This document shows, piece after piece, positions 1-32,000 of a stretch of 32,000 nucleotides of DNA. The stretch covers positions 30,001 to 62,000 of the forward strand of contig NC_000916.1 in the NCBI RefSeq assembly GCF_000008645.1. The letters run 5' to 3'. Both the position numbers and the translations under genes were made by a program. The notes under the pieces were generated by a model that had not been told where the DNA came from, searched no databases, and saw nothing but the letters and a program-made list of their open reading frames with translations. Source of the DNA: Methanothermobacter thermautotrophicus str. Delta H. Lineage in GTDB: Archaea; Methanobacteriota; Methanobacteria; Methanobacteriales; Methanothermobacteraceae. Position 1 is the first letter of the stretch, and the number at the start of each line of letters is the position of its first letter.

Positions 1-1269
1 ATCCTCAGGATAGAGGACACGGACCCCCGCAGGGTTGACCCGGAGGCCTACGATATGATTCCAGCCGACCTTGAGTGGCTGGGCGTTGAATGGGATGAGA
101 CAGTTATCCAGAGCGACCGCATGGAAACCTACTATGAGTACACAGAGAAACTCATAGAGAGGGGTGGTGCGTATGTATGCACATGCAGGCCGGAGGAGTT
201 CAGGGAACTCAAGAACAGGGGAGAGGCCTGTCACTGCAGGTCCCTTGGTTTCAGGGAGAACCTCCAGCGATGGAGGGAAATGTTCGAGATGAAGGAGGGC
301 TCAGCCGTTGTGAGGGTTAAAACGGACCTGAACCACCCAAACCCTGCCATAAGAGACTGGGTCTCAATGAGGATCGTTGAGGCAGAGCACCCACGCACCG
401 GTACACGCTACAGGGTCTACCCCATGATGAACTTCTCAGTGGCGGTTGATGACCACCTCCTTGGCGTGACACACGTCCTGAGGGGTAAGGACCACCTGGC
501 AAACAGAGAGAAGCAGGAGTACCTCTACAGGCACCTTGGCTGGGAGCCCCCCGAATTCATACACTACGGGCGCCTGAAGATGGACGACGTTGCACTCAGC
601 ACCTCGGGGGCCCGTGAGGGCATCCTCAGGGGTGAGTATTCTGGATGGGACGACCCACGCCTCGGAACCCTGAGGGCCATTGCAAGGAGGGGTATACGAC
701 CGGAGGCCATAAGAAAGTTAATGGTTGAAATCGGCGTAAAGATAGCAGATTCCACAATGAGCTGGAAGAAGATCTACGGCCTCAACAGGAGCATCCTCGA
801 AGAGGAGGCCAGGAGGTACTTCTTTGCTGCAGATCCTGTTAAACTTGAAGTGGTGGGTTTACCCGGACCTGTCAGGGTTGAAAGGCCCCTACACCCGGAC
901 CACCCTGAAATCGGGAACAGGGTACTTGAACTGAGGGGTGAGGTGTACCTGCCGGGCGATGACCTTGGGGAAGGACCGCTGCGCCTCATAGACGCGGTTA
1001 ACGTGATCTACTCTGGGGGTGAACTGAGGTACCACAGTGAGGGCATCGAGGAGGCCCGTGAACTCGGCGCTTCAATGATACACTGGGTCCCTGCAGAGTC
1101 CGCCCTTGAGGCCGAGGTCATCATGCCGGACGCCTCCAGGGTGAGGGGAGTCATCGAGGCTGACGCATCAGAACTGGAGGTTGATGATGTTGTGCAGCTT
1201 GAGAGGTTCGGCTTCGCCCGCCTGGATTCTGCAGGCCCAGGAATGGTCTTCTACTATGCCCACAAATGA
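1..1269 (+). CDS. gltX: Glutamyl-tRNA synthetase, archaeal/eukaryotic type (5' end lies outside the window)
   Basis: Frame 1 is open from base 1 (ILRIEDTDPRRVDPEAYD precedes the listed Met at 55). It has the RIEDTDP motif and VYPMMNFSVAVDDHLLGVTHVLRGKDH, typical of class I GluRS/GlnRS catalytic cores, plus a C-terminal anticodon-binding-like region. Confidence 0.85.
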   Translation: MLRIEDTDPRRVDPEAYDMIPADLEWLGVEWDETVIQSDRMETYYEYTEKLIERGGAYVCTCRPEEFRELKNRGEACHCRSLGFRENLQRWREMFEMKEGSAVVRVKTDLNHPNPAIRDWVSMRIVEAEHPRTGTRYRVYPMMNFSVAVDDHLLGVTHVLRGKDHLANREKQEYLYRHLGWEPPEFIHYGRLKMDDVALSTSGAREGILRGEYSGWDDPRLGTLRAIARRGIRPEAIRKLMVEIGVKIADSTMSWKKIYGLNRSILEEEARRYFFAADPVKLEVVGLPGPVRVERPLHPDHPEIGNRVLELRGEVYLPGDDLGEGPLRLIDAVNVIYSGGELRYHSEGIEEARELGASMIHWVPAESALEAEVIMPDASRVRGVIEADASELEVDDVVQLERFGFARLDSAGPGMVFYYAHK

Positions 1270-1312
1270 TTTTTCTGTTTTCTGGGGTTTATAATTCCTT
1301 TTTTAACAGGGT
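1270..1312 (+). terminator. Oligo-T tract after gltX (archaeal-type terminator candidate)
   Basis: tgatttttctgttttctggggtttataattcctttttt follows the stop codon directly and contains several T runs. Confidence 0.3.
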
Positions 1313-1458
1313 ATCCCTGAGAAAGAATTTTTTGTTTTCCAGCAGTGATCCGGCTTCTTCACAGGCTGGGGATTCAGCACAGCAATTTTTATTAACTCCA
1401 GTGGACTACATGATAATATCATTCTTCTCGTGTTGAATTAACTTCTGGAGGATAAATC

Positions 1459-2691
1459 ATGGTGACTGTAAACGAGAACTACCTGCTACTTAAAAGCAGC
1501 TACATATTCTCCGAGATAAACAGGAGAGTTGAGGAATTCCAGAGAAAAAATCCTGACGCTGACATAATCAGGATGGGTATAGGTGATGTGACAAGGCCCC
1601 TCCCGGAGGCAGTTGTTGAGGCCTTCCACAGGGCCGTTGATGAGATGGCAGAGGAGGAGACATTCAGGGGCTACGGACCGGAACAGGGATACCCCTTCCT
1701 CAGGGAGGCCATAGCAGAGAACGACTACGCTTCAAGGGGAGTTGATATCACAGCAGATGAGATCTTCATAAGCGACGGTGCCAAGTGCGACACAGGAAAC
1801 ATCCAGGAGATCTTTGGACTCGACAACGTTGTCGCTGTCACAGACCCTGTCTACCCTGTTTACGTTGAGAGCAACGTCATGGCAGGACGTGCCGGCCCGG
1901 CAGACGACGATGGAAGATACAGTGGACTTGTCTACCTCCCATGTACAGAGGAGAACAGCTTCATACCCTCCCTCCCAGAGGAGAGGGTGGACCTCATCTA
2001 CCTCTGCTACCCCAACAACCCCACAGGAACAACACTGACAGAGAAACAGCTTGCTGAGTGGGTGGACTATGCAAGGGACAGTGGCAGCTTGATACTCTTC
2101 GATGCAGCCTACGAGGCCTACATCCAGGAGGATGGGATACCCCACAGCATCTACGAAGTCGAAGGTGCAAGGGAAGTCGCGATTGAGTTCAGGAGCTTCT
2201 CAAAGAACGCGGGCTTCACAGGTACAAGGTGTGCCTTCACGGTTGTACCTGAAGAACTTGAGGTCCCTGACAGCAGCGGAAGGATGCACTCTGTGAGGGA
2301 ACTCTGGAACAGGCGCCAGACAACAAAGTTCAACGGAGTCTCCTACCCGGTCCAGAGGGCGGCCGAGGCTGTCTACACACCTGAGGGGCAGCGGGAGATA
2401 AGGGAATCCATTGATTACTACATGGAAAACGCCAGGATAATAAGGGAAAGCCTTGAAAGGGCAGGTTTAAGGTACTATGGTGGTGTAAACGCACCATACA
2501 TCTGGATAAGGACGCCCGAGGGAATGGACTCCTGGCAGTTCTTTGACACCCTCCTCAATGATGCTGAGGTCGTTGGGACACCGGGCTCAGGTTTCGGACC
2601 AAGTGGTGAGGGTTACTTCCGTCTCACAGCCTTCAACTCCTTCAGGAACACTGTGAAGGCCATGGAGAGGATATCAGAGCTGAGCTTCTAG
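1459..2691 (+). CDS. dapL: LL-diaminopimelate aminotransferase (class I PLP aminotransferase)
   Basis: 410-aa ORF with RBS GGAGGA at 1447-1452. The N-terminus [33 protein letters not shown] and the [18 protein letters not shown]-lysine region match my recollection of DapL from methanogens and plants. Confidence 0.85.
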
Positions 2692-2751
2692 ATGATACTG
2701 ATTGTTGATGGTAGAGCAGTCACCATCACGGAAAAATAAATAATTAATTTT

Positions 2752-3336
2752 TTAATTCATGGCTGAGTTTATTGCCATATATGCGACACTGGTACCCATG
2801 TCGAGGTCCCTCTGGACTGTTGATGGGCTCTTTGTCCTCGTCCACCTTGACCAGTCACTCCTACCGTTGAGGTAGCCCTGCTTCATCAGTGTGTAGAGGT
2901 CCCCTGACACATACTTTATTCTGGGTGCAAGGTACAGCGCCTGCCTCTCATAGCCTGTATGGAGTGATGATGACTCCCCGCTCACACAGTGGGGGGCGCT
3001 GAAGGTGTCTGTTATGTAGTGGCTTGCAACCCCGAAACAGTAACTCGCATACCTGTAGTTCCTGTTCCTGTAGGCACTCCTTCCACGGTCGAGCCATTTC
3101 TTCGCCTCGGTGAAGCTCCTGGGGAAGCTGTGTCTCACTGTATCATGGAACTTCTCATCAGGGTCGTTGGACCCGTCGACCATGGCGTTGAGGTTTAACC
3201 TGGGTTTCTTGTGGGAGGGTAGCTTCTCGTATATGGCCTCTGCTGTGTCGTAGTGGGTCACAGTCTTCCAGGCAAATGAGGCGGGTGTAAGGAGCATCAT
3301 AAGAACAAGGATTAAGGACACACCCCTTATCTTCAT
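2752..3336 (-). CDS. Secreted zinc-dependent phospholipase C / P1-nuclease-fold protein
   Basis: Signal peptide MKIRGVSLILVLMMLLTPASFA, then W-K-T-V-T-H. FGVASHYITDTFSAPHC parallels LGLSLHYLGDVNQPMHA of Bacillus PLC. SLHTGYE parallels FHSKYE. The metal ligands W1, H, D, H, H, E are all placeable. Confidence 0.65.
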   Translation of the reverse strand: MKIRGVSLILVLMMLLTPASFAWKTVTHYDTAEAIYEKLPSHKKPRLNLNAMVDGSNDPDEKFHDTVRHSFPRSFTEAKKWLDRGRSAYRNRNYRYASYCFGVASHYITDTFSAPHCVSGESSSLHTGYERQALYLAPRIKYVSGDLYTLMKQGYLNGRSDWSRWTRTKSPSTVQRDLDMGTSVAYMAINSAMN

Positions 3337-3430
3337 GGTGAAACCTCCATTTAGTGGGTGGTACCTTTACATGTATAAATTTATTGTTGAGAATGGTGTT
3401 ACTGATATAAAAAAGAAAAAGAGTGGGGGT

Positions 3431-4303
3431 TTATTTTCCTGCTCCGCCCCTGAGGAATCCGAAGGCCACAAGACCAGCGGCAACAAGGACACCCACGATA
3501 CCGTAGACATACCATGAGGAGTCACCGCCACTGGCGCCTGATGTAGCATTCTTAACCTCATAGGCCTTTGAAGGGGTTGATGCAGGCTCCTCTGACACTG
3601 AGGATGCAGCGCCCACCTCTGCGGGTGAAGCCGCAGTATCCACACCCGGTGAATAACCTGAGTGTCCGCCGCTGATACCACCAGCTGAACCTGAAGGAAC
3701 ACCACCGGTTGAACCTCCCTGGGTTCCTCCGTTGTTAACTGGTGTTCCACCGTTGTTCACAGGTATAAGGTCCTCGAGGGTCCTGTTGGATGGGATACTG
3801 AAAATATACTGAAGGGCATTCATGGAGCCAGTTCCACCTGCAAGGAGTATGCCAAGTTCCTCCTTGTTTATAAGACGTTCCGCGGCTGTACTGACAACCG
3901 GTGCTGATACCAGGTTTGGTGAGGAGTAATCATGCTTGTAGAGTCGGATGTACTCTTCGTAGGAGTTGGATCCTGATGCAAACCTTGGGCTCTGCCATGT
4001 GATAACTGCAACCCTTCCAGTGTTTGTCTTTTCATCCCATATTATGATGTAGCCCACCATTCCATTCATACCGCCGCCTGTTGTTTCCAGTGTTGTCTCA
4101 TCACTTGTCAGCCTCTGGTTGGCGTAGGTTCCCTGTCCCGCTGAAACACCGAGGAGCATGAAGAGTATGTCGTCCTTACAGTTATCGAGTGTTGTGACAT
4201 AGATGTACTTCTCGTTTTCCCCCTTGGGTAAGTGTTGAAGATGTAGTCGGCTATGAGGTAACCTGGTGAGCTTCCACCACAGACGTGGTTGTGGAAGAGC
4301 CAA
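3431..4303 (-). CDS. C-terminal fragment of an FmdE-motif surface protein (FmdE-like core continuation, G/S/T-rich stalk, C-terminal TM anchor)
   Basis: KGENEKYIYVTTLDNCKDDILFMLLGVSAGQG continues the FmdE-like domain begun in the overlapping frame of 4108..5241. The frames can be joined near the C5/T4 run at 4215-4228. It ends in a low-complexity GGT/SGG stalk and WYVYGIVGVLVAAGLVAFGFLRGGAGK. Confidence 0.55.
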   Translation of the reverse strand: MALPQPRLWWKLTRLPHSRLHLQHLPKGENEKYIYVTTLDNCKDDILFMLLGVSAGQGTYANQRLTSDETTLETTGGGMNGMVGYIIIWDEKTNTGRVAVITWQSPRFASGSNSYEEYIRLYKHDYSSPNLVSAPVVSTAAERLINKEELGILLAGGTGSMNALQYIFSIPSNRTLEDLIPVNNGGTPVNNGGTQGGSTGGVPSGSAGGISGGHSGYSPGVDTAASPAEVGAASSVSEEPASTPSKAYEVKNATSGASGGDSSWYVYGIVGVLVAAGLVAFGFLRGGAGK

Positions 4304-5241
4304 CCCATCAGCACGTCAAAGGGTGGATCGTATGGTAGGACCTCTTCTATTCTGTAATTGGATGAATTCTGAACAACAAGTGTTCCGCTTGTGATGTTGT
4401 AGTACATTGATTTGATTATCTTCTGTGTCCCGTTGATCAGACAGAAGTCGAATTTCAGCTGACCCCAGAGCGGTGCATGTACTGGTAGAAGTGTTTTCCT
4501 GCTGAGTCTTGATCCGAGGATGTCATAGATTCCATCCCAGATTGGACTGGTCTCCTGGTTGTTTAACCTGACGTAGCCTGCTGATGTGAGGACAAATAGC
4601 TGATAGTCATCCCTTTCAAGATTTATACCCATGGCCTGGAAGAGCTCTACAGCCTTCTCTGCCGCAAGGCGGCCGATGTTCTTGAGGTCCCCGTATGTTA
4701 GATTGCCTGTACTGTAACTGCTGTTAGATGGGGTTGCATTTATAAGGTTTGTCTGGTTGAGGATGTAGTTGAGGTCAAGCCCGGCTGCGGCGATGGTCGT
4801 GTTACCCTTTGTGGGTTCATATCCCATGAGGTAGTTTACCTGGTCCTGTGTGAGGTTGTCGAATGCGTAGAGGATCTTCACAAGGGTTTCTGGACTTGTT
4901 GTTAGTTTTTTAACTGCCCATGCGTTGAATTTAAGTTCTGATACTGCTGTTTCACCGGTTTCCTGTTTGTATTTGCTGATGAGGTCCTGAAGGTTGTAGG
5001 CCATTATGATAAGTGTACCTTTTTTTGTCTTTGAGTTCCATCGAATGAAACCCACAATGTTGGTGTCTTCAGTTGTGTTGAACCCCACATATGCCCTTTT
5101 ACCGGGTGTCGCATCCATGGCATATATGAAGACGTCATCGTCTGAACCGCCGGGTACACCTATGACCTGGTAGCTCACACCCTCCAGTGGTAGGCCGAAT
5201 TCATTTGTAGCAGGGTAGTATTTGAGGAGTGTTTCTATCAT
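4108..5241 (-). CDS. Middle fragment of the same FmdE-motif surface protein
   Basis: 377-aa ORF containing FHNHVCGGSSPGYLIADYIF (FmdE-like HxHxCxG). The last ~35 residues (RGKTRSTSMSQ...) look out of frame. Its start overlaps the upstream ORF stop in ATGA. Confidence 0.55.
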   Translation of the reverse strand: MIETLLKYYPATNEFGLPLEGVSYQVIGVPGGSDDDVFIYAMDATPGKRAYVGFNTTEDTNIVGFIRWNSKTKKGTLIIMAYNLQDLISKYKQETGETAVSELKFNAWAVKKLTTSPETLVKILYAFDNLTQDQVNYLMGYEPTKGNTTIAAAGLDLNYILNQTNLINATPSNSSYSTGNLTYGDLKNIGRLAAEKAVELFQAMGINLERDDYQLFVLTSAGYVRLNNQETSPIWDGIYDILGSRLSRKTLLPVHAPLWGQLKFDFCLINGTQKIIKSMYYNITSGTLVVQNSSNYRIEEVLPYDPPFDVLMGWLFHNHVCGGSSPGYLIADYIFNTYPRGKTRSTSMSQHSITVRTTYSSCSSVFQRDREPTPTRG

Positions 5242-5735
5242 TCGTAGCCGCTGATTGTTCCCATGCAGACGTGGCCGTGGAATGCTGCTTCCCTGAGGAT
5301 GTCTGCTGAGAGTCCTATGGCCCAGGCGTTGGCCAGGCTTGCTATGGGGAATGTGTCGTTTCCAAGTTTTTTCTGCAGTGCCTGGTACTGTGTGAGGGTC
5401 ATATTCTGTGAGACCGTTCCAATGTAGATGGGTGTCATGCTGGCGTTTTTGAAGTAGGCGAGTATGAGGTCGTTACCTTTCCTTACTATGAATGCGAAGT
5501 CCAGTGGATCGAGTCTGGTTTTTCGGAGCATCAGGAGGTTTCCTTTACCATAGCTCACTATACCGCGGGCCTGGTTGAGTATACCCTCCAGGGCGTCCTC
5601 TGTCGTCTGGTTTTTGTAGTATGCTGTTCCTGCTGTTGTTATGACCAGGACCTCACCGGTTCTGGTGAAGTTGAGGATCTGGTCTGCCTTCTTTGTTGTT
5701 TCCCTTCCCAGTTTGTAGGCTTCTGTGGCGTTCAT
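5238..5735 (-). CDS. Fragment of the same surface protein, ending in the first FmdE-like motif FHGHVCMG
   Basis: 165-aa ORF. Its frame is open upstream to 5897 without a start codon (..LPENITNTTKFTVKIRAPGYRELSHTFQLTDYGTVYAAHLSLT-MNATE). Restoring one A at GAATGA would read ..ISGYEMIETLL.. into the next ORF. Confidence 0.5.
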   Translation of the reverse strand: MNATEAYKLGRETTKKADQILNFTRTGEVLVITTAGTAYYKNQTTEDALEGILNQARGIVSYGKGNLLMLRKTRLDPLDFAFIVRKGNDLILAYFKNASMTPIYIGTVSQNMTLTQYQALQKKLGNDTFPIASLANAWAIGLSADILREAAFHGHVCMGTISGYE

Positions 5736-5824
5736 GGTGAGTGAAAGATGGGCTGCGTATACCGTGCCGTAGTCTGTTAGCTGGAAGGTATGTGAGAGTT
5801 CCCTGTATCCGGGGGCACGGATTT

Positions 5825-6208
5825 TTACTGTGAATTTTGTGGTGTTTGTGATGTTCTCTGGTAGTTGAATTTGATTTTGGTCATGTTTGCTGCCGGGTCA
5901 AATGTTCTGGTGAAGTTTATCTTTGTCCCGTTTTCGTCTGTCAGTTCCTGGATGTCAGGGTTGATATTGCCATTATCGTCGGCGTATTCATATTTGACGT
6001 CAACCCCCACCTCACAGTTTGTATCAGCTGCACTCACCGAACCTGTAAGTGCCACAGCAACGAGAAGAACCATGAAAACCATGAAATACTGTCTTTCCAT
6101 ACCTTTTTCACCTCCTTTTAATTTTATCATTAAAAATAATGATCTTACTAACATATAAGTCTTAATTATTACTACTTGGGTGATGATGGGATGTATTGTA
6201 ATACTCAC
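5825..6208 (-). CDS. Small secreted protein, probably the signal-peptide-bearing N-terminal fragment of the same gene (likely start at ATG 6100)
   Basis: RBS AGGAGGTGA at 6108-6116 precedes MERQYFMVFMVLLVAVALTGSVSA. The last codons overlap the open upstream extension of 5238..5735 in another frame. Confidence 0.5.
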   Translation of the reverse strand: MSITIHPIITQVVIIKTYMLVRSLFLMIKLKGGEKGMERQYFMVFMVLLVAVALTGSVSAADTNCEVGVDVKYEYADDNGNINPDIQELTDENGTKINFTRTFDPAANMTKIKFNYQRTSQTPQNSQ

Positions 6209-6383
6209 TGCTTTAAAAGGAGAACTGTATGGAATTATCCTGAGATGCTCAGAACAAAATAGTTTTAGAAGAACTGCATAAAGTGATCAATTAACTGAGA
6301 ATATGGTAGAAAAGAAAAAAGGATGGATTACTTTTTCCTCTCGATCTTGATCGCGATTGGAGGTTCAATTCCCTTCTTACGGA

Positions 6384-6641
6384 TCACCACACTGTGGCTC
6401 CGAGGACGAGGAGGATTATCAGCCATGCAGGTATCACGATGACCGTGTCGCTGGTCTCAAGGGTCTTTGTCTGATGGAAACGTCCATACTTTATCTCTGT
6501 CCGGGCGGTGTATGGTCCGAATTCAAGCCATCCCGGCTTCCATGTCTCAACCAGTGTGTAGCTGTCCTCAGGGTAGACGACACCATCGATGGGCACCCTC
6601 TGTTTACCGGTTATCCCAGTGAGTTCAATGGCCCCTGTCAT
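6384..6641 (-). CDS. C-terminal fragment (second beta domain + TM anchor) of an Ig-like surface protein
   Basis: The frame is open to 6683 (FTYKLKNTGTVQAN-MTGAIELTG..) and ends with the TM segment IVIPAWLIILLVLGATVW. It continues 6638..7219 after a 1-nt shift near 6684-6690. Confidence 0.5.
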   Translation of the reverse strand: MTGAIELTGITGKQRVPIDGVVYPEDSYTLVETWKPGWLEFGPYTARTEIKYGRFHQTKTLETSDTVIVIPAWLIILLVLGATVW

Positions 6642-7219
6642 GTTTGCCTGGACTGTACCTGTATTTTTGAGTTTGTAGGTGAACTACCGGGCATGAAGCT
6701 CAGAAGTATGGTGGGTGCTTTGTGGTCCTCCAGTTTGAGTGACTCGATGATCGGCCCGGGGAGACCCACATATATGGGTACCACCAGTTCGACTCCCTGG
6801 ACTATCTGTATCTGTCCAGTGGCTGCATTCTGGACCGGCACTCCCCTTATCACCAGGGCCCCTGCGGCGTCGAGGTAGTTTATCTTTCCAGGTGCGTTGA
6901 CCGTGAATCTTATCTTCCTTGACTCCCCGGGTTTTAGCCTGAAGGTCGTGTTACCTTCGATGGTGATCCACTGGGCTATACCCCTGTCAGAGTACACCAG
7001 GTTCACACTGTCCATGAGGAGCCTCTTCTTGGTCACGTTGACGCTTACCTCCTCCTTGCCGATGTTCCGCACCGTGACCTCGCCGCTCACTGAATCTCCT
7101 GGCTTGAGGTTGTATCGGAAGTCTGCCGGTGATGCCCAGAGGCCTGTTGCCACTGCAGGTGCCACGTATCCGACTATGAATATGATCATTAAGAGGGCTG
7201 TTAAGTGTCTGACTTTCAT
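6638..7219 (-). CDS. Secreted Ig-like/CARDB-like protein, N-terminal part (possible fimbrial accessory or chaperone-like protein)
   Basis: Signal peptide MKVRHLTALLMIIFIVGYVAPAVA. LKPGDSVSGEVTVRNIGKEEVSVNV and FRLKPGESRKIRFTVNAP are typical beta-sandwich adhesion-domain strings. The tail SSPTNSKIQVQSRQT looks out of frame. Confidence 0.5.
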   Translation of the reverse strand: MKVRHLTALLMIIFIVGYVAPAVATGLWASPADFRYNLKPGDSVSGEVTVRNIGKEEVSVNVTKKRLLMDSVNLVYSDRGIAQWITIEGNTTFRLKPGESRKIRFTVNAPGKINYLDAAGALVIRGVPVQNAATGQIQIVQGVELVVPIYVGLPGPIIESLKLEDHKAPTILLSFMPGSSPTNSKIQVQSRQT

Positions 7220-7307
7220 GGTTCATCCACCTTTAAAATGAGTTTAAATCTTAAGGTATTAAAAGATTTTTAAAAATAGGAAAAAAAGTTGGGTTTAGAA
7301 TTGGAGT

Positions 7308-7838
7308 TTATGGTGCAGGTGAGTTATGCTTCACTGCTGTGTATGTGTTTGTTATTGTGTATGTGCCGTCCTCTGTGAATGGGGGTACAAAGAGTCTGAG
7401 TGTTGTTGTCCATGTTGTCGGGGTACCTGCTCCCTGGGATGCCTTGTTCATGTTGTCATATATCTTAAGGGAGCTGGTTGTGATGTTCTGGTAGTTACCT
7501 GTGACATTACTGAAAATATTGAACCCTGTTATTGGTATTGTATCTGTAGCAGTTGGGCTTGTGAATGCTGATGCGTCTGCCTTGACGTAGAGGTCTATCT
7601 TGACGTTACCTGTGTTACTTACTGTGAAAGCAGGGCTTGTTCCTTCACTTCCTGCGGCAATGCTCCCGAAGTTAACATTCGGTACAACTATTGAGATGGC
7701 CTCTGGCACTGTAACTGTAACTGTCTGGCTTGCTGTTGCCGCGTAGGATGGTGAGCTGTATGCACCTATTGCCACCACAAACACAAGGGCAACCATAAGC
7801 GGGATTACTCCCATTAACTTTTCCCTCATATTGATCAC
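7308..7838 (-). CDS. Secreted beta-rich structural protein, candidate Mth60-type fimbrin (likely start at ATG 7829)
   Basis: RBS AGGTGAT at 7834-7840 precedes the ATG at 7829. Signal peptide ..VAIGAYSSPSYA|ATASQ. The mature part is ~143 aa with N-x-S/T sequons (NVTG, NITT). It lies eight ORFs after dapL, which fits my recollection that dapL is MTH52 and the fimbrin is MTH60 in M. thermautotrophicus. This is positional inference only. Confidence 0.5.
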   Translation of the reverse strand: MINMREKLMGVIPLMVALVFVVAIGAYSSPSYAATASQTVTVTVPEAISIVVPNVNFGSIAAGSEGTSPAFTVSNTGNVKIDLYVKADASAFTSPTATDTIPITGFNIFSNVTGNYQNITTSSLKIYDNMNKASQGAGTPTTWTTTLRLFVPPFTEDGTYTITNTYTAVKHNSPAP

Positions 7839-7874
7839 CTGTATTTCAGATAAAAATTAATTGTCACAGCATGT

Positions 7875-7882
7875 TATATAAA
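7875..7882 (-). promoter_or_regulatory. TATA box candidate (TTTATATA) for the fimbrin-like gene
   Basis: The reverse complement of tatataaa lies ~46 nt upstream of ATG 7829, leaving a ~23-nt leader that carries the RBS. Confidence 0.35.
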
Positions 7883-8014
7883 TCTTTTCATTTTTCGTGA
7901 CACCAGAAACATATATTTGAAGTATATGTGACTGAGTTCACAAAAACAGGTTTTCGATGGCAGCGGTTTGGTCAGGTTGCTGTGTAGATGAGTGTTGTCT
8001 GATAGGTACCGGGG

Positions 8015-8500
8015 TCAGTGTAGGGGGGTACCCGTGATGTAAAGGCTCATGGTTACACTCCTTGATCCATGGAGAAAGAACCCTCCGGTGTATGTCATTA
8101 TGGTCTGATCGGAGGTCGTGAAGGACCTCTTGCTAAGGCTGGGGGTGCTGAATTTGAGGCTGGATAGGGGTATCCTGAGTGAACTGTCAGCCGTGTTCAC
8201 AAGGTTCCCATCGGCCCTGACAGAAAGGGTATCCTGCCAGGCAAAGAAGTATGTCACAGTCGCTGTTACAGCGTTGGGGTAGCTCCTTTCGATGCCATCA
8301 GGGTAGACAGTCCCCAGGTTGATGCTTGAGGGCTCCACCTCTATTGATGCTGACAATGAGAGTGGCTGAACCCCACCCCCGCCTTTAACAGTTTTATTCA
8401 CTGCAGAGGAATTGTTACCTGTTTCATTTGCAGCCGCGGCTGTGAAGATTCCCCCCACGATTAGAAACAATAAAATCACGGAAATAACTGTCGTCCTCAT
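8015..8500 (-). CDS. Secreted beta-rich protein, fimbrin-like or fimbria-associated
   Basis: Signal peptide MRTTVISVILLFLIVGGIFTAAAA. EPSSINLGTVYPDG resembles VPNVNFGSIAAGSEG of the neighbouring fimbrin candidate. It shares that gene's strand and cluster. Confidence 0.45.
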   Translation of the reverse strand: MRTTVISVILLFLIVGGIFTAAAANETGNNSSAVNKTVKGGGGVQPLSLSASIEVEPSSINLGTVYPDGIERSYPNAVTATVTYFFAWQDTLSVRADGNLVNTADSSLRIPLSSLKFSTPSLSKRSFTTSDQTIMTYTGGFFLHGSRSVTMSLYITGTPLH

Positions 8501-8583
8501 GAAATCCCAACCTTCATATAATATTGCAAGAACACCTTTTTATATAATTTTCGATAGGTCGGGATGTCTTCCTTATTCCTGGA

Positions 8584-9336
8584 CTAGAGGGTGCGGATGA
8601 TCATCCTCCTCTTCGTGTGTCTCCTGAAGTCGAGGGATGTTGATACCCTGCTGAGGTACCTCCTGCTGATCCTAGCTGCCTCTCTGATTTCATCGTCACG
8701 GGGTCTGCGGGCGTCGAGGCTGTTACCATGGGCAACATACCCTGTTATCCTGTAGGGAACATCCCATACTGACAGGAACTCTGCAATCCCCTCAATCTCA
8801 TCAAGGTCAACAAAGCCAGGCACGAGGACCGTTGAGACCTCAATCCTCTCTGAACCTGAGAACTCCTCTATGCATTCAAGGACCTCCCTGTTGGACTCCC
8901 CGGTCAGCTGGATGTGTTTCTCCTCGTCGAGGGCCTTGAGGTCAACGTGGACCTCATGGAAGGTGCTCATCCATAGAACATCCCTGCGGGTGCCGTTGGG
9001 CGATATTGTCACATGGAAGTCTCCTGCGAGGATTTCGGTCAGTTCAGGAAGGTCCTCCTGGAGTGTGGGTTCACCCCCTGCTATGAGGACCCTCTCTACC
9101 CCGGTTTCATCACGGATCCTCTGGATTAGATCTGCTATCCTGTCTGGGGAGTGGTTCATACATCCTGATGGTTTGAAAAAGCAGTACCTGCACCTGAAGT
9201 TGCATGTTGGTGTCAGGACGGTTATGATGTCGCTTACAGATATGTGTGAGAGCTGGATGTGTTTCACCTCTGGATGGCATGTTTTTATATCTGTGGTATG
9301 TGTTATGGCCCGGTGTGTTTCACCTCGAAATGCCAC
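8584..9336 (-). CDS. Radical SAM domain protein
   Basis: CNFRCRYC (CxxxCxxC) cluster motif, a GGEPTL SAM-binding motif, and size and layout like activating-enzyme-type rSAM proteins. Confidence 0.75.
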   Translation of the reverse strand: MAFRGETHRAITHTTDIKTCHPEVKHIQLSHISVSDIITVLTPTCNFRCRYCFFKPSGCMNHSPDRIADLIQRIRDETGVERVLIAGGEPTLQEDLPELTEILAGDFHVTISPNGTRRDVLWMSTFHEVHVDLKALDEEKHIQLTGESNREVLECIEEFSGSERIEVSTVLVPGFVDLDEIEGIAEFLSVWDVPYRITGYVAHGNSLDARRPRDDEIREAARISRRYLSRVSTSLDFRRHTKRRMIIRTL

Positions 9337-9468
9337 TATATCCTTCGTATGGTATATATGTGGCGGTCAATTTTGGCATGTTTTCAACCATATCTGCCAG
9401 CGGACCACCTCAGAGCAGGATCACCATTAACGTTGATGATGAATACATTGATGAGGGGTATATGATTT

Positions 9469-9813
9469 CTACAGATCCATTCTTTCCTCTTTGAACACCC
9501 TCAGAGACCTTGAAAGTGCTGTTGATTCTGCCATAGATGCTCCTATAAGGATCGCTAGTAGTATTTCATCACCACCCGCGTCCAGGCGTTTTGCAGCCTT
9601 AATATGTGTTTTAAGACAGTGTTCAGATCCAAGGGCTGCTGCAGCTCCAACCCCTATAAGCTCCTTTGTAACCAGTGGGAGCGCATCATTAGATAGAATC
9701 TTCTCCATTTTGTCATAATATGCTTCCAGGATCTCTGGCTCGTCCTCCAGGACTTTAAATATCTCTGGTATAAAACCAAAAAATTCCTCGATCTTTTCCA
9801 ATATTTTCTCCAT
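9469..9813 (-). CDS. Carboxymuconolactone decarboxylase (CMD/AhpD-like) family protein
   Basis: 114 aa. KELIGVGAAAALGSEHCLKTHIKAAKRLDAGGDEILLAILIGASM matches the CMD core layout (helix-Cys-xxx-His). Confidence 0.65.
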   Translation of the reverse strand: MEKILEKIEEFFGFIPEIFKVLEDEPEILEAYYDKMEKILSNDALPLVTKELIGVGAAAALGSEHCLKTHIKAAKRLDAGGDEILLAILIGASMAESTALSRSLRVFKEERMDL

Positions 9814-10383
9814 CCCTTAACCCCCTACACACATTATATTGGTGGATAGTAGAATATAAAATCAGGTCTTGTGGAGATGCTGCTTCAGACCAGGCCCCCA
9901 TCCTGTTGTTTGCAACAGCCGTCAAAAAACCATATCCGGGGCTCTAAGATTACTAAAAAAATTCTGTCTGACCTATGAGGGCCCTAAACCCTGTGGCGTA
10001 GAAGAATAGGCCCTAAATTTTTTCATGGCTGGGGCTGCATACCATGATATGATCATTTCTTGATCATTCCAGACCCTACTTGAAGAGGAGGGTAGGGTTT
10101 CACTGTTTTACCTTCGTCATAGATCTATATAACGAATAAAACATGTGAAGGCAAGCAAGAAGAAAATTTTGATATTCAGTTCCTTCTTGGCAACCTAATA
10201 TCCTTCTATGTTCCCCTTTCGAGTATGCCTAGTGTAGGGGTTGATCCATTTCTTTCAGGTCATCCCGCAAAGAAGTAGAAGCTGAATAAAAACTTAAAAG
10301 GGGCTGCTATCTGAGGCTAAAAATGCCCTGAACCTCTTTATTTTGGTGTTGATTTGTTGGTTTGTTGTTGGGTTTAACGCTCC

Positions 10384-10662
10384 TCAAATATATGGCATAG
10401 AAAGGAGAAGTACACCTATTAGGGACATTATAACAAAAAGTGTTTCGAGCACACCTTTTTCCTCGCCTCTAAACACCTTCTTCGACAGAAAATAGATTAG
10501 CAAAAACATATTTCCCAGTAAAAGACACGTTAACAATATAATAGGTAGTTCAGGCCTAGTATGCAGTAAAGCCAACCTACTACACGTAACAGTAAAACCA
10601 ACAAAATTGTAAAACACGATAACGACCCCAAAAAAATAAAAAAGCTTAGATGTATGCTGCAT
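10384..10662 (-). CDS. Small membrane ORF, family 2 (putative immunity-like partner of cassette E2)
   Basis: 92 aa with 3 hydrophobic helices. Its ATG is embedded in the last codons of the upstream cassette (gATGCAGCATACATCTAA). It is a paralogue of 18605..18883. Confidence 0.6.
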   Translation of the reverse strand: MQHTSKLFYFFGVVIVFYNFVGFTVTCSRLALLHTRPELPIILLTCLLLGNMFLLIYFLSKKVFRGEEKGVLETLFVIMSLIGVLLLSMPYI

Positions 10663-11042
10663 CCTCCCACCTCAAACTACCATCAGGATTCTTCGGTATT
10701 TCAATATAGTGTATACAATGATCCTCACCAACATAACTTCTCAACTCATAACCATAAATCCAGGTACGATGAATCGAAATATACTTCCAATATTCTTGGG
10801 GAAGATAATGAGTCCGTATCCTTAAAATCAAATCACCTTCAGCCACTATCACACTTATAAAACCCAAAGGACCCATAACAGCAGTGACACCGGCAACAGT
10901 TGCAATATCTAATATACCATGGAAAACATCCTCTAGAATGCATGTTTGGTGTTCTATGATGAATTCTTTGATATCGTCTGTGATGTTTAGGAGGCCTGTG
11001 TAGGCTATTATTGTTGCATATGCTGCCATGTTGAGTCCTATG
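10640..11042. repeat. ~0.4-kb near-identical repeat (partner 18861-19263, offset 8221); weaker similarity continues down to ~10140/18400
   Basis: Identical side-frame ORFs 10654..10860 and 18875..19081. One K/E difference in the cassette protein. Confidence 0.8.
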
Positions 11043-11426
11043 AGGCTGGCCCTACATAATCGAAAAAGAGGGTTTAGGATGGAAAGGTACATGGAGGTTA
11101 CAAAGCCCAATATAAGCCTTCTTAGTACTATCATCTAAACCTTCAAGGTTTACTGTGCCATTACCATCCAAGAGCGAATCTAACTTTTCAGATATTATGG
11201 CTTGGCCAAGTTCCCGAGCCCATTCTGTCTGTTGGTGGTAGTAGCAGTATGCTCCCATGAAAGCATAGATCATGTCCCTTACTATCCCTGTTGCATGGTC
11301 TATGATGAGGTATCTTCCCTGCCCGTCACTGATAAGCGTGTAATTCTCGCTTTCGAGGATGTTTAGTGACCCGCCGTTGAGGAGTGTTAGGCCTATTCCT
11401 GTTGTGTGGAGGTTTTGATCCTGGGA
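10646..11426 (-). pseudogene. Orphan C-terminal cassette E2 (5'-truncated copy of the large-protein C-terminus, internally frameshifted)
   Basis: It covers ORFs 11052..11273 (MIYAFMGAYCYYHQQTEWARELG..) and 10646..11134 (..LIGLNMAAYATIIAY..GEDHCIHYIEIPKNPDGSLRWEDAAYI). An extra T near 11100-11110 shifts the frame. There is no signal peptide and no N-terminal domains. Confidence 0.7.
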
Positions 11427-12183
11427 TTTGGGTTTATGGTTGATTTTTTTTGGATGGTGAGTTCTTTCAGGGCTTTTTTGGCTTTTTTGTATTCTGGGTC
11501 TATTTTCAGGGCTTTTTCATAGCATTTTAGTGCTTCTTTGTGTTTGCCGAGTTTTTGTAGTGTTTTTCCTTGCATGTACCATAGTGTTTTGTTTTGGGGG
11601 GTTTAGTTTGAGGGCTTTCTTGTAGCATTTCAGGGATTCCTCTGGTTTTTTGAGGTCTTCTAGGATTATGCCTTTCCATTTCCATGCATCGGCGAATTCG
11701 GGGTTTATTTCAAGGGCTTTTTGAAAGCATTCCAGCGCATCCTTATATTTTCCAAGTTCTTCGAGGACTAGTCCTTTGTTGTTCCATGTTTTGTCGTCTT
11801 CTGGATCTATTTCCAGGGCTTTTTCATAGCATTCTAGTGCCTCCTCATATCTCCCAAGTTCACTGAGGACTACTCCTTTGTTGTTCCATGCTTCTGCAAG
11901 TTTGGGGTTTATCTGTAATGCTTTTTCATAGCATTCTAGTGACTCATCATATCTCCCAAGTTCATTGAAAACTAGTCCTTTGTTGTTCCAAGCTTTATCA
12001 TCTTGTGGATTTAATTGGAGAACTTTGTCATAACATTTTAATGCTTCTTCATATATCTTAAGGTTATGTAATGTTATTCCTTTAGTTCCCCAAGCTCTAT
12101 AATTTTTTGGATTTAGCTCTATGGCTTTTTCGAAACATTTTAGTGCCTTTTTGTATTTTTTAAGGTAAATTAGAACGGAGCCT
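11131..12183. repeat. ~1.05-kb direct repeat (partner 21040-22092, offset 9909)
   Basis: Identical side-frame ORFs 11393/21302 and 11684/21593. Lines compared by eye at both ends. Confidence 0.8.
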
Positions 12184-12235
12184 TCCCCTAGCCATCCAAT
12201 CCTTTATTTTCTTAAGGGGGTTCATATTCCAGCCT
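11393..12235 (-). pseudogene. TPR gene remnant (internal deletion, in-frame stop, 3' frameshift)
   Basis: 11131-12183 matches 21040-22092 (offset 9909). At 12184 the sequence jumps straight to the TPR 5' end (..ccatccaatcctttattttcttaagggggttcat) with a tag stop. It carries the same G6 run frameshift (11596-11601) as the copy at 21505-21510. Confidence 0.65.
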
Positions 12236-12345
12236 CTCTCAACTTCTTTTTCATGTAATCGTTGGGTCCTAGTATGCAAGTTTTTATCGTCTCATGATTC
12301 TGATAGGCATCCTATGCTTGCAGCGGAACCTATTATGGGTTGATT
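12236..12345 (-). pseudogene. Decayed 3' end of a type-2 (..NYLEKKLREAGG) C-terminal module
   Basis: ~110 nt resemble 22566-22680 and 14439-14550 by eye (agcctctctcaacttctttt..cctagtatgca..) but carry many substitutions and no open frame. Confidence 0.4.
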
Positions 12346-12384
12346 CTTTATTTATCTGTTAGTATAGGTTTACATAAGGTTTTT

Positions 12385-12642
12385 TCATGTCTTAAGGATT
12401 CTAATCGTAAGAATTGCGAGCATCATTAGCCCAAAAATTCTGATCGCCTCTTGATGGCGAATTATCCAATCTTCTTTTTTTCTGAAAAAATACAATAAAA
12501 CGAAAAGGAGCCCCACGACTAACCAGTCAGTCAACTCAACCTTCGGGCTGTTTAAATATAACAGTTCAAGGAAAAAGATTATGAAAGTAACCATAAAAAG
12601 TATATCAAATTTTCTTTCACCTTTTTCAGACCTTTCAATCAT
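12385..12642 (-). CDS. Small membrane ORF (putative immunity-like partner of cassette F)
   Basis: 85 aa with 2-3 hydrophobic helices. RBS GAGGGG lies in the 18-nt gap after the cassette F stop. Confidence 0.5.
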   Translation of the reverse strand: MIERSEKGERKFDILFMVTFIIFFLELLYLNSPKVELTDWLVVGLLFVLLYFFRKKEDWIIRHQEAIRIFGLMMLAILTIRILKT

Positions 12643-12660
12643 TACAACCCCTCTATTTAC

Positions 12661-13235
12661 CTAAATGTATATTGTTTCATTCTCTCTTAGCGTATCATCT
12701 GGATTTTTAGGAATCTCCTTGTAGTGTATACAATTATCCGCACCAATGTATGCTTCCAGTTTGTATCCATATATCGGGCCACGATGAAGGGATATATACT
12801 TCCAGTATTCCCTAGGTAGGTAATGATCCCTTATATTAAGAATCAAATCCCCTTCTGCAATAATACAAAAAACAAGGCTACAGTTGCCACAAAAGATCCT
12901 CCTTCTAACATAAAATAACAGCCACCAACCACACCTACTGCATCTAGAATATCCTTTGGGATGTATGTTTGATGTTCCACGATAAATTCTTTGATGCTAC
13001 CTGTAATGTTGTTGAGTTTGGAGTCTATGTAGGCTATTGTTGTTGCGTATGCTGCCATGTTAACTCTTATGAGGCCCTGACCCACCAGGCCATAACTGAT
13101 GATTTCCAAAGGTCATGGGATTGTGTGGGGCGGGTTGTATTGGGCTAATAAGGCCTCTTGAAGGCTTTTCTCGCGTTGTCCTTTAAGCCTTCAAAGGTTT
13201 GCTGTGCTGTTATCCTAAGAGTGACTTTAGCCTTT
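12661..13235 (-). pseudogene. Orphan C-terminal cassette F (decayed, several frameshifts)
   Basis: ORFs 12843..13109 and 12661..12846 join as ..AEGDLILNIRDHYLPREYWKYISLHRGPIYGYKLEAYIGADNCIHYKEIPKNPDD. Its 5' part is homologous to the copy-B region ERLKSLLDGNGTVNLEGL.. but is broken by stops. The motif residues are degenerate (ADNCIHY). Confidence 0.65.
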
Positions 13236-14438
13236 CATTTGGAGTTCTTTCAGGGCTTTTTTGGCTTTTTTGTATTCTGGGTCTATTTTCAGGGCTTTTT
13301 TGTAGGATTTTTTGGCTTTTTGGTGTTTTCCAAGTTTTTGTAGTGTTTTTCCTTGCATGTACCATAGTGTTTTGTCTTGGGGGTTTAGTTTGAGGGCTTT
13401 CTCGTAGCATTTCAGGGCTTCCTCTGGTTTTTTGAGGTCTTCCAGGATTATACCTTTCCATTCCCATGCATCGGCGAATTCTGGGTTTATTTCAAGGGCT
13501 TTTTCAAAACATTCCAGCGCCTCCTCATATTTTCCAAGTTTCCTGAGGAGTACTCCCTTGTTAGCCCATGTTTCGTCGTTTTCTAGGTTTATTTCTAAGG
13601 CTTTTTCATAGCATTCCAATGCCTCATCATATCTCTTAAGTTCTTCAAGGACTACTCCTTTGTTGTTCCATGCTTTTGCATTTTTTTGGTTTATTTCTAA
13701 GGCTTTTTCATAGCATTCTATTGCTTTTTCAGGTTTACCGATTGTGTCAAGGAGCGCTCCTTTGTTGTTCCATGTTCCATCGTCTTGTGGATCTATTTGT
13801 AGTGCCCTTCCATAGCATTCCAATGCCTCATCATATCTCTTAAGTTCTTCAAAAATTAGTGCTTTGTTGTACCATGCCTCTACGAATTCTGCGTTTATCT
13901 GTAATGCTTTTTCATAGCATTCCAATGCCTCCTCATATTTTCCGAGACTGCGTAATCCGTTACCTTTATTATACCATGCTTTTGCATTTTTTTGGTTTAT
14001 TTCTAAGGCTTTTTCATAGCATTCTATTGCTTTTTCAGGTTTACCGATTGTGTCAAGGAGCGCTCCTTTGTTGTTCCATGTTCCATCGTCTTGTGGATCT
14101 ATTTGTAGTGCCCTTTCATAGCATTCCAATGCCTCATCATATCTCTTAAGTTCTTTAAGGACTACTCCTTTGTTGTTCCATGCTTCTGCTAGTTTTGGAT
14201 TGTTTTTGAGGATTTTTTCATAACATTTTAAGGCTTTCTCTGGTCTTTTGAGTTTTAGTAGTGTCATTGCATTATAGTGCAAGATTTCCGGGTCGTTTGG
14301 ACTCGCCTTGAGGGCTTTCCTGAATTCTTTAAGAGCTTCTTTGTATTTTCCCTGTTTTAGGCTTGATCGGCCCCCGCTGAGGTGCCATCCAGCCTTTCCC
14401 CTGGCTATCCAATCCTTTATCTTCTTAAGGGGGTTCAT
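13227..14438 (-). CDS. TPR repeat protein (~11 TPR units), coupled to the upstream type-2 module
   Basis: 34-aa periodicity (..AWxNKGxxLxxLxRYDEALECYEKALxIxP..). ATGA start/stop overlap with 14435..15385. No catalytic domain. Confidence 0.8.
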   Translation of the reverse strand: MNPLKKIKDWIARGKAGWHLSGGRSSLKQGKYKEALKEFRKALKASPNDPEILHYNAMTLLKLKRPEKALKCYEKILKNNPKLAEAWNNKGVVLKELKRYDEALECYERALQIDPQDDGTWNNKGALLDTIGKPEKAIECYEKALEINQKNAKAWYNKGNGLRSLGKYEEALECYEKALQINAEFVEAWYNKALIFEELKRYDEALECYGRALQIDPQDDGTWNNKGALLDTIGKPEKAIECYEKALEINQKNAKAWNNKGVVLEELKRYDEALECYEKALEINLENDETWANKGVLLRKLGKYEEALECFEKALEINPEFADAWEWKGIILEDLKKPEEALKCYEKALKLNPQDKTLWYMQGKTLQKLGKHQKAKKSYKKALKIDPEYKKAKKALKELQMKG

Positions 14439-15385
14439 CCTCCAGCCTCTCTCAACTTCTTTTCTAGGTAGTTTTTGAATCCTAGTATGCAGGCTTCTAT
14501 TGTCTCACGATTCTCATAGGCTAATAGGCTTCCAATAGCCATCCCAGTGCCTATTACAGTACCTCCATGTTTTATGGCGCCCACGACATTCCCATCCTTT
14601 AAAGCCTCCTTGAACAGATCCCATTCATCCATCATGAGTTTACCTAAATTATTTATAGCCCTTCCTATATCGTCGGGATCGCCACCAACACCACCACTGC
14701 TAATCACCCTTAGAGTATCTACGGCTTCTCTATACTCATTTATCGCTTGACTCCATTCGTCAGACTGTCTTGATAGTATTTCAAGATAGTTTTGTATTGG
14801 TTGTGTGTCTCCTGTTAGTAGTGTGTAGGCGATGAATGTTGGCAGACCAGCGGGTGAGAGTAACATCATGGCATCTTCGATGTATGGGAGCCACTCAGGA
14901 TGTTCGATGAGGATATAAGCGACTATTGCAACAACTATTCCTATGCCAGCTGTCGCCGGCGCTGACAAGGCTCCTGCTTCGAGGATGGCGACTTCAGCTC
15001 CTCCTTCGAAGCCGACGACTTCAGCTCCTGAAACACCAGCAAATCCAATGAACTTCCACAAACCGGTCTCATTCAGTAGTTCTTTTGCGAGGTTGGCTGC
15101 CCATTCTGTCTGCAGGTGGCTGAAACAATATGCCCCCATAACATTCTTAAAGATATTGACATCCCTCACTATCCCTGTTGCAGTGTCGATGATCAGGTAG
15201 TCATTATCATAGTTTATTATGGTGTAGTTCCCAGCTTTTGTAATATTTAGTTTTTCTCCGTTCAGGAGCCTGTATGCTATGCTTGTGATCGCAGCACCTT
15301 CCATGATATCCCCTATATTGTCGAGGCTTCCATTGTATGGGAATAGGCGTTGCATTGAACTCTGAGGGGTTTGATGTCCCGACAA
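14435..15385 (-). CDS. Type-2 C-terminal module: junction block fused to a different Gly/Ala-rich hydrophobic C-terminus (likely start at ATG 15304)
   Basis: AITSIAYRLLNGEKLNITKAGNYTIINYDNDYLIIDTATGIVRDVNIFKNVMGAYCFSHLQTEWA aligns with the junction block of the 837/840-aa proteins. The rest (..ATAGIGIVVAIVAYILIEHPEWLPYIED..GGTVIGTGMAIGSLLAY..NYLEKKLREAGG) is unrelated to them. The listed start is TTG. ATG 15304 has TAGGGGAT 5 nt upstream. Confidence 0.6.
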   Translation of the reverse strand: MSGHQTPQSSMQRLFPYNGSLDNIGDIMEGAAITSIAYRLLNGEKLNITKAGNYTIINYDNDYLIIDTATGIVRDVNIFKNVMGAYCFSHLQTEWAANLAKELLNETGLWKFIGFAGVSGAEVVGFEGGAEVAILEAGALSAPATAGIGIVVAIVAYILIEHPEWLPYIEDAMMLLSPAGLPTFIAYTLLTGDTQPIQNYLEILSRQSDEWSQAINEYREAVDTLRVISSGGVGGDPDDIGRAINNLGKLMMDEWDLFKEALKDGNVVGAIKHGGTVIGTGMAIGSLLAYENRETIEACILGFKNYLEKKLREAGG

Positions 15386-15401
15386 TAATTAAATAGCCCT
15401 G

Positions 15402-15677
15402 TTATACCCCTGGAGATGCAATTAAACCCACTATAAGGAGCATTACCATCATCCATCTTATTTCATACTCTTTTTCCTTCAACTCGTAGTAGAGCCAGCA
15501 TAAAAGGAGAAGAGTGAACAAGCCTAAAGGGGCTGCTATTAGGGACAAAACATCACAATGATACTTAAGCGCAAGAATACATAGGAACATAACTATGCAG
15601 ATAAGAGGATAAGCCCTCTTATACCAAGATTCATAATCCAATAAGATCCCCTCCACTTTAGATATATACTGCTTCAT
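15402..15677 (-). CDS. Small membrane ORF, family 1 (DYES..EIRWM), putative immunity-like partner of large protein A (probable TTG start at 15641)
   Basis: 2-3 TM helices. GGAGGGG at 15648-15654 and TTG at 15641 reproduce the RBS/TTG arrangement of paralogues 20180..20425 and 23298..23534. It lies 16 nt after the protein A stop. Confidence 0.6.
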   Translation of the reverse strand: MKQYISKVEGILLDYESWYKRAYPLICIVMFLCILALKYHCDVLSLIAAPLGLFTLLLLCWLYYELKEKEYEIRWMMVMLLIVGLIASPGV

Positions 15678-18171
15678 CCCACCTCAAACTACCATCAGGA
15701 TTCTTCGGTATTTCAATATAGTGTATACAATGATCCTCACCAACATAACATCTCAACTCATAACCATCGTACCAGGAACGATGATACGATATATACTTCC
15801 AATACTCTTTTGGAAGATAATAATCTCTAAAGCTCAATATTTTATCACCAAACCACATACAAAACCCAATTGACCCTAATATCGCCCCAGCACCTCCTTT
15901 TGACACGTATCCAAAAACAGTAAGTAAAATATCTATAATGTCTTTTGGAATGTATGTTTGGTGTTCTATGATGAATTTTTTGATATCGTCTGTGATGTTT
16001 TGGAGGCTTGTGTAGGCTATTGTTGTTGCATATGCTGCCATGTTGAGTCCTATAAGTCCCTGACCCACAAGAGCATAATTGAGGATATCAACGAAAGCCA
16101 TTGGACCTTCCAGGGCAATGTACATGGAGATTACAAGGCCAATATAGGCCTTCTTGATACTATCATCTAAACCTTCAAGGTTTACTGTGCCATTACCATC
16201 CAAGAGCGAATCTAACTTTTCAGAGAATATTATGGCTTGGCCAAGTTCCCGGGCCCATTCTGTTTGTTGGTGGTAGTAGCAGTATGCTCCCATGAAAGCA
16301 TAGATCATGTCCCTTACTATCCCTGTTGCATGGTCTATGATGAGGTATCTTCCCTGCCCGTCACTGATAAGCGTGTAATTCCCGCTTTCGAGGATGTTTA
16401 GTGACCCGCCGTTGAGGAGTGTTAGGCCTATTCCTGTTGTGGGCGCGCTTGTGGGGTCTGATCCTGGGAAGAGGGCCTCCATCACATAGTATTCTATTGG
16501 ATTTATAGCTGATGTTCTCGCATAATTGAATGCTTTAATGTTTTCGGGTGTGCCTTCTGCTTTCACGGCCATGTTGTGGTTGCATTCGAGGCTTATCCAT
16601 GTCCCTGGGCTGTGGTCTCCTGCTGAGACCATCACTGGCATGGTCCTGGTCCATGTTACATTATAGCGCGTGGCTGCTTCTTCTGCGATGAGATCGTGGA
16701 GGTATATTACTTCAAGGCCTGTTAGGAATGTTCCGTGGGCTGCCTTTAATGGTCCGGGCTCGTATGTCCTGTTTAGCCACTTTTGTAATGTCTGGTTTGT
16801 TATCTTCCCTGTGGCGAGGGTGTAGGTTATGATGGCGTCGTAGTTGCTAGCCTCCCAGATGAGAGTGTCGTTTATTATGATATTGGGTCCTGTTTCTCCT
16901 GGTGGGTGTATGTATTGGCCGTTTGTGTAGAGTAGGAGGAGTGTTCTTGTTGATTTGTTCCCTGGGAATGTTATATTGGCTATTGTCACCTTTTCCTCGC
17001 CGGGATACTCCACACTGACCTGTAAAGGGTCTATGCACTTGTTATAGTTTGTGAGTATGAATATCTTTTCTGCCTGGGTTAAATTGAAGTTGTTGAGATA
17101 TTCATTCACTTGAGGTTCTGCTCCGAGTTTTGTGTAAATTTCTATGAGTCTGTTCAGGCCAGCTATGACTTGCCAGACTATTTCTCTTTGACTCTGGCTG
17201 TTAGCCTGGTAGAATGGGTTAGTGACCTCGGCTAGTTTGTATGCTATGCCATCCTCCACAAGGAATATTGTTTCATTGAATAGGCCCGAAGATATAGCCC
17301 CTATACTAATCCATTTAACCGTGTCATTGAGCGGAATTTTAAATGTTAAATTTAGGGGCTTCCCAGAGGATGTTGCCGTGGAATTAACATGGACCGTTGC
17401 AAGCATAACCTCCAATGTAATAGTCTTCGTGTCTGTTATGCCATAGCCTTGGACTGTTAGGGTTACTTTGTAGGTTCCTGGTTTGTAGGCGTGTACTGGA
17501 TTCTTCTGGGTGCTTGTGCTTTGGTCTCCGAAGTCCCATTTGTAGTATTGTATTGTCCCTGTACTTTTATCCTGGAATTGGACATTATAGCCTTGTATTG
17601 TGTAGGTGTAGTCTGCCCTTGGCCTTACTATAATTCCACCCTTACCTGTAACATATTCTACTGTTACATAGTTTGGTAGTCTTCCTGTGCTGTTGTAGAA
17701 GTTTATTATCCTTGCATTGGCATATATTAGGCTTTCTGGGCGGACTTGTCCAATGGCTGTGCTGGCATAATTCGGCGACCTCCCATAGGATTCCATGAAA
17801 GCCTTAACATTCTTTGCCACCTGCAAGTATCCTGCTTTTTGGAGTGTTCCTGTTCCTGTTCCACTTGGACTGGGCGGGGAGGCCATACTATTGAATGACA
17901 AGCCAACTCTCCTACCCTGATCGAGGTTTATGATGGTTGAGGATGAGGCGTAGAGGTAGTCGTCTGCCGACACATTCTTACCGTTAATCACAACCTGTGA
18001 TGGTATTTTTTCATGTTGTGCAGTGTAGTTTCCGATCAGCTTTGAAACGTCACAAATCTCATCATAGGATAAACTCACAGCTGAAGAACTGCCCAAAAGA
18101 CAGAAAAAGGACAGGATCGCCAGAAAAAACAACAACCTCCTCACAGCCACCACCATAATATGATAACACAT
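15658..18171 (-). CDS. Large secreted protein A: signal peptide, 2 pseudomurein-binding-like repeats, PKD domain, unassigned ~300-aa domain, junction block, variable hydrophobic C-terminus with a conserved His/Cys end module (polymorphic-toxin-like)
   Basis: 837-aa ORF. IGNYTAQHEKIPSQVVINGKNVSADDYLYASSSTI and VKAFMESYGRSPNYASTAIGQVRPESLIYANARII resemble PMBR repeats. YKWDFGDQSTSTQKNPVHAYKPGTYKVTLTV is a classic PKD signature. Residues 23-640 are identical to protein B. The start may be ATG 18156 (MVVAVRRLL). Confidence 0.7.
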   Translation of the reverse strand: MCYHIMVVAVRRLLFFLAILSFFCLLGSSSAVSLSYDEICDVSKLIGNYTAQHEKIPSQVVINGKNVSADDYLYASSSTIINLDQGRRVGLSFNSMASPPSPSGTGTGTLQKAGYLQVAKNVKAFMESYGRSPNYASTAIGQVRPESLIYANARIINFYNSTGRLPNYVTVEYVTGKGGIIVRPRADYTYTIQGYNVQFQDKSTGTIQYYKWDFGDQSTSTQKNPVHAYKPGTYKVTLTVQGYGITDTKTITLEVMLATVHVNSTATSSGKPLNLTFKIPLNDTVKWISIGAISSGLFNETIFLVEDGIAYKLAEVTNPFYQANSQSQREIVWQVIAGLNRLIEIYTKLGAEPQVNEYLNNFNLTQAEKIFILTNYNKCIDPLQVSVEYPGEEKVTIANITFPGNKSTRTLLLLYTNGQYIHPPGETGPNIIINDTLIWEASNYDAIITYTLATGKITNQTLQKWLNRTYEPGPLKAAHGTFLTGLEVIYLHDLIAEEAATRYNVTWTRTMPVMVSAGDHSPGTWISLECNHNMAVKAEGTPENIKAFNYARTSAINPIEYYVMEALFPGSDPTSAPTTGIGLTLLNGGSLNILESGNYTLISDGQGRYLIIDHATGIVRDMIYAFMGAYCYYHQQTEWARELGQAIIFSEKLDSLLDGNGTVNLEGLDDSIKKAYIGLVISMYIALEGPMAFVDILNYALVGQGLIGLNMAAYATTIAYTSLQNITDDIKKFIIEHQTYIPKDIIDILLTVFGYVSKGGAGAILGSIGFCMWFGDKILSFRDYYLPKEYWKYISYHRSWYDGYELRCYVGEDHCIHYIEIPKNPDGSLRWDEAVYI
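16252..18105. repeat. Long direct repeat, copy 1 (partner 24753-26606, offset 8501), apparently 100% identical
   Basis: The encoded proteins are identical. Three pairs of alternative-frame ORFs are also identical with the same offset (16847/25348, 17222/25723, 17491/25992). The boundary lines were compared by eye. Confidence 0.85.
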
Positions 18172-18222
18172 TATAGTATAAAAAGATTACTATCTCTTTT
18201 AGGGGCGAAAAATATAAAAGGT
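18172..18222 (-). promoter_or_regulatory. Conserved promoter region of protein A (two TATA-like elements)
   Basis: The minus strand reads cTTTTATATTTTTcg..cTTTTTATACTATA directly upstream of the ATGs. The same ~50 nt recur at 26673-26724 upstream of protein B, and similarity stops beyond them. Confidence 0.4.
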
Positions 18223-18604
18223 GGGATTTAAGACAAGAGCATGAATCCCATCATTACAAGCTTAAACAGGAAAAAATAGGCACTTACCATCCCCCCCAGA
18301 TGGGCAAAGAGAAACCTTATATTGCTGTCATAAAATGATTCTTGTTTACATAATGATTCTTGAGGAGTTTATTTTGTCATGCTTGAAAATAAAATATGTG
18401 GAGGCCGAGAAGAAAACTTTGATAGTCGCTTTTTTGGGAACCTGATATCCCCTTTTGGGTTTGTGTAGTGTGGTGTTTGATCCATTTTTAGGTTATTCTG
18501 GGAGGGGGGGATGAGATTGGAGGCTGCTATTTGGAGGCTAGAAATGTCCTGAGCCTCTTTATTTTGGTATTGGCTTGTTGGTTTGTTGTTGGGTTTAACG
18601 CTCC

Positions 18605-18883
18605 TCAATGATATAGCCGAGAAAGGAGAAGTACACCTACTAGGAGCATTATAACAAAAAGTGTTTCGATCACACCTTTTTCCTCGCCTCTGAACACCTT
18701 CTTCGACAGAAAATAGATTAGCAAAAACATATTTCCCAGTAAAAGACACGTTAACAATATAATAGGTAGTTCAGGCCTAGTAGGCAGTAAAGCCAACTTA
18801 CTACCCGTAAACAGTAAAACCAACAAAATTGTAAAACACGATAACGACCCCAAAAACTGAAAAAGCTTAGATGTATGCTGCAT
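18605..18883 (-). CDS. Small membrane ORF, family 2 (putative immunity-like partner of cassette E1)
   Basis: 92 aa. It shares RPELPIILLTCLLLGNMFLLIYFLSKKVFRGEEKGV with 10384..10662. Its ATG is embedded in the cassette's last codons. Confidence 0.6.
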   Translation of the reverse strand: MQHTSKLFQFLGSLSCFTILLVLLFTGSKLALLPTRPELPIILLTCLLLGNMFLLIYFLSKKVFRGEEKGVIETLFVIMLLVGVLLLSRLYH

Positions 18884-19274
18884 CCTCCCACCTCAAACTA
18901 CCATCAGGATTCTTCGGTATTTCAATATAGTGTATACAATGATCCTCACCAACATAACTTCTCAACTCATAACCATAAATCCAGGTACGATGAATCGAAA
19001 TATACTTCCAATATTCTTGGGGAAGATAATGAGTCCGTATCCTTAAAATCAAATCACCTTCAGCCACTATCACACTTATAAAACCCAAAGGACCCATAAC
19101 AGCAGTGACACCGGCAACAGTTGCAATATCTAATATACCATGGAAAACATCCTCTAGAATGCATGTTTGGTGTTCTATGATGAATTTTTTGATATCGTCT
19201 GTGATGTTTAGGAGGCCTGTGTAGGCTATTATTGTTGCATATGCTGCCATGTTGAGTCCTATAAATCCCTCCAC
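18867..19274 (-). CDS. Orphan C-terminal cassette E1 (5'-truncated; no ATG, listed start is GTG inside ..LVEGFIG..)
   Basis: ..EGFIGLNMAAYATIIAYTGLLNITDDIKKFIIEHQTCILEDVFHGILDIATVAGVTAVMGPLGFISVIVAEGDLILRIRTHYLPQEYWKY..GEDHCIHYIEIPKNPDGSLRWEDAAYI. Homology to the full-length genes begins only at ~19295. Confidence 0.7.
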   Translation of the reverse strand: MEGFIGLNMAAYATIIAYTGLLNITDDIKKFIIEHQTCILEDVFHGILDIATVAGVTAVMGPLGFISVIVAEGDLILRIRTHYLPQEYWKYISIHRTWIYGYELRSYVGEDHCIHYIEIPKNPDGSLRWEDAAYI

Positions 19275-19404
19275 AAGAGCATAATTGAGGATATCCTGGA
19301 ATGTAAATCCACATAGACTTCAACATTATCATGAGTTGTGATATTTTTTATAGGTTTTTTCTAAGATTTTCCAGTTTTTTTGGGCGTGGGGGGCTGCTTT
19401 TCTT

Positions 19405-19647
19405 TTATGCAAGGCCAAAGAAGCCTATAATTACAAGCAAGCCTCCAAGTGCTCTGACAGTTTCATTTTCAGTTTTTCCCAACTCATCCTTGCCTAATAG
19501 GTAAATTAAGAGAAACATGTTCACTATGTAAATGGAATAGACAATTAATTTGCTGATAATATAGGGGAAACGGAGACTAACCACAACCAATGCAGCAGTA
19601 AAATAAGAAAGGAAATAACTAAAATAAAAAATGTACTTTACCATCAT
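19405..19647 (-). CDS. Small membrane ORF, distant family 2 (putative immunity-like partner of cassette D)
   Basis: 80 aa, 3 hydrophobic helices. It shares NMFLLIYLLGK with family 2. RBS AGGAGGA lies in the 13-nt gap after the cassette D stop. Confidence 0.55.
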   Translation of the reverse strand: MMVKYIFYFSYFLSYFTAALVVVSLRFPYIISKLIVYSIYIVNMFLLIYLLGKDELGKTENETVRALGGLLVIIGFFGLA

Positions 19648-19660
19648 ATCATCCTCCTAA

Positions 19661-20164
19661 TCAGATATACACTGCTTCATCCCATCTTAAAGTACCATCT
19701 GGGTTCTTTGGGATTTCAATGTAGTGTATGCAATGGTCTTCGCCAACATAAATTTTAAGTTCATAACCATGCCGCCAAGTTCTATGGTAAGAAACATATT
19801 TCCAATATTCAGTTGGAAGATAATTCGTTCTTACATTCACAATTAAATCACCTTCTGCTAATAGTAGAGAAGCAATCGAAAAAATACCACTTGCCAAGGT
19901 GACACCTTCACTACTAAGCTCTTTTAAACTCCATATAAAAAGAATCCCATCTATAATGTCCCCTCCAATGCATGTTTGGTGTTCTATGATGAATTTTTTG
20001 ATATCGTCTGTGATGTTTAGGAGGCCTGTGTAGGCTATTATTGTTGCATATGCTGCCATGTTGAGTCCTATGAGGCTGGCCCTACATAATCGAAAAAGAG
20101 GGTTTAGGATGGAAAGGTACATGGAGGTTACAAAGCCCAATATAAGCCTTCTTAGTACTATCAT
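19661..20164 (-). CDS. Orphan C-terminal cassette D (5'-truncated; the first ~10 listed residues are an out-of-frame artefact)
   Basis: The core GGDIIDGILFIWSLKELSSEGVTLASGIFSIASLLLAEGDLIVNVRTNYLPTEYWKY is unique. The end module is conserved. DNA homology (..LDGNSTVNLEGLDDSTKKAYIG) starts at ~20200, overlapping the preceding ORF's 3' end. It has the same extra-T frameshift as E2. Confidence 0.7.
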   Translation of the reverse strand: MIVLRRLILGFVTSMYLSILNPLFRLCRASLIGLNMAAYATIIAYTGLLNITDDIKKFIIEHQTCIGGDIIDGILFIWSLKELSSEGVTLASGIFSIASLLLAEGDLIVNVRTNYLPTEYWKYVSYHRTWRHGYELKIYVGEDHCIHYIEIPKNPDGTLRWDEAVYI

Positions 20165-20179
20165 CTAAACCTTCAAGGT

Positions 20180-20425
20180 TTACAGTGCTGTTGCCATCCA
20201 GGAAAAGGACGAGCCTACTACAAAGGTTATGGCCATTAACCATCGTATTTCATCCTCTCTTTCCTTCAATTTGAATTGGAGCCAGAATAGAAGAGAAAAA
20301 ATGAACAAGCCTAAAAGGTCTGCTATTGGAATCAAACCATTAAAATGTTTAATTCCAATGGAAAATAAAATAATATCGAGACAAAGAAGGGAATAAAGTA
20401 TATCGAGCAAAGATTCATAATCCAA
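20180..20425 (-). CDS. Small membrane ORF, family 1 (TTG start, RBS AGGAGGTG at 20433-20440)
   Basis: 81 aa. DYESLLD..EDEIRWLM is paralogous to 15402..15677 and 23298..23534. A decayed cassette-end remnant (~20446-20485) lies directly upstream. Confidence 0.6.
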   Translation of the reverse strand: MDYESLLDILYSLLCLDIILFSIGIKHFNGLIPIADLLGLFIFSLLFWLQFKLKEREDEIRWLMAITFVVGSSFSWMATAL

Positions 20426-20464
20426 GAAAAGACACCTCCTATATCATCCACTTAGACTACCCCA

Positions 20465-20554
20465 TTAGGGTTCGTTTGAGAATTTTAGCCCCATATAGTT
20501 GCCGCGGATCGTAAAATACGCCAAAAACTGAAAAAGCTTAGATGTATACTGCAT
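20465..20554 (-). pseudogene. Truncated family-2 membrane ORF remnant after cassette C
   Basis: MQYTSKLFQFL.. starts inside the last codons of cassette C exactly as in E1/E2, then diverges and stops after 29 codons. Confidence 0.45.
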
Positions 20555-21182
20555 CCTCCCACCTCAAACTACCATCAGGATTCTTCGGTATTTCAATATA
20601 GTGTATACAATGATCCTCACCAACATAACTTCTCAACTCATAACCATAAATCCAGGTACGATGAATCGAAATATACTTCCAATATTCTTGGGGAAGATAA
20701 TGATCTCTAAATGTAAGTATGCCATCACCTATCCGCATACACCATCCAATTGGTTGAAATATTTCACCACCATACCTTACTAACACATATGCCAAAACCT
20801 GGATCAAACAGTGAGCAGTATCTTCTGAGATGTATGTTTGGTGTTCTATGATGAATTTTTTGATATCGTCTGTGATGTTTAGGAGGCTTGTGTAGGCTAT
20901 TATTGTTGCATATGCTGCCATGTTGAGTCCTATAAATCCCTCCACAAGAGCATAATTGAGGATATCAACGAAAGCCATTGGACCTTCCAGGGCAATGTAC
21001 ATGGAGATTACAAGGCCAATATAAGCCTTCTTGATACTATCATCTAAACCTTCAAGGTTTACTGTGCCATTACCATCCAAGAGCGAATCTAACTTTTCAG
21101 ATATTATGGCTTGGCCAAGTTCCCGAGCCCATTCTGTCTGTTGGTGGTAGTAGCAGTATGCTCCCATGAAAGCATAGATCAT
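20538..21182 (-). CDS. Orphan C-terminal cassette C (homology extends 5' to ~21335; no N-terminal domains)
   Basis: The in-frame upstream extension reads TTGIGLTLLNGGSLNILESENYTLISDGQGRYLIIDHATGIVRD-MIYAFMG... The unique core is SEDTAHCLIQVLAYVLVRYGGEIFQPIGWCMRIGDGILTFRDHYLP. The end module is identical to that of E1/E2. Confidence 0.7.
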   Translation of the reverse strand: MIYAFMGAYCYYHQQTEWARELGQAIISEKLDSLLDGNGTVNLEGLDDSIKKAYIGLVISMYIALEGPMAFVDILNYALVEGFIGLNMAAYATIIAYTSLLNITDDIKKFIIEHQTYISEDTAHCLIQVLAYVLVRYGGEIFQPIGWCMRIGDGILTFRDHYLPQEYWKYISIHRTWIYGYELRSYVGEDHCIHYIEIPKNPDGSLRWEDAVYI

Positions 21183-21425
21183 GTCCCTTACTATCCCTGT
21201 TGCATGGTCTATGATGAGGTATCTTCCCTGCCCGTCACTGATAAGCGTGTAATTCTCGCTTTCGAGGATGTTTAGTGACCCGCCGTTGAGGAGTGTTAGG
21301 CCTATTCCTGTTGTGTGGAGGTTTTGATCCTGGGATTTGGGTTTATGGTTGATTTTTTTTGGATGGTGAGTTCTTTCAGGGCTTTTTTGGCTTTTTTGTA
21401 TTCTGGGTCTATTTTCAGGGCTTTT

Positions 21426-22565
21426 TCATAGCATTTTAGTGCTTCTTTGTGTTTGCCGAGTTTTTGTAGTGTTTTTCCTTGCATGTACCATAGTGTTTTG
21501 TTTTGGGGGGTTTAGTTTGAGGGCTTTCTTGTAGCATTTCAGGGATTCCTCTGGTTTTTTGAGGTCTTCTAGGATTATGCCTTTCCATTTCCATGCATCG
21601 GCGAATTCGGGGTTTATTTCAAGGGCTTTTTGAAAGCATTCCAGCGCATCCTTATATTTTCCAAGTTCTTCGAGGACTAGTCCTTTGTTGTTCCATGTTT
21701 TGTCGTCTTCTGGATCTATTTCCAGGGCTTTTTCATAGCATTCTAGTGCCTCCTCATATCTCCCAAGTTCACTGAGGACTACTCCTTTGTTGTTCCATGC
21801 TTCTGCAAGTTTGGGGTTTATCTGTAATGCTTTTTCATAGCATTCTAGTGACTCATCATATCTCCCAAGTTCATTGAAAACTAGTCCTTTGTTGTTCCAA
21901 GCTTTATCATCTTGTGGATTTAATTGGAGAACTTTGTCATAACATTTTAATGCTTCTTCATATATCTTAAGGTTATGTAATGTTATTCCTTTAGTTCCCC
22001 AAGCTCTATAATTTTTTGGATTTAGCTCTATGGCTTTTTCGAAACATTTTAGTGCCTTTTTGTATTTTTTAAGGTAAATTAGAACGGAGCCTTTATTGTA
22101 CCATGCATCTGCAAGTTTGGGGTTTATCTGTAATGCTTTTTCATAGCATTCTAGTGCCTCATCATATCTCCCAAGTTCTTTGAGGACTAGTGCTTTATTG
22201 TTCCATGCTCCTGCATACTTTGGATTTATTTTTAGTGCTTTTTCATAGCATTCTAGTGCCTCATCATATCTCCCAAGTTCTTTGAGGACTAGTCCTTTGT
22301 TGTTCCATGCTTCTGCAAGTTTTGGATTGTTTTTGAGGATTTTTTCATAGCATTCTAAGGCTTTCTCTGGTCTTTTGAGTTTTAGTAGTGTTATTGCATT
22401 GTAGTGGAGGATTTCTGGGTTGTTTGGTCTTGCTTTGAGGGCTTTCCTGAATTCTTTGAGGGCTTCTTTGTATTTTCCCTGTTTTAGGCTTGATCGGCCC
22501 CCAGCAAGGTGCCATCCAGCCTTTCCCTCGGCTATCCAATCCTTTATTTTCTTAAGGGGGTTCAT
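21426..22565 (-). CDS. TPR repeat protein, frameshifted near its 3' end (last TPR units continue in ORF 21302..21484)
   Basis: 379 aa of TPR units. At the G6 run 21505-21510 the frame slips (..KLNPPKQNTMVH.. instead of ..KLNPQ.KTLWYMQGKTLQKLGKH..). ATGA overlap with 22562..23164. Confidence 0.75.
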   Translation of the reverse strand: MNPLKKIKDWIAEGKAGWHLAGGRSSLKQGKYKEALKEFRKALKARPNNPEILHYNAITLLKLKRPEKALECYEKILKNNPKLAEAWNNKGLVLKELGRYDEALECYEKALKINPKYAGAWNNKALVLKELGRYDEALECYEKALQINPKLADAWYNKGSVLIYLKKYKKALKCFEKAIELNPKNYRAWGTKGITLHNLKIYEEALKCYDKVLQLNPQDDKAWNNKGLVFNELGRYDESLECYEKALQINPKLAEAWNNKGVVLSELGRYEEALECYEKALEIDPEDDKTWNNKGLVLEELGKYKDALECFQKALEINPEFADAWKWKGIILEDLKKPEESLKCYKKALKLNPPKQNTMVHARKNTTKTRQTQRSTKML

Positions 22566-23164
22566 CCTCCAGCCTCTCTCAACTTCTTTTCTAGGTAGTT
22601 TTTGAATCCTAGTATGCAGGCTTCTATTGCTTCACGATTCTCATAGGCCAATAGGCTTCCAATAGCCATCCCAGTGCCTATTATAGTGCCTCCATGTTTT
22701 ATGGCGCCCACAACATCCCCATCCTTTAAAGCCTCCTTGAACAGATCCCATTCATCCATCATGAGTTTACCTAAATTATTTATAGCCCTTCCTATATCAT
22801 CAGGGTCTGGGGATGATGGGACATTCACTTGAGGAAGCTCCCCCCAATTTGTAATTCTTTTCTTCCATTCCTTGTCAGGTATTATTTTTGCTAATTCTTG
22901 TATTGGTTGTGTGTCTCCTGTTAGTAGTGTGTAGGTGATGAATGTTGGCAAACCACCAGGTGAAAGTAGCATGCTCATCATCATAGCATCTTCGATGTAT
23001 GGTAGCCATTCAGGATGCTCCATGATAATAATTAGAGCCAGGGTAATAACCAAGCCTAAACCTAGTGTTTCTGGGGCTGAAAGCACACCCAATTCAAGTG
23101 CAGCTGCTTCGGCTGTTGAAACACCAGCAACACCAATAAATTTCCACCAACCACTCCAATTCAA
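22562..23164 (-). CDS. Type-2 C-terminal module, 5'-truncated and frameshifted copy
   Basis: Homologous, with several substitutions and small indels, to the C-terminal ~200 aa of 14435..15385 (..IEHPEWLPYIEDAMM..NYLEKKLREAGG). Upstream, MGAYY(fs)HQQTELAKKLGNEILNWSGWWKF shows a 1-nt deletion, and homology ends at ~23225. Confidence 0.6.
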   Translation of the reverse strand: MNWSGWWKFIGVAGVSTAEAAALELGVLSAPETLGLGLVITLALIIIMEHPEWLPYIEDAMMMSMLLSPGGLPTFITYTLLTGDTQPIQELAKIIPDKEWKKRITNWGELPQVNVPSSPDPDDIGRAINNLGKLMMDEWDLFKEALKDGDVVGAIKHGGTIIGTGMAIGSLLAYENREAIEACILGFKNYLEKKLREAGG

Positions 23165-23297
23165 AATTTCATTCCCAAGTTTTTTGGCTAGTTCTGTTTG
23201 TTGGTGTAGTATGCTCCCATAATATTCCTGTTTTATGTCTATTAAATGAAAAAAACCTTAACATCCCCCTTCATCTTGGCAACATGATAACTCCTCT

Positions 23298-23534
23298 TTA
23301 TGTTCCGAATATAATTAATGCAAGGATTATGGCAATCATCCATCTTATTTCTTCTTTTTTTCCCTTCAACTCATCCACGAAGAAGTGCAACCAGAATAAA
23401 AGGAAATAAATAAACACGGTTAAAAGGGCCGCTATTGGAACCAAACCATTAAAATGCCTAATCCCAACAAAATATAAAATAATATCAACACAAATAAGAA
23501 AATAAACCTTCCCAAACAAAGATTCATAATCCAA
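23298..23534 (-). CDS. Small membrane ORF, family 1 (TTG start)
   Basis: 78 aa. DYESLFG..KEEIRWMIAI. It lies 15 nt after the stub stop at 23550-23552. Confidence 0.55.
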   Translation of the reverse strand: MDYESLFGKVYFLICVDIILYFVGIRHFNGLVPIAALLTVFIYFLLFWLHFFVDELKGKKEEIRWMIAIILALIIFGT

Positions 23535-23549
23535 AAAAGACCCTTCTCA

Positions 23550-23640
23550 CTAACAATATACTGCTTCATCCCACCGTAGAGTACCATCAGGGTTCTTCGG
23601 CATTCCATGTTGTATGCAATGGGATCCTTCATACTGAAGT
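23550..23640 (-). pseudogene. Stub of a cassette 3' end (last ~28 codons only)
   Basis: It reads YEGSHCIQHGMPKNPDGTLRWDEAVYC*, compared with YVGEDHCIHYIEIPKNPDGTLRWDEAVYI*. It abuts the stop of 23629..24045. Confidence 0.6.
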
Positions 23641-24045
23641 ATTGGATTCTTTGATTAAAAGGGTTGCGACTATCAGAGCAAAAATACCTATTAATATTCT
23701 GTCTAAGATTATCATTGTTAAAGCAAAGATGTATGCTAGTATTATGGAGGATTTGGCTAACCATTCCATCTTAAGTTTCCCTATCTTATTTAAGAAGATG
23801 AAAGAGATTATGAGGAATGTGAAAGCCCCCACATCCCCCCCAAGGAAAAAAGATCCAATGGCAAGCAACACACCACCTATAACCCCATATAAGAGAAAAT
23901 CCAACCTCTTTTCCCGTTCTCCTAAACCTCCTAATATCAGTAATATACAACCTATAAATACTAACATAAAAAGTATACAGCCTATGATTATTCTTAAACC
24001 TAACATAGAACCACCCATCCTTTTTCTCCAATCACCCCACCACAA
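23629..24045 (-). CDS. Multi-TM small protein downstream of protein B (candidate immunity-like ORF; likely start at ATG 24018)
   Basis: 4 hydrophobic helices with Gly-rich loops and no paralogue in the window. It is ~130 nt from the protein B stop, so less tightly coupled than the other pairs. Confidence 0.45.
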   Translation of the reverse strand: MWWGDWRKRMGGSMLGLRIIIGCILFMLVFIGCILLILGGLGEREKRLDFLLYGVIGGVLLAIGSFFLGGDVGAFTFLIISFIFLNKIGKLKMEWLAKSSIILAYIFALTMIILDRILIGIFALIVATLLIKESNTSV

Positions 24046-24149
24046 ATCACCTCAAAGCCAAAACCAAACACAACTTAGTAGATCTGCCACTGAAACCAAC
24101 ACCTAGATAATCAGCACATAAAGCTTATCAATCCAAACAAACCACCACC

Positions 24150-26672
24150 TTAAATATATACTGCTTCATCCCACCGTAGAGTACCATCAGGGTCCTTCGG
24201 TATTTCAATATAGTGTATACAATGATCCTCACCAACATAAGCCCTAAGCTCATAACCATGAGCCCATGTACGATGATATGCAATATATTTCCAATATTCC
24301 TCTGGGAGATAATGATCCCTAAAATCGAGTATCCCATTGCCTATAGCCATACACAAACCAACTGGCTGAAGTATTACCCCACCACCAGATTTCGATAATA
24401 CATATATTACTGCTGGAAGCATATATTCAACAAAATCATTTGAAATGTATGTTTGATGTTCCACGATAAATTCTTTGATGCTGCCTGTAATGTTGTTGAG
24501 TTTGGAGTTTATGTAGGCTATTGTTGTTGCGTATGCTGCTATGTTAACTCCTATGAGGCCCTGACCCACCAAGCCATAACTGATGATTTCAACAAAGGTC
24601 ATGGGGTTATGTAGGGCGAGTCGCATTGAAACTATAAGACCCATGAAGGCTTTTCCCACACTATCCCTTAAACCTTCAAGATTTACTGTGCCATTACCAT
24701 CCAAGAGTGACTTTAACCTTTCAGAGGACATTATGGTTCGGCCAAGTTCTTGGGCCCATTCTGTTTGTTGGTGGTAGTAGCAGTATGCTCCCATGAAAGC
24801 ATAGATCATGTCCCTTACTATCCCTGTTGCATGGTCTATGATGAGGTATCTTCCCTGCCCGTCACTGATAAGCGTGTAATTCCCGCTTTCGAGGATGTTT
24901 AGTGACCCGCCGTTGAGGAGTGTTAGGCCTATTCCTGTTGTGGGCGCGCTTGTGGGGTCTGATCCTGGGAAGAGGGCCTCCATCACATAGTATTCTATTG
25001 GATTTATAGCTGATGTTCTCGCATAATTGAATGCTTTAATGTTTTCGGGTGTGCCTTCTGCTTTCACGGCCATGTTGTGGTTGCATTCGAGGCTTATCCA
25101 TGTCCCTGGGCTGTGGTCTCCTGCTGAGACCATCACTGGCATGGTCCTGGTCCATGTTACATTATAGCGCGTGGCTGCTTCTTCTGCGATGAGATCGTGG
25201 AGGTATATTACTTCAAGGCCTGTTAGGAATGTTCCGTGGGCTGCCTTTAATGGTCCGGGCTCGTATGTCCTGTTTAGCCACTTTTGTAATGTCTGGTTTG
25301 TTATCTTCCCTGTGGCGAGGGTGTAGGTTATGATGGCGTCGTAGTTGCTAGCCTCCCAGATGAGAGTGTCGTTTATTATGATATTGGGTCCTGTTTCTCC
25401 TGGTGGGTGTATGTATTGGCCGTTTGTGTAGAGTAGGAGGAGTGTTCTTGTTGATTTGTTCCCTGGGAATGTTATATTGGCTATTGTCACCTTTTCCTCG
25501 CCGGGATACTCCACACTGACCTGTAAAGGGTCTATGCACTTGTTATAGTTTGTGAGTATGAATATCTTTTCTGCCTGGGTTAAATTGAAGTTGTTGAGAT
25601 ATTCATTCACTTGAGGTTCTGCTCCGAGTTTTGTGTAAATTTCTATGAGTCTGTTCAGGCCAGCTATGACTTGCCAGACTATTTCTCTTTGACTCTGGCT
25701 GTTAGCCTGGTAGAATGGGTTAGTGACCTCGGCTAGTTTGTATGCTATGCCATCCTCCACAAGGAATATTGTTTCATTGAATAGGCCCGAAGATATAGCC
25801 CCTATACTAATCCATTTAACCGTGTCATTGAGCGGAATTTTAAATGTTAAATTTAGGGGCTTCCCAGAGGATGTTGCCGTGGAATTAACATGGACCGTTG
25901 CAAGCATAACCTCCAATGTAATAGTCTTCGTGTCTGTTATGCCATAGCCTTGGACTGTTAGGGTTACTTTGTAGGTTCCTGGTTTGTAGGCGTGTACTGG
26001 ATTCTTCTGGGTGCTTGTGCTTTGGTCTCCGAAGTCCCATTTGTAGTATTGTATTGTCCCTGTACTTTTATCCTGGAATTGGACATTATAGCCTTGTATT
26101 GTGTAGGTGTAGTCTGCCCTTGGCCTTACTATAATTCCACCCTTACCTGTAACATATTCTACTGTTACATAGTTTGGTAGTCTTCCTGTGCTGTTGTAGA
26201 AGTTTATTATCCTTGCATTGGCATATATTAGGCTTTCTGGGCGGACTTGTCCAATGGCTGTGCTGGCATAATTCGGCGACCTCCCATAGGATTCCATGAA
26301 AGCCTTAACATTCTTTGCCACCTGCAAGTATCCTGCTTTTTGGAGTGTTCCTGTTCCTGTTCCACTTGGACTGGGCGGGGAGGCCATACTATTGAATGAC
26401 AAGCCAACTCTCCTACCCTGATCGAGGTTTATGATGGTTGAGGATGAGGCGTAGAGGTAGTCGTCTGCCGACACATTCTTACCGTTAATCACAACCTGTG
26501 ATGGTATTTTTTCATGTTGTGCAGTGTAGTTTCCGATCAGCTTTGAAACGTCACAAATCTCATCATAGGATAAACTCACAGCTGAAGAACTGCCCAAAAG
26601 ACAGAAACAAGAGAGGATTGCCAGAAGAAACAATAACCTCCTCACAGCCACCACCATAATATGATAACACAT
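24150..26672 (-). CDS. Large secreted protein B: same N-terminal 640 aa as protein A, different C-terminal core (polymorphic-toxin-like)
   Basis: 840-aa ORF. From ..TEWA it diverges: QELGRTIMSSERLKSLL..SNDFVEYMLPAVIYVLSKSGGGVILQPVGLCMAIGNGILDFRDHYLPEEYWKYIAYHRTWAHGYELRAYVGEDHCIHYIEIPKDPDGTLRWDEAVYI. Confidence 0.7.
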   Translation of the reverse strand: MCYHIMVVAVRRLLFLLAILSCFCLLGSSSAVSLSYDEICDVSKLIGNYTAQHEKIPSQVVINGKNVSADDYLYASSSTIINLDQGRRVGLSFNSMASPPSPSGTGTGTLQKAGYLQVAKNVKAFMESYGRSPNYASTAIGQVRPESLIYANARIINFYNSTGRLPNYVTVEYVTGKGGIIVRPRADYTYTIQGYNVQFQDKSTGTIQYYKWDFGDQSTSTQKNPVHAYKPGTYKVTLTVQGYGITDTKTITLEVMLATVHVNSTATSSGKPLNLTFKIPLNDTVKWISIGAISSGLFNETIFLVEDGIAYKLAEVTNPFYQANSQSQREIVWQVIAGLNRLIEIYTKLGAEPQVNEYLNNFNLTQAEKIFILTNYNKCIDPLQVSVEYPGEEKVTIANITFPGNKSTRTLLLLYTNGQYIHPPGETGPNIIINDTLIWEASNYDAIITYTLATGKITNQTLQKWLNRTYEPGPLKAAHGTFLTGLEVIYLHDLIAEEAATRYNVTWTRTMPVMVSAGDHSPGTWISLECNHNMAVKAEGTPENIKAFNYARTSAINPIEYYVMEALFPGSDPTSAPTTGIGLTLLNGGSLNILESGNYTLISDGQGRYLIIDHATGIVRDMIYAFMGAYCYYHQQTEWAQELGRTIMSSERLKSLLDGNGTVNLEGLRDSVGKAFMGLIVSMRLALHNPMTFVEIISYGLVGQGLIGVNIAAYATTIAYINSKLNNITGSIKEFIVEHQTYISNDFVEYMLPAVIYVLSKSGGGVILQPVGLCMAIGNGILDFRDHYLPEEYWKYIAYHRTWAHGYELRAYVGEDHCIHYIEIPKDPDGTLRWDEAVYI
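24753..26606. repeat. Long direct repeat, copy 2 (partner 16252-18105)
   Basis: See copy 1. Confidence 0.85.
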
Positions 26673-26724
26673 TATAGTATAAAAAGATTACTATCTCTTT
26701 TAGGGACCGAAAAATATAAATATG
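26673..26724 (-). promoter_or_regulatory. Conserved promoter region of protein B
   Basis: Nearly identical to 18172-18222, with the same TATA-like elements. Confidence 0.4.
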
Positions 26725-27203
26725 AGGATTTTGGGGGTTGTTTTATTTGTAATGTTGCATGATCATGTTCTCCCTTCATTTTTTTCTGGTGTTCCTTAAC
26801 ATAATTGCCTCTGCTAATCTGTACGTTGTTGTTCCATTTTTTTACCTGCAGCCCCTGTAACTGTAATACCGACTCCAGAAACAGCTCACCCCAAGGATTC
26901 CAACCTAAATAGCTTCCAGATCATTAAATACTCCTAAAGCTATAACACCAAAGCCCAGCAGGTTGAAAAAGTGAAATAATTTTTCATATCTAAAAAAATC
27001 AAAGTTTTGATGTTATGAGGTATCATTCCTATAAATAGGCACAACCACTCCAAATTGCTAATATGCCTCTTCAAGTGTGTAGCCCAACCACCAGGCAACC
27101 ATGCAAGCATCAGAAACAAACCTATTATACAACCCCAACTAAAGTGCCGCCAATTACATATTTTCCAACTTTATGCCAAATTAAGTTTATATATGTCAAA
27201 AGT

Positions 27204-27599
27204 TTATTTCCTTCTTTGTTGATCAAATGTAAGTAAAATTAACGCCGCTATAGCCACTACAGTCATAATAGTTCTTAGTGATAATGGCTGTTGGGTTAAT
27301 ACTACTATATAAAAAAATAAAGCCAAAAATATTGTGTAAAACAAGAGTTTTAATCTTCTTCCAGGACTATTATAAATACTTTGAAGTCTGATGTATCCAT
27401 AGAAAGTTAGTATCATTAACATGAACATTAACAATCTTAACTCTAAATATTGGAAAAAATTAAATTCTATGTATAAAAAAATGCCAAAAAATACCACGCA
27501 CAAAAGTAATGTTATTCTTTTTTCATTTTTTTCACTTATCTCAAACATACTTCTTCCACTCCCTAAAATTAAAATAATAATTAGGTATATGTCCACCAT
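27204..27599 (-). CDS. Multi-TM ORF, family 3 (putative immunity-like partner of cassette K2; likely start at ATG 27548)
   Basis: 4 hydrophobic helices. LTFYGYIRL and ALFFYIVVLTQQPLSLRT parallel LSLYGYRT and ALFLYIILVLQPALNTL of 28390..28758. Confidence 0.5.
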   Translation of the reverse strand: MVDIYLIIILILGSGRSMFEISEKNEKRITLLLCVVFFGIFLYIEFNFFQYLELRLLMFMLMILTFYGYIRLQSIYNSPGRRLKLLFYTIFLALFFYIVVLTQQPLSLRTIMTVVAIAALILLTFDQQRRK

Positions 27600-27808
27600 C
27601 CCTCATTAACATGCGCTGTTCCTATAGTACCTAAGTAAGCTGTCCCTAATAAACCAAAAAACTTACCCACTGGATGATCTGTGTAACCTAGCGTCACACA
27701 AACCCAGGCACACCCATAGTAGACTCTCCACCAGTTAAACTCCTTACCATGCCATTTACCCTTCTTCTTCAACCGGTACTTCCAGTTTTTACCAATGATC
27801 TTTTGCAT
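27581..27808 (-). CDS. Leader+cargo cassette K2 (5'-truncated; frame opens only at ..KVLSREEMQKIIGK)
   Basis: MQKIIGK-NWKYRLKKKGKWHGKEFNWWRVYYGCAWVCVTLGYTDHPVGKFFGLLGTAYLGTIGTAHVNEGWWTYT. ~95 nt appear identical by eye to K1 (27729-27816 vs 28928-29015). Confidence 0.55.
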   Translation of the reverse strand: MQKIIGKNWKYRLKKKGKWHGKEFNWWRVYYGCAWVCVTLGYTDHPVGKFFGLLGTAYLGTIGTAHVNEGWWTYT

Positions 27809-27998
27809 TTCCTCTCTGCTTAGGACTTTTTATCTGCTATGTTCGCGATTTGATCTCTATCCGTGCTTATATGGTCTTTTGCCTTTGACGTTCTTGCATC
27901 TCCCCTAATTTTACTGGTCGTTGATTCTATTAGCTTTTGGATCCCCCTCTTTTGTGCTTGTCAATGTAAAGGTCCGATAGGAAATGCTGGTTGGAGGG

Positions 27999-28211
27999 TC
28001 AAGATGCTTTTGGTTTAATCTTCGCGAATAATCCCAGTGTCATCAATATTAGTGTTATGAAGAAGGATCCGAGGCAAAGGCATATTAGCCAGAAGGGGCT
28101 GAGGCCACCTAATAATGTCCCCGCGGGGCCTTTGACCACAAACTCCACCAGATTCATAATACATAATGTTAGGGCCACCACTATCATATTAACATTTTCT
28201 TCCCCTTTCAT
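27999..28211 (-). CDS. Small 2-TM ORF (uncertain)
   Basis: Hydrophobic 62-70-aa ORF on the island's coding strand. It is preferred over the overlapping plus-strand ORF 27991..28365, which has no recognisable features. Confidence 0.3.
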   Translation of the reverse strand: MKGEENVNMIVVALTLCIMNLVEFVVKGPAGTLLGGLSPFWLICLCLGSFFITLILMTLGLFAKIKPKAS

Positions 28212-28389
28212 GCTGAAATGCGCTATAAAATATCCGGTCAGGACAAAATGTCATCCTAATTCACCTTTGAATAGCAAAGTATTCTCCTCTCATAATGTGG
28301 ACTATAAAATATGCCAACCATATCTCCACTCAAACTGTGGGAATAATGTACAGTTATCCCAGTAGATTCCCAATCCTCAATGGGGGGTC

Positions 28390-28758
28390 CTAAGTCTCTT
28401 TGTTTTTAGTGGCGGTTCTTAGGAAAGTTTTCAGTTGAGGCGCGTTGATTAGGAAGAGTGTTGTCAGTAATCCGATGGCTACATACCAGTTTAAGGTGTT
28501 TAATGCTGGTTGAAGTACCAGTATGATGTAGAGGAAGAGTGCTGTGAGGACCGTCTCAACAAAAACTTTAAGCTGCCATTTATTGTGTCGATTTGAAGTT
28601 CTATAACCATAGAGGGAGAGCATGGCAAGCATCATCAGAAAAACCATTAACTCCGAGGCTCCATGGACATCAAACACATAAAGGAATGAAATTACCATAA
28701 AAACCGTGAATATGCCTAAAAAATATCTCAAATCTCTATTCCTCCTTTCATCAGACAT
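28390..28758 (-). CDS. Multi-TM ORF, family 3 (putative immunity-like partner of cassette K1)
   Basis: 122 aa, 4 hydrophobic helices. RBS AGGAGG lies in the 36-nt gap after the K1 stop. Confidence 0.55.
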   Translation of the reverse strand: MSDERRNRDLRYFLGIFTVFMVISFLYVFDVHGASELMVFLMMLAMLSLYGYRTSNRHNKWQLKVFVETVLTALFLYIILVLQPALNTLNWYVAIGLLTTLFLINAPQLKTFLRTATKNKET

Positions 28759-28794
28759 TATAAAAACCTCCTGAATAAGAAAAATGGTGGTACT

Positions 28795-29067
28795 TTAATA
28801 CCACCACCCACAATGTGTACGATAATAACGCCCTTCTGAGGGTTCAAACATGAGATAAAGGGCGCCAGCTTTGCCCCATGGGCCACCGTACACTGTCCCC
28901 GCAACAGCAGCCCAGTAATAAACTTTCCACCAGTTAAACTCCTTACCATGCCATTTACCCTTCTTCTTCAACCGGTACTTCCAGTTTTTACCAATGATCT
29001 TTTGCATTTCCTCTGTGCTGAGGGGTTCTATTCGCTGTGTTCTCCGCGGTTTTGTTGTAACATCCAT
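28795..29067 (-). CDS. Leader+cargo cassette K1 (has its own ATG): double-glycine-like leader followed by a cationic Trp/Gly-rich core
   Basis: MDVTTKPRRTQRIEPLSTEEMQKIIGK | NWKYRLKKKGKWHGKEFNWWKVYYWAAVAGTVYGGPWGKAGALYLMFEPSEGRYYRTHCGWWY. The junction DNA cctcagcacagaggaaatgca is shared with the C39 gene. Confidence 0.55.
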   Translation of the reverse strand: MDVTTKPRRTQRIEPLSTEEMQKIIGKNWKYRLKKKGKWHGKEFNWWKVYYWAAVAGTVYGGPWGKAGALYLMFEPSEGRYYRTHCGWWY

Positions 29068-29127
29068 GTTTATTCATCTTAGATGTTTAAGATCTGGGCT
29101 TCCATTTTGTTTTTTGTTCGCTGTATT

Positions 29128-29583
29128 TTAATAATGCTTTTGATGGCTTTTCTCAGTCTTTGGATCAGTTACTGGTCTTTTGATGATTAGCACTGTAAAG
29201 ACGATATATGCGGCGGCGGTTACTGTAAGCGCGACGCATGTGGCCCCCACAACATTTTTGTTGATGGGTGTTTTTGTGAGGATGGCATTTGTTAAACCTA
29301 TGAGGTTGAATCCCAGTGTGAACAGCGCGCTGATCAGTAGTGTCCTGGTAAGGCAATGATCATAGCATCCACCAAGACCTTTGATAACCCTATTCAAACC
29401 GGTCATGTACAGTATAACCATGACATCTAAAATGAGGATATAAGCTGCTGAATTAATAGCGTTTCCTGAGACAATATAGAAGAATGGGGCCAGCTCATCC
29501 CCCTGCATCCACCCTGATAAAACTACAGCCGCGCTTATGGCAAAAACCGCCAGCAACGTTAATATAAACATTTTATCTTTCAT
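29128..29583 (-). CDS. 4-TM ORF directly downstream of the C39-cargo gene (putative immunity-like)
   Basis: 151 aa. RBS GAGGAG lies 8 nt upstream of the ATG, in a 36-nt gap after the upstream stop. Confidence 0.55.
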   Translation of the reverse strand: MKDKMFILTLLAVFAISAAVVLSGWMQGDELAPFFYIVSGNAINSAAYILILDVMVILYMTGLNRVIKGLGGCYDHCLTRTLLISALFTLGFNLIGLTNAILTKTPINKNVVGATCVALTVTAAAYIVFTVLIIKRPVTDPKTEKSHQKHY

Positions 29584-29619
29584 AATTTTTCTCCTCTTTT
29601 AAAATAATTGGTTGGATGG

Positions 29620-30189
29620 TTAGTATTCTACATAATGTATACAGTGATCACGCCCCAAGTATGCTTTCACTCTTTTATTTGGCGGGTGATATGCACAGTA
29701 TTTCCAGTACTTTCGCGGCACATACTTATCCCTGACAGTGACTATTATATTACCCAAACCATATAATGTAATAGGAAGCCACCACAACTTGCCTCTAATG
29801 TTCTGCATTTCCTCTGTGCTGAGGATTTTAGCTGAGTCTGTGCCTTGTATTGGCTGATCTGTTGAGATATTCATTGGATTCATTTCATGTTCTGTCTGGT
29901 TGTCTGATGCCGTTCTGTTTTCCATTGCTTCTGTGTTATCACTGCTCTTGATTATGAGGGCGTATCCTGTGTAGATTTCTTGGAATTCTTCCAGTGACAT
30001 TTCTATGTTTCCCATGGTGGGGTCTGCTAGTTTAACGGTTTCATTGTTGACTTCCCTGATGAGGGTGTAGTGTCCCACACCATCACTCATTGTATATGCG
30101 ATCATGTTCTCGTGGAGTTCTGTGATGTTCAGTTTCATGCCTGTCATGTTAACGCCCTTGGCCTTTGCCGCCTCCAGGAGGCCCTGCAT
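29620..30189 (-). CDS. C39-type cysteine peptidase, C-terminal fragment (His/Asp half) + linker + leader-like motif + cargo with the YWKY..DHCIHY end module
   Basis: The frame is open upstream to ~30290 (GINTTEDELADLAGTTEEGTT-MQGLLEAAKAKGVNMTG..). VGHYTLIREVNNETVKLADPTMGNIEMSLEEFQEIYTGYALII follows the C39 His/Asp layout. Next comes ..ILSTEEMQNIRGK-LWWLPITLYGLGNIIVTVRDKYVPRKYWKYCAYHPPNKRVKAYLGRDHCIHYVEY. Confidence 0.75.
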   Translation of the reverse strand: MQGLLEAAKAKGVNMTGMKLNITELHENMIAYTMSDGVGHYTLIREVNNETVKLADPTMGNIEMSLEEFQEIYTGYALIIKSSDNTEAMENRTASDNQTEHEMNPMNISTDQPIQGTDSAKILSTEEMQNIRGKLWWLPITLYGLGNIIVTVRDKYVPRKYWKYCAYHPPNKRVKAYLGRDHCIHYVEY

Positions 30190-30245
30190 TGTTGTACCCT
30201 CTTCTGTGGTGCCGGCGAGGTCTGCGAGTTCATCCTCGGTTGTGT

Positions 30246-30524
30246 TTATTCCAAGGTTTGGAGTAGTGTGGCGAGTGCTGCCGGTCCGCAGGTGTAGTTC
30301 CTGGTCTGCAGGACCACGCCGGTGTTATCTGCTGTGATGTTATCGTCTATAGTGAACTCTGCTGGATCCGTGAAGTTCTCTTCCAAGTTATCTGCTGTGG
30401 ATAAGTCCATGGGATTCGTGGAGTTACTGCTGTTATCCCGTGGGGTTTGTGCGGCCGCAGCAGCGTTAAAAGATACTGCGAGTGTTAAGAGGATCAGCAA
30501 ACCCAAAAGACACGACTTTCTCAT
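30246..30524 (-). CDS. C39-type cysteine peptidase, N-terminal fragment (signal peptide + Gln/Cys half)
   Basis: MRKSCLLGLLILLTLAVSFNAAAAA is a signal peptide. VLQTRNYTCGPAALATLLQTL is the Q..CG.A.L catalytic-Cys motif. It stops at ..QTLE*, where one more G would give ..QTLGINTTEDEL. Confidence 0.75.
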   Translation of the reverse strand: MRKSCLLGLLILLTLAVSFNAAAAAQTPRDNSSNSTNPMDLSTADNLEENFTDPAEFTIDDNITADNTGVVLQTRNYTCGPAALATLLQTLE

Positions 30525-31442
30525 CCACTATTCACCACATATCAGGTTGATAATAAATCTATAAGAAAAACTCATATATATATTACGGTGCTATGTTAAT
30601 GTATTAATCACATAAAAGGAGGCCTTTAAACATCACTCAGCTCGCCTCCGAGGTAATAGTAGCAAATAAGGAAAGATGGAGGGGGAAACAGGAGATTTCA
30701 ATGAATTATTGGATGCTTAACACTATTAAAGAATCCATTTGCATGATGCTGTATTTAAGTTGGTATGACCTCCAAAATCAGATATGCCCATTACAAGTGT
30801 GGTGACGATTGGCTGCTTTAGCGTTCTTCACGATATTGATGGAGGTTGCCATGAAAAATGGATATGATAGTCAGTACACACACCGAAATGTCGAGTAACC
30901 AGGATCTCACCTCCAGGACACCATCCAGTATTGTTCTCATCATTATGAAGATGACGGCTATAATGCCTGGGGATATTTCAAGTTTATGGGATGATTCATA
31001 GAATTACATATACTGCAGCAATTATGCAAGAGTAGCCATAAATATGGTGAATGATTGGGGCTTCTTATTTTTCATTGTCATCATCTTTAGTAGAGTTGAG
31101 GATTATTTTCCCCAGTATCCATCATATATCTCTGATACCTTTTTTATGAGGTAAGAACCTGTGAGCAGGCCTCCTGCAGTGTTTAAATGTCATTCCTGCC
31201 TTTAAGAGTGTTATACAAGGTTCCGATGCCACTGATAATCTCCATGCAACCCTCTCTGATTTTGCCACAGTCTGGTTTGGGATTTCTGTCTACTTTATAT
31301 GTGCTTCCATCCATGCACGTATATGGGGTATCCTTTCCCGTCCAATTTATATGTGACTTCATACTTGTAGAATGTTATTACTCTATTTCCATGTCGTTCG
31401 CTCTATTTTCTGATAAGGCGTTTTTTGATTATCTTGTAGCCT

Positions 31443-31754
31443 TTACCTCGATATCTTTTTGATACAGAAATAGTCAGACACATCACTTTCAGATAATATG
31501 TGCTCCTTCCATACCTCACACCCACTGCAGAGGCACTCTTCATGTGGATCTATATCCCTGCAAATGGCCCTTCCTGTGGAACAGTAGACCCCTGGAACCC
31601 TGTCTGTGTCCATGCGCATGGCGCTGTCAAGGTCCTGCTGGGTTATGAGTAGCATTATCTTCTTCTTATCCCTCACGCACCGACTTTCCCTCTGGACGGG
31701 ACACTCAAGACAGAGGCACCTTCTGATGTTCTCCATGCTGAAGTCAACCTGCAT
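31443..31754 (-). CDS. Cysteine-rich small protein (DUF2769-like, tentative)
   Basis: CLCLECPV and CLCSGCEVW motifs. The upstream in-frame sequence encodes another CSCGKCEVP but has no start codon before it. Confidence 0.4.
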   Translation of the reverse strand: MQVDFSMENIRRCLCLECPVQRESRCVRDKKKIMLLITQQDLDSAMRMDTDRVPGVYCSTGRAICRDIDPHEECLCSGCEVWKEHILSESDVSDYFCIKKISR

Positions 31755-32000
31755 GTCATCACCACAGTGGATATATGTACCTGCAGGTACTTCACATTTG
31801 CCACATGAACAGAAAAATTTTAATTAATAATCATTATAAATTGAAGTTTTTTTAGAAAATAGCTGCTATTTAAAGCTTTTGTCTTGTAACATTTAGAAAC
31901 TGATATTAATGTAGATGACCTATTTAATATTGGTGGAATCTGTGTACCCTTCTAAGGGCAGGGCAGTTCTACCGAAGGTGATCTAATGGCTGAGTTGTAC

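Follow-up and report, generated by a model that had tools for sequence, protein, structure and literature searches.

A wall-binding protein locus with exchangeable C-terminal cassettes in Methanothermobacter thermautotrophicus Delta H, a candidate archaeal analogue of bacterial polymorphic toxin systems

WapA/WapI of Bacillus subtilis is a Sec-exported, wall-associated polymorphic toxin whose C-terminal modules (CTs) are tRNases. In Methanobrevibacter and Methanobacterium, adhesin-like proteins (ALPs) are generally treated as adhesins. For archaea, polymorphic toxin systems (PTS) have been predicted computationally (Makarova et al., 2019, mBio, as relayed in PMC8416519). In addition, VARTIG modules of Thermococcales combine a large secreted Ig-domain protein, made hypervariable in its C-terminal part by recombination between strains, with co-varying membrane proteins behind it, and no toxin is identifiable in them (PMC8416519).

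We analyzed a window of 32,000 nucleotides of Methanothermobacter thermautotrophicus Delta H DNA that carries a cassette island on its minus strand, the strand of all features described here. We lean towards reading the island as a Sec-exported, wall-binding, recombination-driven polymorphic effector/immunity locus. Its GC content is low, 0.35-0.44 compared with 0.51-0.56 over the window's first 4 kb. Against EMTCatA1 the island shows 99% identity while the left flank reaches 77-79%, and its chromosomal site differs in other strains. A reading made from the sequence only had placed the island at 10140-26725. The main elements were found there or close by, but the island is longer and ends at ~30.5 kb because a second cassette system is located there. 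The pattern is not due to chance, since its repeat families are extensive, reaching 300 nt at 99% identity, and the same modules are found again in other genomes.

Head gene B (24150..26672; AAB84593.1) encodes 840 aa comprising a Sec-type signal peptide, three pseudomurein-binding (PMBR) repeats, a PKD domain, a central domain of ~320 aa, a junction (24753-24947) and CT1 variant B (24153-24752). Head gene A (15658..18171; AAB84579.1; 837 aa) has the same architecture, with its junction at 16252-16446 and CT1 variant A at 15661-16251. As proposed from the sequence, Pfam detected the PMBR repeats (E=1e-26) and the PKD domain (E=7.5e-14) in the heads, and it detected no domain beyond these two. 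The central domain gave a good structural model (pLDDT 87) that matched no known fold, and the junction is located in the linker after this well-folded domain. The two proteins are 92% identical overall. Before residue 641 only residues 16 and 22 differ, which bears out the claimed identity from residue 23 to 640, and divergence starts directly after ...QQTEWA. At the DNA level, identity is 100% from ~18106 to ~16250 (head A coordinates), with six mismatches within 18107-18133, and falls to 58-89% after the junction; the regions upstream of A and B are unrelated to each other. The two heads had been described as carrying swapped C-termini. The sharp divergence after the TEWA block stands, but the CTs of A and B are homologous variants (~65% identical, with a hypervariable block of ~40 codons) and not unrelated domains. 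The genuinely different C-terminus in the island is the type-2 module.

The conserved junction motif reads GAYC[YF]x2-3QTEWA, and the C-terminal module starts right after it. Replacement of the CT at this site in related genomes, on which the proposal had been staked beforehand, was indeed found. In three comparisons, A with B, Delta H with THM-2 and Delta H with L005, recombination breakpoints lie no more than ~25 nt from the TEWA codons. The head DNA of Delta H and THM-2 (a complete genome) is 56-87% identical, then identity leaps to 99-100% at ~24767 and is sustained for at least 1.5 kb through the partner gene TM138, a CT1 stub and fam1_78. The THM-2 head is ~75% identical to head B in DNA and ~71% in protein, and from TEWA on the DNA is 99-100% identical. 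Delta H and L005 share 99.5% identity from 31886 down to 24742 and then carry different CTs, a join that, like the others on short metagenome contigs (L009 and P0003), may be an assembly chimera across the ~190-nt junction repeat. The type-2 CT, an orphan in the window, sits on full-length heads in P0005, P0006 and P0007, and long contigs as well as one metagenome contig hold related or near-identical heads bearing it. Near-identical heads (≥96%) bear CT1_A, CT1_B, CT2b, a CT2a variant or a truncated E-type end, and divergent heads bear CT2a or CT2b. Homologous recombination at this single, fixed site exchanges the C-terminal ends and carries along whichever gene or genes directly follow.

Modules that have been displaced collect behind the heads as promoter-less or frameshifted orphans with intact partner genes. 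We checked them by tblastn and three-frame translation (spans given second). Stub 1 (23556..23621 in both) holds the final ~22 codons of a deleted CT1 (…PKNPDGTLRWDEAVY). Orphan C (20538..21335; 20541-21314) combines a complete junction (21126-21314, 98%) with a mosaic CT1; it has neither signal peptide nor N-terminal domains and its first ATG is at MIYAFMGAY. A truncated fam2 start (28 codons) and a degenerate CT1 end, stub 2, occupy 20426..20540. Orphan D (19661..20216; 19664-20216) is a CT1 variant with its own ATG at 20164, orphan E1 (18867..19307; 18870-19307) is CT1 variant E without junction, orphan F (12661..13239; 12664-13239) is a further CT1 variant, and orphan E2 (10646..11426; 10649-11405) joins a junction (11217-11405, 98%) to CT1 variant E. 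All five orphans and both stubs had been picked out in the sequence-only reading (the stubs at 23550-23640 and ~20446-20485), and all exist, stub 2 being visible only by DNA alignment and too degenerate for tblastn. That reading needs amending on three of them: D and E2 leave the head frame at ...KKAYIGL, each with its own ATG (MIVLRRLILGF...), and a frameshift splits F into two ORFs. Of the type-2 modules, CT2c (22562..23164; 200 aa) begins ~10 aa past the junction position and overlaps by 4 nt a TPR protein gene (21302..22565) that is frameshifted at its 3' end (ORFs 21426-22565 and 21302-21484). CT2a (14435..15385; 316 aa) carries a diverged junction of its own (15098-15295, 57%), which closes with ...LQTEWA, and likewise overlaps by 4 nt a TPR gene (13227..14438; 403 aa, 11 repeats). 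The stretch 11393..12308 holds remnants of a TPR gene and, at 12228-12308, of a type-2 CT end.

The partners are either strongly hydrophobic small ORFs or TPR proteins. TM138 (23629..24045), the partner of CT1_B, has three strongly hydrophobic helices (minimum dGapp -6.2) and follows CT1_B in the window and in three other loci (L001, L002 and L013). Fam1_91 (15402..15677), the partner of CT1_A, overlaps head A by 20 nt, and the 3-TM ORFs fam2_92b (18605..18883) and fam2_92a (10384..10662) overlap E1 and E2, respectively, by 17 nt. D is paired with a fam2-like 80-aa TM ORF (19405..19647) and F with TM85 (12385..12642). Two further small TM ORFs are fam1_81 (20180..20425) and fam1_78 (23298..23534), an orphan partner gene intact behind stub 1; indeed, partners are intact even beside CTs that have decayed to stubs. 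The small ORFs had been predicted to be hydrophobic, and by dGapp, down to -6.2, they are true TM proteins. They had also mostly been placed within 0-40 nt of the CT or overlapping it; overlaps were seen, but TM138 lies 104 nt downstream of B. Overlaps of 4-20 nt between CT and partner suggest translational coupling. Among the 15 Methanothermobacter loci typed, each CT type has a fixed partner without exception (A with fam1_91, B with TM138, D with fam2like_80, E with fam2_92, F with TM85, CT2a and CT2c with a long TPR, CT2b with a short TPR), counts that are not independent because many linked blocks are identical by descent. Junction breakpoints and exceptionless linkage in the loci examined support the proposed gene grammar of CdiA, Rhs and WapA loci with orphan CT-immunity modules.

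The second system is a C39-headed mini-system that repeats the design of the main island, from a junction of its own to a pair of orphan peptides and the TM partners. Its head, a secreted C39-peptidase-like protein (29620..30524; Pfam E=6.6e-17), is frameshifted (ORFs 30246-30524 and 29620-30189), carries the junction LSTEEMQNIRGK (29803-29820) and ends in a C-terminus homologous to the CT1 tail. The membrane ORF tm151 (29128..29583) follows. Orphan orf90 (28795..29067) consists of the junction LSTEEMQKIIGK and a cationic Trp/Gly-rich peptide and is followed by the membrane ORF tm122 (28390..28758), a homologue of tm131. Orphan orf75 (27581..27808) has the same junction as orf90, its junction homology beginning ~12 nt upstream of the ATG (~27820), and overlaps the membrane ORF tm131 (27204..27599) by 19 nt. 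This mini-system would follow the logic of the main island with small bacteriocin-like peptides as modules.

The central domain and junction define a family in Methanothermobacter, Methanobacterium and Methanobrevibacter (208 matches), whose heads bind the wall or resemble adhesins, having PMBR, PKD or beta-helix domains. The same arrangement recurs in Methanobacterium, as a head, a 2-TM ORF and an orphan that includes the junction, and in Methanobrevibacter, as a head, a TPR gene and TM ORFs. The junction is reached by 105 family sequences, and their CTs are very diverse. On the Hessa scale, used in a crude position-independent version, no head CT1 window falls to +3 or lower (minima +4.8 and +5.3), and of 91 family CTs only 6 contain one below 0, most are marginal and some are fully soluble; on the Kyte-Doolittle scale nearly all have at least one hydrophobic segment. 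Glycine-zipper motifs are enriched (133 observed, 87 +/- 10.6 in shuffles). Being weakly hydrophobic and glycine-zipper-rich, most CTs are unlike standard membrane anchors. The variable CT1 block is a short helical segment of ~40 aa in which dN/dS is saturated and not clearly above 1, beside a conserved tail under purifying selection (omega 0.06-0.2). In line with the sequence-only reading, 49 diverse CTs yielded no known toxin domain, one sub-threshold transglutaminase-like match aside, no Rhs/YD repeat appeared in Pfam, and no delivery or translocation machinery beyond Sec was evident. A PDB sequence search returned no match.

Toxicity of the CTs, protection by the small ORFs and delivery of the protein to other cells are inferred from this architecture. 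The PMBR repeats would tether the protein to the producer's wall or target the wall of a neighbour. CT1 and most family CTs, being glycine-zipper-rich, would act on the membrane of neighbouring pseudomurein-walled methanogens and CT2 modules inside their cells, while the adjacent small membrane or TPR protein would shield the producer and its kin by neutralising the cognate module. One speculative possibility is processing at a site marked by the invariant Cys of the junction loop. An immunity role would be unusual for TPR proteins, which counts against an effector/immunity locus, and purifying selection on the common CT1 tail is compatible with a structural or signalling module as well.

Architecture, recombination and CT-partner co-variation would fit equally well a non-lethal self/kin-recognition or adhesion-specificity system, as in IdsD/IdsE of Proteus, with the variable block and membrane partner as identity determinants and exchange diversifying identity, not killing. 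The toxin-free CTs, the short helical variable block beside a conserved tail and the adhesin-like heads agree with such a role, as does VARTIG with the same layout, for whose modules in Thermococcales a 'self vs nonself' hypothesis has been put forward (PMC8416519). We nevertheless consider it unlikely: it has no obvious need for partner arrays kept without CTs, a typical mark of protection against the effectors of others, the adjoining C39 locus with its bacteriocin-like peptides points to antagonism, and glycine-zipper enrichment is typical of membrane-perturbing peptides. Slightly more doubtful is an ordinary adhesin-like surface family in which the CT, as a membrane-associated anchor or a cytoplasmic tail, assembles with either a small membrane subunit or a TPR adaptor, and orphans are decaying products of tandem duplication and gene conversion between paralogues with no role in conflict. 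Its appeal lies in the Kyte-Doolittle segments, the constrained CT1 tail shared with an unrelated secreted protein, a plausible inside-tail topology (3 helices, NIT sequon in the loop), the missing toxin domain and the frameshifted orphans. Yet the head CT1 segments are far from insertion-competent, and duplicate decay explains neither the repeated loss of the N-terminal 640 aa with CT-partner pairs kept, nor single-junction breakpoints in independent comparisons, nor a 100%-identical CT block on a head so diverged. An antiviral surface-variation or decoy system, with the wall-bound head as phage receptor or sensor, CT and partner as an abortive-infection membrane switch and phage pressure driving exchange, is highly improbable: the surface-protein island is variable, low in GC and subject to horizontal exchange, and its TPR proteins match TPR models in PADLOC, but these are generic repeat matches, no specific PADLOC or PHROG match was found, and the variable part is the C-terminus while the exposed N-terminal domains of A and B are 100% identical.

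A polymorphic effector/immunity locus compares with the described systems as follows. VARTIG is alike in archaeal locus plan and competing hypotheses but differs in protein families and lineage, and its variable part is an Ig domain, whereas here a helical glycine-rich module follows a sharp junction, with orphan arrays and stubs. The archaeal PTS of Makarova et al. (2019) share a long first gene, downstream C-terminal homologues and adjacent immunity genes; DNases and RNases, the commonest toxin moieties there as quoted in PMC8416519, were not found here. ALP family members, large beta-helix, Big or PKD surface proteins, have the central domain and junction in common with the heads, and our literature search on ALPs found no description of a common junction with swappable CT-partner cassettes. 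Class II bacteriocin loci share with the mini-system the C39 domain (there a double-glycine peptidase, with membrane immunity) and small cationic Gly/Trp-rich peptides beside polytopic membrane ORFs; here, however, the C39 domain is stand-alone and secreted instead of the N-terminus of an ABC exporter, its gene is frameshifted in Delta H, and the peptides are joined via an LSTEEMQ junction without a double-glycine leader. The membrane-targeting effectors CdiA-CT EC93, Tse4, Tse5-CT and TspA/TsaI likewise have glycine-zipper-rich, marginally hydrophobic CTs and small polytopic membrane immunity partners, a likeness of composition and pairing with no sequence relationship detected. CdiA/CdiI and Rhs orphan arrays also show a conserved pre-CT junction where CT and immunity genes are replaced through recombination, and displaced orphan pairs that retain junction homology without start signals (concept in PMC8416519); the island differs in having no TPS partner, FHA repeats, VENN motif, T6SS or Rhs cage. 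The motif GAYC[YF]..QTEWA and its preceding domain, which has no fold match, are new. WapA differs from the heads in its Rhs/YD repeats and PxxxxDPxGL motif, where the heads have only PMBR and PKD in Pfam, and here the wall ligand is pseudomurein, the host archaeal and the CT without a recognisable enzyme. Both have a Sec signal peptide, cell-wall-binding repeats at the N-terminus, a long body outside the cell and a variable C-terminal module with the cognate gene directly downstream. On balance, we would read the island as a functional analogue, in an archaeon, of bacterial polymorphic toxin systems, nearest in layout to WapA.

Head A (15658-18171, minus strand, 837 aa) and head B (24150-26672, minus strand, 840 aa) match AAB84579.1 (O26179) and AAB84593.1 (O26190) of Methanothermobacter thermautotrophicus str. 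Delta H exactly. The 1997 annotation of both reads 'surface protease related protein', and newer records have 'pseudomurein-binding repeat-containing protein'. Pfam recognizes three PMBR repeats (E=1e-26) and one PKD domain (E=7.5e-14) in A and B, and leaves the central region of ~320 aa, both C-termini and the small ORFs without a match. An N-terminal trafficking signal with a hydrophobic core, MVVAVRRLLFFLAILSFFCLLGSSSA, is present (dGapp -1.0 on a hydrophobicity scale). BLASTP aligns A and B with 771/840 identities. Before residue 641 only positions 16 and 22 differ, and the proteins part company directly past ...YYHQQTEWA; the PMBR and PKD domains and the identity over residues 23-640 proposed in the sequence-only reading are thus borne out. 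At the DNA level, the regions upstream of the start codons are unrelated and six mismatches lie among the signal-peptide codons (18107-18133). Identity is 100% over ~1.85 kb down to ~16250 and drops to 58-89% from the next 100-nt window.

Breakpoints map to 16243-16266 and 24742-24767 in three comparisons (A against B, Delta H against THM-2 and Delta H against locus L005), at the TEWA codons of the junction sequence GAYCYYHQQTEWA. The head P0004 of Methanothermobacter strain THM-2 (complete genome) shows ~71% protein identity but ends in exactly the C-terminus of B. In 100-nt steps, the DNA along this head is 56-87% identical; the value is 99-100% from ~24767 (the TEWA codons), and the latter stretch runs on through CT1_B, the C-terminal module of B, and through TM138, stub 1 and fam1_78. 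Divergent heads with C-termini of the second module type (type-2) are encoded on a 210-kb MAG contig (P0006) and on a 218-kb contig (P0007). On short metagenome contigs, where joins between head and C-terminus could be assembly chimeras because the junction is a ~190-nt repeat of 98-100% identity, L005 is the reverse of THM-2 (it matches the window at 99.5% from 31886 down to 24742 and then bears a type-2 module, CT2b, on the head), L009 has a 96% identical head bearing a CT2a variant, and the head P0003 ends in the frameshifted sequence of orphans D and E2. Neither the comparisons inside Delta H and with THM-2 nor the long contigs are open to this objection. Modules that are 'orphans' in Delta H therefore form the C-termini of heads elsewhere, and close homologues combine conserved N-terminal and central parts with different C-termini. 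These alignments, which the sequence-only reading had named as its own test, show that C-terminal replacement is real and occurs at the junction.

An AlphaFold2 model of residues 255-643 of A, built from 18 diverse sequences, reached a mean pLDDT of 86.7 and a pTM of 0.87. It begins with a beta-sandwich at the N-terminus, followed by mixed alpha/beta parts. The final strand stops near model residue 369 and gives way to a low-confidence loop (372-375); next come the invariant Cys377 (Cys631 of A) and a helix that begins at ...QQTEWA. In the model, the recombination junction thus sits on a domain linker, and we speculate that the invariant Cys might be a processing site. The model had no match in the PDB, and a PDB sequence search with the central-domain profile gave no significant result; we regard the region as a new, confidently modelled domain without known fold relatives. 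An earlier AlphaFold run on residues 255-837 with 16 close sequences gave a mean pLDDT of 50.9, with most of the C-terminus below 50, and its C-terminal part is unusable.

Three-frame translation, tblastn with module queries and DNA alignment reveal seven orphan C-terminal cassettes and two stubs in the window. The set described previously stands with minor corrections: C, D, E1, E2, F and stub 1 are seen by translation and tblastn, and stub 2 in the DNA alignment only. D (AAB84585.1) and E2 carry a one-frame shift at ...KKAYIGL, yet each has its own ATG, and F is broken into two ORFs. C is unbroken from junction to stop, has no ATG ahead of MIYAFMGAY and is followed by a truncated fam2 start. 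It is a mosaic, near-identical to A ahead of the variable block (dS 0.03) and ancient inside the block (dS 0.9).

Pairs of C-termini and partners were typed in seven loci and nine metagenome loci. In the 15 Methanothermobacter loci typed, each type of C-terminus has one fixed downstream partner without exception, although identity by descent links many of the blocks, so that the counts are not independent trials. CT1_A is paired with fam1_91, CT1_B with TM138, CT1_D with fam2like_80, CT1_E with fam2_92 and CT1_F with TM85, all small membrane ORFs; CT2a and CT2c are paired with a long TPR protein and CT2b with a short one. Intact fam1 ORFs come directly after stubs. Gene overlaps of 4-20 nt suggest translational coupling. 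By alignment, we show a secreted pseudomurein-binding family in which recombination at a fixed junction swaps the C-terminal module and its adjacent partner as a unit, leaving orphan arrays and kept partner genes. The TPR genes (11569-12174, 13249-14262 and 21478-22491) consist of 102-nt tandem units, of which 20 copies were detected, and unit number varies by strain (403, 379 and 355 aa). The 3' end of the TPR gene at 21426-22565 is frameshifted relative to the 403-aa paralogue.

Across 10-32 kb the GC content is 0.35-0.45; the opening 4 kb of the window reach 0.51-0.56. Positions 18388-32000 are collinear with strain EMTCatA1 at 99.0% identity, and the left flank (6325-9270) reaches just 77-79%; a sharp recombination or HGT boundary is apparent near 9.3-10.1 kb. 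Unit 1, comprising head A and its chain (~10.1-18.4 kb; ~8.2 kb), is missing from EMTCatA1. As an E-fam2 direct repeat (10109-11041 and 18388-19262) flanks it on both sides, recombination between E cassettes probably inserted or duplicated unit 1. Related islands occur at different positions of the chromosome in THM-2, a M. marburgensis strain and a JGI contig. The window holds no tRNA, and PADLOC and PHROGs identified no phage or defence systems in it; together with NCBIfam, they gave generic C39 and TPR matches only.

A smaller set of head, junction, orphans and partners lies at 27204-30524, so that the island reaches ~30.5 kb. Its head is a secreted C39-peptidase-like protein encoded by two ORFs in different frames: 30246-30524 contains the signal peptide and the catalytic-Cys motif NYTCGPAAL, and 29620-30189 the C-terminal part. 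Pfam detects Peptidase_C39 (PF03412, E=6.6e-17) over profile positions 47-132, with the catalytic Cys motif in the upstream ORF. The frameshift separates the catalytic-Cys region from the rest, and the gene may be either a pseudogene or subject to programmed frameshifting; EMTCatA1 (L001) and L005 are called with the same split, but the three copies are ~99% identical and hence not independent evidence. The protein ends in a hydrophobic helix and RDKYVPRKYWKYCAYH…YLGRDHCIHYVEY, homologous to the CT1 tail (29626-29757), so one C-terminal module is common to two head kinds. Conserved His/Cys/His residues in this shared tail might bind metal. A ~35-nt block encoding LSTEEMQxIxGK (29803-29820) is repeated at the start of the downstream genes orf90 and orf75, which encode cationic Trp/Gly-rich peptides with this LSTEEMQ junction instead of double-glycine leaders. 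A polytopic membrane ORF follows each gene (tm151 the head, tm122 orf90 and tm131 orf75), tm122 and tm131 being mutually homologous. There is no sign of an ABC exporter fusion, as the NCBIfam ABC-peptidase models match the peptidase part only and far below cut-offs, and the window ORFs near the head include no ABC gene. This mini-system follows the same head/junction/orphan/partner logic on a small scale and has a bacteriocin-like flavour. Just past it, a Cys-rich DUF2769 protein is encoded at 31443-31754 (Pfam E=9.4e-7), a position kept in EMTCatA1 and L005.

The CT1 variants can be aligned end to end and comprise a conserved first part of ~100 residues, a hypervariable block of ~40 and a tail of ~57 with the pattern …RDxYLPxEYWKY…YVGEDHCIHYIEIPKNPDG…. 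Purifying selection acts on the tail (omega 0.06-0.2 in distant pairs); in the variable block, synonymous sites are saturated (dS about 1-2.3), and dN/dS speaks neither for nor against diversifying selection. An N-x-T sequon (LQNITDD, LLNITDD or LNNITGS; ~15960-15990 in A) is kept in every CT1 variant between helical segments 2 and 3. It is a possible N-glycosylation site, in which case that loop would lie outside the cell. Hydrophobicity was assessed with the position-independent Hessa scale, a crude one, summed over 19-residue windows. On it every window in the head C-termini CT1_A and CT1_B lies above +3 kcal/mol (minima +4.8 and +5.3), and the minima of the small partner ORFs lie between -1.2 and -6.2, with the signal peptide at -1.0. 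These values argue that the C-termini are not standard stop-transfer anchors and that the partners are genuine membrane proteins, which down-weights the reading of the C-termini as plain TM anchors.

Consistent with the previous failure to recognize a toxin fold, Pfam detects no toxin domain in the C-termini of the window or in 49 family C-termini, one sub-threshold transglutaminase-like match aside, and CT1 gave nothing significant against PDB sequences. No toxin domain and no delivery route were recognized, so that the modules could belong to a non-lethal identity or adhesion system, which we consider unlikely. The same lack would suit a plain variable surface-protein family, a slightly poorer candidate still. 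Five observations favour effectors paired with immunity proteins: partner genes persist beside deleted C-termini, the C-termini do not behave as anchors and abound in glycine zippers, the partners are membrane proteins, one C-terminal module is common to two head kinds, and a neighbouring locus resembles a bacteriocin system. Such zippers ([GAS]xxxGxxx[GAS]) occur in family C-termini at 0.82 per 100 aa versus 0.20 in the upstream parts, and their count (133) exceeds that in 200 composition-preserving shuffles (87 +/- 10.6, maximum 114); as a sign of toxin nature this enrichment is suggestive only. On balance, we lean towards the view that the C-terminal modules would act as effectors and the adjacent partner genes would confer immunity.

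An exhaustive HMMER search with residues 255-837 of A yielded 208 cluster representatives, 61 of them below 1e-30; two further protein homologue searches, limited by a word-index prefilter, returned 7 and 12 proteins and added little depth. The family, whose named members come from Methanobacterium petrolearium and Methanobrevibacter, includes proteins of 1,000-2,400 aa with beta-helix/NosD, Big or PMBR-like N-termini. Homology mostly stops a few residues beyond the junction, to which 105 sequences extend and whose motif generalizes to [GA]YC[YF]x2-3..T[ED]xA. The 91 C-termini of at least 60 aa are very diverse: a window with dGapp <0 occurs in 6/91, and some are fully soluble. A contig scan reached no Methanothermobacter genome though several complete ones encode the junction, and its sole junction-alignment match, Actinotalea contig L004, was spurious.

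In a Methanobacterium locus (L018), the head is followed by a 95-aa two-TM ORF and then by an orphan (13059-13970) in which part of the central domain and the junction precede a new C-terminus. A polytopic membrane protein and a central-domain fragment (12115-12375) follow the head of L008. Orphan formation is thus not confined to Methanothermobacter. The Methanobrevibacter locus L019 has a head with a CT2-like end, then a TPR protein, two 96-aa TM ORFs and a second TPR protein. The soluble ~130-aa C-terminus of the M. petrolearium protein P0206 weakly resembles a transglutaminase core (E=0.003, short of the Pfam cut-off). Since pseudomurein endoisopeptidases are transglutaminase-like, this C-terminus could be a wall-degrading effector.

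Tentatively, and with some doubt, we propose that the central domain and the GAYC[YF]..QTEWA junction may constitute an unrecognized 'pre-effector' module, the defining feature of a superfamily of polymorphic effectors that are exported by Sec, bind the wall and occur across Methanobacteriales. If so, many 'adhesin-like proteins' of Methanobrevibacter, Methanobacterium and Methanothermobacter, including those of gut and rumen, would be inter-archaeal weapons or identity tags, with junction-directed recombination shuffling between strains both their membrane-active C-termini and the cognate immunity genes, of membrane or TPR type. Because large Methanobacterium and Methanobrevibacter surface proteins carry the same junction, the view of these abundant proteins in gut, rumen and bioreactor methanogens could change, which could also help to account for strain-level competition in biomethanation communities.

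To our knowledge, archaeal antagonism and self-recognition are almost unstudied. Predicted archaeal polymorphic toxin systems were without experimental characterization as of 2021 (PMC8416519), and we found no published description of polymorphic toxins or of the A/B family in methanogens, or of these genes, an earlier listing in Makarova et al., 2019 being possible. The CaT2 aggregation protein MTCT_1020 is unrelated and belongs to the DUF11 family. For Delta H, a shuttle-vector system for heterologous gene expression is described (PMC8609365). The island offers a clean, testable case in a model methanogen, with identical bodies, different ends, defined partners and breakpoints mapped to ~25 nt.

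A general definition of the polymorphic toxin system was reportedly given by Zhang and Aravind in 2012; the trafficking signal, alternative C-termini, junction recombination, co-varying downstream gene and orphan cassettes that belong to it are all present here. It further includes a C-terminal toxin domain, harm to neighbouring cells and protection by the cognate gene, roles that the modules and partners of the island may fill. C39 bacteriocin systems differ from the mini-system by their ABC-exporter fusion and double-glycine leaders. The closest archaeal analogue is VARTIG of Thermococcales (PMC8416519), which is set apart by description: its hypervariable C-terminal domain is an Ig domain, and the variable part here is not. 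CDI systems (CdiB/CdiA/CdiI) have a TPS partner, FHA-type repeats and a VENN or equivalent motif, whereas A and B show only PMBR and PKD domains in Pfam and the 32-kb window contains no TPS gene. Rhs/YD proteins and WapA carry a cage of YD/Rhs repeats and a PxxxxDPxGL cleavage motif; A and B have a mixed alpha/beta central domain instead and, as anticipated, no RHS or YD match in Pfam. By function, WapA/WapI and the orphan arrays of CdiA/Rhs are the closest known systems, and given the absence of YD repeats, TPS partner and VENN motif, we consider the island an analogue of WapA, CdiA and Rhs rather than a member of their families.

Follow-up and report, generated by a model that had tools for sequence, protein, structure and literature searches.

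An orphan module–TPR cassette of a polymorphic surface-protein system in Methanothermobacter thermautotrophicus

Introduction

The closest described counterparts of the locus reported here are the orphan cdiA-CT/cdiI and rhs-CT/rhsI modules of the bacterial CDI and Rhs systems (Poole et al. 2011, PMC3150448). There, as in our locus, a conserved delivery part is separated from a variable C-terminus by a short motif at which identity falls abruptly, the cognate gene lies directly downstream, and arrays of 5'-truncated spares keep the motif and carry no start or export signal of their own; moreover, a module that is orphaned in one strain forms the main C-terminus in a second, and partner genes stay beside truncated effector fragments. 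The Methanothermobacter system differs in that its host is an archaeon, T5SS/T6SS are not involved, and delivery relies on a signal peptide, pseudomurein-binding repeats (PMBR) and a PKD domain instead of TpsA/FHA or YD repeats. Its junction motif is GAYC..H.QTEWA and not VENN or PxxxxDPxGL, no catalogued toxin or immunity family is related to its modules or their partners, and the partner is a 403-aa TPR solenoid, not a small globular protein, with toxicity only presumed in our case.

Pore-forming colicins combine a receptor- or wall-binding N-terminal part with a C-terminal hydrophobic helical killing domain, and the gene of a membrane immunity protein lies directly downstream. The overall logic is similar here, and the cassettes of the YWKY type described below, with their 3-TM-like partners, fit it best; however, there is no sequence similarity, and the partner of the Gly/Ala module is a soluble TPR protein and not a membrane protein. 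TPR proteins are also classic chaperones of hydrophobic secreted proteins: SycD/LcrH and SscB, of about 150 aa with 3 TPRs, are encoded in the injectisome operon and bind translocators with membrane-inserting helices before export. Our TPR gene likewise adjoins the gene of a secreted protein with hydrophobic helices, but it encodes 5–11 TPRs depending on the locus and there is no T3SS.

Alpha-repeat immunity proteins, to which the first-pass annotation had pointed in bacterial systems, are indeed known there: Imm-HEAT and Imm-Ank are described by Zhang et al. 2012 (PMC3482391), and for PldB the Sel1-like-repeat Tli5b proteins PA5086-5088 (cited in PMC13133936) are a further example. In these cases a helical-repeat solenoid is encoded beside the effector, as here, and is proposed or shown to sequester it via a large interface, several paralogues of it are kept in stock, and the targets are enzymes (nuclease, phospholipase) of bacteria, met in the periplasm or the cytosol as the target requires. 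The partner considered here differs in having canonical 34-residue TPRs, and the effector candidate in having no recognised catalytic domain.

In archaea, classical polymorphic toxin systems are reported to be rare and mostly of bacterial origin (PMC3482391), and the archaeal predictions were still experimentally uncharacterised in 2021 (PMC8416519). VARTIG, a hypervariable Ig-domain module of Thermococcales, has an organisation like that of polymorphic toxin systems and an unproven function (PMC8416519). As in our system, it belongs to an archaeal surface protein whose hypervariable C-terminus recombines and whose downstream genes vary, but it is built on Ig domains and not on PMBR, PKD and a helical module, and neither junction-bearing orphan arrays nor a TPR partner are reported for it.

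Results

Full-length genes and their YWKY/DHCIHY modules

We analysed a stretch of 32,000 nucleotides of the M. thermautotrophicus Delta H genome (hereafter the window), the features of which are collected in Table 1. Two full-length genes are present. Gene #2 encodes, in this order, a signal-peptide-like N-terminus, 3 PMBR, a PKD domain, a central region of about 380 aa with neither a family match nor a remote homologue, the junction, and a C-terminal YWKY/DHCIHY module; given the signal-peptide-like segment, the full-length proteins look secreted. Genes #1 and #2 are 100% identical at the nucleotide level over about 1.8 kb and then only 57-81% identical from the junction onwards. A short motif (consensus ..GAYC[YF][YS]H[QL]QTEWA) thus marks both an abrupt drop of identity and the border between the conserved delivery part and the variable C-terminus, and the C-terminus beyond it is interchangeable. 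In cassette arrays, YWKY ends are followed by small multi-pass membrane ORFs, such as the 91-aa ORF of the window. The neighbourhood is also enriched in antagonism-type genes, namely a C39 peptidase, leader-like peptides and multi-TM ORFs. The current annotation, "surface protease related protein", is misleading and is corrected by the cassette reading.

Table 1. Features of the window discussed in the text, with positions counted from its first nucleotide.
Feature	Position	Strand	Remarks
Third, decayed pair	11393..12308	-	last 27 module codons (12228-12308), then frameshifted, internally deleted TPR
TPR partner protein	13227..14438	-	403 aa, 11 TPR units
Orphan 3' cassette ORF	14435..15385	-	316 codons
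ATGA overlap, module stop/TPR start	14435..14438	-	...GCTGGAGGATGAACC
Gly/Ala-rich helical module	14438..15097	-	residues 97-316, 220 aa, partly hydrophobic
Strongest transmembrane-like segment of module	14897..14977	-	residues 137-163, AGALSAPATAGIGIVVAIVAYILIEHP; Kyte-Doolittle maximum 2.29
27-nt tandem duplication	14970..15030	-	2.3 copies; encodes extra GAEVVGFEG
Junction-homology segment	15098..15355	-	orphan residues 11-96 (~85-86 codons), MQRLFP...LLNGEKLNITKAGNYT...GAYCFSHLQTEWA
91-aa, 3-TM-like ORF	15402..15677	-	overlaps end of gene #2; partner of YWKY module; 16 nt upstream of orphan
Full-length gene #2	15658..18171	-	837 aa, accession AAB84579.1, M. thermautotrophicus Delta H
Second TPR copy (variant B)	21302..22565	-	379-codon ORF + 60-codon ORF; frameshift near 3' end (~21484)
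Second module copy	22562..23225	-	5'-truncated to last junction residues; frameshifted between GAYY and HQQTE
Full-length gene #1	24150..26672	-	840 aa

The orphan cassette carries the junction and an unrelated module

The first-pass annotation had read the orphan ORF as opening with the junction block and continuing into an unrelated module grafted at the same point, and both parts of this reading held. By tblastn, residues 11-96 are homologous to the full-length genes (45% identity to 24714-24983, E=5e-17, and 35% identity to 15970-16482 across a longer stretch), so that the orphan has kept the 3' end of their conserved part; its junction variant, CFSHLQTEWA, matches a full-length gene of the type found at locus L012. 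Beyond the junction, profile-profile comparison (hhalign) of the Gly/Ala module family with the YWKY/DHCIHY family aligned only the 16 residues HxQTEWAxxLxxxxL and nothing further, and we therefore rejected a common ancestry of the two module types.

The orphan retains the junction and some upstream homology without the signals for export or start. It lacks its own signal peptide and begins only 16 nt after the upstream 91-aa ORF, and no convincing start signal of its own was found: the TTG is simply the first start codon in mechanical terms, and in-frame ATGs lie at codons 11 and 28. The ORF shares 99% identity with P0001 of M. marburgensis, KEPCO-1 and THM-2, and its dN/dS against M. marburgensis is 0.22. 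Its module has a hydrophobic N-half, which ends at ...TLLTGD, and a mixed-charge, helical C-half with a glycine-zipper-like segment (VVGAIKHGGTVIGTGMAIGS). Scoring with the Kyte-Doolittle scale in a 19-residue window gave one strong transmembrane-like segment; the roughly 150 residues behind it are mostly soluble.

The downstream gene encodes a TPR solenoid

The module stop overlaps the TPR start by the four nucleotides ATGA, as claimed previously, with a purine-rich stretch (GAGAGGCTGGAGG) just upstream, and the same overlap is found in copies 2 and 3 of the pair and in loci L002-L005 and L091-L094 of other genomes. The downstream protein consists of tandem 34-residue TPRs with a 102-nt periodicity in the gene (Pfam TPR_1, E=1.8e-120, 11 stretches over approximately residues 16-397), and the gene contains an internal duplication of 306 nt, or 3 units (TRF 13657-14227, period 306, 90% matches). 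A hydropathy scan gave no transmembrane-like window, and there is no signal peptide. The exact sequence has no named entry in the sequence collections searched, and a 100% identical protein is encoded in L091 and L092.

Two other identities of the TPR protein were considered and rejected. An O-linked GlcNAc transferase (GT41) does not fit, because the TPR units fill the 403 aa and leave no catalytic domain; among its best 25 Pfam and best 25 NCBIfam matches no glycosyltransferase appeared, all of them being helical-repeat or TPR-containing models. A label of that kind, which the first-pass annotation mentioned for Methanothermobacter TPR proteins, would derive from TPR similarity alone, since there is neither room for nor a match to a glycosyltransferase domain. 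A type III secretion class II chaperone (~150 aa, 3 TPRs, injectisome operon) does not fit either, the partners here having 403, 266 or 207 aa and 5-11 TPRs; the NCBIfam SycD/LcrH and SscB models do match, through generic repeats, and the window contains no T3SS genes.

Decayed copies of the pair in Delta H

The first-pass annotation had pointed to two further, damaged pairs in the window, and both were recovered. The second (13242-14910 aligned to 21368-23025, 81.6% identity over 1685 nt) has a module that must be counted as 5'-truncated and frameshifted, because only ..NIMGAYY of the junction is left, in another frame than HQQTELAKK; in the alignment it lacks the GAEVVGFEG insertion of the orphan module. 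Its TPR gene, with the expected frameshift towards the 3' end, is 93-94% identical to the intact TPRs of M. marburgensis and of L093. The third pair is reduced to remnants and still retains the ATGA overlap. TPR copies 2 and 3 are therefore both broken in Delta H, that is, two of the three pairs in the genome.

The partner gene follows the type of module

Tight coupling of module and TPR gene had been proposed, and the same adjacency was seen in every related locus that we examined. In the window and 11 loci, all 20 of the 20 Gly/Ala module 3' ends were followed by a TPR gene, in the slot that the small membrane ORFs hold after YWKY ends in the arrays, with no mixed case. The chance of such a perfect split is ~1/330, when ~4 independent module lineages are set against ~7 membrane-partner types. 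As for either gene occurring without the other, none did so in the window and the 11 loci, which supports the first-pass annotation on this scale; genome-wide TPR searches were swamped by generic TPR proteins.

The orphan of one strain is the C-terminus of a full-length protein in another. In L092, from another strain, an intact full-length gene of 856 codons has the module as its in-frame C-terminus; the N-terminal part is 96% identical to that of the window and the module 75%, and an ATGA overlap leads to a TPR gene whose product is 100% identical to ours. More divergent subtypes also end full-length genes: in L006 (35% identical; gene frameshifted near its 5' end) 1 nt separates the module from the gene of a 207-aa protein that has ~5 TPRs and a TM helix at its N-terminus, and in L012 the module is followed by a 266-aa TPR protein. 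The L006 and L012 partners are different TPR proteins, different module subtypes having different TPR types, and L011 holds a 52%-identical module remnant and then a TPR remnant. The adjacency thus extends across subtypes that are only 26-36% identical and across different TPR types. An intact TPR gene stands beside a truncated module in L006, L093 and L094. Of the three TPR types, only the L006 type has a TM helix, at its N-terminus; the other two lack both TM segment and signal peptide.

The type of TPR tracks the C-half of the module: W2 and L006 modules, which differ in TPR type, share 77% identity in the N-half against 36% in the C-half, whereas W1 and W2 modules (67% N-half, 79% C-half) have a common TPR type. 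Co-variation of module and TPR is therefore seen between subtypes; within the long-TPR subfamily, by contrast, variants are shuffled (W1 with TPR-A, W1 with TPR-B, W2 with TPR-B, and the L092 type with TPR-A). Modules that are nearly identical (Delta H versus M. marburgensis) go with TPRs of only 73% identity, and modules of only 75% identity are found with one and the same TPR. Since dN/dS of module and TPR variants is 0.2-0.36, we regard both as real coding sequences.

Reach of the searches

The module matched no Pfam family at E<=0.01 (only noise at E<=10) and no NCBIfam family, and no significant sequence match to a described toxin domain was found in Pfam, NCBIfam or PDB sequences; its best PDB profile matches were designed TPR or helical proteins, at E~0.006. 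Relatives formed 8 clusters in 5.8e9 proteins, an exhaustive search returned 16 matches, none of which looks like a true family member beyond the top seven, a metagenome scan with a narrower module alignment gave four loci, and IMG/VR gave no relative. The module was found in a handful of Methanothermobacter lineages only, and the independent observations are accordingly few. On the side of the partner, the full-length TPR protein retrieved generic TPR proteins at 30-53% identity, with no Methanothermobacter orthologues among the matches listed; its first 151 residues, scanned against genome contigs, gave mostly generic TPR among the matches listed and one relevant locus, L012; and its N-terminal 68 residues matched a single 57-aa fragment. 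AlphaFold2 models of the orphan (pLDDT 43, from a 14-row alignment) and of the central region with the junction (pLDDT 39) were unusable. A literature text search returned no relevant account of the family, though an earlier prediction may exist.

Discussion

The segment 13227-15385 belongs to a polymorphic surface-protein system of Methanothermobacter, of which it is a displaced ("orphan") cassette. Judged by analogy with the bacterial cases, its architecture is that of polymorphic toxin/orphan cassette systems, made from unannotated domains restricted to Methanothermobacter. As to function, we lean slightly towards a surface-protein cassette system with the module as effector, the TPR protein as its cognate immunity protein and the orphan as a stored spare; that the module is toxic and the TPR protein protective is what we infer, "immunity" being read from gene position. 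The module would then be the effector end, brought to the pseudomurein wall of neighbouring cells, where its hydrophobic N-half may insert into or cross the membrane and its variable C-half would do the damage, while the TPR solenoid would bind this C-half and neutralise the effector. The junction kept in the orphan could act as a homology handle, and the orphan pair would amount to a stored immunity gene with a spare effector, which recombination at the junction might load onto a full-length gene. It is possible, and we put it forward only tentatively, that the whole is a home-grown, pseudomurein-targeted antagonism system on the polymorphic-toxin plan, with a bipartite effector (a shared membrane-entry half and a variable killing half) that is neutralised by the TPR protein.

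Some observations speak against the effector/immunity reading. A cytosolic TPR protein and a Sec-exported module are a topological puzzle: the full-length protein appears to be Sec-exported, yet for two of the three TPR types, which have neither signal peptide nor TM segment, any encounter with the module would be limited to the cytoplasmic side. The helix, being strongly hydrophobic, may serve the producer as a stop-transfer anchor instead of acting as an effector. The module resembles no known toxin domain, the family is confined to few lineages, and TPR copies 2 and 3 of Delta H are broken. Finally, from the sequence comparisons, the pairing of module and TPR does not appear to be strict at fine scale.

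In a different account, the module helix is a stop-transfer anchor of the producing cell and the TPR protein binds the cytoplasmic C-half as a scaffold, chaperone or signalling adaptor, with no toxin and no antidote. The single strong transmembrane-like segment with its soluble continuation and the cytosolic nature of most TPR types fit binding on the cytoplasmic side, the matches to SycD/LcrH and SscB models agree with a chaperone, though generically, and free shuffling of module and TPR variants is expected if binding is of low specificity. We consider this account doubtful, however: it leaves unexplained a C-terminus that is polymorphic between strains of one species and begins at a sharp junction, the arrays of spare cassettes each with its own partner gene, and the TPRs that persist beside truncated modules. 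In addition, the TPR domain of the L006 type is predicted to face outwards, since its N-terminal TM helix has a basic N-terminus (positive-inside rule).

A kin-recognition or adhesion pair, in which the strain-specific C-terminus and its partner govern aggregation or self/non-self discrimination without killing, would have parallels in IdsD/IdsE of Proteus, a strain-specific recognition pair, and in the VARTIG module of Thermococcales. Polymorphism, cassette arrays and cognate partner genes are equally expected of identity determinants, the module bears no catalytic or toxin signature, and for hypervariable surface modules of archaea there are earlier proposals of a similar kind, with an organisation like that of polymorphic toxins but no toxin (PMC8416519). 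Against this stand the missing co-variation of module and TPR at fine scale, a poor fit for a specificity-determining pair, the antagonism-type genes of the neighbourhood, and the partner genes kept beside truncated modules, which are typical of stockpiled immunity; we therefore judge recognition without killing improbable. Still further from the data, a mere hitch-hiking of the TPR gene in a duplicated, decaying segment, with the orphan ORF as a pseudogene fragment, would suit the two broken pairs of Delta H and the missing start signal, but it is very hard to believe in view of the adjacency across divergent subtypes and TPR types, the module that ends an intact full-length gene in L092, the low dN/dS of both genes, and the 4-nt overlap conserved even in a decayed copy.

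The effector/immunity reading would give these observations a wider meaning. To our knowledge, antagonism between archaea is largely unexplored, and the system described here would be a complete and apparently archaeal-born example, with a pseudomurein-specific wall-binding part; its junction motif, its two families of modules and both classes of partner are unannotated. It also offers a natural comparison: one scaffold with two candidate effector types, partnered in one case by a small membrane protein and in the other, quite differently, by a TPR solenoid. The Methanothermobacter type strain is a genetically tractable methanogen that is used in biomethanation, and toxicity, immunity and strain competition are therefore directly testable. 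If the reading is true, the cassette would represent a new toxin fold and a new class of archaeal immunity protein, and it would provide a direct way to test warfare of methanogen versus methanogen.

Organisation of the cassette island

All genes of the cassette island lie on the - strand, and the island spans 26672 down to 10384 in the window. The two large ORFs correspond exactly to AAB84579.1 and AAB84593.1 of Methanothermobacter thermautotrophicus Delta H, both annotated 'surface protease related protein'; AAB84578.1 corresponds to the 91-aa ORF. Behind a hydrophobic N-terminus, the full-length proteins contain three pseudomurein-binding repeats (PMBR, E=1e-26) as well as a PKD domain (E=7.5e-14), and no other domain is recognisable. 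Their C-terminus is interchangeable after a conserved junction (GAYC..H.QTEWA) and is of two module types, a Gly/Ala-rich helical one and one carrying the YWKY/DHCIHY motifs. Directly after gene #1 lies an ORF of 138 aa (23629-24045) with about four TM-like segments, so the partner of this gene is of another type than the 3-TM-like ORFs of the other YWKY cassettes; beyond it are a short remnant of the YWKY type and a TM ORF of 78 aa (23298-23534).

Features of the cassette island and of the bacteriocin-like cluster, in window coordinates
Feature	Coordinates	Strand	Description
Full-length gene #1	24150-26672	-	840 aa; first in island
Small membrane ORFs		-	After gene #1
Module copy 2 + TPR copy 2		-	After the small membrane ORFs
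Three orphan YWKY/DHCIHY cassettes		-	3-TM-like ORF after each one; between the copy 2 pair and gene #2
Full-length gene #2 + 91-aa membrane ORF	15658-18171 (gene)	-	837 aa
Orphan ORF + TPR gene	14435-15385 + 13227-14438	-	After gene #2 and the 91-aa ORF
Further YWKY orphan		-	With membrane ORF; after the 13227-14438 TPR gene
Third module/TPR pair		-	Decayed; between the last two YWKY orphans
Final YWKY orphan		-	With membrane ORF; low-coordinate end of island
Secreted ORF	30246-30524	-	Signal peptide + NYTCGPAALATLL
C39 ORF	29620-30189	-	Pfam Peptidase_C39, E=6.6e-17
Small leader-like ORFs	28795-29067, 27581-27808	-	LSTEEMQKIIGK motif resembling a double-glycine leader, then Trp/Gly-rich peptides
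Multi-TM ORFs	29128-29583, 28390-28758, 27204-27599	-	Adjoin the leader-like small ORFs

The first-pass annotation had described an orphan module grafted at the junction and coupled to a TPR gene, together with two decayed copies of the pair, and all the elements of that description are present in the sequence. The orphan ORF has 316 codons and starts 16 nt past the stop of the 91-aa gene, with a TTG that is simply the first possible start codon. It opens with the junction block: residues 11-96 are homologous (45% identity, E=5e-17) to the stretch that the full-length proteins carry just ahead of their variable end. After HLQTEWA the sequence is a different one; profile-profile comparison of this module family with the YWKY/DHCIHY family aligned 16 residues (HxQTEWAxxLxxxxL) and none beyond. 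The stop codon of the module overlaps the start codon of the TPR gene in an ATGA. The 403-aa TPR protein contains 11 TPR units (TPR_1 E=1.8e-120) and lacks TM-like segments. An annotation of this protein as O-GlcNAc transferase was rejected, because no catalytic domain fits and none was detected among the best 25 Pfam and best 25 NCBIfam matches listed.

Copy 2 is 81.6% identical to copy 1 at the nucleotide level over 1685 nt and keeps only ..NIMGAYY of the junction; ..NIMGAYY and HQQTELAKK lie in different frames, and the TPR frame changes near the 3' end. In copy 3 the last 27 module codons and the ATGA overlap are left, followed by a frameshifted TPR gene with an internal deletion.

The same module in other strains

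In M. marburgensis, KEPCO-1 and THM-2 a full-length gene and a 91-aa ORF precede an orphan 99% identical to that of the window, and a TPR gene of 406-440 aa starts at the module stop. Locus L092, a JGI contig, has an intact 856-codon gene whose N-terminal part is 96% identical to the window genes and which continues in frame across the junction into a window-type module (75% identical); the TPR downstream overlaps the module in the same way and is 100% identical to that of the window. Therefore, the window orphan pair is a displaced copy of what is a real C-terminus elsewhere. A further orphan in L092 (6386-6934) has the same junction (GAYCYYHQQTEWAKELG...) and a third distinct C-terminal module (..FLGAVTILGGLESGGWFSRLSSLGGGLDLLVNGLREYEQWYKSEGYKYDDALRLKA); the contig stops before any position where a partner gene could show.

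More divergent subtypes were also found. Locus L006 (contig coverage about 1x) has flanking genes in common with the window, and its full-length gene, frameshifted near the 5' end, ends in a module subtype only 35% identical; the partner, 1 nt after the module, is 207 aa long and joins an N-terminal TM helix to about five TPRs. The same pair is present in L094. Behind the pair comes a window-type module, truncated at its 5' end, whose 403-aa TPR is intact. The full-length gene of L012, a Methanothermobacter MAG, is only 38-39% identical to the window's in its central region and combines the CFSHLQTEWA junction variant of the window orphan with a third module subtype, and a TPR protein of 266 aa comes next. 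Finally, L011 has a module remnant (52% identical) and then a TPR remnant.

Module type and partner gene

We mapped all the cassettes in the window and 11 loci, many of which are close relatives, and found a TPR gene directly downstream of 20 of the 20 Gly/Ala-module 3' ends. The YWKY/DHCIHY ends in the cassette arrays had a small multi-pass membrane ORF next, and no mixed case of module and partner occurred in this set. The sole module without a TPR (L001, 10241-10489) lies at the edge of the island and has lost its 3' half. If about 4 module lineages are taken as independent and set against about 7 membrane-partner types, a split this perfect would arise by chance about 1 in 330 times.

Two halves of the module

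In the hydropathy profile of the module, residues 137-163 stand out as the one strong TM-like helix, and the remaining hydrophobic stretches are weaker. The N-half is Gly/Ala-rich with few basic residues, and the C-half is helical and of mixed charge, with a glycine-zipper-like segment (VVGAIKHGGTVIGTGMAIGS) and a basic tail at the end. Between window copy 2 and the L006 subtype, identity is 77% in the N-half and 36% in the C-half, and their TPR types differ; for window copies 1 and 2, which share their TPR type, the corresponding values are 67% and 79%. These identities indicate that the module halves evolve separately, and the partner therefore follows the C-half. CdiA-CT consists of two parts, an entry domain and a toxin domain, and the module halves with their C-half-linked partner recall this build. 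The dN/dS was 0.2-0.36 in module and TPR comparisons alike, so both are maintained as proteins. The module had no known toxin signature in Pfam, NCBIfam or PDB profile searches, and both structure prediction models failed.

Rarity of the module

A word-indexed search of 5.8 billion protein clusters recovered 8 module relatives (127-316 aa), each of them from Methanothermobacter or Methanobacteriales. When 1.84 billion representatives were searched exhaustively with HMMER, 16 matches reached E<=1e-3, of which only the top seven look like true relatives, one of them a 720-aa protein; those of the weaker matches that were inspected are repetitive or TPR proteins. Four additional module loci came from the metagenome scan and none from the viral scan. 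The module-adjacent TPR genes of L002-L006 had no precomputed Pfam hits, the protein collection yielded no exact match to their sequences, and searching with the N-terminus gave next to no matches; these TPR proteins thus seem poorly indexed, limiting surveys begun from the TPR side.

Recombination and possible exchange

Genes #1 and #2 (16317-18117 vs 24810-26620) share about 1.8 kb at 100% nucleotide identity, which they lose from the junction on; this points to a recent duplication or gene conversion limited to the delivery part. The M. marburgensis island (L002 7047-15198, CP001710) is a mosaic of both Delta H arrays (window 13242-23025), with blocks of 94.5% and 97.5% nucleotide identity; the orphan ORF shows 7 differences in 948 nt (dS 0.02), and the flanks differ from Delta H, with Nre on one side and SelR on the other. 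Taken by themselves, island identity and flanks suggest recent interspecies exchange or island mobility.

In the long-TPR subfamily, window module copies 1 (W1) and 2 (W2) and TPR variants A and B occur as W1+A, W1+B, W2+B and L092-type+A. The window TPR gene has a 306-nt internal duplication (13657-14227) corresponding to three repeats at 90% identity, and the orthologues of 403, 406 and 440 aa (L005 10948-12270 among them) differ by whole repeats; the array therefore evolves through repeat gain and loss. The window orphan junction (15098-15355), of the CFSHLQTEWA variant, is only about 47-53% identical to the junctions of the Delta H full-length genes and 65% identical to that of the L012-type gene (L012 1875-2123). 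The window orphan probably came in from a different allele family, and its recombination with the resident full-length genes may be inefficient.

A bacteriocin-like cluster upstream of the island

Upstream of the island we observed a bacteriocin-like cluster (27204-30524, - strand). Its secreted ORF and its C39 ORF look like one split secreted C39 peptidase, whose C-terminus has ILSTEEMQNIRGK, a hydrophobic stretch and then the YWKY...DHCIHY motif as in the full-length surface proteins.

Interpretation of the module/TPR pair

Orphan toxin/immunity modules in CDI and Rhs systems are defined by set criteria (PMC3150448), and the Methanothermobacter architecture matches them point by point: a conserved motif followed by abrupt loss of identity, orphans with the motif but without start signals, a cognate gene directly downstream, the orphan of one strain as the main C-terminus in another, and partner genes kept next to truncated effectors. 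Together with precedents for immunity proteins made of helical repeats (PMC3482391; PMC13133936), this match leads us to favour a putative toxin/immunity pair.

Against this reading stands a topological problem, as the TPR protein looks cytosolic and the module Sec-exported. In the simplest alternative, the hydrophobic helix would serve as an anchor in the membrane of the producer, and the TPR would bind the cytoplasmic tail of the anchored protein. The pair may also be a non-lethal recognition system (compare PMC8416519). If the pair is toxin and immunity protein, the pseudomurein-binding repeats would direct the full-length protein to the wall of related methanogens.

Makarova et al. in 2019 reportedly predicted many archaeal conflict systems, and the module/TPR family may already be among them. 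Classical polymorphic toxin systems are rare in archaea and mostly of bacterial origin (Zhang et al. 2012, PMC3482391). The organisation found here would work like such a system, yet all its parts fall outside the catalogued families; wall binding relies on an archaeal-specific part, and the partner, a TPR solenoid, is an unusual one.

Follow-up and report, generated by a model that had tools for sequence, protein, structure and literature searches.

Archaeal polymorphic toxin systems were reportedly predicted by Makarova et al. 2019 (mBio). The locus discussed here resembles those systems, as well as CdiA-CT/CdiI and Rhs, in having a secreted, surface-bound multidomain protein whose conserved body stops at a sharp junction motif, C-terminal domains (CTs) past the junction that are unrelated to each other and have a small gene directly 3' of each, and arrays of 5'-truncated cassettes that keep the pre-junction homology. 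However it differs from CdiA/Rhs-type systems in its archaeal host, in targeting through pseudomurein-binding repeats, in a junction of GAYCYYHQQTEWA instead of VENN or PxxxxDPxGL, in CTs that match no described toxin domain, and in a second tier of polymorphism, in which variation is limited to about 30 residues between conserved clamps, with conservation again in the final 53 residues.

The immunity proteins of pore-forming colicins have 3-4 transmembrane (TM) segments, and Pilsl, Smajs and Braun in 1998 and Espesset in 1996 are said to have placed the immunity specificity of A-type colicins in the hairpin or its tip. Our type I CT is like the pore-forming colicins (A, U, Y and E1 types) in being, by prediction, a helical C-terminal domain with a hydrophobic helical hairpin of about 40 residues and a small integral membrane partner, which in colicins has the immunity role. 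It is unlike them in lacking a Pfam Colicin sequence match or fold match, in its shorter helices, in a conserved beta-rich tail after the hairpin, and in being found in chromosomal cassette arrays and not plasmid operons, with no lysis gene. We know of no clamped hypervariable segment described for CdiA-CT(EC93)/CdiI(EC93) or TspA/TsaI. These membrane-depolarising polymorphic toxins are each countered by a small immunity protein in the membrane, and the immunity proteins of pore-forming colicins are also small integral membrane proteins (PMC9558359). CdiA-CT(EC93) and TspA share with our locus a C-terminal domain (of predicted membrane activity in our case) on a polymorphic delivery protein, and a small membrane partner; however the sequences are unrelated and the secretion routes differ.

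With regard to the DNase colicins E2/E7/E8/E9, Riley in 1993 and Kleanthous and co-workers are said to have found that a short hypervariable patch decides cognate Im binding, with new specificities arising via recombination and diversification. A conserved toxin domain with a short hypervariable patch is common to both cases, but the colicins and their Im proteins are soluble enzyme-inhibitor pairs, while here there are hydrophobic or membrane proteins on both sides. In Neisseria, mini-cassette gene conversion at pilE/pilS gives antigenic variation. Silent 5'-truncated copies, a variable mini-cassette between conserved homology arms and mosaic alleles are shared with the methanogen locus; however the purpose of the latter would be weapon or specificity switching, and it has no sign of a programmed initiator. 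Cardarelli, Saak and Gibbs in 2015 reportedly described allele-specific binding of IdsD and IdsE of Proteus mirabilis via variable regions in hydrophobic segments of these two membrane-associated proteins. Our locus likewise has variability in hydrophobic segments of paired membrane-associated proteins, but Ids, which leaves the cell through a type VI secretion system, lacks orphan cassette arrays and has a single CT type.

In the window, by which we mean the whole 32,000-nucleotide stretch of DNA analysed, from the heat-loving methanogen Methanothermobacter, all features of the locus are on the minus strand, where the six peptide strings quoted in an earlier sequence-only reading were also all found. 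Gene A (15658..18171) is a full-length ORF whose translation is a secreted protein of 837 aa, running from an N-terminal signal-like segment through three PMBRs and a PKD (Pfam matches PMBR E=1e-26, PKD_4 E=7.5e-14) to a conserved pre-junction body and the CT (15658-16252). There is a TATA-like TTTATATT about 45 nt 5' of its ATG. Gene B (24150..26672) is a second full-length copy, of 840 aa, with a different CT (core 24312-24449, tail 24153-24311). Between nt 66 and nt 1921 the DNAs of A and B match at 100%, and from codon 641 they diverge, the last segment common to them being the junction motif (16252..16290, codons 628-640 of gene A), which Methanobacteriales relatives keep as [GS][AS][YW]C[YF]..Q.TEWA. 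This one junction is followed by three mutually unrelated CT types, and a different kind of gene lies 3' of each type: a 3-TM ORF of 78-92 aa for type I, a TPR protein for type II and a TM ORF of 113-121 aa for type III. The locus had earlier been thought to depart from classic polymorphic toxins, in which everything after the junction varies. With a sharp classic junction, unrelated CT types beyond it and type-specific downstream genes, that distinction falls away, and the clamped core adds another level of polymorphism inside one CT family, itself within a classic polymorphic-toxin junction.

Besides A and B there are five 5'-truncated type I CT cassettes in the window, each with a small 3-TM ORF 3' of it. 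Orphan cassette C (20538-21182, junction retained) and immC (20180-20425, family 1) occupy 20180..21182, and the pair is also present in M. marburgensis. D (19661-20164, 5' part degenerate) and immD (19405-19647, family 2) are at 19405..20164; E2 (18867-19274) and immE2 (18605-18883, family 2) at 18605..19274; E1 (10646-11134; a frameshifted piece of the junction reaches 11273) and immE1 (10384-10662) at 10384..11273; and F (12661-13109, frameshift at about 12846) and immF (12385-12642, family 3) at 12385..13109. P0003 is an intact version of cassette F. The region 3' of gene B (23298..24045) includes a 138-aa multi-TM ORF (23629-24045), a tail-end remnant, cassette G (23541-23607), and a family-1 3-TM ORF (23298-23534). 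A type II CT orphan (14435-15385), in which common sequence runs through the pre-junction part and the junction and then gives way to an unrelated CT, lies with an 11-repeat TPR protein (13227-14438) at 13227..15385, and this pair too is present in M. marburgensis. A second type II CT, which is 5'-truncated (22562-23164), and its TPR protein (21426-22565) are at 21426..23164. The cassette-partner pairs of the window recur in M. marburgensis CP001710, and the silent cassettes, which are promoter-less, have intact reading frames and are identical in sequence across strains. Three features that typify a polymorphic toxin locus are thus present: the identity of A and B until codon 640, the truncated cassette-partner pairs, and the three CT types that share a junction.

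There is an adjacent second polymorphic locus (27204..30524). Here a secreted Peptidase_C39 protein ends in a short hydrophobic helix and a tail of the same family, and a TM ORF comes next. The junction in this locus is bacteriocin-leader-like, and the module alternates with Gly/Trp-rich peptides that each have a TM ORF after them; another two cassettes start at the junction LSTEEMQKIIGK, again with a TM ORF after each. The scaffolds of the CT module are PMBR/PKD proteins, beta-helix adhesin-like proteins of 1100-2400 aa and, in the window, this secreted C39-peptidase protein, and to judge from these sequences the module moves between scaffolds.

These features bear on a reading that we hold to be unlikely, namely that the locus, in parallel with IdsD-IdsE of Proteus mirabilis, serves non-lethal self/non-self (kin) recognition, in which the C-terminus would be shown or passed to a neighbour and the variable segment would have to bind a matching 3-TM partner, a mismatch altering aggregation, or filament or granule formation. 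It is favoured by the limitation of variability to a hydrophobic stretch with conserved sequence on both sides, by the variable membrane partner, by stable and discrete allele classes and by the fact that no CT has a recognisable toxin domain. However toxin systems are typified by arrays of silent 5'-truncated cassettes, each having a partner gene, and by the use of one junction for unrelated CTs, the module is also found behind a C39 peptidase with a bacteriocin-like leader, and the partner varies over the whole protein and not in a single subdomain. To our knowledge truncated-cassette arrays and multiple CT types are not known for Ids-type identity loci.

The type I CT of gene A begins with a post-junction helical region (16057..16251, residues 641-705), based on alignments and on AF2 helices of low confidence, with a Kyte-Doolittle peak of 1.6-1.7. 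It is followed by the upstream conserved clamp LIGLNMAAYAT.IAY..NITDDIKKFIIEHQT (15955..16056), a variable core of 45 aa (15820..15954) with its hypervariable inner 30 codons at about 15850-15939, and a conserved 53-aa tail, YLPxEYWKY...GEDHCIHYIEIPKNPDGxLRWxEAVYI (15661..15819). The tail is a short helix plus beta-hairpin (AF2, pLDDT 79-96) in which P160, W164 and P195, but not the DHCIH motif, are near-invariant across Methanobacteriales. It is a folded module under strong purifying selection and conserved throughout Methanobacteriales, beyond a mere DNA-level clamp.

The core is predicted to be a helix, a Gly-rich turn and a second helix, at CT residues 114-130 and 136-158 (AF2, low confidence, pLDDT 55-64), with Kyte-Doolittle hydropathy of 1.5-2.1, 14% Gly and hydrophobic stretches that are short, at 12-16 residues per helix. 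GxxxG and small-xxx-small motifs are not enriched. In allele E 26 hydrophobic residues are unbroken (Kyte-Doolittle 2.08), resembling a single membrane span. The proposal of a membrane-helix-like hairpin is upheld in so far as helix-turn-helix is predicted and the adjacent ORFs are strongly 3-TM, but the run in allele E fits one span too. The short helices, or the single span of allele E, leave room for an anchor in the producer-cell membrane, and one could suppose that the segment is a plain C-terminal anchor of an adhesin-like surface protein, that the small TM proteins are anchor partners or chaperones and that the cassettes are decaying duplicates. C-terminal hydrophobic helices of adhesin-like proteins of Methanobacteriales have indeed been read as anchors ('membrane-anchoring domain', PMC11532034), and relatives of the module are on giant beta-helix adhesin-like proteins. 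However this leaves unexplained the deep allelic diversity of a buried segment and its association with the downstream ORF, the conserved promoter-less cassette arrays with intact frames and cross-strain identity, the unrelated CT types with type-specific downstream genes, and the module on a small secreted C39 protein, and we find it quite improbable.

When the seven cassette DNAs are aligned with MAFFT, mean pairwise identity falls to a trough of 0.23-0.41 at about 15940-15855 of gene A, the flanks being at 0.72-0.95 (upstream, 16055-15957) and 0.66-0.88 (downstream, 15824-15660), and there is a second drop, to 0.1-0.4, within the downstream small ORFs. For the proteins of 10 alleles, mean pairwise identity is 0.70 in the upstream block (invariant columns 8/34), 0.36 in the core (5/45), 0.23 in its inner 30 residues (0/30) and 0.76 in the tail (26/53). 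The core differs from the flanks in identity (Mann-Whitney p = 4e-10), as do its inner 30 residues in invariant columns (Fisher p = 1e-5). With 23-36% identity in the core and 70-76% in the flanks, diversity is concentrated, as had been claimed, in one Gly-rich hydrophobic segment between conserved blocks.

Core dS ranges from 0.9 to saturated, with dN 0.4-1.05 and dN/dS 0.34-0.74, not above 1. The description of the flanks as nearly invariant at DNA level is correct for the upstream clamp among A, C, D and E (dS about 0-0.05) and for the tails of C and E, which are identical, but not for the clamp of B and F, which have a second version in common (dS about 0.5), nor for the tail of D, which differs from the others by dS of 1.8-3.7 with dN of about 0.1. 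Tail dN/dS is 0.03-0.05 in comparisons with saturated dS. We attribute the likeness of the upstream clamps to recent gene conversion and that of the tails to purifying selection, and as core dS is very high and flank dS about 0, the contrast reflects history and not constraint alone. The mosaic dS patterns place recombination breakpoints at the block edges, where they had been anticipated. L005 has a converted 150-nt patch within an otherwise identical A cassette, a full-length gene in L009 carries the E core, and the E slot of L011 holds a C-type core.

For A, C, D and E2 the core sequences of the window and of M. marburgensis have 0 differences in 555 nt, while the 5' part of gene A differs by 2.0%, so the core is not fast-mutating. 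This runs against the expectation that it would be more variable than its flanks across orthologous loci: the core is highly polymorphic between stable allele classes, and the sequences mark the cores as old, discrete alleles, unchanged between strains.

The candidate cognate immunity ORF 3' of A, immA (15402..15677), is a 3-TM member of family 1 with an EIRW loop and three Kyte-Doolittle peaks of 1.9-2.3. It is identical in M. marburgensis and L005, and is an annotated gene in CP001710. Each type I partner ORF has three TM peaks (1.6-2.5); partner dN/dS is 0.5-1.0, and homology among the three partner families could not be demonstrated. Core similarity correlates with partner-ORF similarity (Mantel r = 0.68, p = 5e-4 for 10 pairs; r = 0.34, p = 0.001 for 17 pairs) but not with tail similarity (r = 0.16, n.s.), although the tail sits between core and partner ORF. 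Each core class is always with the same partner ORF in two genomes (M. marburgensis CP001710, which is finished, and that of the window, apparently finished). Four of the 17 pairs are reassorted (B core with immC, E core with immC, C-type core with immE, and P0014 core with a P0010-like partner), which if real means that adjacency is not always cognate, but all four come from metagenome assemblies, at perfect repeats, and may be chimeras made in assembly. In cassette A' (P0007) 12/45 core residues are not those of A, yet the partner ORF is identical. It looks as though the core decides the small membrane partner, probably an immunity protein, with which a cassette is paired. It is highly improbable that the core is a hydrophobic spacer under weak constraint with no role in specificity, its pattern due to unequal constraint plus gene conversion in the flanks, for while the dN/dS values, the visibly homogenised flanks and the reassorted pairs are in favour, core dS stands against flank dS of about 0, cores are perfectly conserved between strains within an allele class, all classes retain the helix-turn-helix, the hydrophobic pattern and the motifs at its flanks (D744, G775), and partner similarity is better predicted by the core than by the intervening tail.

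The CT variants matched no known toxin family in Pfam, NCBIfam or PADLOC, and a Foldseek comparison with the PDB gave no match to the CT fold (best E = 0.78, with a low-confidence model of the helical part). Of the colicin-like specificity swapping proposed earlier, the specificity part is supported by the way core similarity tracks partner-ORF similarity, while with no Pfam Colicin match, PDB fold or GxxxG enrichment the likeness to colicins is one of analogy.

We put at about 0.55 the probability that this is an archaeal polymorphic toxin-immunity locus of pseudomurein-walled Methanothermobacter, with a membrane-active CT, immunity specificity in the core and clamps that permit core exchange. 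What the sequences show is the cassette array with its anatomy and junction, the profile of variability, the mosaics left by recombination, purifying selection in the tail and a link between core and partner; what we infer is that the CT is toxic and inserts in membranes, that the partner confers immunity, and which way transfer goes. In this mechanism a Sec-exported protein would attach to pseudomurein via its PMBR repeats, the exchangeable CT beginning after GAYCYYHQQTEWA. The type I CT would be a membrane-active module of amphipathic helices, a Gly-rich hydrophobic helix-turn-helix core and a small folded beta tail, and insertion of the core in the target-cell membrane would lead to loss of integrity or of an ion gradient. 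The 78-92-aa 3-TM partner in the producer membrane may block the cognate core through in-bilayer helix-helix contact, on the model of the membrane immunity proteins against pore-forming colicins and CdiA-CT(EC93), and the core would thus be the specificity determinant. The core exists as old discrete allele classes, and the upstream block and tail would be common toxin parts which, because they are conserved, double as homology arms. Short-patch gene conversion between silent cassettes and expressed genes would swap the core, and the array would retain an immunity gene for each core held.

The C-terminal domain (CT) at 15658-16252 ends gene A (15658-18171; 837 aa), which like all features discussed here lies on the minus strand. 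Gene B (24150-26672) is a second full-length copy. The DNA of the two genes is 100% identical from nt 66 to nt 1921, through the motif GAYCYYHQQTEWA (16252-16290), and divergence starts at codon 641 immediately after it. As the identity ends right at GAYCYYHQQTEWA, the upper edge of the variable domain is exactly a polymorphic junction. The gene A protein begins with a hydrophobic signal-like segment, followed by three pseudomurein-binding PMBR repeats (E=1e-26) and a PKD domain. The 5' leaders of the two genes are near-identical, with the same TATA-like TTTATATTTTTCG about 45 nt 5' of the ATG (18200-18225 and 26700-26725).

The body preceding the junction (16290-17300, residues ~290-627; pattern …KAAxGTFLT…HD…A…YNVTW.RT…LECxHxMG…ID..TGIxRD…) is kept in all relatives regardless of their N-terminal architecture. 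It has no Pfam or PDB match and could be a pre-toxin or release domain. A protein word search with it gave zero matches, in an index seemingly without full-length relatives. A contig from another source (L004, 13016-15349) encodes a 777-aa protein with the same signal/PMBR/PKD N-terminus, a different central region and a much shorter CT of one Gly-rich helix and a diverged tail, followed by a 100-aa transmembrane (TM) ORF; modularity thus extends to the N-terminal scaffold and the pre-junction body.

We read this as a polymorphic toxin-immunity locus, at a probability of about 0.55, with toxicity, insertion and immunity being what we infer. The overall layout is that of the known polymorphic toxin systems as defined by Zhang et al. 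2012 and Ruhe et al. 2020. There is a secreted protein of several domains, those at the N-terminus being of the trafficking or surface-binding kind (the signal-like segment, PMBR and PKD), a conserved body, a sharp junction and a variable CT, and there are unrelated CTs behind the one junction, a downstream gene specific to each CT type, and arrays of 5'-truncated orphan CT-immunity cassettes. The exception is a recognised toxin domain family: no CT of any type matched Pfam, NCBIfam or PADLOC, and searches of these with the full protein, all CT types and the small downstream ORFs matched only PMBR, PKD, TPR and C39. The sequence-only reading had seen a departure from the classic polymorphic-toxin layout, which is not sustained given the sharp junction at 16252-16290 with unrelated CTs behind it.

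Type I, the CT of gene A, has a variable core between conserved blocks, and the ORF after it encodes a 3-TM protein of 78-92 aa. Type II is an unrelated 230-aa domain, with an 11-repeat TPR protein downstream on both occasions. Type III (…GGFDLLINGLREYEQW…), found in four related loci (L002, L004, L006 and L007), is completely different behind the same junction and is followed by a TM ORF of 113-121 aa. Four related proteins (P0029, P0033, P0034 and P0036) have further CT variants behind this junction. The type of CT predicts the type of downstream gene, which is the logic of toxin-immunity pairs. The TPR protein, which is made of 102-nt tandem repeats (family D1), would be unusual as a candidate immunity protein; fragments of TPR genes lie at 11393-12174.

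Downstream of the full-length genes there are 5'-truncated CT copies, each with a small ORF directly after it. The type I cassettes are C (20538-21182, partner ORF 20180-20425), D (19661-20164, partner 19405-19647), E2 (18867-19274, partner 18605-18883), E1 (10646-11134, partner 10384-10662) and the frameshifted F (12661-13109, partner 12385-12642), the TPR fragments being between F and E1. Cassette G (23541-23607, downstream ORF 23298-23534) is a remnant of the tail end. Type II CTs with their TPR proteins are at 13227-15385 (CT at 14435-15385) and 21426-23164, and both have the common pre-junction and junction sequence. The orphan array of the window thus comprises five type I cassettes, one tail remnant and two type II cassettes, and that of Methanothermobacter marburgensis (CP001710) has four cassettes. 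The locus is 94-97% identical in the two genomes and has different neighbouring genes. At 35-45%, the G+C content of the cassette region (10000-30500) is that of a typical variable island; the housekeeping flank (1-9000), which encodes GluRS, an aminotransferase, an FmdE-like protein and a radical SAM protein, has 47-56%. A flank G+C near 50% and the PMBR repeats are together indicative of the Methanobacteriales.

Three further arrangements may be recorded. At 23541-24207 a 138-aa multi-TM ORF (23629-24045) lies between gene B and a 3-TM ORF of the first partner family described below, so that there are two candidates for the partner of B; on either side of the 138-aa ORF is a copy of the tail end (24141-24207 and 23541-23607; repeat D8), as though a duplication had accompanied its insertion. 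In a metagenome contig at 2x coverage (L003, 10001-14565) one cassette and its partner ORF recur every 865 nt in at least five copies, which is probably an assembler loop and not true tandem amplification. In Methanobacterium sp. UBA279 (L002, 9157-10130) there is an orphan cassette, a deletion derivative, in which the junction (GAYCFHDQITELTRF*) is almost directly joined to the final 27 residues of the tail (GSDNCIHYIEIPKNSDGTLNWNEAIYY), with a 94-aa 3-TM ORF downstream. Its retention of the tail end shows conservation of the tail across genera.

The peptides quoted in the sequence-only reading are correct, and the concentration of diversity in the core that it described is borne out. In the alignment of cassette DNAs mean pairwise identity is 0.23-0.41 at about 15940-15855 of A, 0.72-0.95 in the upstream block and 0.66-0.88 in the last 160 nt, and falls again in the downstream ORFs. 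The hypervariable stretch runs from about 15850 to 15939, between the invariant D744 and G775, near the 15838-15951 first proposed. Among ten protein alleles identity is 0.70 in the upstream block, 0.36 in the core, 0.23 in the inner 30 residues of the core and 0.76 in the tail, and invariant columns number 0 of 30 in the inner core and 26 of 53 in the tail (identity of core against flanks, Mann-Whitney p=4e-10; invariant columns of the inner 30 residues against those of the flanks, Fisher p=1e-5).

Block-wise Nei-Gojobori estimates of dS and dN on the cassette alleles differ between the three blocks, which therefore have different histories. In the core dS ranges from 0.9 to saturated and dN from 0.4 to 1.05 (dN/dS 0.34-0.74); the cores are old alleles and did not arise in a recent burst. 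In the upstream block A, C, D and E1 are separated by a dS of about 0-0.05, a sign of recent homogenisation, and B and F have a second version (dS about 0.5; repeat D11). The tail of C is identical to that of E1, and D differs from all others with dS 1.8-3.7 and dN about 0.1 (dN/dS 0.03-0.05), so that the tail protein is under strong purifying selection. The near-invariance of the flanks in DNA that had been claimed thus holds for the upstream block of A, C, D and E1 and for the C and E1 tails, but not for the B/F version or the D tail. The alleles group as {A,C,D,E} and {B,F} in the upstream block, as {A,B,C} and {D,E,F} in the core, and with C and E identical in the tail, and this disagreement places recombination breakpoints at the block edges.

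Between strains the picture is different. Compared with M. marburgensis, the window is identical over 555 nt of core (A, C, D and E2) and throughout the tails and nearly identical in the partner ORFs, and the 5' part of gene A is 2.0% different. The core is thus more variable than its flanks between allele classes but not between these two genomes, and as the alleles are stable between strains, "hypervariable" here refers to many allele classes, discrete and conserved, of which the window and metagenomes together have about a dozen.

Each partner ORF has three strong hydrophobic segments (Kyte-Doolittle 1.6-2.5), with a charged loop ahead of the third. All of them match colicin-type immunity proteins, which are integral membrane proteins of 3-4 TM helices, in these three hydropathy peaks, a match of architecture only. 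The locus parallels the pore-forming colicins and CdiA-CT(EC93), in which both toxin and immunity act at the membrane (PMC9558359). Homology to colicins was looked for and not found, there being no match to Pfam Colicin (PF01024) at E <= 1 among 30 family members; the parallel in logic stands. In Ids-type self-recognition variable hydrophobic segments in two partners give allele-restricted binding, and the architecture seen here would also be compatible with such non-lethal recognition, which we nevertheless think unlikely.

An anchor has been proposed for the C-termini of adhesin-like proteins (PMC11532034), and the CT could in principle be a plain membrane anchor of the producer. We rate the anchor as more improbable still. 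The hydropathy of the core, at 1.5-2.1, is marginal for a terminal TM or amphipathic tether and marginal compared with that of the partners. The partner ORFs track the core type. Partner family 1 (EIRW loop) goes with the P-x-G-x-C-M cores (A, its variant A', B, C and P0009), family 2 with cores D, E, P0012 and L015, and family 3 with F and P0010; common ancestry of the three families is not demonstrable by hhalign (probability 5-11%). Core identity predicts partner identity over ten pairs (Mantel r=0.68, p=5e-4). The tail, though it lies between core and partner, is a weaker predictor of the partner (r=0.46) and shows no correlation with the core (r=0.16). Physical linkage contributes to the core-partner correlation. 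With metagenome contigs added, which may be chimeric at repeats, the association is r=0.34 (p=0.001), with 4 of 17 pairs reassorted. The core-partner pairs are always the same in the finished M. marburgensis genome and the apparently finished window. That the core is merely an unconstrained spacer is, alongside this association with the partner, the least probable reading.

The partner ORFs are fast-evolving as proteins (dN/dS 0.5-1.0). The two E partner ORFs (10384-10662 and 18605-18883) differ at residues 9-30, in the first TM helix, apparently through a compensated frameshift. A different reading frame of E1 (ORF 10530-10670) gives the E2-type peptide FLGSLSCFTILLVLL. The two versions are seen again in other genomes, namely M. 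marburgensis and L004.

AF2 models from 30 sequences have an overall pLDDT of 59 (45 with a 10-sequence alignment), and the tail alone is confident (79-96): a long helix ends in it, and a short helix and a beta-hairpin follow. The remainder of the CT is modelled as all-helical at low confidence, with the core as two helices (114-130 and 136-158) joined by a Gly-rich turn (pLDDT 55-64); the core of allele E might just as well be one span of 26 residues. The CT model had no fold match among solved structures (best E=0.78), and PDB sequence searches with the CT profile and the central domain found nothing. A glycine zipper was considered and rejected, with 7 GxxxG motifs against 10.0 +/- 2.7 in shuffles, 30 small-xxx-small against 32.0 +/- 4.3, and no Pfam Gly-zipper match.

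A word-indexed search gave 12 relatives, all from Methanothermobacter. An exhaustive profile search gave 48 cluster representatives, including "adhesin-like" proteins of 1100-2400 aa with right-handed beta-helix repeats, and the tail is found across the Methanobacteriales, including adhesin-like proteins of the gut Methanobrevibacter type. A scan of genome contigs, in which Methanothermobacter genomes are apparently missing or masked, gave one Methanobacterium locus only, and tblastn of the CT against phage and plasmid collections found nothing. In the wide alignment near-invariance within the tail is limited to P160, W164 and P195, and the DHCIH motif lacks conservation, so the tail is a structural module and not an enzyme; we rejected a catalytic role for DHCIH on this ground.

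A second polymorphic locus (27204-30524) lies directly upstream of gene B. Its secreted Peptidase_C39 protein (E=2.9e-33) is intact in L003, but in the window a frameshift separates ORFs 30246-30524 and 29620-30189. After its junction LSTEEMQNIRGK this protein has a short hydrophobic helix and a tail of the family described above (…IIVTVRDKYVPRKYWKYCAYHPP…DHCIHYVEY), and a TM ORF comes next. Two more cassettes, which start at the junction (LSTEEMQKIIGK), encode Gly/Trp-rich peptides, again with a TM ORF after each, the TM ORFs of this locus being of 151, 122 and 131 aa. The junction is similar to LSxxELxxIxGG, the double-glycine bacteriocin leader. With the tail family also on the C39 protein, beside Gly/Trp-rich peptide cassettes, the module is one shuffled between delivery scaffolds, alternating with bacteriocin-like peptides.

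In the toxin-immunity reading the type I CT would be a membrane-active module, with the tail as a conserved functional part of the toxin and the core as the determinant recognised inside the membrane by the cognate 3-TM protein. The conserved blocks would double as homology arms for exchange of cores between silent cassettes and expressed genes. As in pilE/pilS, silent truncated donors are present together with a variable segment between conserved arms. There are three candidates for transfer of the core alone. In the A cassette of L005, which is 100% identical to the window from mid-tail through the partner ORF and 97-100% in helix 1, a diverged patch of about 150 nt across helix 2 and the start of the tail is a candidate conversion tract. 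L009 has an E core, the shared tail and immC, the partner ORF of C, in a full-length gene, and L011 has a C-type core, the shared tail and immE in the E slot, each segment being 93-100% identical to that of the matching window cassette. These two may be true crossovers in the ~160-nt tail common to C and E, or assembly chimeras, which are possible because metagenome contigs are here joined at a perfect repeat of that length.

A literature search found no description of the locus. In our view the new variants are the pseudomurein-targeted scaffold, an undescribed CT family with a conserved beta tail, and a two-tier polymorphism with a specificity segment of about 30 residues between convertible flanks. 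More tentatively, and we think it doubtful as a joint claim, the clamps may be a mini-cassette gene-conversion device and the hairpin with its tail a new archaeal membrane-toxin family, one that would occur on PMBR surface proteins, on giant adhesin-like proteins and on self-processing bacteriocin precursors with a C39 peptidase. A specificity segment of about 135 nt in a deployed membrane toxin would then be switched by short-patch conversion with the immunity genes unmoved, and the archaeon would keep an immunity gene for every silent core. This would be switching of the pilE/pilS kind, here applied to a weapon in a methanogen.

Makarova et al. are said to have predicted polymorphic toxin systems in archaea (mBio, 2019), and to our knowledge archaeal polymorphic toxins are so far computational predictions, with antagonism and kin discrimination among methanogens essentially uncharacterised by experiment. 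Methanothermobacter is cultivable, genetically tractable and used in power-to-methane reactors, and the locus is a compact and testable case, with a defined junction and a candidate partner for each of roughly twelve natural core alleles. Part of its interest lies in a conserved tail domain, without known fold, that is spread over the Methanobacteriales. If our reading is correct, some "adhesin-like proteins" with "C-terminal anchors" would become toxin-delivery proteins. It would also add a membrane-level code of toxin-immunity specificity that could be dissected by 30-residue swaps, and would show how conserved flanks permit specificity to be exchanged through gene conversion.

Follow-up and report, generated by a model that had tools for sequence, protein, structure and literature searches.

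A C-terminal module shared by surface toxins and secreted C39 peptidases of methanogens probably forms the core of a small toxin unit

In Methanothermobacter thermautotrophicus str. Delta H, large surface proteins and a secreted C39 peptidase that are otherwise unrelated end in the same short module. We analysed this module in a stretch of 32,000 nucleotides of that genome, hereafter the window, and in its homologues. It sits in the effector position of both kinds of protein, is under purifying selection, and is paired with a downstream membrane-protein gene. We think it probable, with confidence somewhat above an even chance, that the module is the conserved C-terminal core of a small membrane-targeting toxin unit, which would arm two unrelated secreted delivery systems; both the toxicity and the membrane target are suggested by context.

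All genes in question lie on the minus strand of the window, as the translations of their open reading frames (ORFs) show, and the plus-strand translation of 15658-15831 gives no meaningful protein. These ORF translations, together with a profile scan of the window's six-frame translation, located seven full modules of about 60 aa (114-122 bits apiece, i-E 1e-36 to 1e-39 in the scan), one short form at the C-terminus of the C39 protein, and one remnant, confirming the nine copies of the original prediction:

15661-15840 (15658-15840 with stop; 60 aa plus stop), minus strand: module copy A, C-terminus of the 837-aa toxin A, sequence ILSFRDYYLPKEYWKYISYHRSWYDGYELRCYVGEDHCIHYIEIPKNPDGSLRWDEAVYI
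24153-24332 (24150-24332 with stop), minus strand: module copy B, ending toxin B
20541-20720 (20538-20720 with stop), minus strand: module copy C, in orphan cassette C
19664-19843 (19661-19843 with stop), minus strand: module copy D, in orphan cassette D
18870-19049 (18867-19049 with stop), minus strand: module copy E1, in orphan cassette E1
10649-10828 (10646-10828 with stop), minus strand: module copy E2, identical in DNA to E1
12664-12843 (12661-12843 with stop), minus strand: module copy F, of the ADNCIHY subfamily
29623-29745, minus strand: short module form terminating the C39 protein (59 bits)
23556-23621, minus strand: module-end remnant HCIQHGMPKNPDGTLRWDEAVY (21.8 bits), with 85% DNA identity to 24156-24229 by self-BLAST

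Alignment of the eight window copies leaves 17 columns invariant. What is kept is the motif R-x-x-Y-(L/V)-P-x-E-Y-W-K-Y after a Gly-rich hydrophobic helix, then a beta-hairpin. The end-module consensus first proposed is right for cassettes A-E, and the broader claim, that a hydrophobic helix plus R-x-x-Y-(L/V)-P-x-x-Y-W-K-Y and hairpin form one unit common to the otherwise unrelated C39 protein, is supported. The short form retains this architecture without the last third of the module, and some homologues have 10-40 extra residues beyond it. Net charge is about -3 in the long form and about +6 in the short one, a difference that argues against simple electrostatic membrane binding.

The full modules are carried by two large surface toxins and by orphan cassettes:

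15658-18171, minus strand: full-length toxin A (837 aa; Pfam PMBR 1e-26, PKD_4 7.5e-14)
24150-26672, minus strand: full-length toxin B (840 aa), 93% identical in DNA to A overall, with the C-terminal region diverging
16252-16323, minus strand: junction motif GIVRDMIYAFMGAYCYYHQQTEWA, the boundary between the constant N-terminal part and the alternative C-terminal cassettes
15949-16044, minus strand: upstream block NMAAYATTIAY..FIIEHQTYI, near-identical in DNA in A, C, D and E1
15841-15948, minus strand: Gly-rich hydrophobic segment of variable sequence in toxin A (PKDIIDILLTVFGYVSKGGAGAILGSIGFCMWFGDK), where the cassette is hypervariable
20538-21182, minus strand: orphan cassette C (214 aa), beginning exactly at the junction (MIYAFMGAYCYY..)
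19661-20164, minus strand: orphan cassette D (167 aa)
18867-19274, minus strand: orphan cassette E1
10646-11134, minus strand: orphan cassette E2, within a segmental duplication
12661-13109, minus strand: orphan cassette F, with a frameshift inside the variable segment

Toxin A consists, in order, of a signal peptide, three pseudomurein-binding repeats, PKD, a central region, the junction, and a C-terminal region of about 200 aa with the module last. Pfam finds PMBR (1e-26, three repeats) and PKD (7.5e-14) in both A and B; their N-terminal signal-like hydrophobic segment was read from the sequence, and homologues bear beta-helix/NosD or Ig-like domains. The junction motif is common to A, B, orphan C and two alternative cassettes (14435-15385 and 22562-23164), and also occurs in the homologues P0003, P0010, P0019 and L007. 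These alternative cassettes share ..GIVRD..GAYCxxHxQTEWA, then wholly diverge, and do not contain the module; the same divergence of the C-terminus after the junction is seen in L007 and L014. Full-length A and B are followed by orphan cassettes starting at the junction, a layout that is identical in Methanobacterium sp. UBA375, and the cassettes sit in a region of segmental duplications. Because cassette F is frameshifted upstream of its module, in the variable segment, it is a pseudogene; the metagenome loci L026 and L027 have out-of-frame read-through upstream of the module in the same way.

The short form ends a different kind of protein, in which peptidase, leader-like segment and cargo follow one another:

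29620-30524, minus strand: C39 peptidase-leader-cargo gene (Pfam Peptidase_C39, PF03412, 6.6e-17)
30450-30524, minus strand: its signal peptide
30261-30296, minus strand: C39 catalytic Cys motif
30058-30075, minus strand: C39 catalytic His
29788-29823, minus strand: leader-like LSTEEMQNIRGK
29734-29787, minus strand: hydrophobic helix
29623-29733, minus strand: short module

YTCGPAALA, GHYTLI and LADP are all present in this protein, LADP at the position of the third catalytic residue. A G run near 30246-30250 has lost 1 nt, which splits the gene, and P0045 (297 aa), whose C-terminus is identical, is its intact counterpart. C39 proteins of this type are standalone, 230-420 aa long and furnished with signal peptides, and neither they nor the genes examined in the window, L012 and L033 contain an ABC transporter domain. 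The peptidase is probably extracellular, given a signal peptide of its own and a linker rich in sequons, read from the sequence as NxS/T motifs. The leader-like LSTEEMQNIRGK is in register with LSxxELxxIxGG at L, S, E, L/M, I and G, its last residue being K/R. TIGR01847, a bacteriocin double-glycine leader model, was the sole NCBIfam match to the free peptide, at 12.3 bits, below the cutoff of 15.7. L(S/T)xEEMQxIxG(K/R) occurs in 43 of the 68 Methanobacteriales C39 proteins inspected, before at least 12 unrelated cargo types, and helix plus module is the cargo in 10 of the leader-bearing proteins. The cargo is exchangeable in appearance: P0013 and P0046 share 78% identity as far as the leader and differ in the cargo behind it, and L012 and L033 hold tandem C39-cargo genes, each with a different cargo and its own membrane-protein gene.

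In both settings the module gene is followed by a gene for a small multi-pass membrane protein:

15402-15677, minus strand: 91-aa protein with three passes by hydropathy, whose gene overlaps the toxin A stop codon; candidate immunity protein
20180-20425, minus strand: 81-aa protein after cassette C, with 44% identity to the product of 15402-15677; candidate immunity protein
19405-19647, minus strand: 80-aa protein after cassette D; candidate immunity protein
18605-18883, minus strand: 92-aa protein after cassette E1, with a counterpart after E2 at 10384-10662; candidate immunity protein
12385-12642, minus strand: 85-aa protein after cassette F; candidate immunity protein
29128-29583, minus strand: 151-aa four-pass protein after the C39-module gene; candidate for immunity to the short-module cargo

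Across 25 related loci, a protein of 78-126 aa with two or three membrane passes lies -20 to +107 nt after nearly every intact module ORF, and a protein identical to the product of 15402-15677 follows a near-identical cassette in L015. The four-pass partner of the short-module cargo is kept in three lineages; in L012 and in Methanothermobacter sp. KEPCO 2, the C39 genes with module cargo are followed by homologues of the 151-aa protein (E 4e-24 and E 2e-19, respectively). How similar two partners are goes with the similarity of their variable helices (rho 0.30, p 0.002) and not with that of their modules (rho 0.10), a modest effect among non-independent pairs. This pairing and co-variation make the downstream proteins candidate immunity proteins.

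A Gly-rich hydrophobic segment precedes the module in every copy and every homologue. The label of transmembrane helix originally given to it is an approximation, because the segment is Gly-rich and only moderately hydrophobic, falling below the Kyte-Doolittle threshold of 1.6 in A, B, C and the C39 protein. Against a toxin reading, this segment could equally be a stop-transfer anchor, which would place the module in the producer's cytoplasm. Substitution patterns differ along the cassette: between cassettes, the variable hydrophobic segment has dN~dS~1, whereas the module has dN/dS of 0.05-0.2, with dS near or at saturation in pairs involving cassette D, and is under purifying selection. The upstream block has dS of 0-0.05 among A, C, D and E1, is seen also in self-BLAST, and is likely a recombination handle.

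The module is rare. Among 1.84 billion representative proteins it forms about 25 clusters, all from the pseudomurein-walled methanogens Methanobacterium or Methanothermobacter, and it is seen only on conflict-type proteins. No family in Pfam, NCBIfam, PHROG or PADLOC matches it, the PDB and BFVD hold no significant fold match, and the plasmid and phage collections contain no match. It has no homology to any toxin of known mechanism. The original impression that this is not any named domain is thus borne out, and these results support a real, unnamed element.

To describe the fold, we consider the AF2 model of the last 85 aa of toxin A (pLDDT 84.5 overall, >90 over the module), in which one long helix of 26 residues runs into the module and is followed by a short helix and a beta-hairpin. 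By sequence, the hairpin resembles one blade of a PQQ-type propeller at a sub-threshold level. Positions 18-55 of the module give a match to each blade of PQQ-like propellers at about 10 bits per blade, and hhalign gives 95% probability over 23 columns. A score of at least 8 bits against the blade profile is reached by 10 of 20 modules and by 1 of 6000 shuffles. This stretch can be aligned to one blade of about 40 aa of the PQQ-like or BamB type (PF13360, PF13570; PDB 3hxj; the propellers Cake, Scone and Bagel, designed from such proteins), with module SYHRSW..YVGEDHCIHYIEIPKNPDGSLRW set against SVHSSPAIG.DGTIYVGS.DH.LYAINPDG.LKW. The module differs from such blades in a 4-residue insertion and in being a single unit, with no tandem blades in any one protein, and it reaches no Pfam threshold; the window proteins searched had no PQQ-family Pfam match at E<0.1. 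The AF2 monomer forms a two-stranded hairpin plus a short strand and not a four-stranded blade, and Foldseek with this model returned no propeller and no colicin-type match. Fragments of propellers can assemble by themselves into rings (10.1101/2021.04.12.439409; PMC7337062), and the Pizza work suggests that assembly needs at least two blades.

These features can be combined in a model. In Methanobacteriales, one delivery system would be the large surface polymorphic toxins, with signal peptide, pseudomurein-binding repeats, PKD or beta-helix, junction and swappable C-terminal cassettes; the other would be the secreted C39 peptidases, with an in-cis double-glycine-like leader and swappable cargo in one polypeptide. 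After export, and in the second system after release by the C39 domain, the hydrophobic helix would insert into the cytoplasmic membrane of a neighbouring methanogen, with the aromatic motif R-x-x-Y-(L/V)-P-x-E-Y-W-K-Y at the membrane interface. The blade-like hairpin may hold copies together or dock them, and the helices would then damage or permeabilise the membrane; the module's own part would be oligomerisation, docking or translocation. The producer would be guarded by the downstream multi-pass membrane protein, which would recognise the variable helix and not the module. The original prediction left three options, an effector, a membrane-insertion or translocation element, and a recognition tag; effector fits best, given the C39 cargo slot, the toxin C-terminus and the downstream membrane-protein gene.

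Several other explanations have to be weighed. The original prediction saw a metal site in the H..DHCxH spacing, which would make the module a zinc-binding or catalytic effector domain. The intact window copies and the C39 copy all keep H20, H37, C38 and H40, and most family members keep H20 and H40, but of 39 distinct family sequences only about 15 (13 long-form, 2 short-form) have the whole D-H-C-x-H group. Elsewhere the motif reads DNCIH, DNYIH, DG-IY, DGYMY, DNHVY, DHTIH or LNGVWY, and DH(K/L/R)IH in close C39 relatives. The Cys gives way to K, R, L, T, Y, H, V or M, the His of DH to N or G, and the second His to Y. Several of these variants belong to long toxins that look intact and have a partner gene of their own, among them L007 (1474 aa, DDGIYY) and L014 (EDNCIHY). 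Such loss of H/C/H in homologues is the outcome that the original prediction had named as counting against its reading. The idea that decayed copies lose exactly the conserved residues stands only in part: the ADNCIHY seen in copy F is how one subfamily normally reads, in toxin ORFs elsewhere that look intact. Moreover, no metal-binding or enzyme family was matched, and H37 and C38 fall in the hairpin turn of the AF2 secondary structure. A family-wide metal site is very improbable; the best reading is that the His and Cys are structural residues of one subfamily's hairpin, where a structural metal site may exist. Still less can be said for conservation purely at the DNA level, through gene conversion that homogenises a recombination handle whose peptide has no function. 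The segmental duplications, the identity of E1 and E2, and the 86-93% identity of module DNA among A, C and E would fit it. However, module DNA is most diverged in cassette D while the protein is still conserved (against A/B, about 25 synonymous differences in 60 codons, protein about 78% identical, dN/dS about 0.05), the truly near-identical DNA block is the upstream one, and the module persists in distant genomes and, although the DNA is dissimilar, in the C39 setting. The synonymous/non-synonymous pattern refutes this explanation, to which we give practically no probability.

A membrane anchor deserves more weight, though we find it doubtful. Here the helix would be a stop-transfer segment in the producer's membrane, the module a folded cytoplasmic tail binding a shared intracellular or membrane partner in sorting, retention, signalling or self-recognition, and the downstream proteins partner subunits. 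Such an arrangement agrees with the N-terminal signal peptide and single hydrophobic helix near the C-terminus of both carrier classes, with a constant module beside a variable helix, with an AF2 helix long enough for a bilayer, and with the strongly basic short form, whose charge after the helix fits the positive-inside rule. Yet the C39 domain needs no anchor, because its paralogues carry soluble, non-hydrophobic cargo or only a few residues in that position. The unit is swapped cassette-like at recombination junctions while orphan copies accumulate, hydrophobicity of the helix is only marginal in toxins A and B, cassette C and the C39 protein, the module is net acidic in its long form, and some homologues continue for 10-40 residues past it. 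A comparison with known sorting and anchoring domains, PGF-CTERM-type and other sorting-signal models in NCBIfam and Pfam included, gave no match, and this other ground for refutation named in the original prediction did not arise. As a variant of our preferred toxin reading, the module could instead recognise a conserved surface or membrane component of the target methanogen, the variable helix alone doing the damage. A compact mini-domain, confidently predicted by AF2, that stays invariant while helix and partner gene diversify is what one would expect of a part fitting a conserved target, and in LsbB-type leaderless bacteriocins the receptor is bound by a conserved C-terminal motif. On the other side, the large toxins already have pseudomurein-binding repeats for cell targeting, the short form keeps its architecture without the last third of the module, and no candidate receptor was identified; we consider this variant distinctly improbable.

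C-terminal sorting signals combine a short signature motif and a transmembrane helix with a few basic residues at the extreme C-terminus, and are found on many different surface proteins. The module, in contrast, is restricted to conflict-type proteins, and differs from archaeosortase PGF-/PEF-CTERM signals and tail anchors in having 37-60 folded residues after the helix, with extensions in some homologues. The C39 proteins share with class II bacteriocins, microcins and the C39 domains of ABC exporters (PCATs) the catalytic Cys/His motifs plus LADP, a leader-like segment in the LSxxELxxIxGG register, small cationic, aromatic or hydrophobic cargo peptides, and an adjoining membrane immunity-like gene. 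They differ in that peptidase, leader and cargo form one polypeptide with its own signal peptide, in that the last leader residue is K/R and not G/A/S, and, for the genes examined in the window, L012 and L033, in that the C39 domain is neither the N-terminal domain of an ABC exporter nor beside one. C39 peptidases of arCOG10864 are abundant in Methanobacteriales genomic islands, possibly in association with pseudomurein-binding domains (PMC4158269; PMC6393860 Fig. 2E), and the archaeal C39 'dark matter' loci treated in these papers, by Makarova et al. (2014) and by Makarova, Wolf and Koonin (2019) respectively, contain duplicated genes with double-glycine leaders, for which a bacteriocin-like or quorum-sensing role was predicted. 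The passages of these two papers on such loci describe no helix-plus-module unit, no sharing with surface toxins and no in-cis fusion of leader and cargo.

The surface toxins resemble bacterial polymorphic toxins (CdiA-CT/CdiI, Rhs-CT/RhsI; Zhang et al. 2012 PMC3482391) in being large, secreted multi-domain proteins with surface-binding repeats, a conserved junction with a swappable C-terminal region beyond it, an immunity-like gene directly downstream, and arrays of 5'-truncated orphan cassettes (C, D, E1, E2, F), each with a small membrane-protein gene. They differ in their archaeal N-terminal modules (pseudomurein-binding repeats), in the absence of T5SS, T6SS or T7SS, and in a toxin domain without relatives among catalogued toxin domains. 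Their hypervariable part is an internal hydrophobic segment of about 40 aa bracketed by two conserved blocks, and the extreme C-terminus is therefore the most conserved and not the most variable part. In pore-forming colicins, a hydrophobic helical segment determines which small membrane immunity protein of three to four passes protects, while the rest of the domain is conserved. The unit described here differs from colicins in length (55-100 aa versus about 200 aa), has no Pfam colicin or Foldseek match, and its pore formation is putative; colicins nevertheless offer a functional analogy to the helix-plus-module unit and its membrane-protein partner.

We consider it rather likely that the module, a C-terminal protein unit of ~60 aa that follows a Gly-rich hydrophobic helix, forms the conserved core of a small toxin unit that targets membranes and serves two Methanobacteriales delivery systems; we infer its toxicity, its topology, its oligomerisation and the C39 cleavage. 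Module copies were located by ORF translation, alignment and a profile scan of the six-frame translation. The relevant genes all lie on the minus strand, and plus-strand translation of the coordinates in the original prediction is meaningless. The copies it described are borne out by these approaches (seven full, one short and one remnant), and the alignment shows its consensus to be accurate for A-E.

Module copies in the window (full copies score 114-122 bits)
15661-15840, minus strand, full copy A (large surface toxin)
24153-24332, minus strand, full copy B (large surface toxin)
20541-20720, minus strand, full copy C (orphan cassette)
19664-19843, minus strand, full copy D (orphan cassette)
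18870-19049, minus strand, full copy E1 (orphan cassette)
10649-10828, minus strand, full copy E2 (orphan cassette)
12664-12843, minus strand, full copy F (orphan cassette)
29623-29745, minus strand, short copy at the end of the C39 protein
23556-23621, minus strand, module remnant

The view of the module as an unnamed domain also stands: Pfam, NCBIfam, PHROGs and PADLOC gave no match above threshold for the module, for the C-terminal region of 215 aa or for partner proteins (small multi-pass membrane proteins encoded after module genes, candidate immunity proteins). A Gly-rich segment of just moderate hydrophobicity precedes every module copy.

Toxins A (837 aa) and B (840 aa) each contain a signal-like N-terminus, three pseudomurein-binding repeats and one PKD domain, a domain content that assigns the window to Methanobacteriales. 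Their C-terminal ~200 aa past a junction motif form a swappable cassette, and the orphans C, D, E1, E2 and F begin at the junction or just past it. Each module-type cassette in the window is followed by a protein of 80-92 aa with two to three membrane passes, and each of two alternative cassettes is overlapped by a TPR gene.

Junction motif, alternative cassettes and TPR genes
16252-16323, minus strand, junction motif ..GIVRD..GAYCYYHQQTEWA in toxin A; the cassette region starts after it
14435-15385, minus strand, alternative cassette: junction motif kept, C-terminus unrelated to the module type
13227-14438, minus strand, TPR gene overlapping cassette 14435-15385: long TPR repeats, no signal peptide
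22562-23164, minus strand, alternative cassette: junction motif kept, C-terminus unrelated to the module type
21426-22565, minus strand, TPR gene overlapping cassette 22562-23164: long TPR repeats, no signal peptide

Judged from sequence, the region is built as a polymorphic toxin locus, for which a template has been described (PMC3482391). The TPR proteins are possibly cytoplasmic immunity proteins against a cell-entering toxin. Both alternative cassettes lack the module; each has one segment that is strongly hydrophobic, plus an unrelated tail of ~150 aa.

Cassette F is a pseudogene because of a frameshift upstream of its module, inside the variable segment and near a T run (window 12840-12870, minus strand). 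The same out-of-frame read-through 5′ of the module is found in two metagenome loci (L026 and L027), and F thus seems to be a real pseudogene and not a sequencing error. F had been called decayed, and in this it is; the ADNCIHY cited as a mark of that decay is the normal state of a subfamily.

Large segmental duplications (82-93% identical; cassette, partner gene and TPR genes) relate window 10135-12184 to 18388-19262 and 20523-22093, and 13242-14910 to 21368-23025, and a 60-aa ORF is present in two identical copies (11393-11575 and 21302-21484). Within 23298-24150 (minus strand), a 138-aa multi-pass membrane gene (23629-24045) sits between the toxin B stop and a 70-nt module-end duplicate (23556-23628, ~85% identical to 24156-24229), and the next gene (23298-23534) resembles the A/C partner. 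The arrangement resembles an insertion, or the replacement of a cassette, between duplicated module ends; metagenome locus L018 has a matching one. The housekeeping flank encodes a zinc-dependent phospholipase C-like protein (2752-3336, minus strand).

The window's C39 protein is ordered as signal peptide, C39 domain, sequon-rich linker, LSTEEMQNIRGK, 18-aa hydrophobic helix and short module, with the catalytic Cys and His motifs both present. Its gene (29620-30524, minus strand) is split into two ORFs by a one-base loss in a G run (window 30240-30255), with TTGG-AATA here against ..LLQKLGINTTEDELADLAG in the intact counterpart P0045. The break could be a genuine frameshift that inactivates the gene, could mark a site prone to slippage, or could stem from an error in sequencing. 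P0045 (297 aa) is an intact version of the same protein with an identical C-terminus. A Cys-rich DUF2769 protein (31443-31754, minus strand) is encoded just 5′ of the C39 gene.

Double-glycine leaders have the consensus LSxxELxxIxGG; the leader-like motif of the C39 protein is in register with it, but has K/R at the last G. A search with P0013 gave 64 standalone C39 proteins, of which the named ones are all from Methanobacteriales (Methanothermobacter, Methanothermus and Methanobacterium). L(S/T)xEEMQxIxG(K/R) is present in 43 of the 68 C39 proteins inspected, and at least 12 unrelated types of cargo come after it, with helix and short module as the cargo in ten proteins (two of them from Methanothermobacter genomes). 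Up to the leader, P0013 and P0046 share 78% identity; past it they are wholly different. Tandem C39-cargo genes, each with its own membrane-protein gene, occur in locus L012 and in Methanothermobacter sp. KEPCO 2 (L033), and the 4-pass protein after the module cargo in both is homologous to window 29128-29583. Given this cargo swapping and the tandem arrays, the helix and module occupy the effector position of a second polymorphic system. The large-toxin and C39 systems occur independently of one another: no C39 domain was detected near the large-toxin locus L007, and there is no large toxin in L012 or L033.

The window also encodes two free peptides.

Free peptide genes
28795-29067, minus strand, leader ..LSTEEMQKIIGK as in C39 fusions; then membrane gene 28390-28758
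27581-27808, minus strand, same leader type, truncated; then membrane gene 27204-27599

On the peptide at 28795-29067, the NCBIfam leader model aligns in the right place at 12.3 bits, under its threshold of 15.7. The cargo of both peptides is Trp/Tyr/Lys-rich (NWKYRLKKKGKWHG..WWTYT), and the membrane genes 3′ of them are multi-pass; P0053, P0058 and P0087 have this cargo type fused straight onto the C39 peptidase. Four Methanobacterium C39 fusions (P0070, P0071, P0081 and P0100) contain tandem leader-like motifs, for example LTTEEMEIIKGQ...LTAEEMQTIRGK, ahead of the cargo, a pattern that suggests either two cleavage sites or a spacer peptide. Archaeal C39/double-glycine islands have been noted before (PMC4158269; PMC6393860), and the parts of these two texts covered here do not describe the helix and module unit.

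A word-indexed protein search with the module profile gave just 1-3 proteins, and an exhaustive profile search was used instead. It returned 44 matches among 1.84 billion representative proteins; ~25 are true single-stretch relatives, and the remainder are multi-blade PQQ-like propellers. The true relatives form three groups: large toxins, orphan cassettes and C39 fusions. Large-toxin relatives, among them P0010 (1602 aa) and L007 of Methanobacterium sp. UBA375 (1474 aa), share the central region and junction and have PMBR, Ig-like or beta-helix N-termini. Genome and metagenome scans gave 5 and 20 related loci, respectively; in these 25, a membrane protein of 78-126 aa lies at -20 to +107 nt after nearly every intact module ORF, and these partners have a common TM-TM-charged loop-TM architecture. 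A tblastn search of plasmid and phage collections with the module gave no match. Loci in named genomes are from Methanobacterium MAGs, with the exception of one contig binned as an uncultured Anaerolineales bacterium (L011, CAZMAI010000128.1), which encodes an 1889-aa toxin with a divergent module and a QCPIP extension. Because L011 is identical to a Methanobacterium sp. PtaU1.Bin242 contig (L010) over the region compared, the Anaerolineales assignment probably reflects wrong binning. In homologues such as L010/L011, P0019 and P0039, the protein can continue past the module, which is then not the extreme C-terminus: some extend by ~35 aa to a conserved QCPIP or ECLIPL end, and others terminate in GGSDTT....

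The original prediction suggested a small His/Cys metal site in the module and itself took loss of these residues in homologues to count against one. D-H-C-x-H is intact in only ~15 of 39 distinct family sequences; variants in this set include DNCIH, DNYIH, DG-IY, DGYMY, DNHVY, DHTIH and LNGVWY, and close C39 relatives have DH(K/L/R)IH at this position. Several variants occur in long intact toxins with partner genes. With H/C/H lost in this way, we reject a family-wide metal site. The near-invariant positions are P10, W14 and E43, plus the Gly directly before the module.

By dN/dS between cassettes, the cassette has three zones. DNA of the upstream block NMAAYAT..EHQTYI is near-identical in A, C, D and E1 (dS 0-0.05), and this block is probably a recombination handle. 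The Gly-rich hydrophobic segment (~40 aa) has dN~dS~1, and the module has dN/dS of 0.05-0.2 with synonymous sites near or at saturation in comparisons with D. Low dN/dS with near-saturated dS means that protein-level selection keeps the module, and conservation by gene conversion alone is rejected on this pattern.

AF2 modeling of the last 85 aa of toxin A (27 aligned sequences) gave a pLDDT of 84.5 overall and >90 over the module; the C-terminal region of 215 aa modeled poorly when taken whole (pLDDT 46.5), leaving only the 85-aa run usable. In that model, a 26-residue helix extends from the Gly-rich segment through ..SFRDYY to a kink at L-P. Next come KEYWKY as a short helix and YELRCYV / IHYIEIPK as a beta-hairpin, whose turn contains H37 and C38, and then a short final strand. 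Foldseek found no significant match in PDB or BFVD. At sequence level, residues 18-55 of the module can be aligned to every ~40-aa blade of PQQ-like propellers (PDB blade matches: v31Bagel8, Cake, Scone, two-blade ‘cell surface protein’ fragments and 3hxj, at ~10 bits per blade); hhalign gives module versus blade 95% probability over 23 columns, and a blade profile scores at least 8 bits in 10/20 modules versus 1/6000 shuffles. We take this resemblance as a lead for self-association, not as family membership, and it raises the question of how propeller repeats get reused.

Propeller fragments can self-assemble into rings (10.1101/2021.04.12.439409), and the Pizza work suggested two blades as the minimum (PMC7337062). 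Quite improbable in our judgment is that the module is a natural one-blade PQQ-type propeller on a membrane helix, with the blades of 6-9 toxins closing a ring on the membrane surface and bundling the helices into a pore. If true, the toxin would have a one-blade propeller as its oligomerisation device and would be a natural, living instance of the ‘single-blade ancestor’, so far made, to our knowledge, only by protein engineering. The main rival, which we consider unlikely, takes the module for a cytoplasmic tail behind a membrane anchor. A generic sorting tag is rejected on the NCBIfam scan and the survey of C39 cargo. An effector is the best supported of the roles originally proposed.

As the core of a toxin unit, the module would belong to a candidate native anti-methanogen toxin with candidate immunity proteins and two delivery vehicles. 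We know of very few archaeon-versus-archaeon weapons, and of none characterised for pseudomurein-walled methanogens. Methanothermobacter thermautotrophicus and its relatives, in culture and genetically tractable, also have the short form, and the prediction is therefore directly testable. If toxicity holds, an archaeal-origin toxin domain would join the polymorphic-toxin repertoire, the C39 fusions would stand as a case of a peptidase joined in cis with a leader of its own and an exchangeable cargo, and there would be possible leads to specific methanogen inhibition.

In a set of 15 distinct toxin-partner pairs, how similar the partners are correlates with variable-helix identity (Spearman 0.30, p 0.002) and shows no correlation with module identity (0.10, p 0.31), and where modules are at least 75% identical, partner identity ranges over 14-100%; as the pairs are not independent, this co-variation is supportive only. 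It fits a membrane partner that reads the variable helix. A helix-reading partner would parallel pore-forming colicins and their membrane immunity proteins.

Follow-up and report, generated by a model that had tools for sequence, protein, structure and literature searches.

Does the variable core of a membrane-embedded cassette dictate which small membrane protein is encoded behind it, or do the two simply travel together? The question is raised by an AT-rich variable island of about 20 kb in the genome of Methanothermobacter thermautotrophicus str. Delta H. The region studied here is part of that island; we analysed a stretch of 32,000 nucleotides, referred to below as the window. The initial annotation of the window had proposed that the class of a cassette core tracks the family of the adjacent small membrane open reading frame (ORF), as cognate toxin and immunity pairs would predict. 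The pairing itself is partly confirmed, and its toxin/immunity interpretation is partly supported: a link exists at the level of classes, and it is not core-specific and comes mostly from joint inheritance. On balance, we lean towards an account in which the link between class and ORF reflects module descent and linkage within a polymorphic-toxin-like or recognition locus, and not proven matched pairs.

A variable island of surface proteins and orphan cassettes

Within the window, the island holds two surface-protein genes with pseudomurein-binding (PMBR) and PKD domains (A and B) and the orphan C-terminal cassettes C, D, E1, E2, and F. Behind each orphan cassette lies a small ORF with 3 transmembrane (TM) segments, whose start overlaps or abuts the cassette tail. 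The large proteins, cassettes, and stub are as follows:

24150..26672, minus strand: surface protein B, 840 aa (Pfam PMBR, 1e-26; PKD_4, 8e-14); core 24315-24443, motif GNGILDFRD
15658..18171, minus strand: surface protein A, 837 aa, architecture as in B; core 15823-15948, motif GDKILSFRD
20538..21182, minus strand: orphan cassette C, 214 aa; class-1 core 20703-20828, motif GDGILTFRD
19661..20164, minus strand: orphan cassette D, 167 aa, with a MIVLRRL stub; class-2 core 19826-19966
18867..19274, minus strand: orphan cassette E1; class-2 core 19032-19157
10646..11134, minus strand: orphan cassette E2; core 10811-10936, equal to the E1 core
12661..13109, minus strand: cassette F, broken by frameshift/stop; identical lesion in L018, L021, and L023
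23541..23607, minus strand: cassette tail-end stub, 67 nt (repeat family D8), sharing about 80% identity with the A and B ends

Surface protein B consists of a signal peptide, 3 PMBR repeats, a PKD domain, a central domain, a QTEWA junction, and a type I C-terminal module. In modules of this type, hydrophobic helices lead into a hypervariable hydrophobic core of 42-47 residues, followed by a conserved Cys/His tail of 54 residues (YLPxEYWKY...DHCIHYIEIPKNPDG). The orphan cassettes are start-less copies of this module, lying downstream. A and B share 100% DNA identity up to a point just past QTEWA and 55-90% beyond it. This is the sharp drop in identity before a variable C-terminus by which polymorphic toxin systems (PTS) are recognized, and P0014 and P0015 carry the N-terminal scaffold of A and B with another, type II, C-terminus. 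The central domain (395 aa) was modelled by AF2 with a pLDDT of 60 and a pTM of 0.65, and a Foldseek search of the model against the PDB returned no match with E <0.3.

Type II modules also occur as orphans, each coupled to a TPR gene:

14435..15385, minus strand: orphan type II C-terminal module, 316 aa
13227..14438, minus strand: TPR gene, 403 aa, overlapping the preceding module by 4 nt
22562..23164, minus strand: type II C-terminal module, 200 aa, shortened
21426..22565, minus strand: TPR gene, 379 aa, overlapping the 200-aa module by 4 nt

The first of these modules has its junction (LLNG..GNYT..YLIID.ATGIVRD..GAYC..QTEWA) in common with A and B. A TPR gene follows type II at 7 places: 14435 and 22562 in the window, 7673 in L002, the main gene and a 146-aa orphan in L022, and the main gene and a 154-aa orphan in L023. 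Behind type III modules comes a membrane ORF, of 121 aa except in L007, where it measures 113 aa. The partner gene is thus consistent by module type: 3-TM ORFs accompany type I, TPR genes type II, and TM ORFs of 113-121 aa type III. A variant-specific downstream partner, as in PTS, is therefore seen at the level of module types and not at that of core alleles. It is this consistency that makes the locus resemble a polymorphic-toxin-like or recognition system.

An orphan array of stub-bearing downstream cassettes, another mark of PTS, is present in the window (C, D, E1, E2, F, and the type II orphans) and also in M. marburgensis. There, the ortholog of A occupies 4887-7400 of L002, and A, C, the 81-aa family-1 ORF, D, a family-2 ORF, E, and a family-2 ORF come in the same order as in the window; the window pairs are therefore inherited and non-independent.

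Small membrane proteins behind the cassettes

The small ORFs fall into 3 families, with a fourth type behind B:

15402..15677, minus strand: family-1 3-TM ORF, 91 aa, DYES..EIRWM, after A
20180..20425, minus strand: family-1 ORF, 81 aa, TTG start with AGGAGGTG 7 nt upstream, 113 nt downstream of C
23298..23534, minus strand: family-1 ORF, 78 aa, behind the tail-end stub
19405..19647, minus strand: family-2 3-TM ORF, 80 aa, after D; AGGAGG 5 nt upstream of the start
18605..18883, minus strand: family-2 3-TM ORF, 92 aa, after E1, overlapping its tail by 17 nt
10384..10662, minus strand: family-2 ORF, 92 aa, after E2
20465..20554, minus strand: family-2 remnant, 29 codons (MQYTSKLFQFL...), overlapping the end of C
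12385..12642, minus strand: family-3 3-TM ORF, 85 aa, after F
23629..24045, minus strand: 4-TM ORF, 138 aa, between the B tail and the stub at 23541..23607

Hydropathy profiles give 3 hydrophobic segments in families 1-3 and about 4 in the 138-aa ORF. The distance from cassette stop to ORF start ranges from -19 to +19 nt, placing a small multi-pass protein directly downstream, as in colicin and bacteriocin loci. The ORFs carry Shine-Dalgarno-like motifs; the ORF behind A probably starts at an internal TTG (LDYES), with GGAGGGG 7 nt upstream. Comparison of the 3 families by hhalign gave probabilities of 22%, 45%, and 0.6%, by which common ancestry is not demonstrable.

Are these ORFs genes at all? 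At larger, species-level distances, their dN/dS is 0.16-0.48, so they are real genes, and they are under purifying selection; among very close alleles the ratio is about 1 or more. The opposite view, that cassettes and ORFs are functionless, decaying leftovers of segmental duplications whose pairing is merely duplicated DNA, strikes us as very improbable. It would accommodate the recent duplicates (E1 and E2, and also the two A/B units), the numerous stubs and remnants, the frameshift of F in 4 assemblies, and the high ratio among the closest ORF alleles. It does not sit well with open frames, Shine-Dalgarno motifs, and a low dN/dS kept across species-level divergence, with cores that stay distinct between near-identical flanks, or with the use of alternative C-termini by the expressed gene of other strains.

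Core class and ORF family

The coordinates, ORFs, and motifs proposed for the window all hold. The cores of D, E1, and E2 end in AEGDLI(V/L)x(V/I)R and are followed by ORFs with NMFLLIY(F/L)L; the core of A (GDKILSFRD) is followed by the family-1 ORF at 15402-15677 (DYES..EIRWM); and the family-1 ORF at 23298-23534 does sit behind a core-less stub, the 67-nt tail fragment at 23541-23607. Cassette C is, as described, a mosaic of an A/B-class core (GDGILTFRD), an E-type tail, and the 29-codon remnant at 20465-20554: in DNA, its flanks and tail are 98-100% identical to those of E1, and its core is 37-57% identical. Two of the supposed exceptions look different now. The ORF after F (12385-12642), taken for a singleton, belongs to a family (fam3) with homologs behind EGELIL-type cores in L007, L014, and L017, and an intact F allele (P0003/P0006) has the class-2 core end AEGDLILNIRD. 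The 4-TM ORF after B exists; called unrelated, it has a homolog of 38% identity in L022 (14379-14654), which follows another C-terminal type. E1 and E2, with identical cores and DNA 93-100% identical, amount to one observation, not two. As the initial annotation noted, the sample is small: the window really holds three pairs, and its 3 independent matches against 3 exceptions have zero statistical power.

From the window and 18 further loci, we drew 41 cassette/ORF instances, which reduce to 24 unique combinations. The module family numbers 41 representatives among 1.84 billion proteins, a small and phylogenetically narrow sample, and a contig scan of genomes found a single distant locus (L001) with a tail fragment only. 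Co-clustering of core class and ORF family, the check proposed for a larger sample, appears among unique combinations, where class-1 cores precede family 1 in 7/9 and class-2 cores in 1/14 (p=0.001); with the data collapsed to lineages, the association is non-significant (p=0.067).

A stricter reading of this association holds that the core determines the specificity of a toxin acting on membranes and that the 3-TM ORF is its cognate immunity gene, with mismatches selected against. We consider it unlikely. In its favor, pairs that are tightly coupled (ORF start at most 45 nt from the cassette stop) are nearly uniform: among unique combinations, class 1 goes with family 1 in 4/5 and class 2 with family 2 or 3 in 9/9. 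Small ORFs also remain intact behind deleted or frameshifted cores, like orphan immunity genes. The mirror-tree test that had been suggested speaks against it, with a core-ORF correlation of r=0.45 and a higher tail-ORF correlation of r=0.54; in the same Mantel analysis, the partial correlations are 0.23 for core and 0.39 for tail. As a predictor of the ORF, the tail is thus no worse than the core, a pattern that simple physical linkage predicts and that counts against cognate specificity.

Fine-scale co-variation of core and ORF, of the Ids type, was sought among these pairs and not found; short-range divergence is decoupled. Cassettes A and A' have cores 74% identical and ORFs 100% identical, E1 and E2 have identical cores and ORFs 76% identical, and I and K have cores 40% identical and ORFs 83% identical. 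Identical ORFs occur behind cores of 23-50% identity; in other genomes, the cores B, B', C, and E are all followed by an ORF identical to the 81-aa one of family 1 (20180..20425). Despite the identical cores of E1 and E2, the first TM segment (TM1) of their partners differs, recoded by compensating +1/-1 indels 47 nt apart. Each of these decouplings weighs against matched toxin/immunity pairs.

Core exchange and the fate of the downstream gene

Recombinants indicate what moves with what. At one array position, an E core in the window corresponds to a C-like core in L011, with an identical upstream spacer and a downstream family-2 ORF about 97% identical; in L009, C flanks surround an E1 core. 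The flanks within L011 have been homogenized, NMAGYVATIAY being common to both its cassettes. In the recombinants, the ORF goes with the tail and the array position and not with the core; that cores are exchanged while the ORF stays is again contrary to cognate specificity. Several of these examples are short-read metagenome contigs, in which identical flanks of 130-185 nt could yield chimeric joins; the risk is highest for L009 and L003, and the L010/L011 and L008 recombinants have allele-specific differences and are less easily dismissed. An apparent array of 5 tandem cassette and ORF units in L003 was rejected because its exact 865-nt repeats, at 2x coverage, loop through a shared flank, an evident assembly loop.

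One observation pulls the other way. A C-type (class-1) core precedes a family-2 ORF at two places, and the ORF is broken at both by different lesions: a deletion that leaves the 29-codon remnant (window and Marburg) and a 2-nt deletion (L010/L011). These independent inactivations sit more easily with a true cognate requirement than with linkage alone.

The reading that we favor combines descent with exchange. Whole 3' modules (core, tail, and ORF) may stem from two old lineages, one uniting class 1 with family 1 and the other class 2 with families 2 and 3, and core class would correlate with ORF family because the modules descend as wholes. The ORF would move together with tail and array position, and gene conversion between near-identical flanks could replace the core alone. 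With the ORF tied to tail and position and the core separately replaceable, adjacency would reflect linkage and give no evidence of a matched core/ORF pair. Recombination at the QTEWA junction or in the core flanks would give the expressed protein an altered membrane-embedded end, and the small membrane proteins would be module-level partners, possibly immunity-like.

Candidate functions of the type I module

Among close core alleles, nonsynonymous and synonymous changes (N/S) number 28/5 in the core and 16/16 in the tail (p=0.004). This nonsynonymous excess in cores is a point for the cognate-toxin reading, as is the combination of a hydrophobic core with a 3-TM partner, which resembles pore-forming colicins or class II bacteriocins together with their membrane immunity proteins. 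Against that reading, toxin homology did not appear: Pfam searches of the cassettes and small ORFs gave nothing above noise and no recognizable toxin domain, and a PDB sequence search with a profile of core and tail gave no match. AF2 modelling of the 210-aa C-terminal module from a 12-sequence alignment reached a mean pLDDT of 43 (70-80 for the tail beta-hairpin alone), which is unfit for a fold search. We infer that the locus may have toxic, immunity, or recognition activity; since these searches yielded neither a toxin fold nor an enzymatic motif nor any structural match, the label "conflict system" applies by analogy only.

A bacteriocin-like cluster adjoins the array, a further circumstance in keeping with cognate toxins:

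27204..30524, minus strand: Peptidase_C39 gene, two paralogous peptides, and multi-TM ORFs

The Peptidase_C39 gene (7e-34) ends in a miniature type I module, a TM helix followed by a RDKYVPRKYWKY..DHCIHYVEY tail. The two paralogous peptides carry a leader-like motif (LSxEEMxxIxGK; LSTEEMQKIIGK), with GK and not GG at the double-glycine site; a search of A and B for a double-glycine leader motif of the LSTEEMQKIIGK type found none. DHCIHY...N, considered as an HNH-like nuclease motif, was set aside: it is without Pfam support, and the C39 copy is without the second half.

The same copy bears on a non-lethal alternative, in which type I modules, common to several surface proteins of Methanobacteriales, anchor their proteins C-terminally in the membrane and leave a short tail in the cytoplasm. 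The small ORFs would encode membrane partners of the anchor, and cassette variation would serve surface remodelling or Ids-like kin recognition and not killing. One TM helix with a basic tail is classic anchor topology, and the module profile also matches large surface proteins of 1096-1625 aa (beta-helix, Big, and CHB_HEX) at their C-termini, in addition to the Peptidase_C39 proteins. All C-terminal types have hydrophobic segments, and a 2026 preprint describes membrane-anchoring domains ("MAD") as standard in the adhesin-like proteins of Methanobacteriales. A plain anchor leaves unexplained the orphan arrays, the sharp recombination junction, module-specific partners such as TPR for type II, and the elevated dN/dS of a buried segment, and Ids-type co-variation is not seen; we doubt that anchoring is the answer. 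Slightly more plausible, and still tentative, is a role for the type I module as a methanogen effector that acts on membranes or as a determinant of self-recognition. Its specificity would lie in a membrane-embedded mini-cassette of about 45 residues, shuffled between conserved flanks, and the 3-TM proteins would be class-level partners in immunity or recognition.

If the effector or recognition reading is true, the locus would represent a previously undescribed design of archaeal system for conflict or kin discrimination. It is compact and present in cultivable Methanothermobacter strains, and natural variants swap just the 130-nt core, making the pairing of membrane-segment and small-protein specificity directly testable. 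For genome mining, the case advises caution: inference of "cognate pairs" from adjacency needs a control for linkage, and here the conserved tail provides one.

Comparison with known systems

Polymorphic toxin systems reportedly include orphan arrays of C-terminal and immunity genes, as in cdiA-CT/cdiI of CDI and in Rhs (Zhang et al. 2012), and predictions of archaeal ones are said to have been made by Makarova et al. in 2019. As in PTS, a large protein, secreted or on the surface, keeps its N-terminal part conserved and bears a sharp junction motif; C-termini alternate between strains, the start-less downstream cassettes retain a homology stub, and the small gene behind each cassette is consistent by module type. 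It differs from PTS in that it has no recognizable toxin domain, no delivery machinery was identified, and core alleles and small ORFs lack strict pairing. In addition, the variable part of type I is an internal hydrophobic segment of about 45 residues with conserved sequence on either side, so it can be exchanged without the downstream gene.

Pore-forming colicins and class II bacteriocins have small integral-membrane immunity proteins. Like them, the cassettes vary in a hydrophobic helical segment and have a 3-4-TM partner gene directly downstream, often translationally coupled, and a Peptidase_C39 gene with leader-like LSxEEMxxIxGK peptides adjoins. Unlike them, the module terminates a wall-bound protein of 840 aa and is not a released peptide, the candidate double-glycine site is GK and not GG, and the Pfam and PDB searches found no similarity of the cassettes to either in sequence or structure.

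In Proteus mirabilis, the specificity of IdsD/IdsE lies in variable stretches of membrane segments in two adjacent gene products; these partners co-vary tightly, and Ids relies on a type VI secretion system. The likeness is conceptual, a variable hydrophobic core beside a small membrane protein; here, core/ORF co-variation is absent, no type VI secretion system is evident, and there is no homology. To our knowledge, almost nothing is known of antagonism or self-recognition among methanogens.

Compared by description, the type I module resembles the "MAD" domains of the 2026 preprint in being the C-terminal hydrophobic end of diverse large surface proteins. Archaeal polymorphic-toxin-like systems are predicted and await experimental characterization (PMC8416519). 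Among them, the VARTIG modules of Thermococcales form an archaeal island with a large Ig/PKD-type surface protein whose C-terminal part is hypervariable, and small, mostly membrane proteins downstream that vary with the subfamily to which the large protein belongs; the organization is PTS-like, without an identifiable toxin (PMC8416519). VARTIG belongs to another lineage, has the Ig domains of arCOG07710 in place of PMBR and PKD, and varies in an Ig domain and not in a hydrophobic, membrane-embedded segment. The likeness is one of organization: in both, a large surface protein with a hypervariable C-terminal part heads an island of small membrane proteins arranged in a PTS-like manner.

Organization of the island

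All relevant genes lie on the minus strand of an AT-rich stretch (~10.3-30.5 kb; GC 0.35-0.47, versus 0.47-0.56 in the flanks), with a CMD-family gene (9469-9813) at one edge and a DUF2769 gene (31443-31754) at the other. Two nearly identical genes, A and B, each encode a signal peptide, three pseudomurein-binding repeats (1e-26), and a PKD domain; their DNA is 100% identical as far as a junction and diverges directly beyond it. Downstream of large genes lie start-less copies of the final 135-215 residues, the orphan cassettes.

Surface-protein genes and orphan cassettes
15658-18171, minus, surface protein A, 837 aa
24150-26672, minus, surface protein B, 840 aa
20538-21182, minus, cassette C
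19661-20164, minus, cassette D
18867-19274, minus, cassette E1
10646-11134, minus, cassette E2
12661-13109, minus, cassette F, broken by a frameshift

Alignment of the cassettes resolves three parts: a conserved N-side (GLNMAAYATIIAYT.LLNITDDIKKFIIEHQT), a hydrophobic core of 42-47 residues with near-zero conservation, and a conserved tail of 54 residues (YLPxEYWKY..H....GYEL..YVGEDHCIHYIEIPKNPDG.LRW..A.YI). Every coordinate and motif of the initial annotation proved correct when rechecked in the window. The E1 and E2 cassettes match exactly in their cores and at 93-100% in their DNA; C and E1 share flanks of about 130 nt and 185 nt at 98-100% identity, with a core between them that is 37-57% identical.

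The island occupies different surroundings in close relatives. In M. marburgensis (L002, CP001710) it lies between the Nre and SelR/MsrB genes, and in the window between the DUF2769/C39 cluster and CMD/radical-SAM genes. Two homologous loci, L003 and L023, carry the same DUF2769/C39 cluster upstream of the big gene, and the L023 array terminates at a DUF169 gene. These differing neighbors indicate that the whole array has moved or been rearranged.

Small membrane ORFs

The small ORFs that follow the cassettes are real genes and belong to three families. All are preceded by Shine-Dalgarno-like motifs, and hydropathy indicates three membrane segments in families 1 and 2 and in the ORF at 12385-12642 (minus), and about four in the 138-aa ORF after B. 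The 12385-12642 ORF, previously taken for a singleton, makes up a third family together with ORFs in L007, L014, and L017. Profile-profile comparison did not demonstrate homology among the three families (probabilities 22%, 45%, and 0.6%). The probable start codon of family 1 is the TTG of LDYES, which is preceded by GGAGG at a distance of 7 nt; from this start, the 81-aa and 78-aa copies are without N-terminal truncation. Small-ORF dN/dS is 0.16-0.48 across larger distances and ~1.2-1.9 between very close alleles, where substitutions are few. The family-2 partners of E1 and E2 (18605-18883 and 10384-10662, both minus) differ by +1/-1 indels at T-runs, which lie 47 nt apart and compensate each other; the first membrane segment of the two ORFs is read in different frames and is hydrophobic in both.

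Association between core class and ORF family

The initial annotation had proposed that core class tracks the family of the adjacent ORF. In M. marburgensis Marburg, A, fam1-91, type II, TPR, C, fam1-81, D, fam2, E, and fam2 occur as a single unit; this gene order, together with the E1/E2 duplication, leaves A, D, and E as the window's three matching pairs, all inherited, against B, C, and F as its three exceptions. Taken by itself the window has no statistical power, and support within it is thin.

The cassette family is tiny: it forms 12 protein clusters among 5.8 billion sequences, and a set of 1.84 billion contains 41 representatives. Scripted extraction from contigs encoding family proteins and from a metagenome scan gave 41 cassette/downstream-ORF instances, amounting to 24 unique combinations.

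ORF following each core class
Class 1 (..G[DNE]xILxFRD): family 1 next, 7; something else next, 2
Class 2 (..EG[DE]LI..R): family 1 next, 1; something else next, 13

The association thus extends past the window (Fisher's test on unique combinations, p=0.001), and among tightly coupled pairs family 1 follows class 1 in 4/5 and class 2 in 0/9 (p=0.005); collapsed by lineage, the counts are 2/3 and 0/7 (p=0.067). Support comes from independent pairs: core alleles G and G' precede family-1 variants in L004 and L010/L011, the P0012 core precedes a family-2 variant in L006, and EGELIL cores precede family 3 in L007, L014, and L017. The class-level link is real in this wider sample; inheritance of whole 3' modules explains it at least as well as functional pairing.

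Linkage and recombination

The tail provides a linkage control: it separates the core from the ORF on the DNA and is not a candidate for determining specificity. The mirror-tree analysis suggested earlier does correlate core with ORF (Mantel r 0.45, p 1e-4), but tail with ORF more strongly (r 0.54, p 1e-4); the correlations are 0.23 (p 0.001) for the core with the tail controlled for, and 0.39 (p 1e-4) for the tail with the core controlled for. In tight pairs the two predict the ORF equally (0.72 and 0.69), and the tail leads within class 2 (0.78 versus 0.65). The co-variation is thus of the kind expected from a co-inherited 3' module.

At short evolutionary distances, the divergence of the core is decoupled from that of the ORF.

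Pairwise identities of core and ORF
A vs A': core 74%, ORF 100%
G vs G': core 98%, ORF 81%
E1 vs E2: core 100%, ORF 76%
I vs K: core 40%, ORF 83%

An identical 81-aa family-1 ORF lies 113 nt behind cores B (L003), B' (L008), C (window, Marburg), and E (L009). DNA alignment reveals how this comes about: both flanks of the L009 cassette at the C position are identical to those of window C, but its core is that of E1. The array position after D holds an E core in the window and a C-like core in L011, with an identical upstream spacer and a downstream ORF about 97% identical. Both L011 cassettes carry the genome-specific flank variant NMAGYVATIAY, which indicates concerted evolution of flanks. Short-read assemblers can be misled by identical flanks, and the least secure recombinants are L009 and L003 (2x coverage, obvious loop); L010/L011 and L008 have allele-specific differences. 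At L003 10001-14566, on a metagenome contig of 2x coverage, at least 5 exact tandem 865-nt units (cassette plus 81-aa ORF) are in all likelihood no real array but the product of an assembly that looped through the shared flank. We propose that whole 3' modules are inherited together, with cores exchangeable on their own.

A possible toxin/immunity pair or membrane anchor

At the level of module types a toxin/immunity relationship is plausible; for cores it is unproven, and at the level of alleles it is contradicted. In its favor, a C-type (class-1) core lies ahead of a family-2 ORF at two junctions, and at each the ORF is inactivated, by different lesions: in the window and Marburg it is cut to 29 codons, and in L010/L011 it carries a 2-nt deletion, at the same T-run as the indels of the E1/E2 partners. 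Small ORFs also remain intact downstream of cores that are deleted or frameshifted (fam1-78, fam1-81, and fam3 after broken F), and close alleles accumulate nonsynonymous changes in the core (28 N, 5 S, versus 16 N, 16 S in the tail; p=0.004). Domain and PDB searches yielded neither a toxin domain nor a PDB relative, and structure modelling gave no structure that was confident.

A serious rival is that the type I module (hydrophobic helices, core, and tail) would act as a membrane anchor or recognition element, since it also ends large surface proteins that are otherwise unrelated (beta-helix, Big, and CHB_HEX), and in a C39 protein it has shrunk to one TM helix and a basic tail, with an anchor-like look. 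Proteins of these kinds from other sources (P0022, P0032, P0044, P0053; 1096-1625 aa) end in a type I core and tail, which makes the module common to adhesin-like proteins; P0022 and P0044 also have the central domain along with the TGxV.D motif of the junction, and the central domain of P0053 is divergent.

The C39 gene belongs to a bacteriocin-like cluster (27204-30524, minus) immediately upstream of B. Its product (Peptidase_C39, 7e-34, intact L003 copy) has a mini type I module at its C-terminus, a TM helix with the same DHCIHY tail as the cassettes. The window copy (29620-30524, minus) appears split, with the signal peptide and CGPAAL Cys motif in 30246-30524 and the remainder in 29620-30189/30324; L003 has one 297-aa ORF. 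Two paralogous peptides (28795-29067, 27581-27808) have a common motif (LSTEEMQKIIGK / LSTEEMQKIIGKNWKYRLKKKGKWHGKEFNWW), and a multi-TM ORF follows each cluster gene (29128-29583, 28390-28758, 27204-27599).

Alternative C-termini and comparison with known systems

The N-terminal scaffold of A and B bears other C-termini past the GAYC..QTEWA junction.

Type II orphans, with the junction of A and B, and their TPR genes
14435-15385, minus, type II orphan, 316 aa
13227-14438, minus, TPR gene, overlapping the preceding by 4 nt
22562-23164, minus, type II orphan, 200 aa
21426-22565, minus, TPR gene, overlapping the preceding by 4 nt

In P0014 and P0015, from other strains, the type II module is the C-terminus of the expressed full-length protein, and an overlapping or abutting TPR gene follows type II in 7 places. 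Type III modules (GGFDLL.NGLREYEQWY; L004 9664-10020, L006 2-819, L011 3488-4092, L007 33-714) start at the GAYCYYHQQTEWA junction common to the other types and are followed by a 113-121-aa membrane ORF. The TPR genes are built of 102-nt periodic repeats (family D1, 20 copies: 11459-12300, 13242-14262, 21368-22491); a partial copy (~11393-12300) between F/fam3 and E2 points to segmental rearrangement of the array.

One scaffold, alternative C-termini, and a module-specific next gene are also the architecture of polymorphic toxin loci, and the locus closely resembles that of the VARTIG modules of Thermococcales (PMC8416519). It is a new variant of polymorphic, cassette-bearing surface-protein systems, unusual in that its variable segment is internal and membrane-embedded, with conserved sequence on either side.

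Follow-up and report, generated by a model that had tools for sequence, protein, structure and literature searches.

A methanogen locus with a Sec-signal C39 peptidase, a leader-like motif and variable cargos that resembles a transporter-independent toxin-immunity system

Relationship to described C39 and polymorphic toxin systems

In PCAT/AMS systems (ComA, PCAT1, LahT), a C39 peptidase (PF03412) acts on a separate substrate bearing an N-terminal leader, the last residue of which (position -1) is G, A or S. The locus described here lies in a stretch of 32,000 nucleotides from Methanothermobacter thermautotrophicus str. Delta H (the window), and shares with these systems the PF03412 domain, the catalytic Q/C/H/D residues and the fold, while its recognition motif has the register of double-glycine leaders: L(-12), E(-8), L/M(-7), I(-4), G(-2). 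As in class II bacteriocin loci, the predicted products are small and cationic, and membrane immunity-like genes are adjacent. Unlike a PCAT, however, the peptidase carries a Sec signal, lacks transmembrane and ATPase domains and has a predicted site of action outside the cell; its substrate belongs to the same chain, attached in cis on the C-terminal side; and position -1 is K (or T, Q or R). The exporter is absent as well: as initially annotated, no ABC-transporter domain was detected in the window ORFs scanned (two sets of 10 proteins each), and there was no PCAT-like protein among the top 150 members of the family. A 2250-aa protein flagged as PCAT-like (P0102) was rejected as a spurious Cys-motif match; its C39 domain spans residues 1939–2078.

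Polymorphic toxins (CdiA-CT/CdiI, Rhs; PMC3482391) likewise join a constant N-terminal part for trafficking or processing to a hypervariable C-terminus, with a conserved junction motif, a cognate gene immediately downstream, arrays of 5'-truncated orphan modules, and cargo modules carried on different scaffolds, including beta-helix filament versions. In the present family, by contrast, the releasing role is assigned to a C39 domain whose site is double-glycine-like, whereas Zhang et al. 2012 (PMC3482391), who describe releasing-peptidase architectures, mention C39 only as a toxin domain; moreover, the cargos are mostly peptides rather than enzymes, and the family occurs in archaea with pseudomurein walls and in CPR bacteria.

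The initial annotation had contrasted the Sec signal with the usual place of C39 domains at the N-termini of ABC exporters. This arrangement is indeed unusual, but it has precedent in the secreted stand-alone C39 peptidases FapD (Pseudomonas functional amyloid) and FilB (NCBIfam NF050078), for which curated NCBIfam models exist and with which our protein shares a signal peptide and a C39 domain predicted to act outside the cytoplasm. Compared by models alone, the FilB match covers residues 10–199 (41 bits versus a family cut-off of 475) and the FapD match residues 70–203 (29 bits versus 330), so that the leader motif and cargo fall outside both. Finally, the passage of Makarova, Wolf and Koonin 2019 that deals with an archaeal C39 locus (PMC6393860, Fig. 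2E) places a C39 gene beside several duplicated genes with GG-type leaders, and reads the locus as bacteriocin-like or involved in quorum sensing. A C39 gene with GG-type-leader genes alongside is common to both loci; however, the leader-bearing proteins are separate in that passage and fused in cis here, and the passage mentions neither a Sec signal on the peptidase nor orphan or immunity cassettes.

The head gene and its frameshift allele

All of the elements initially described are present on the minus strand at the positions given for them, and the order annotated for the head gene was confirmed:

30573–30584, minus: candidate archaeal TATA-like box TAATATATATAT, read by eye, some 50 nt before the start codon (ATG) of the head gene
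30532–30536, minus: head-gene RBS GGTGA, preceding the ATG (30524) by 7 nt
30450–30524, minus: Sec-type signal peptide MRKSCLLGLLILLTLAVSFNAAAAA, with n-, h- and c-regions and an AxA site before Q
29938–30317, minus: Peptidase_C39 domain (PF03412, E=6.1e-34), residues 70–196 of the bridged protein, split by the frameshift
30255–30260, minus: frameshift site with CAAACC, which lacks one A relative to CAAAACC (1-nt indel, CTCCAAACCTTGG)
29824–29937, minus: low-complexity N/T/S/Q/D/E-rich linker, residues 197–234, pLDDT <50 (AF2)
29788–29823, minus: leader-like motif LSTEEMQNIRGK, residues 235–246, in the register of a double-glycine leader with K replacing the last G
29623–29787, minus: cargo 1, 55 aa, net charge +6, a hydrophobic helix followed by an R..Y.P..YWKY...G.DHCIHY.E module

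The gene consists of an upstream ORF (30246–30524, 92 aa), whose frame ends at the TAA at 30246–30248, and a downstream ORF (29620–30189), which together encode a bridged protein of 301 aa. In the AF2 model, residues 3–18 of the signal peptide form a helix, and a hydrophobic N-terminus is found in 62 of 90 full-length-looking family members. The complete C39 layout proposed initially was borne out by the profile search, in which the bridged protein matched positions 4–132 of 133 (117 bits versus a cut-off of 22), and by its catalytic residues, Q73, C79, H152 and D168, which are invariant in 22 aligned homologs. The domain is modeled with a pLDDT of about 90, and its best Foldseek matches are the peptidase domains of PCAT1, ComA and LahT (E=2e-10 to 6e-9).

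The leader-like motif is an island of conservation, with a mean pairwise identity of 68% compared with 26% for the linker and 20% for the cargo. The double-glycine leader model TIGR01847 matched six of ten family leaders, as well as the first downstream unit (K1, see below), at 13–14.4 bits, under its cut-off of 15.7; the head gene's own leader was not among these matches. They covered model positions 2–14 of 15 (once 1–14, twice 3–14), always ending at 14. AF2 models of two family members assign the leader a pLDDT of 83 and 90 beside linkers below 50, and in both EEMQN is helical and R/K-G lies in a bridge; the block of residues 231–240 has a pLDDT of 83. From this confidence and secondary structure, docking of the leader on the C39 domain is predicted, and the autoprocessing proposed in the initial annotation is an extrapolation from the same values. 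Canonical C39 peptidases require a small residue at position -1. As this residue is K here, and T, Q, R, A, E or N in relatives, cleavage at the exact G-K bond is uncertain.

The initial annotation had suggested resequencing positions 30240–30265. The frameshift is not a sequencing error but a real, lineage-fixed allele: the identical 1-nt-short sequence occurs in six further assemblies (L006 and L056–L060), three of them complete Methanothermobacter genomes, and is thus fixed in at least seven assemblies including that of the window. The L006 copy contains several frameshifts. The intact gene sought in relatives was found in two assemblies (L001 and L061, the latter being CP104550), which carry the allele CAGAAAC. 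Judged from this distribution of alleles, the head gene of the window strain is a true pseudogene. Since a 1-nt deletion has split the peptidase gene, we propose that the locus of this strain is in an "immunity-only" or decaying state.

Cargo exchange, orphan cassettes and partner genes

More than 100 protein clusters from Methanobacteriales and some CPR bacteria have the same layout (119 clusters at E<=1e-30), and the C39, leader and cargo unit also terminates beta-helix adhesin-like proteins of up to about 2100 aa. Homologous loci vary after the leader junction. Two proteins that are 98% identical up to GK (P0014 and P0015) are unrelated (noise level) afterwards, as are two that are 97% identical before it (P0002 and P0008), and in these near-identical proteins the divergence begins at the residue right after GK. 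At least ten cargo families were seen, the same families occur in head and orphan positions, and the cargo type of the second downstream unit of the window (K2) is fused directly to the C39 protein in P0012, P0015 and L008; the exchangeable cargo cassettes suggested by the initial annotation are therefore well supported.

The net charge of the cargos ranges from +3 to +9. Their W/Y/F content is 20–32% in eight of ten measured, and 8% and 12% in the other two, which have hydrophobic stretches. Two larger cargos score above the gathering threshold as Transglut_core domains. Cargo 1 aligns with the C-terminal module of 837/840-aa PMBR-PKD proteins and with orphan fragments of these.

Downstream of the head gene, the window contains the following elements:

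29128–29583, minus: partner ORF 0, 151 aa with four hydrophobic segments and a strong RBS (AGAGGAGA); putative immunity determinant against cargo 1
28795–29067, minus: K1, with an ATG, 15 aa, LSTEEMQKIIGK (28987–29022) and a 63-aa cargo (+8, 29% W/Y/F)
28390–28758, minus: partner ORF 1, 122 aa, four hydrophobic segments by eye, RBS CAGGAGGT
27999–28211, minus: small ORF between the cassettes, 70 aa, two hydrophobic segments, called as a gene in L056–L061
27708–27824, minus: 117-nt direct repeat, 92% identical to 28907–29023, comprising the leader and first 21 cargo codons of K2 and K1
27581–27829, minus: K2, with a stop codon, then KV-LSREEMQKIIGK (27788–27823) and a 68-aa cargo (+6, 24% W/Y/F)
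27204–27599, minus: partner ORF 2, 131 aa from the first ATG

The ORF with four hydrophobic segments, 36 nt after the head gene, and the two leader and cargo units that follow, each with a membrane ORF, agree with the initial annotation, with corrections to the units themselves. In K2, no start codon precedes the leader motif, which makes the unit an orphan, while sequence inspection revealed neither a signal peptide nor a recognizable RBS for K1. K1 matches P0041, a protein entered as hypothetical and multispecies for Methanothermobacter, at 100% identity; in the M. tenebrarum homolog of K1 (P0042), the leader region is read out of frame. Because the head gene is a pseudogene and K1 lacks an export signal, the window copy may do nothing beyond expressing the membrane proteins. 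Further orphans, found in L002, L004, L007, L008 and L022, retain 5'-truncated C39 ends without a signal peptide or the catalytic Cys. One L011 protein lacks the C39 domain, though it has the signal peptide, linker, leader and cargo, and it adjoins a C39 gene, an arrangement that points to trans cleavage outside the cell.

The junction DNA, initially described as shared between the head gene and K1, is represented by a 21-mer (CCTCAGCACAGAGGAAATGCA) that occurs three times with at most two mismatches, compared with 0.00 expected (100 shuffles). The 117-nt direct repeat is, to judge from a comparison of strains, a recombination substrate: the L001 contig, at 99.4% identity to the window, is missing the DNA that lies between the two repeat copies and carries a single hybrid cassette in which the K1 5' end is joined to the K2 body, so that the two differ by one whole cassette bounded by the repeats.

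Cargos and partners covary. A partner family was common to all 42 pairs of the same cargo family, as opposed to 8 of 258 pairs with different cargos, although several of these pairs come from closely related genomes and hence are not independent. YWKY-type cargos are all followed by homologous partners in L001, L002, L007, L008 and L061. Partner ORFs 1 and 2 are 38.6% identical over 83 aa (E=5e-7). The true start of partner ORF 2 is likely MFEISEK at 27548, giving 114 aa, as its homologs in L002 and L008 start with MFVISEK/MFVISKN and follow NWKYR-type cargos.

Proposed mechanism and alternative explanations

We consider it probable (roughly 0.65) that this is a polymorphic peptide-toxin/immunity locus built around a Sec-exported protein with its own extracytoplasmic C39 releasing peptidase. 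In strains with the intact allele, the N-terminal signal peptide would export the pre-protein. Outside the membrane, the C39 domain would bind the leader-like motif (L-x3-E-M-x2-I-x-G-K), an amphipathic segment held by the flexible linker some 40 residues further along the chain, and would cut at or beside G-K, in cis or between molecules. This would free a cationic, Trp/Tyr-rich peptide of 30–80 aa or, in some relatives, a transglutaminase-like enzyme, which would attack neighboring cells, while the producer would be protected by the small membrane protein encoded directly downstream. The downstream leader and cargo units would be displaced or stored "orphan" toxin modules, the immunity genes of which retain good RBSs, and cargos might be swapped into the expressed gene by recombination at the conserved leader-coding DNA.

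Alternatively, the C-terminal segment might be a membrane anchor, in which case a C39 cut at G-K would release the N-terminal passenger, whether that is the protease or a large beta-helix adhesin, or transfer it to pseudomurein in a sortase-like manner, and the membrane ORFs would be unrelated or accessory. Some cargos do look like plain C-terminal anchors, with a sorting-signal-like hydrophobic helix and a basic tail (P0034, L007 5930 and the L011 C39 protein), a hydrophobic helix opens cargo 1, and the giant beta-helix surface proteins of Methanobacterium end in the C39 unit. However, we regard this explanation as unlikely, as most cargos are cationic aromatic peptides of 50–80 aa without a transmembrane segment, some are transglutaminase-like, and anchors need neither hypervariability nor orphan copies nor a downstream gene that covaries strictly with them.

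Quorum-sensing peptides, too, can have double-glycine leaders, and there was weak, sub-threshold similarity to BlpC and class IIb bacteriocin models. The released peptides could thus be pheromones of the ComC/BlpC kind that the small membrane proteins sense or process, an option kept in the cited passage of PMC6393860. Yet domain scans of the window ORFs found no histidine kinase or response regulator in the cassettes, the partners are proteins of 115–190 aa without a known domain, and the size and positive charge of the cargos, the enzymatic cargos and the orphan arrays are typical of toxins rather than pheromones, making a signaling role improbable.

We give similarly little credence to the C39 domain being the effector, namely a secreted cell-wall peptidase acting on pseudomurein, or a toxin, comparable to PeiR or Tox-PL-C39 and held inactive by the cis motif as an uncleaved pseudo-substrate. 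C39-like toxin domains have been described (PMC3482391), K at -1 might block cleavage, and Foldseek also matches the pseudomurein endoisopeptidase PeiR (8Z4H) and papain-like CDI toxins (E=1e-7 to 6e-6); PeiR, however, ranks behind the leader-cleaving PCAT1, ComA and LahT domains, which are closest in sequence and fold. Furthermore, a constant peptidase with a variable downstream part has the polarity of a peptidase that releases its cargo rather than that of a toxin, and the partner ORFs covary with the cargo rather than with the C39 domain. That the window holds only debris in decay, namely a gene broken by a frameshift and fragments lacking start codons, and has no role today is very improbable, for although the fixed frameshift, the L006 copy, K2 and P0042 fit such decay, intact alleles persist in L001 and L061, the partner ORFs are intact, with strong RBSs, and conserved across genera, and throughout the family the catalytic residues and the leader motif are conserved, which indicates purifying selection.

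Taken as a polymorphic toxin locus with its own releasing peptidase, it looks like a transporter-independent toxin-immunity system of methanogens.

The C39 peptidase gene of the window

The initial annotation described a C39 peptidase gene split by a frameshift, a four-segment membrane ORF 36 nt behind it, and two further units carrying a leader-like motif and a cargo; all of these elements are present on the minus strand. In the following, we refer to the peptidase gene as the head gene, to the two downstream units as K1 and K2, to the membrane ORFs behind the three cargos as partner ORFs 0, 1 and 2, and to the variable C-terminal part that follows the GK of the leader-like motif (residues 235-246) as the tail or cargo.

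Features of the C39 locus
30246-30524, minus: head gene, upstream ORF, MRKSCLLGLLILLTLAVSFNAAAAAQ... to ...NYTCGPAALATLLQTLE and a stop codon
stop at 29620, minus: head gene, second frame, ...NLGINTTEDELADLAGTTEEGTTMQGLLEAAKAKG...
36 nt downstream of the head gene: partner ORF 0, 151 aa, four hydrophobic segments, strong ribosome-binding site
28795-29067, minus: K1, MDVTTKPRRTQRIEP-LSTEEMQKIIGK plus 63 aa
28390-28758, minus: membrane ORF after K1 (partner ORF 1), 122 aa
ending at 27581, minus: K2, a stop codon, then KV-LSREEMQKIIGK plus 68 aa
27204-27599, minus: membrane ORF after K2 (partner ORF 2)

Joining the two frames of the head gene across one missing base at 30255-30260 yields a protein of 301 aa, in which a Pfam profile scan finds Peptidase_C39 (PF03412) spanning residues 70-196 and matched over positions 4-132 of the 133-position profile (E=6.1e-34; score 117.2 bits, cut-off 22). 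The same domain is carried by the intact alleles P0001 and L061, and across 22 homologues there is no variation at Q73, C79, H152 and D168, i.e., the catalytic Cys/His plus the oxyanion Gln and Asp. The peptidase belongs to family C39, and the domain layout first read from the sequence is borne out by both the near-complete profile match and the conserved residues. Past this domain, a linker of low complexity leads to LSTEEMQNIRGK and then to a tail of 55 aa, LWWLPITLYGLGNIIVTV-RDKYVPRKYWKYCAYHPPNKRVKAYLGRDHCIHYVEY. When the AF2 model was compared with known structures by Foldseek, the peptidase domains of PCAT1, ComA and LahT ranked at the top (E=2e-10 to 6e-9; for ComA, 5XE8, a TM-score of 0.86 normalised to the target and an rmsd of 1.6 Å), with the pseudomurein endoisopeptidase PeiR at 6e-6.

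In PCAT and AMS exporters, the C39 domain lies in the cytoplasm and forms one polypeptide with an ABC transmembrane domain and an ATPase, whereas the head protein has a signal peptide and is not a PCAT. The NCBIfam PCAT models match it only over their first ~136-142 positions (54-65 bits against cut-offs of 524-853), and the matches to the secreted C39 peptidases FilB and FapD are weak and far below threshold. In line with the initial annotation, an ABC-transporter domain is absent from the 20 window proteins scanned. A classical PCAT locus with its transporter encoded elsewhere was rejected for the family as a whole, as the signal peptide is conserved and no true exporter-like protein occurs in the best 150 of a profile search against 1.84 billion cluster representatives. 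The lone protein flagged for such a layout among these 150, P0102 (2250 aa, C39 at residues 1939-2078), proved to be a spurious match of the Cys motif.

The frameshift separates the signal peptide and Cys79 on one fragment from His152 and the remainder on the other. The interrupted allele, CTCCAAACCTTGG, is identical in the window and in six other loci (L006 and L056-L060), the carriers including the complete genomes AP018336, CP064337 and CP194219 as well as two metagenome contigs; L001 and L061 (CP104550) carry CTCCAGAAACTTGG and have an uninterrupted gene of 297 and 301 aa, respectively. Programmed frameshifting is an unlikely explanation, as C-CAA-ACC is no slippery heptamer and the A-run comprises only 3 nt. 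A sequencing error is ruled out by the occurrence of the same allele in six other assemblies, three of them complete genomes. Since one allele is common to the window and these assemblies, the head gene is a true pseudogene here and in M. thermautotrophicus-type genomes. The L006 copy contains additional frameshifts. C39 paralogues with intact peptidase domains were found on contigs of 1,758,798 bp (P0010) and 1,714,506 bp (P0007).

Two observations concern the history of this allele. The 1-nt deletion at 30255-30260 is shared with L006, whose flanking DNA is only 94% identical to the window, and the window gene resembles the P0006/L006 allele in its 5' part and the L001 allele in its 3' part. 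This suggests that the window gene may be a mosaic that acquired its lesion by recombination.

The leader-like motif and the downstream cassettes

In proteins of Methanothermobacter, Methanothermus and Methanobacterium, the motif has the consensus L-[ST]-x-E-E-M-x-x-I-[KR]-G-K, with L235, E238/E239, M240, I243 and G245 invariant or at least 90% conserved. It keeps the spacing of the double-glycine leaders behind which C39 peptidases cut, L(-12), E(-8), L/M(-7), I/V(-4), G(-2), in a register that agrees with the alignment to TIGR01847 (bacteriocin_sig). This model aligns to K1 and to six of the ten family leaders tested, with scores (13-14.4 bits) just below the cut-off of 15.7, and does not match the leader of the head gene itself; each alignment ends at profile position 14 of 15, as the final G is replaced by K. 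Thus, the motif is similar to double-glycine leader peptides but formally fails their definition, which calls for G-G/A/S at -2/-1 and a score that reaches the cut-off, compared with 12.3-14.4 bits here. Members of the wider family have K, T, Q, R, A, E or N directly behind the conserved G. Two metagenome proteins, P0053 and P0054, have two tandem leader-like motifs about 9-12 residues apart before the tail (e.g., LTTEEMEIIKGQ-QLSASANMQ-LTAEEMQTIRGK), an arrangement that suggests putative double processing sites.

In the AF2 model of the bridged protein, the C39 domain has a pLDDT of about 90 (range 90-95), the linker falls below 50, and the motif block returns to 83, where a short helix covers EEMQN and two residues at R-G form a bridge. 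The Methanothermus fervidus homologue P0024, which ends in a different tail, shows the same pattern with a motif pLDDT of 90. From these AF2 confidence patterns only, we infer that the motif may be docked in the C39 active site.

A junction 21-mer occurs three times in the window (0.00 expected), and K1 and K2 have a 117-nt repeat in common. Locus L001, which shares 99.4% identity with the window over 3 kb, is missing precisely the stretch that separates the two 117-nt repeats and contains one hybrid cassette. Partner ORFs 1 and 2 are homologues of one another (38.6% identity, E=5e-7), and the cargos in front of them are homologous too; partner ORF 0 is related to neither ORF, nor is cargo 1 related to the cargos of K1 and K2. 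No significant Pfam or NCBIfam family was assigned to K1, K2 or the partner ORFs, and scans of the region with Rfam and for tandem repeats returned nothing. Because K1 has no signal peptide and K2 no start codon, neither product is predicted to be exportable as it stands. The partner ORFs retain strong ribosome-binding sites and may still give immunity in this strain.

The K1 homologue of Methanothermobacter tenebrarum, P0042, preserves the N-terminal 12 residues and the complete cargo, with the leader region in another frame (SAQRKCKRSLVKTGVS where the K1 type has LSTEEMQKIIGKNWKYRL); this implies two compensating indels and would be as expected for an unexpressed orphan, by which we mean a leader and cargo unit lacking a complete head part. 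Between partner ORF 1 and K2, a 70-aa ORF with two hydrophobic segments (27999-28211, minus), for which there is no family match, has a gene call in each of the six syntenic genomes.

Exchange of tails within the family, and a second polymorphic array

A word-indexed search returned 40 relatives, and the profile search 119 clusters at E<=1e-30. The common layout, found in Methanothermobacter, Methanothermus and Methanobacterium, comprises a signal peptide, the C39 domain, an N/T/S/Q-rich linker, the motif, and the tail; matches at a greater distance are either ordinary PCAT exporters from Bacilli and Tenericutes or C39 proteins that have no tail. Mean pairwise identity is 65% for the C39 domain, 26% for the linker, 68% for the 12-residue motif, and 20% for the tail. 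The homologues P0014 and P0015 show 98% identity as far as the junction and drop to noise level beyond it, their tails being unrelated from the residue following GK, and P0002 and P0008 are 97% identical up to the junction and again at noise level past GK. Homologous loci therefore do vary after the leader junction, as an exchangeable cargo would demand, and with the catalytic residues invariant and the tails switching after GK the initial interpretation is supported.

Loci L002, L007 and L008 have the layout of the window, with a head gene followed by one to three units of motif and tail, and a membrane-protein ORF lies within about 90 nt after each tail. The downstream units of these three loci keep the 3' end of the C39 region, the linker, and the motif; the orphans there and in L004 and L022 are 5'-truncated and have neither signal peptide nor catalytic Cys. 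The main tail families are found in head and orphan positions alike: members of the NWKYR...GWWTYT family sit at the head in L008, P0012 and P0015 and as orphans in the window and L002, and those of the YWKY/DHCIHY family sit at the head in the window, L001 and L002 and as orphans in L007 and L008. When 25 tail/partner pairs were clustered into 10 tail families and 7 partner families, the partner family was shared by 42 of 42 pairs from the same tail family compared with 8 of 258 from different tail families, figures that overstate independence, as some of the genomes are closely related. In L011, a protein encoded at about 12200-12747, 2 kb downstream of a complete C39 gene, consists of a signal peptide, linker, motif (LTIDEMKNIKGK) and 53-aa tail without a C39 domain, and looks like a substrate made for trans cleavage outside the cell.

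Ten representative tails have a net charge of +3 to +9, and in eight of them W+Y+F account for 20-32% of the residues (8% and 12% in P0017 and P0034, which have hydrophobic stretches). Such charge and aromatic content are typical of membrane-active peptides; a few tails consist of a hydrophobic helix and a basic tail and resemble a membrane anchor. Two tails that follow the leader motif, in L015 (9959-11152) and P0100, are Transglut_core domains (PF01841; 47.6 and 30.3 bits, gathering cut-off 23); therefore, the family would appear to deliver enzymes as well, possibly wall-cleaving ones. Transglutaminase-like domains are among the known effectors of polymorphic toxins and are kin to the pseudomurein endoisopeptidases. 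In Methanobacterium, the C39, motif and tail unit forms the end of surface proteins with a beta-helix (NosD/Beta_helix) that are 900 to about 2100 aa long, and metagenome-assembled genomes of CPR bacteria (Uhrbacteria, Microgenomates, Nomurabacteria) encode proteins with a signal peptide, C39, ...E-L-x-x-[MVI]-x-G-K, and tails of 110-700 aa.

The window also encodes secreted proteins with pseudomurein-binding repeats (PMBR) and PKD, together with a number of associated ORFs.

Features of the PMBR-PKD region
15658-18171 and 24150-26672, minus: secreted PMBR-PKD proteins of 837 and 840 aa, three pseudomurein-binding repeats plus PKD
20538-21182, 19661-20164, 18867-19274 and 10646-11134: PMBR-PKD orphan ORFs
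13227-14438 and 21426-22565, minus: paralogous TPR-repeat proteins, about 380-400 aa
14435-15385 and 22562-23164: ORFs overlapping and preceding the TPR-repeat proteins, no assigned family
10384-10662 and 18605-18883, minus: 92-aa membrane ORFs, 76% identical

The 837-aa and 840-aa proteins are near-identical for about 650 aa and divergent in the last ~190 aa, and downstream of their genes are start-truncated copies of the C-terminal region only; judged by this organization, these genes and orphans form a second polymorphic array in the window. L001 has five tandem copies of the corresponding orphan, 865 bp apart. A homologue search with the 214-aa orphan of this array yielded only 11 small Methanothermobacter matches and was uninformative as to other scaffolds. 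Each 92-aa membrane ORF overlaps the 3' end of a C-terminal orphan by about 17 nt, and these ORFs are candidate partner genes of the PMBR orphans. The TPR-repeat pair recurs inside the arrays of PMBR proteins and could represent immunity or accessory proteins of this system.

The tail of the head gene aligns with the extreme C-terminus of both PMBR-PKD proteins and with orphan fragments, with G, I, R, Y.P..YWKY, H and Y.G.DHCIHY.E invariant; therefore, one end module is found on two different scaffolds. By BLASTP, partner ORF 0 does not resemble the membrane ORF that lies behind the 840-aa gene, although this gene carries the same cargo module.

A proposed release pathway and its meaning

Polymorphic toxin systems have a constant N-terminus with recombining C-termini, as does the C39 family (98% and 97% identity against noise), and downstream orphan cassettes that share the junction, as do K1, K2 and the 5'-truncated orphans elsewhere. 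In its predicted structure, the locus thus corresponds to the definition of a polymorphic toxin system. Such systems also have a cognate immunity gene directly behind each toxin module and C-terminal modules with toxic activity, roles for which the partner ORFs, which covary with the cargo family, and the cationic, aromatic-rich or Transglut_core tails would be candidates. According to Zhang et al. 2012 (PMC3482391), classical polymorphic toxins are rare in archaea, and Makarova et al. 2019 (BST; PMC6393860) briefly mention a C39 locus of archaea that includes proteins with GG leaders, which they read as 'bacteriocin-like or quorum sensing'. A literature search, which did not cover Makarova et al. 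2019 (mBio), found no account of a Sec-exported, cis-fused C39, leader and cargo with orphan arrays, and a 2026 preprint on archaeal bacteriocins is silent on such a system; the methanogen 'C39-like' glycosidase of a 2026 paper is a different PMBR-linked protein. The locus is probably best filed as a new arrangement of known kinds, namely a Sec-exported C39, leader and cargo in cis, with orphan arrays.

We propose that (i) the pre-protein would be exported by Sec; (ii) the C39 domain, then extracytoplasmic, would recognise the tethered leader-like motif; (iii) it would cut at or beside G-K; (iv) a toxic peptide or enzyme would thereby be set free; (v) the cognate membrane protein would protect; and (vi) recombination at leader-coding DNA would diversify the cargos, displaced modules being kept as orphans. 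This last step is demonstrated at the level of the aligned loci. By the frameshift in its head gene, the proposed system is disabled at step (i) or (ii) in this strain.

With a probability only slightly above one half (about 0.55), we read the family as a transporter-independent bacteriocin pathway of Methanobacteriales and some CPR bacteria, in which an extracellular C39 peptidase, preceded by a Sec signal or by a long filament of beta-helix type, is fused to its own leader and to recombining peptide or enzyme toxins. Methanobacteriales and CPR bacteria both lack an outer membrane. If this reading is true, (i) methanogens would have in this family their first polymorphic peptide-toxin/immunity system; (ii) polymorphic toxins would have a releasing peptidase of a new class; and (iii) the pairing of C39 with a double-glycine leader would work without an ABC exporter, extracellularly, in cis, and with a non-glycine at -1, the cleavage specificity being altered from G-G to G-K/T/Q. 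The family would also account for dozens of small ORFs annotated as 'hypothetical' next to 'C39 family peptidase' genes, and practical uses would be as candidate narrow-spectrum anti-methanogen peptides and as a self-releasing secretion tag for archaeal expression. To our knowledge, very little is known about competition among methanogens; the C39 family would equip Methanothermobacter and Methanobacterium with a large recombining peptide arsenal and matching immunity proteins.
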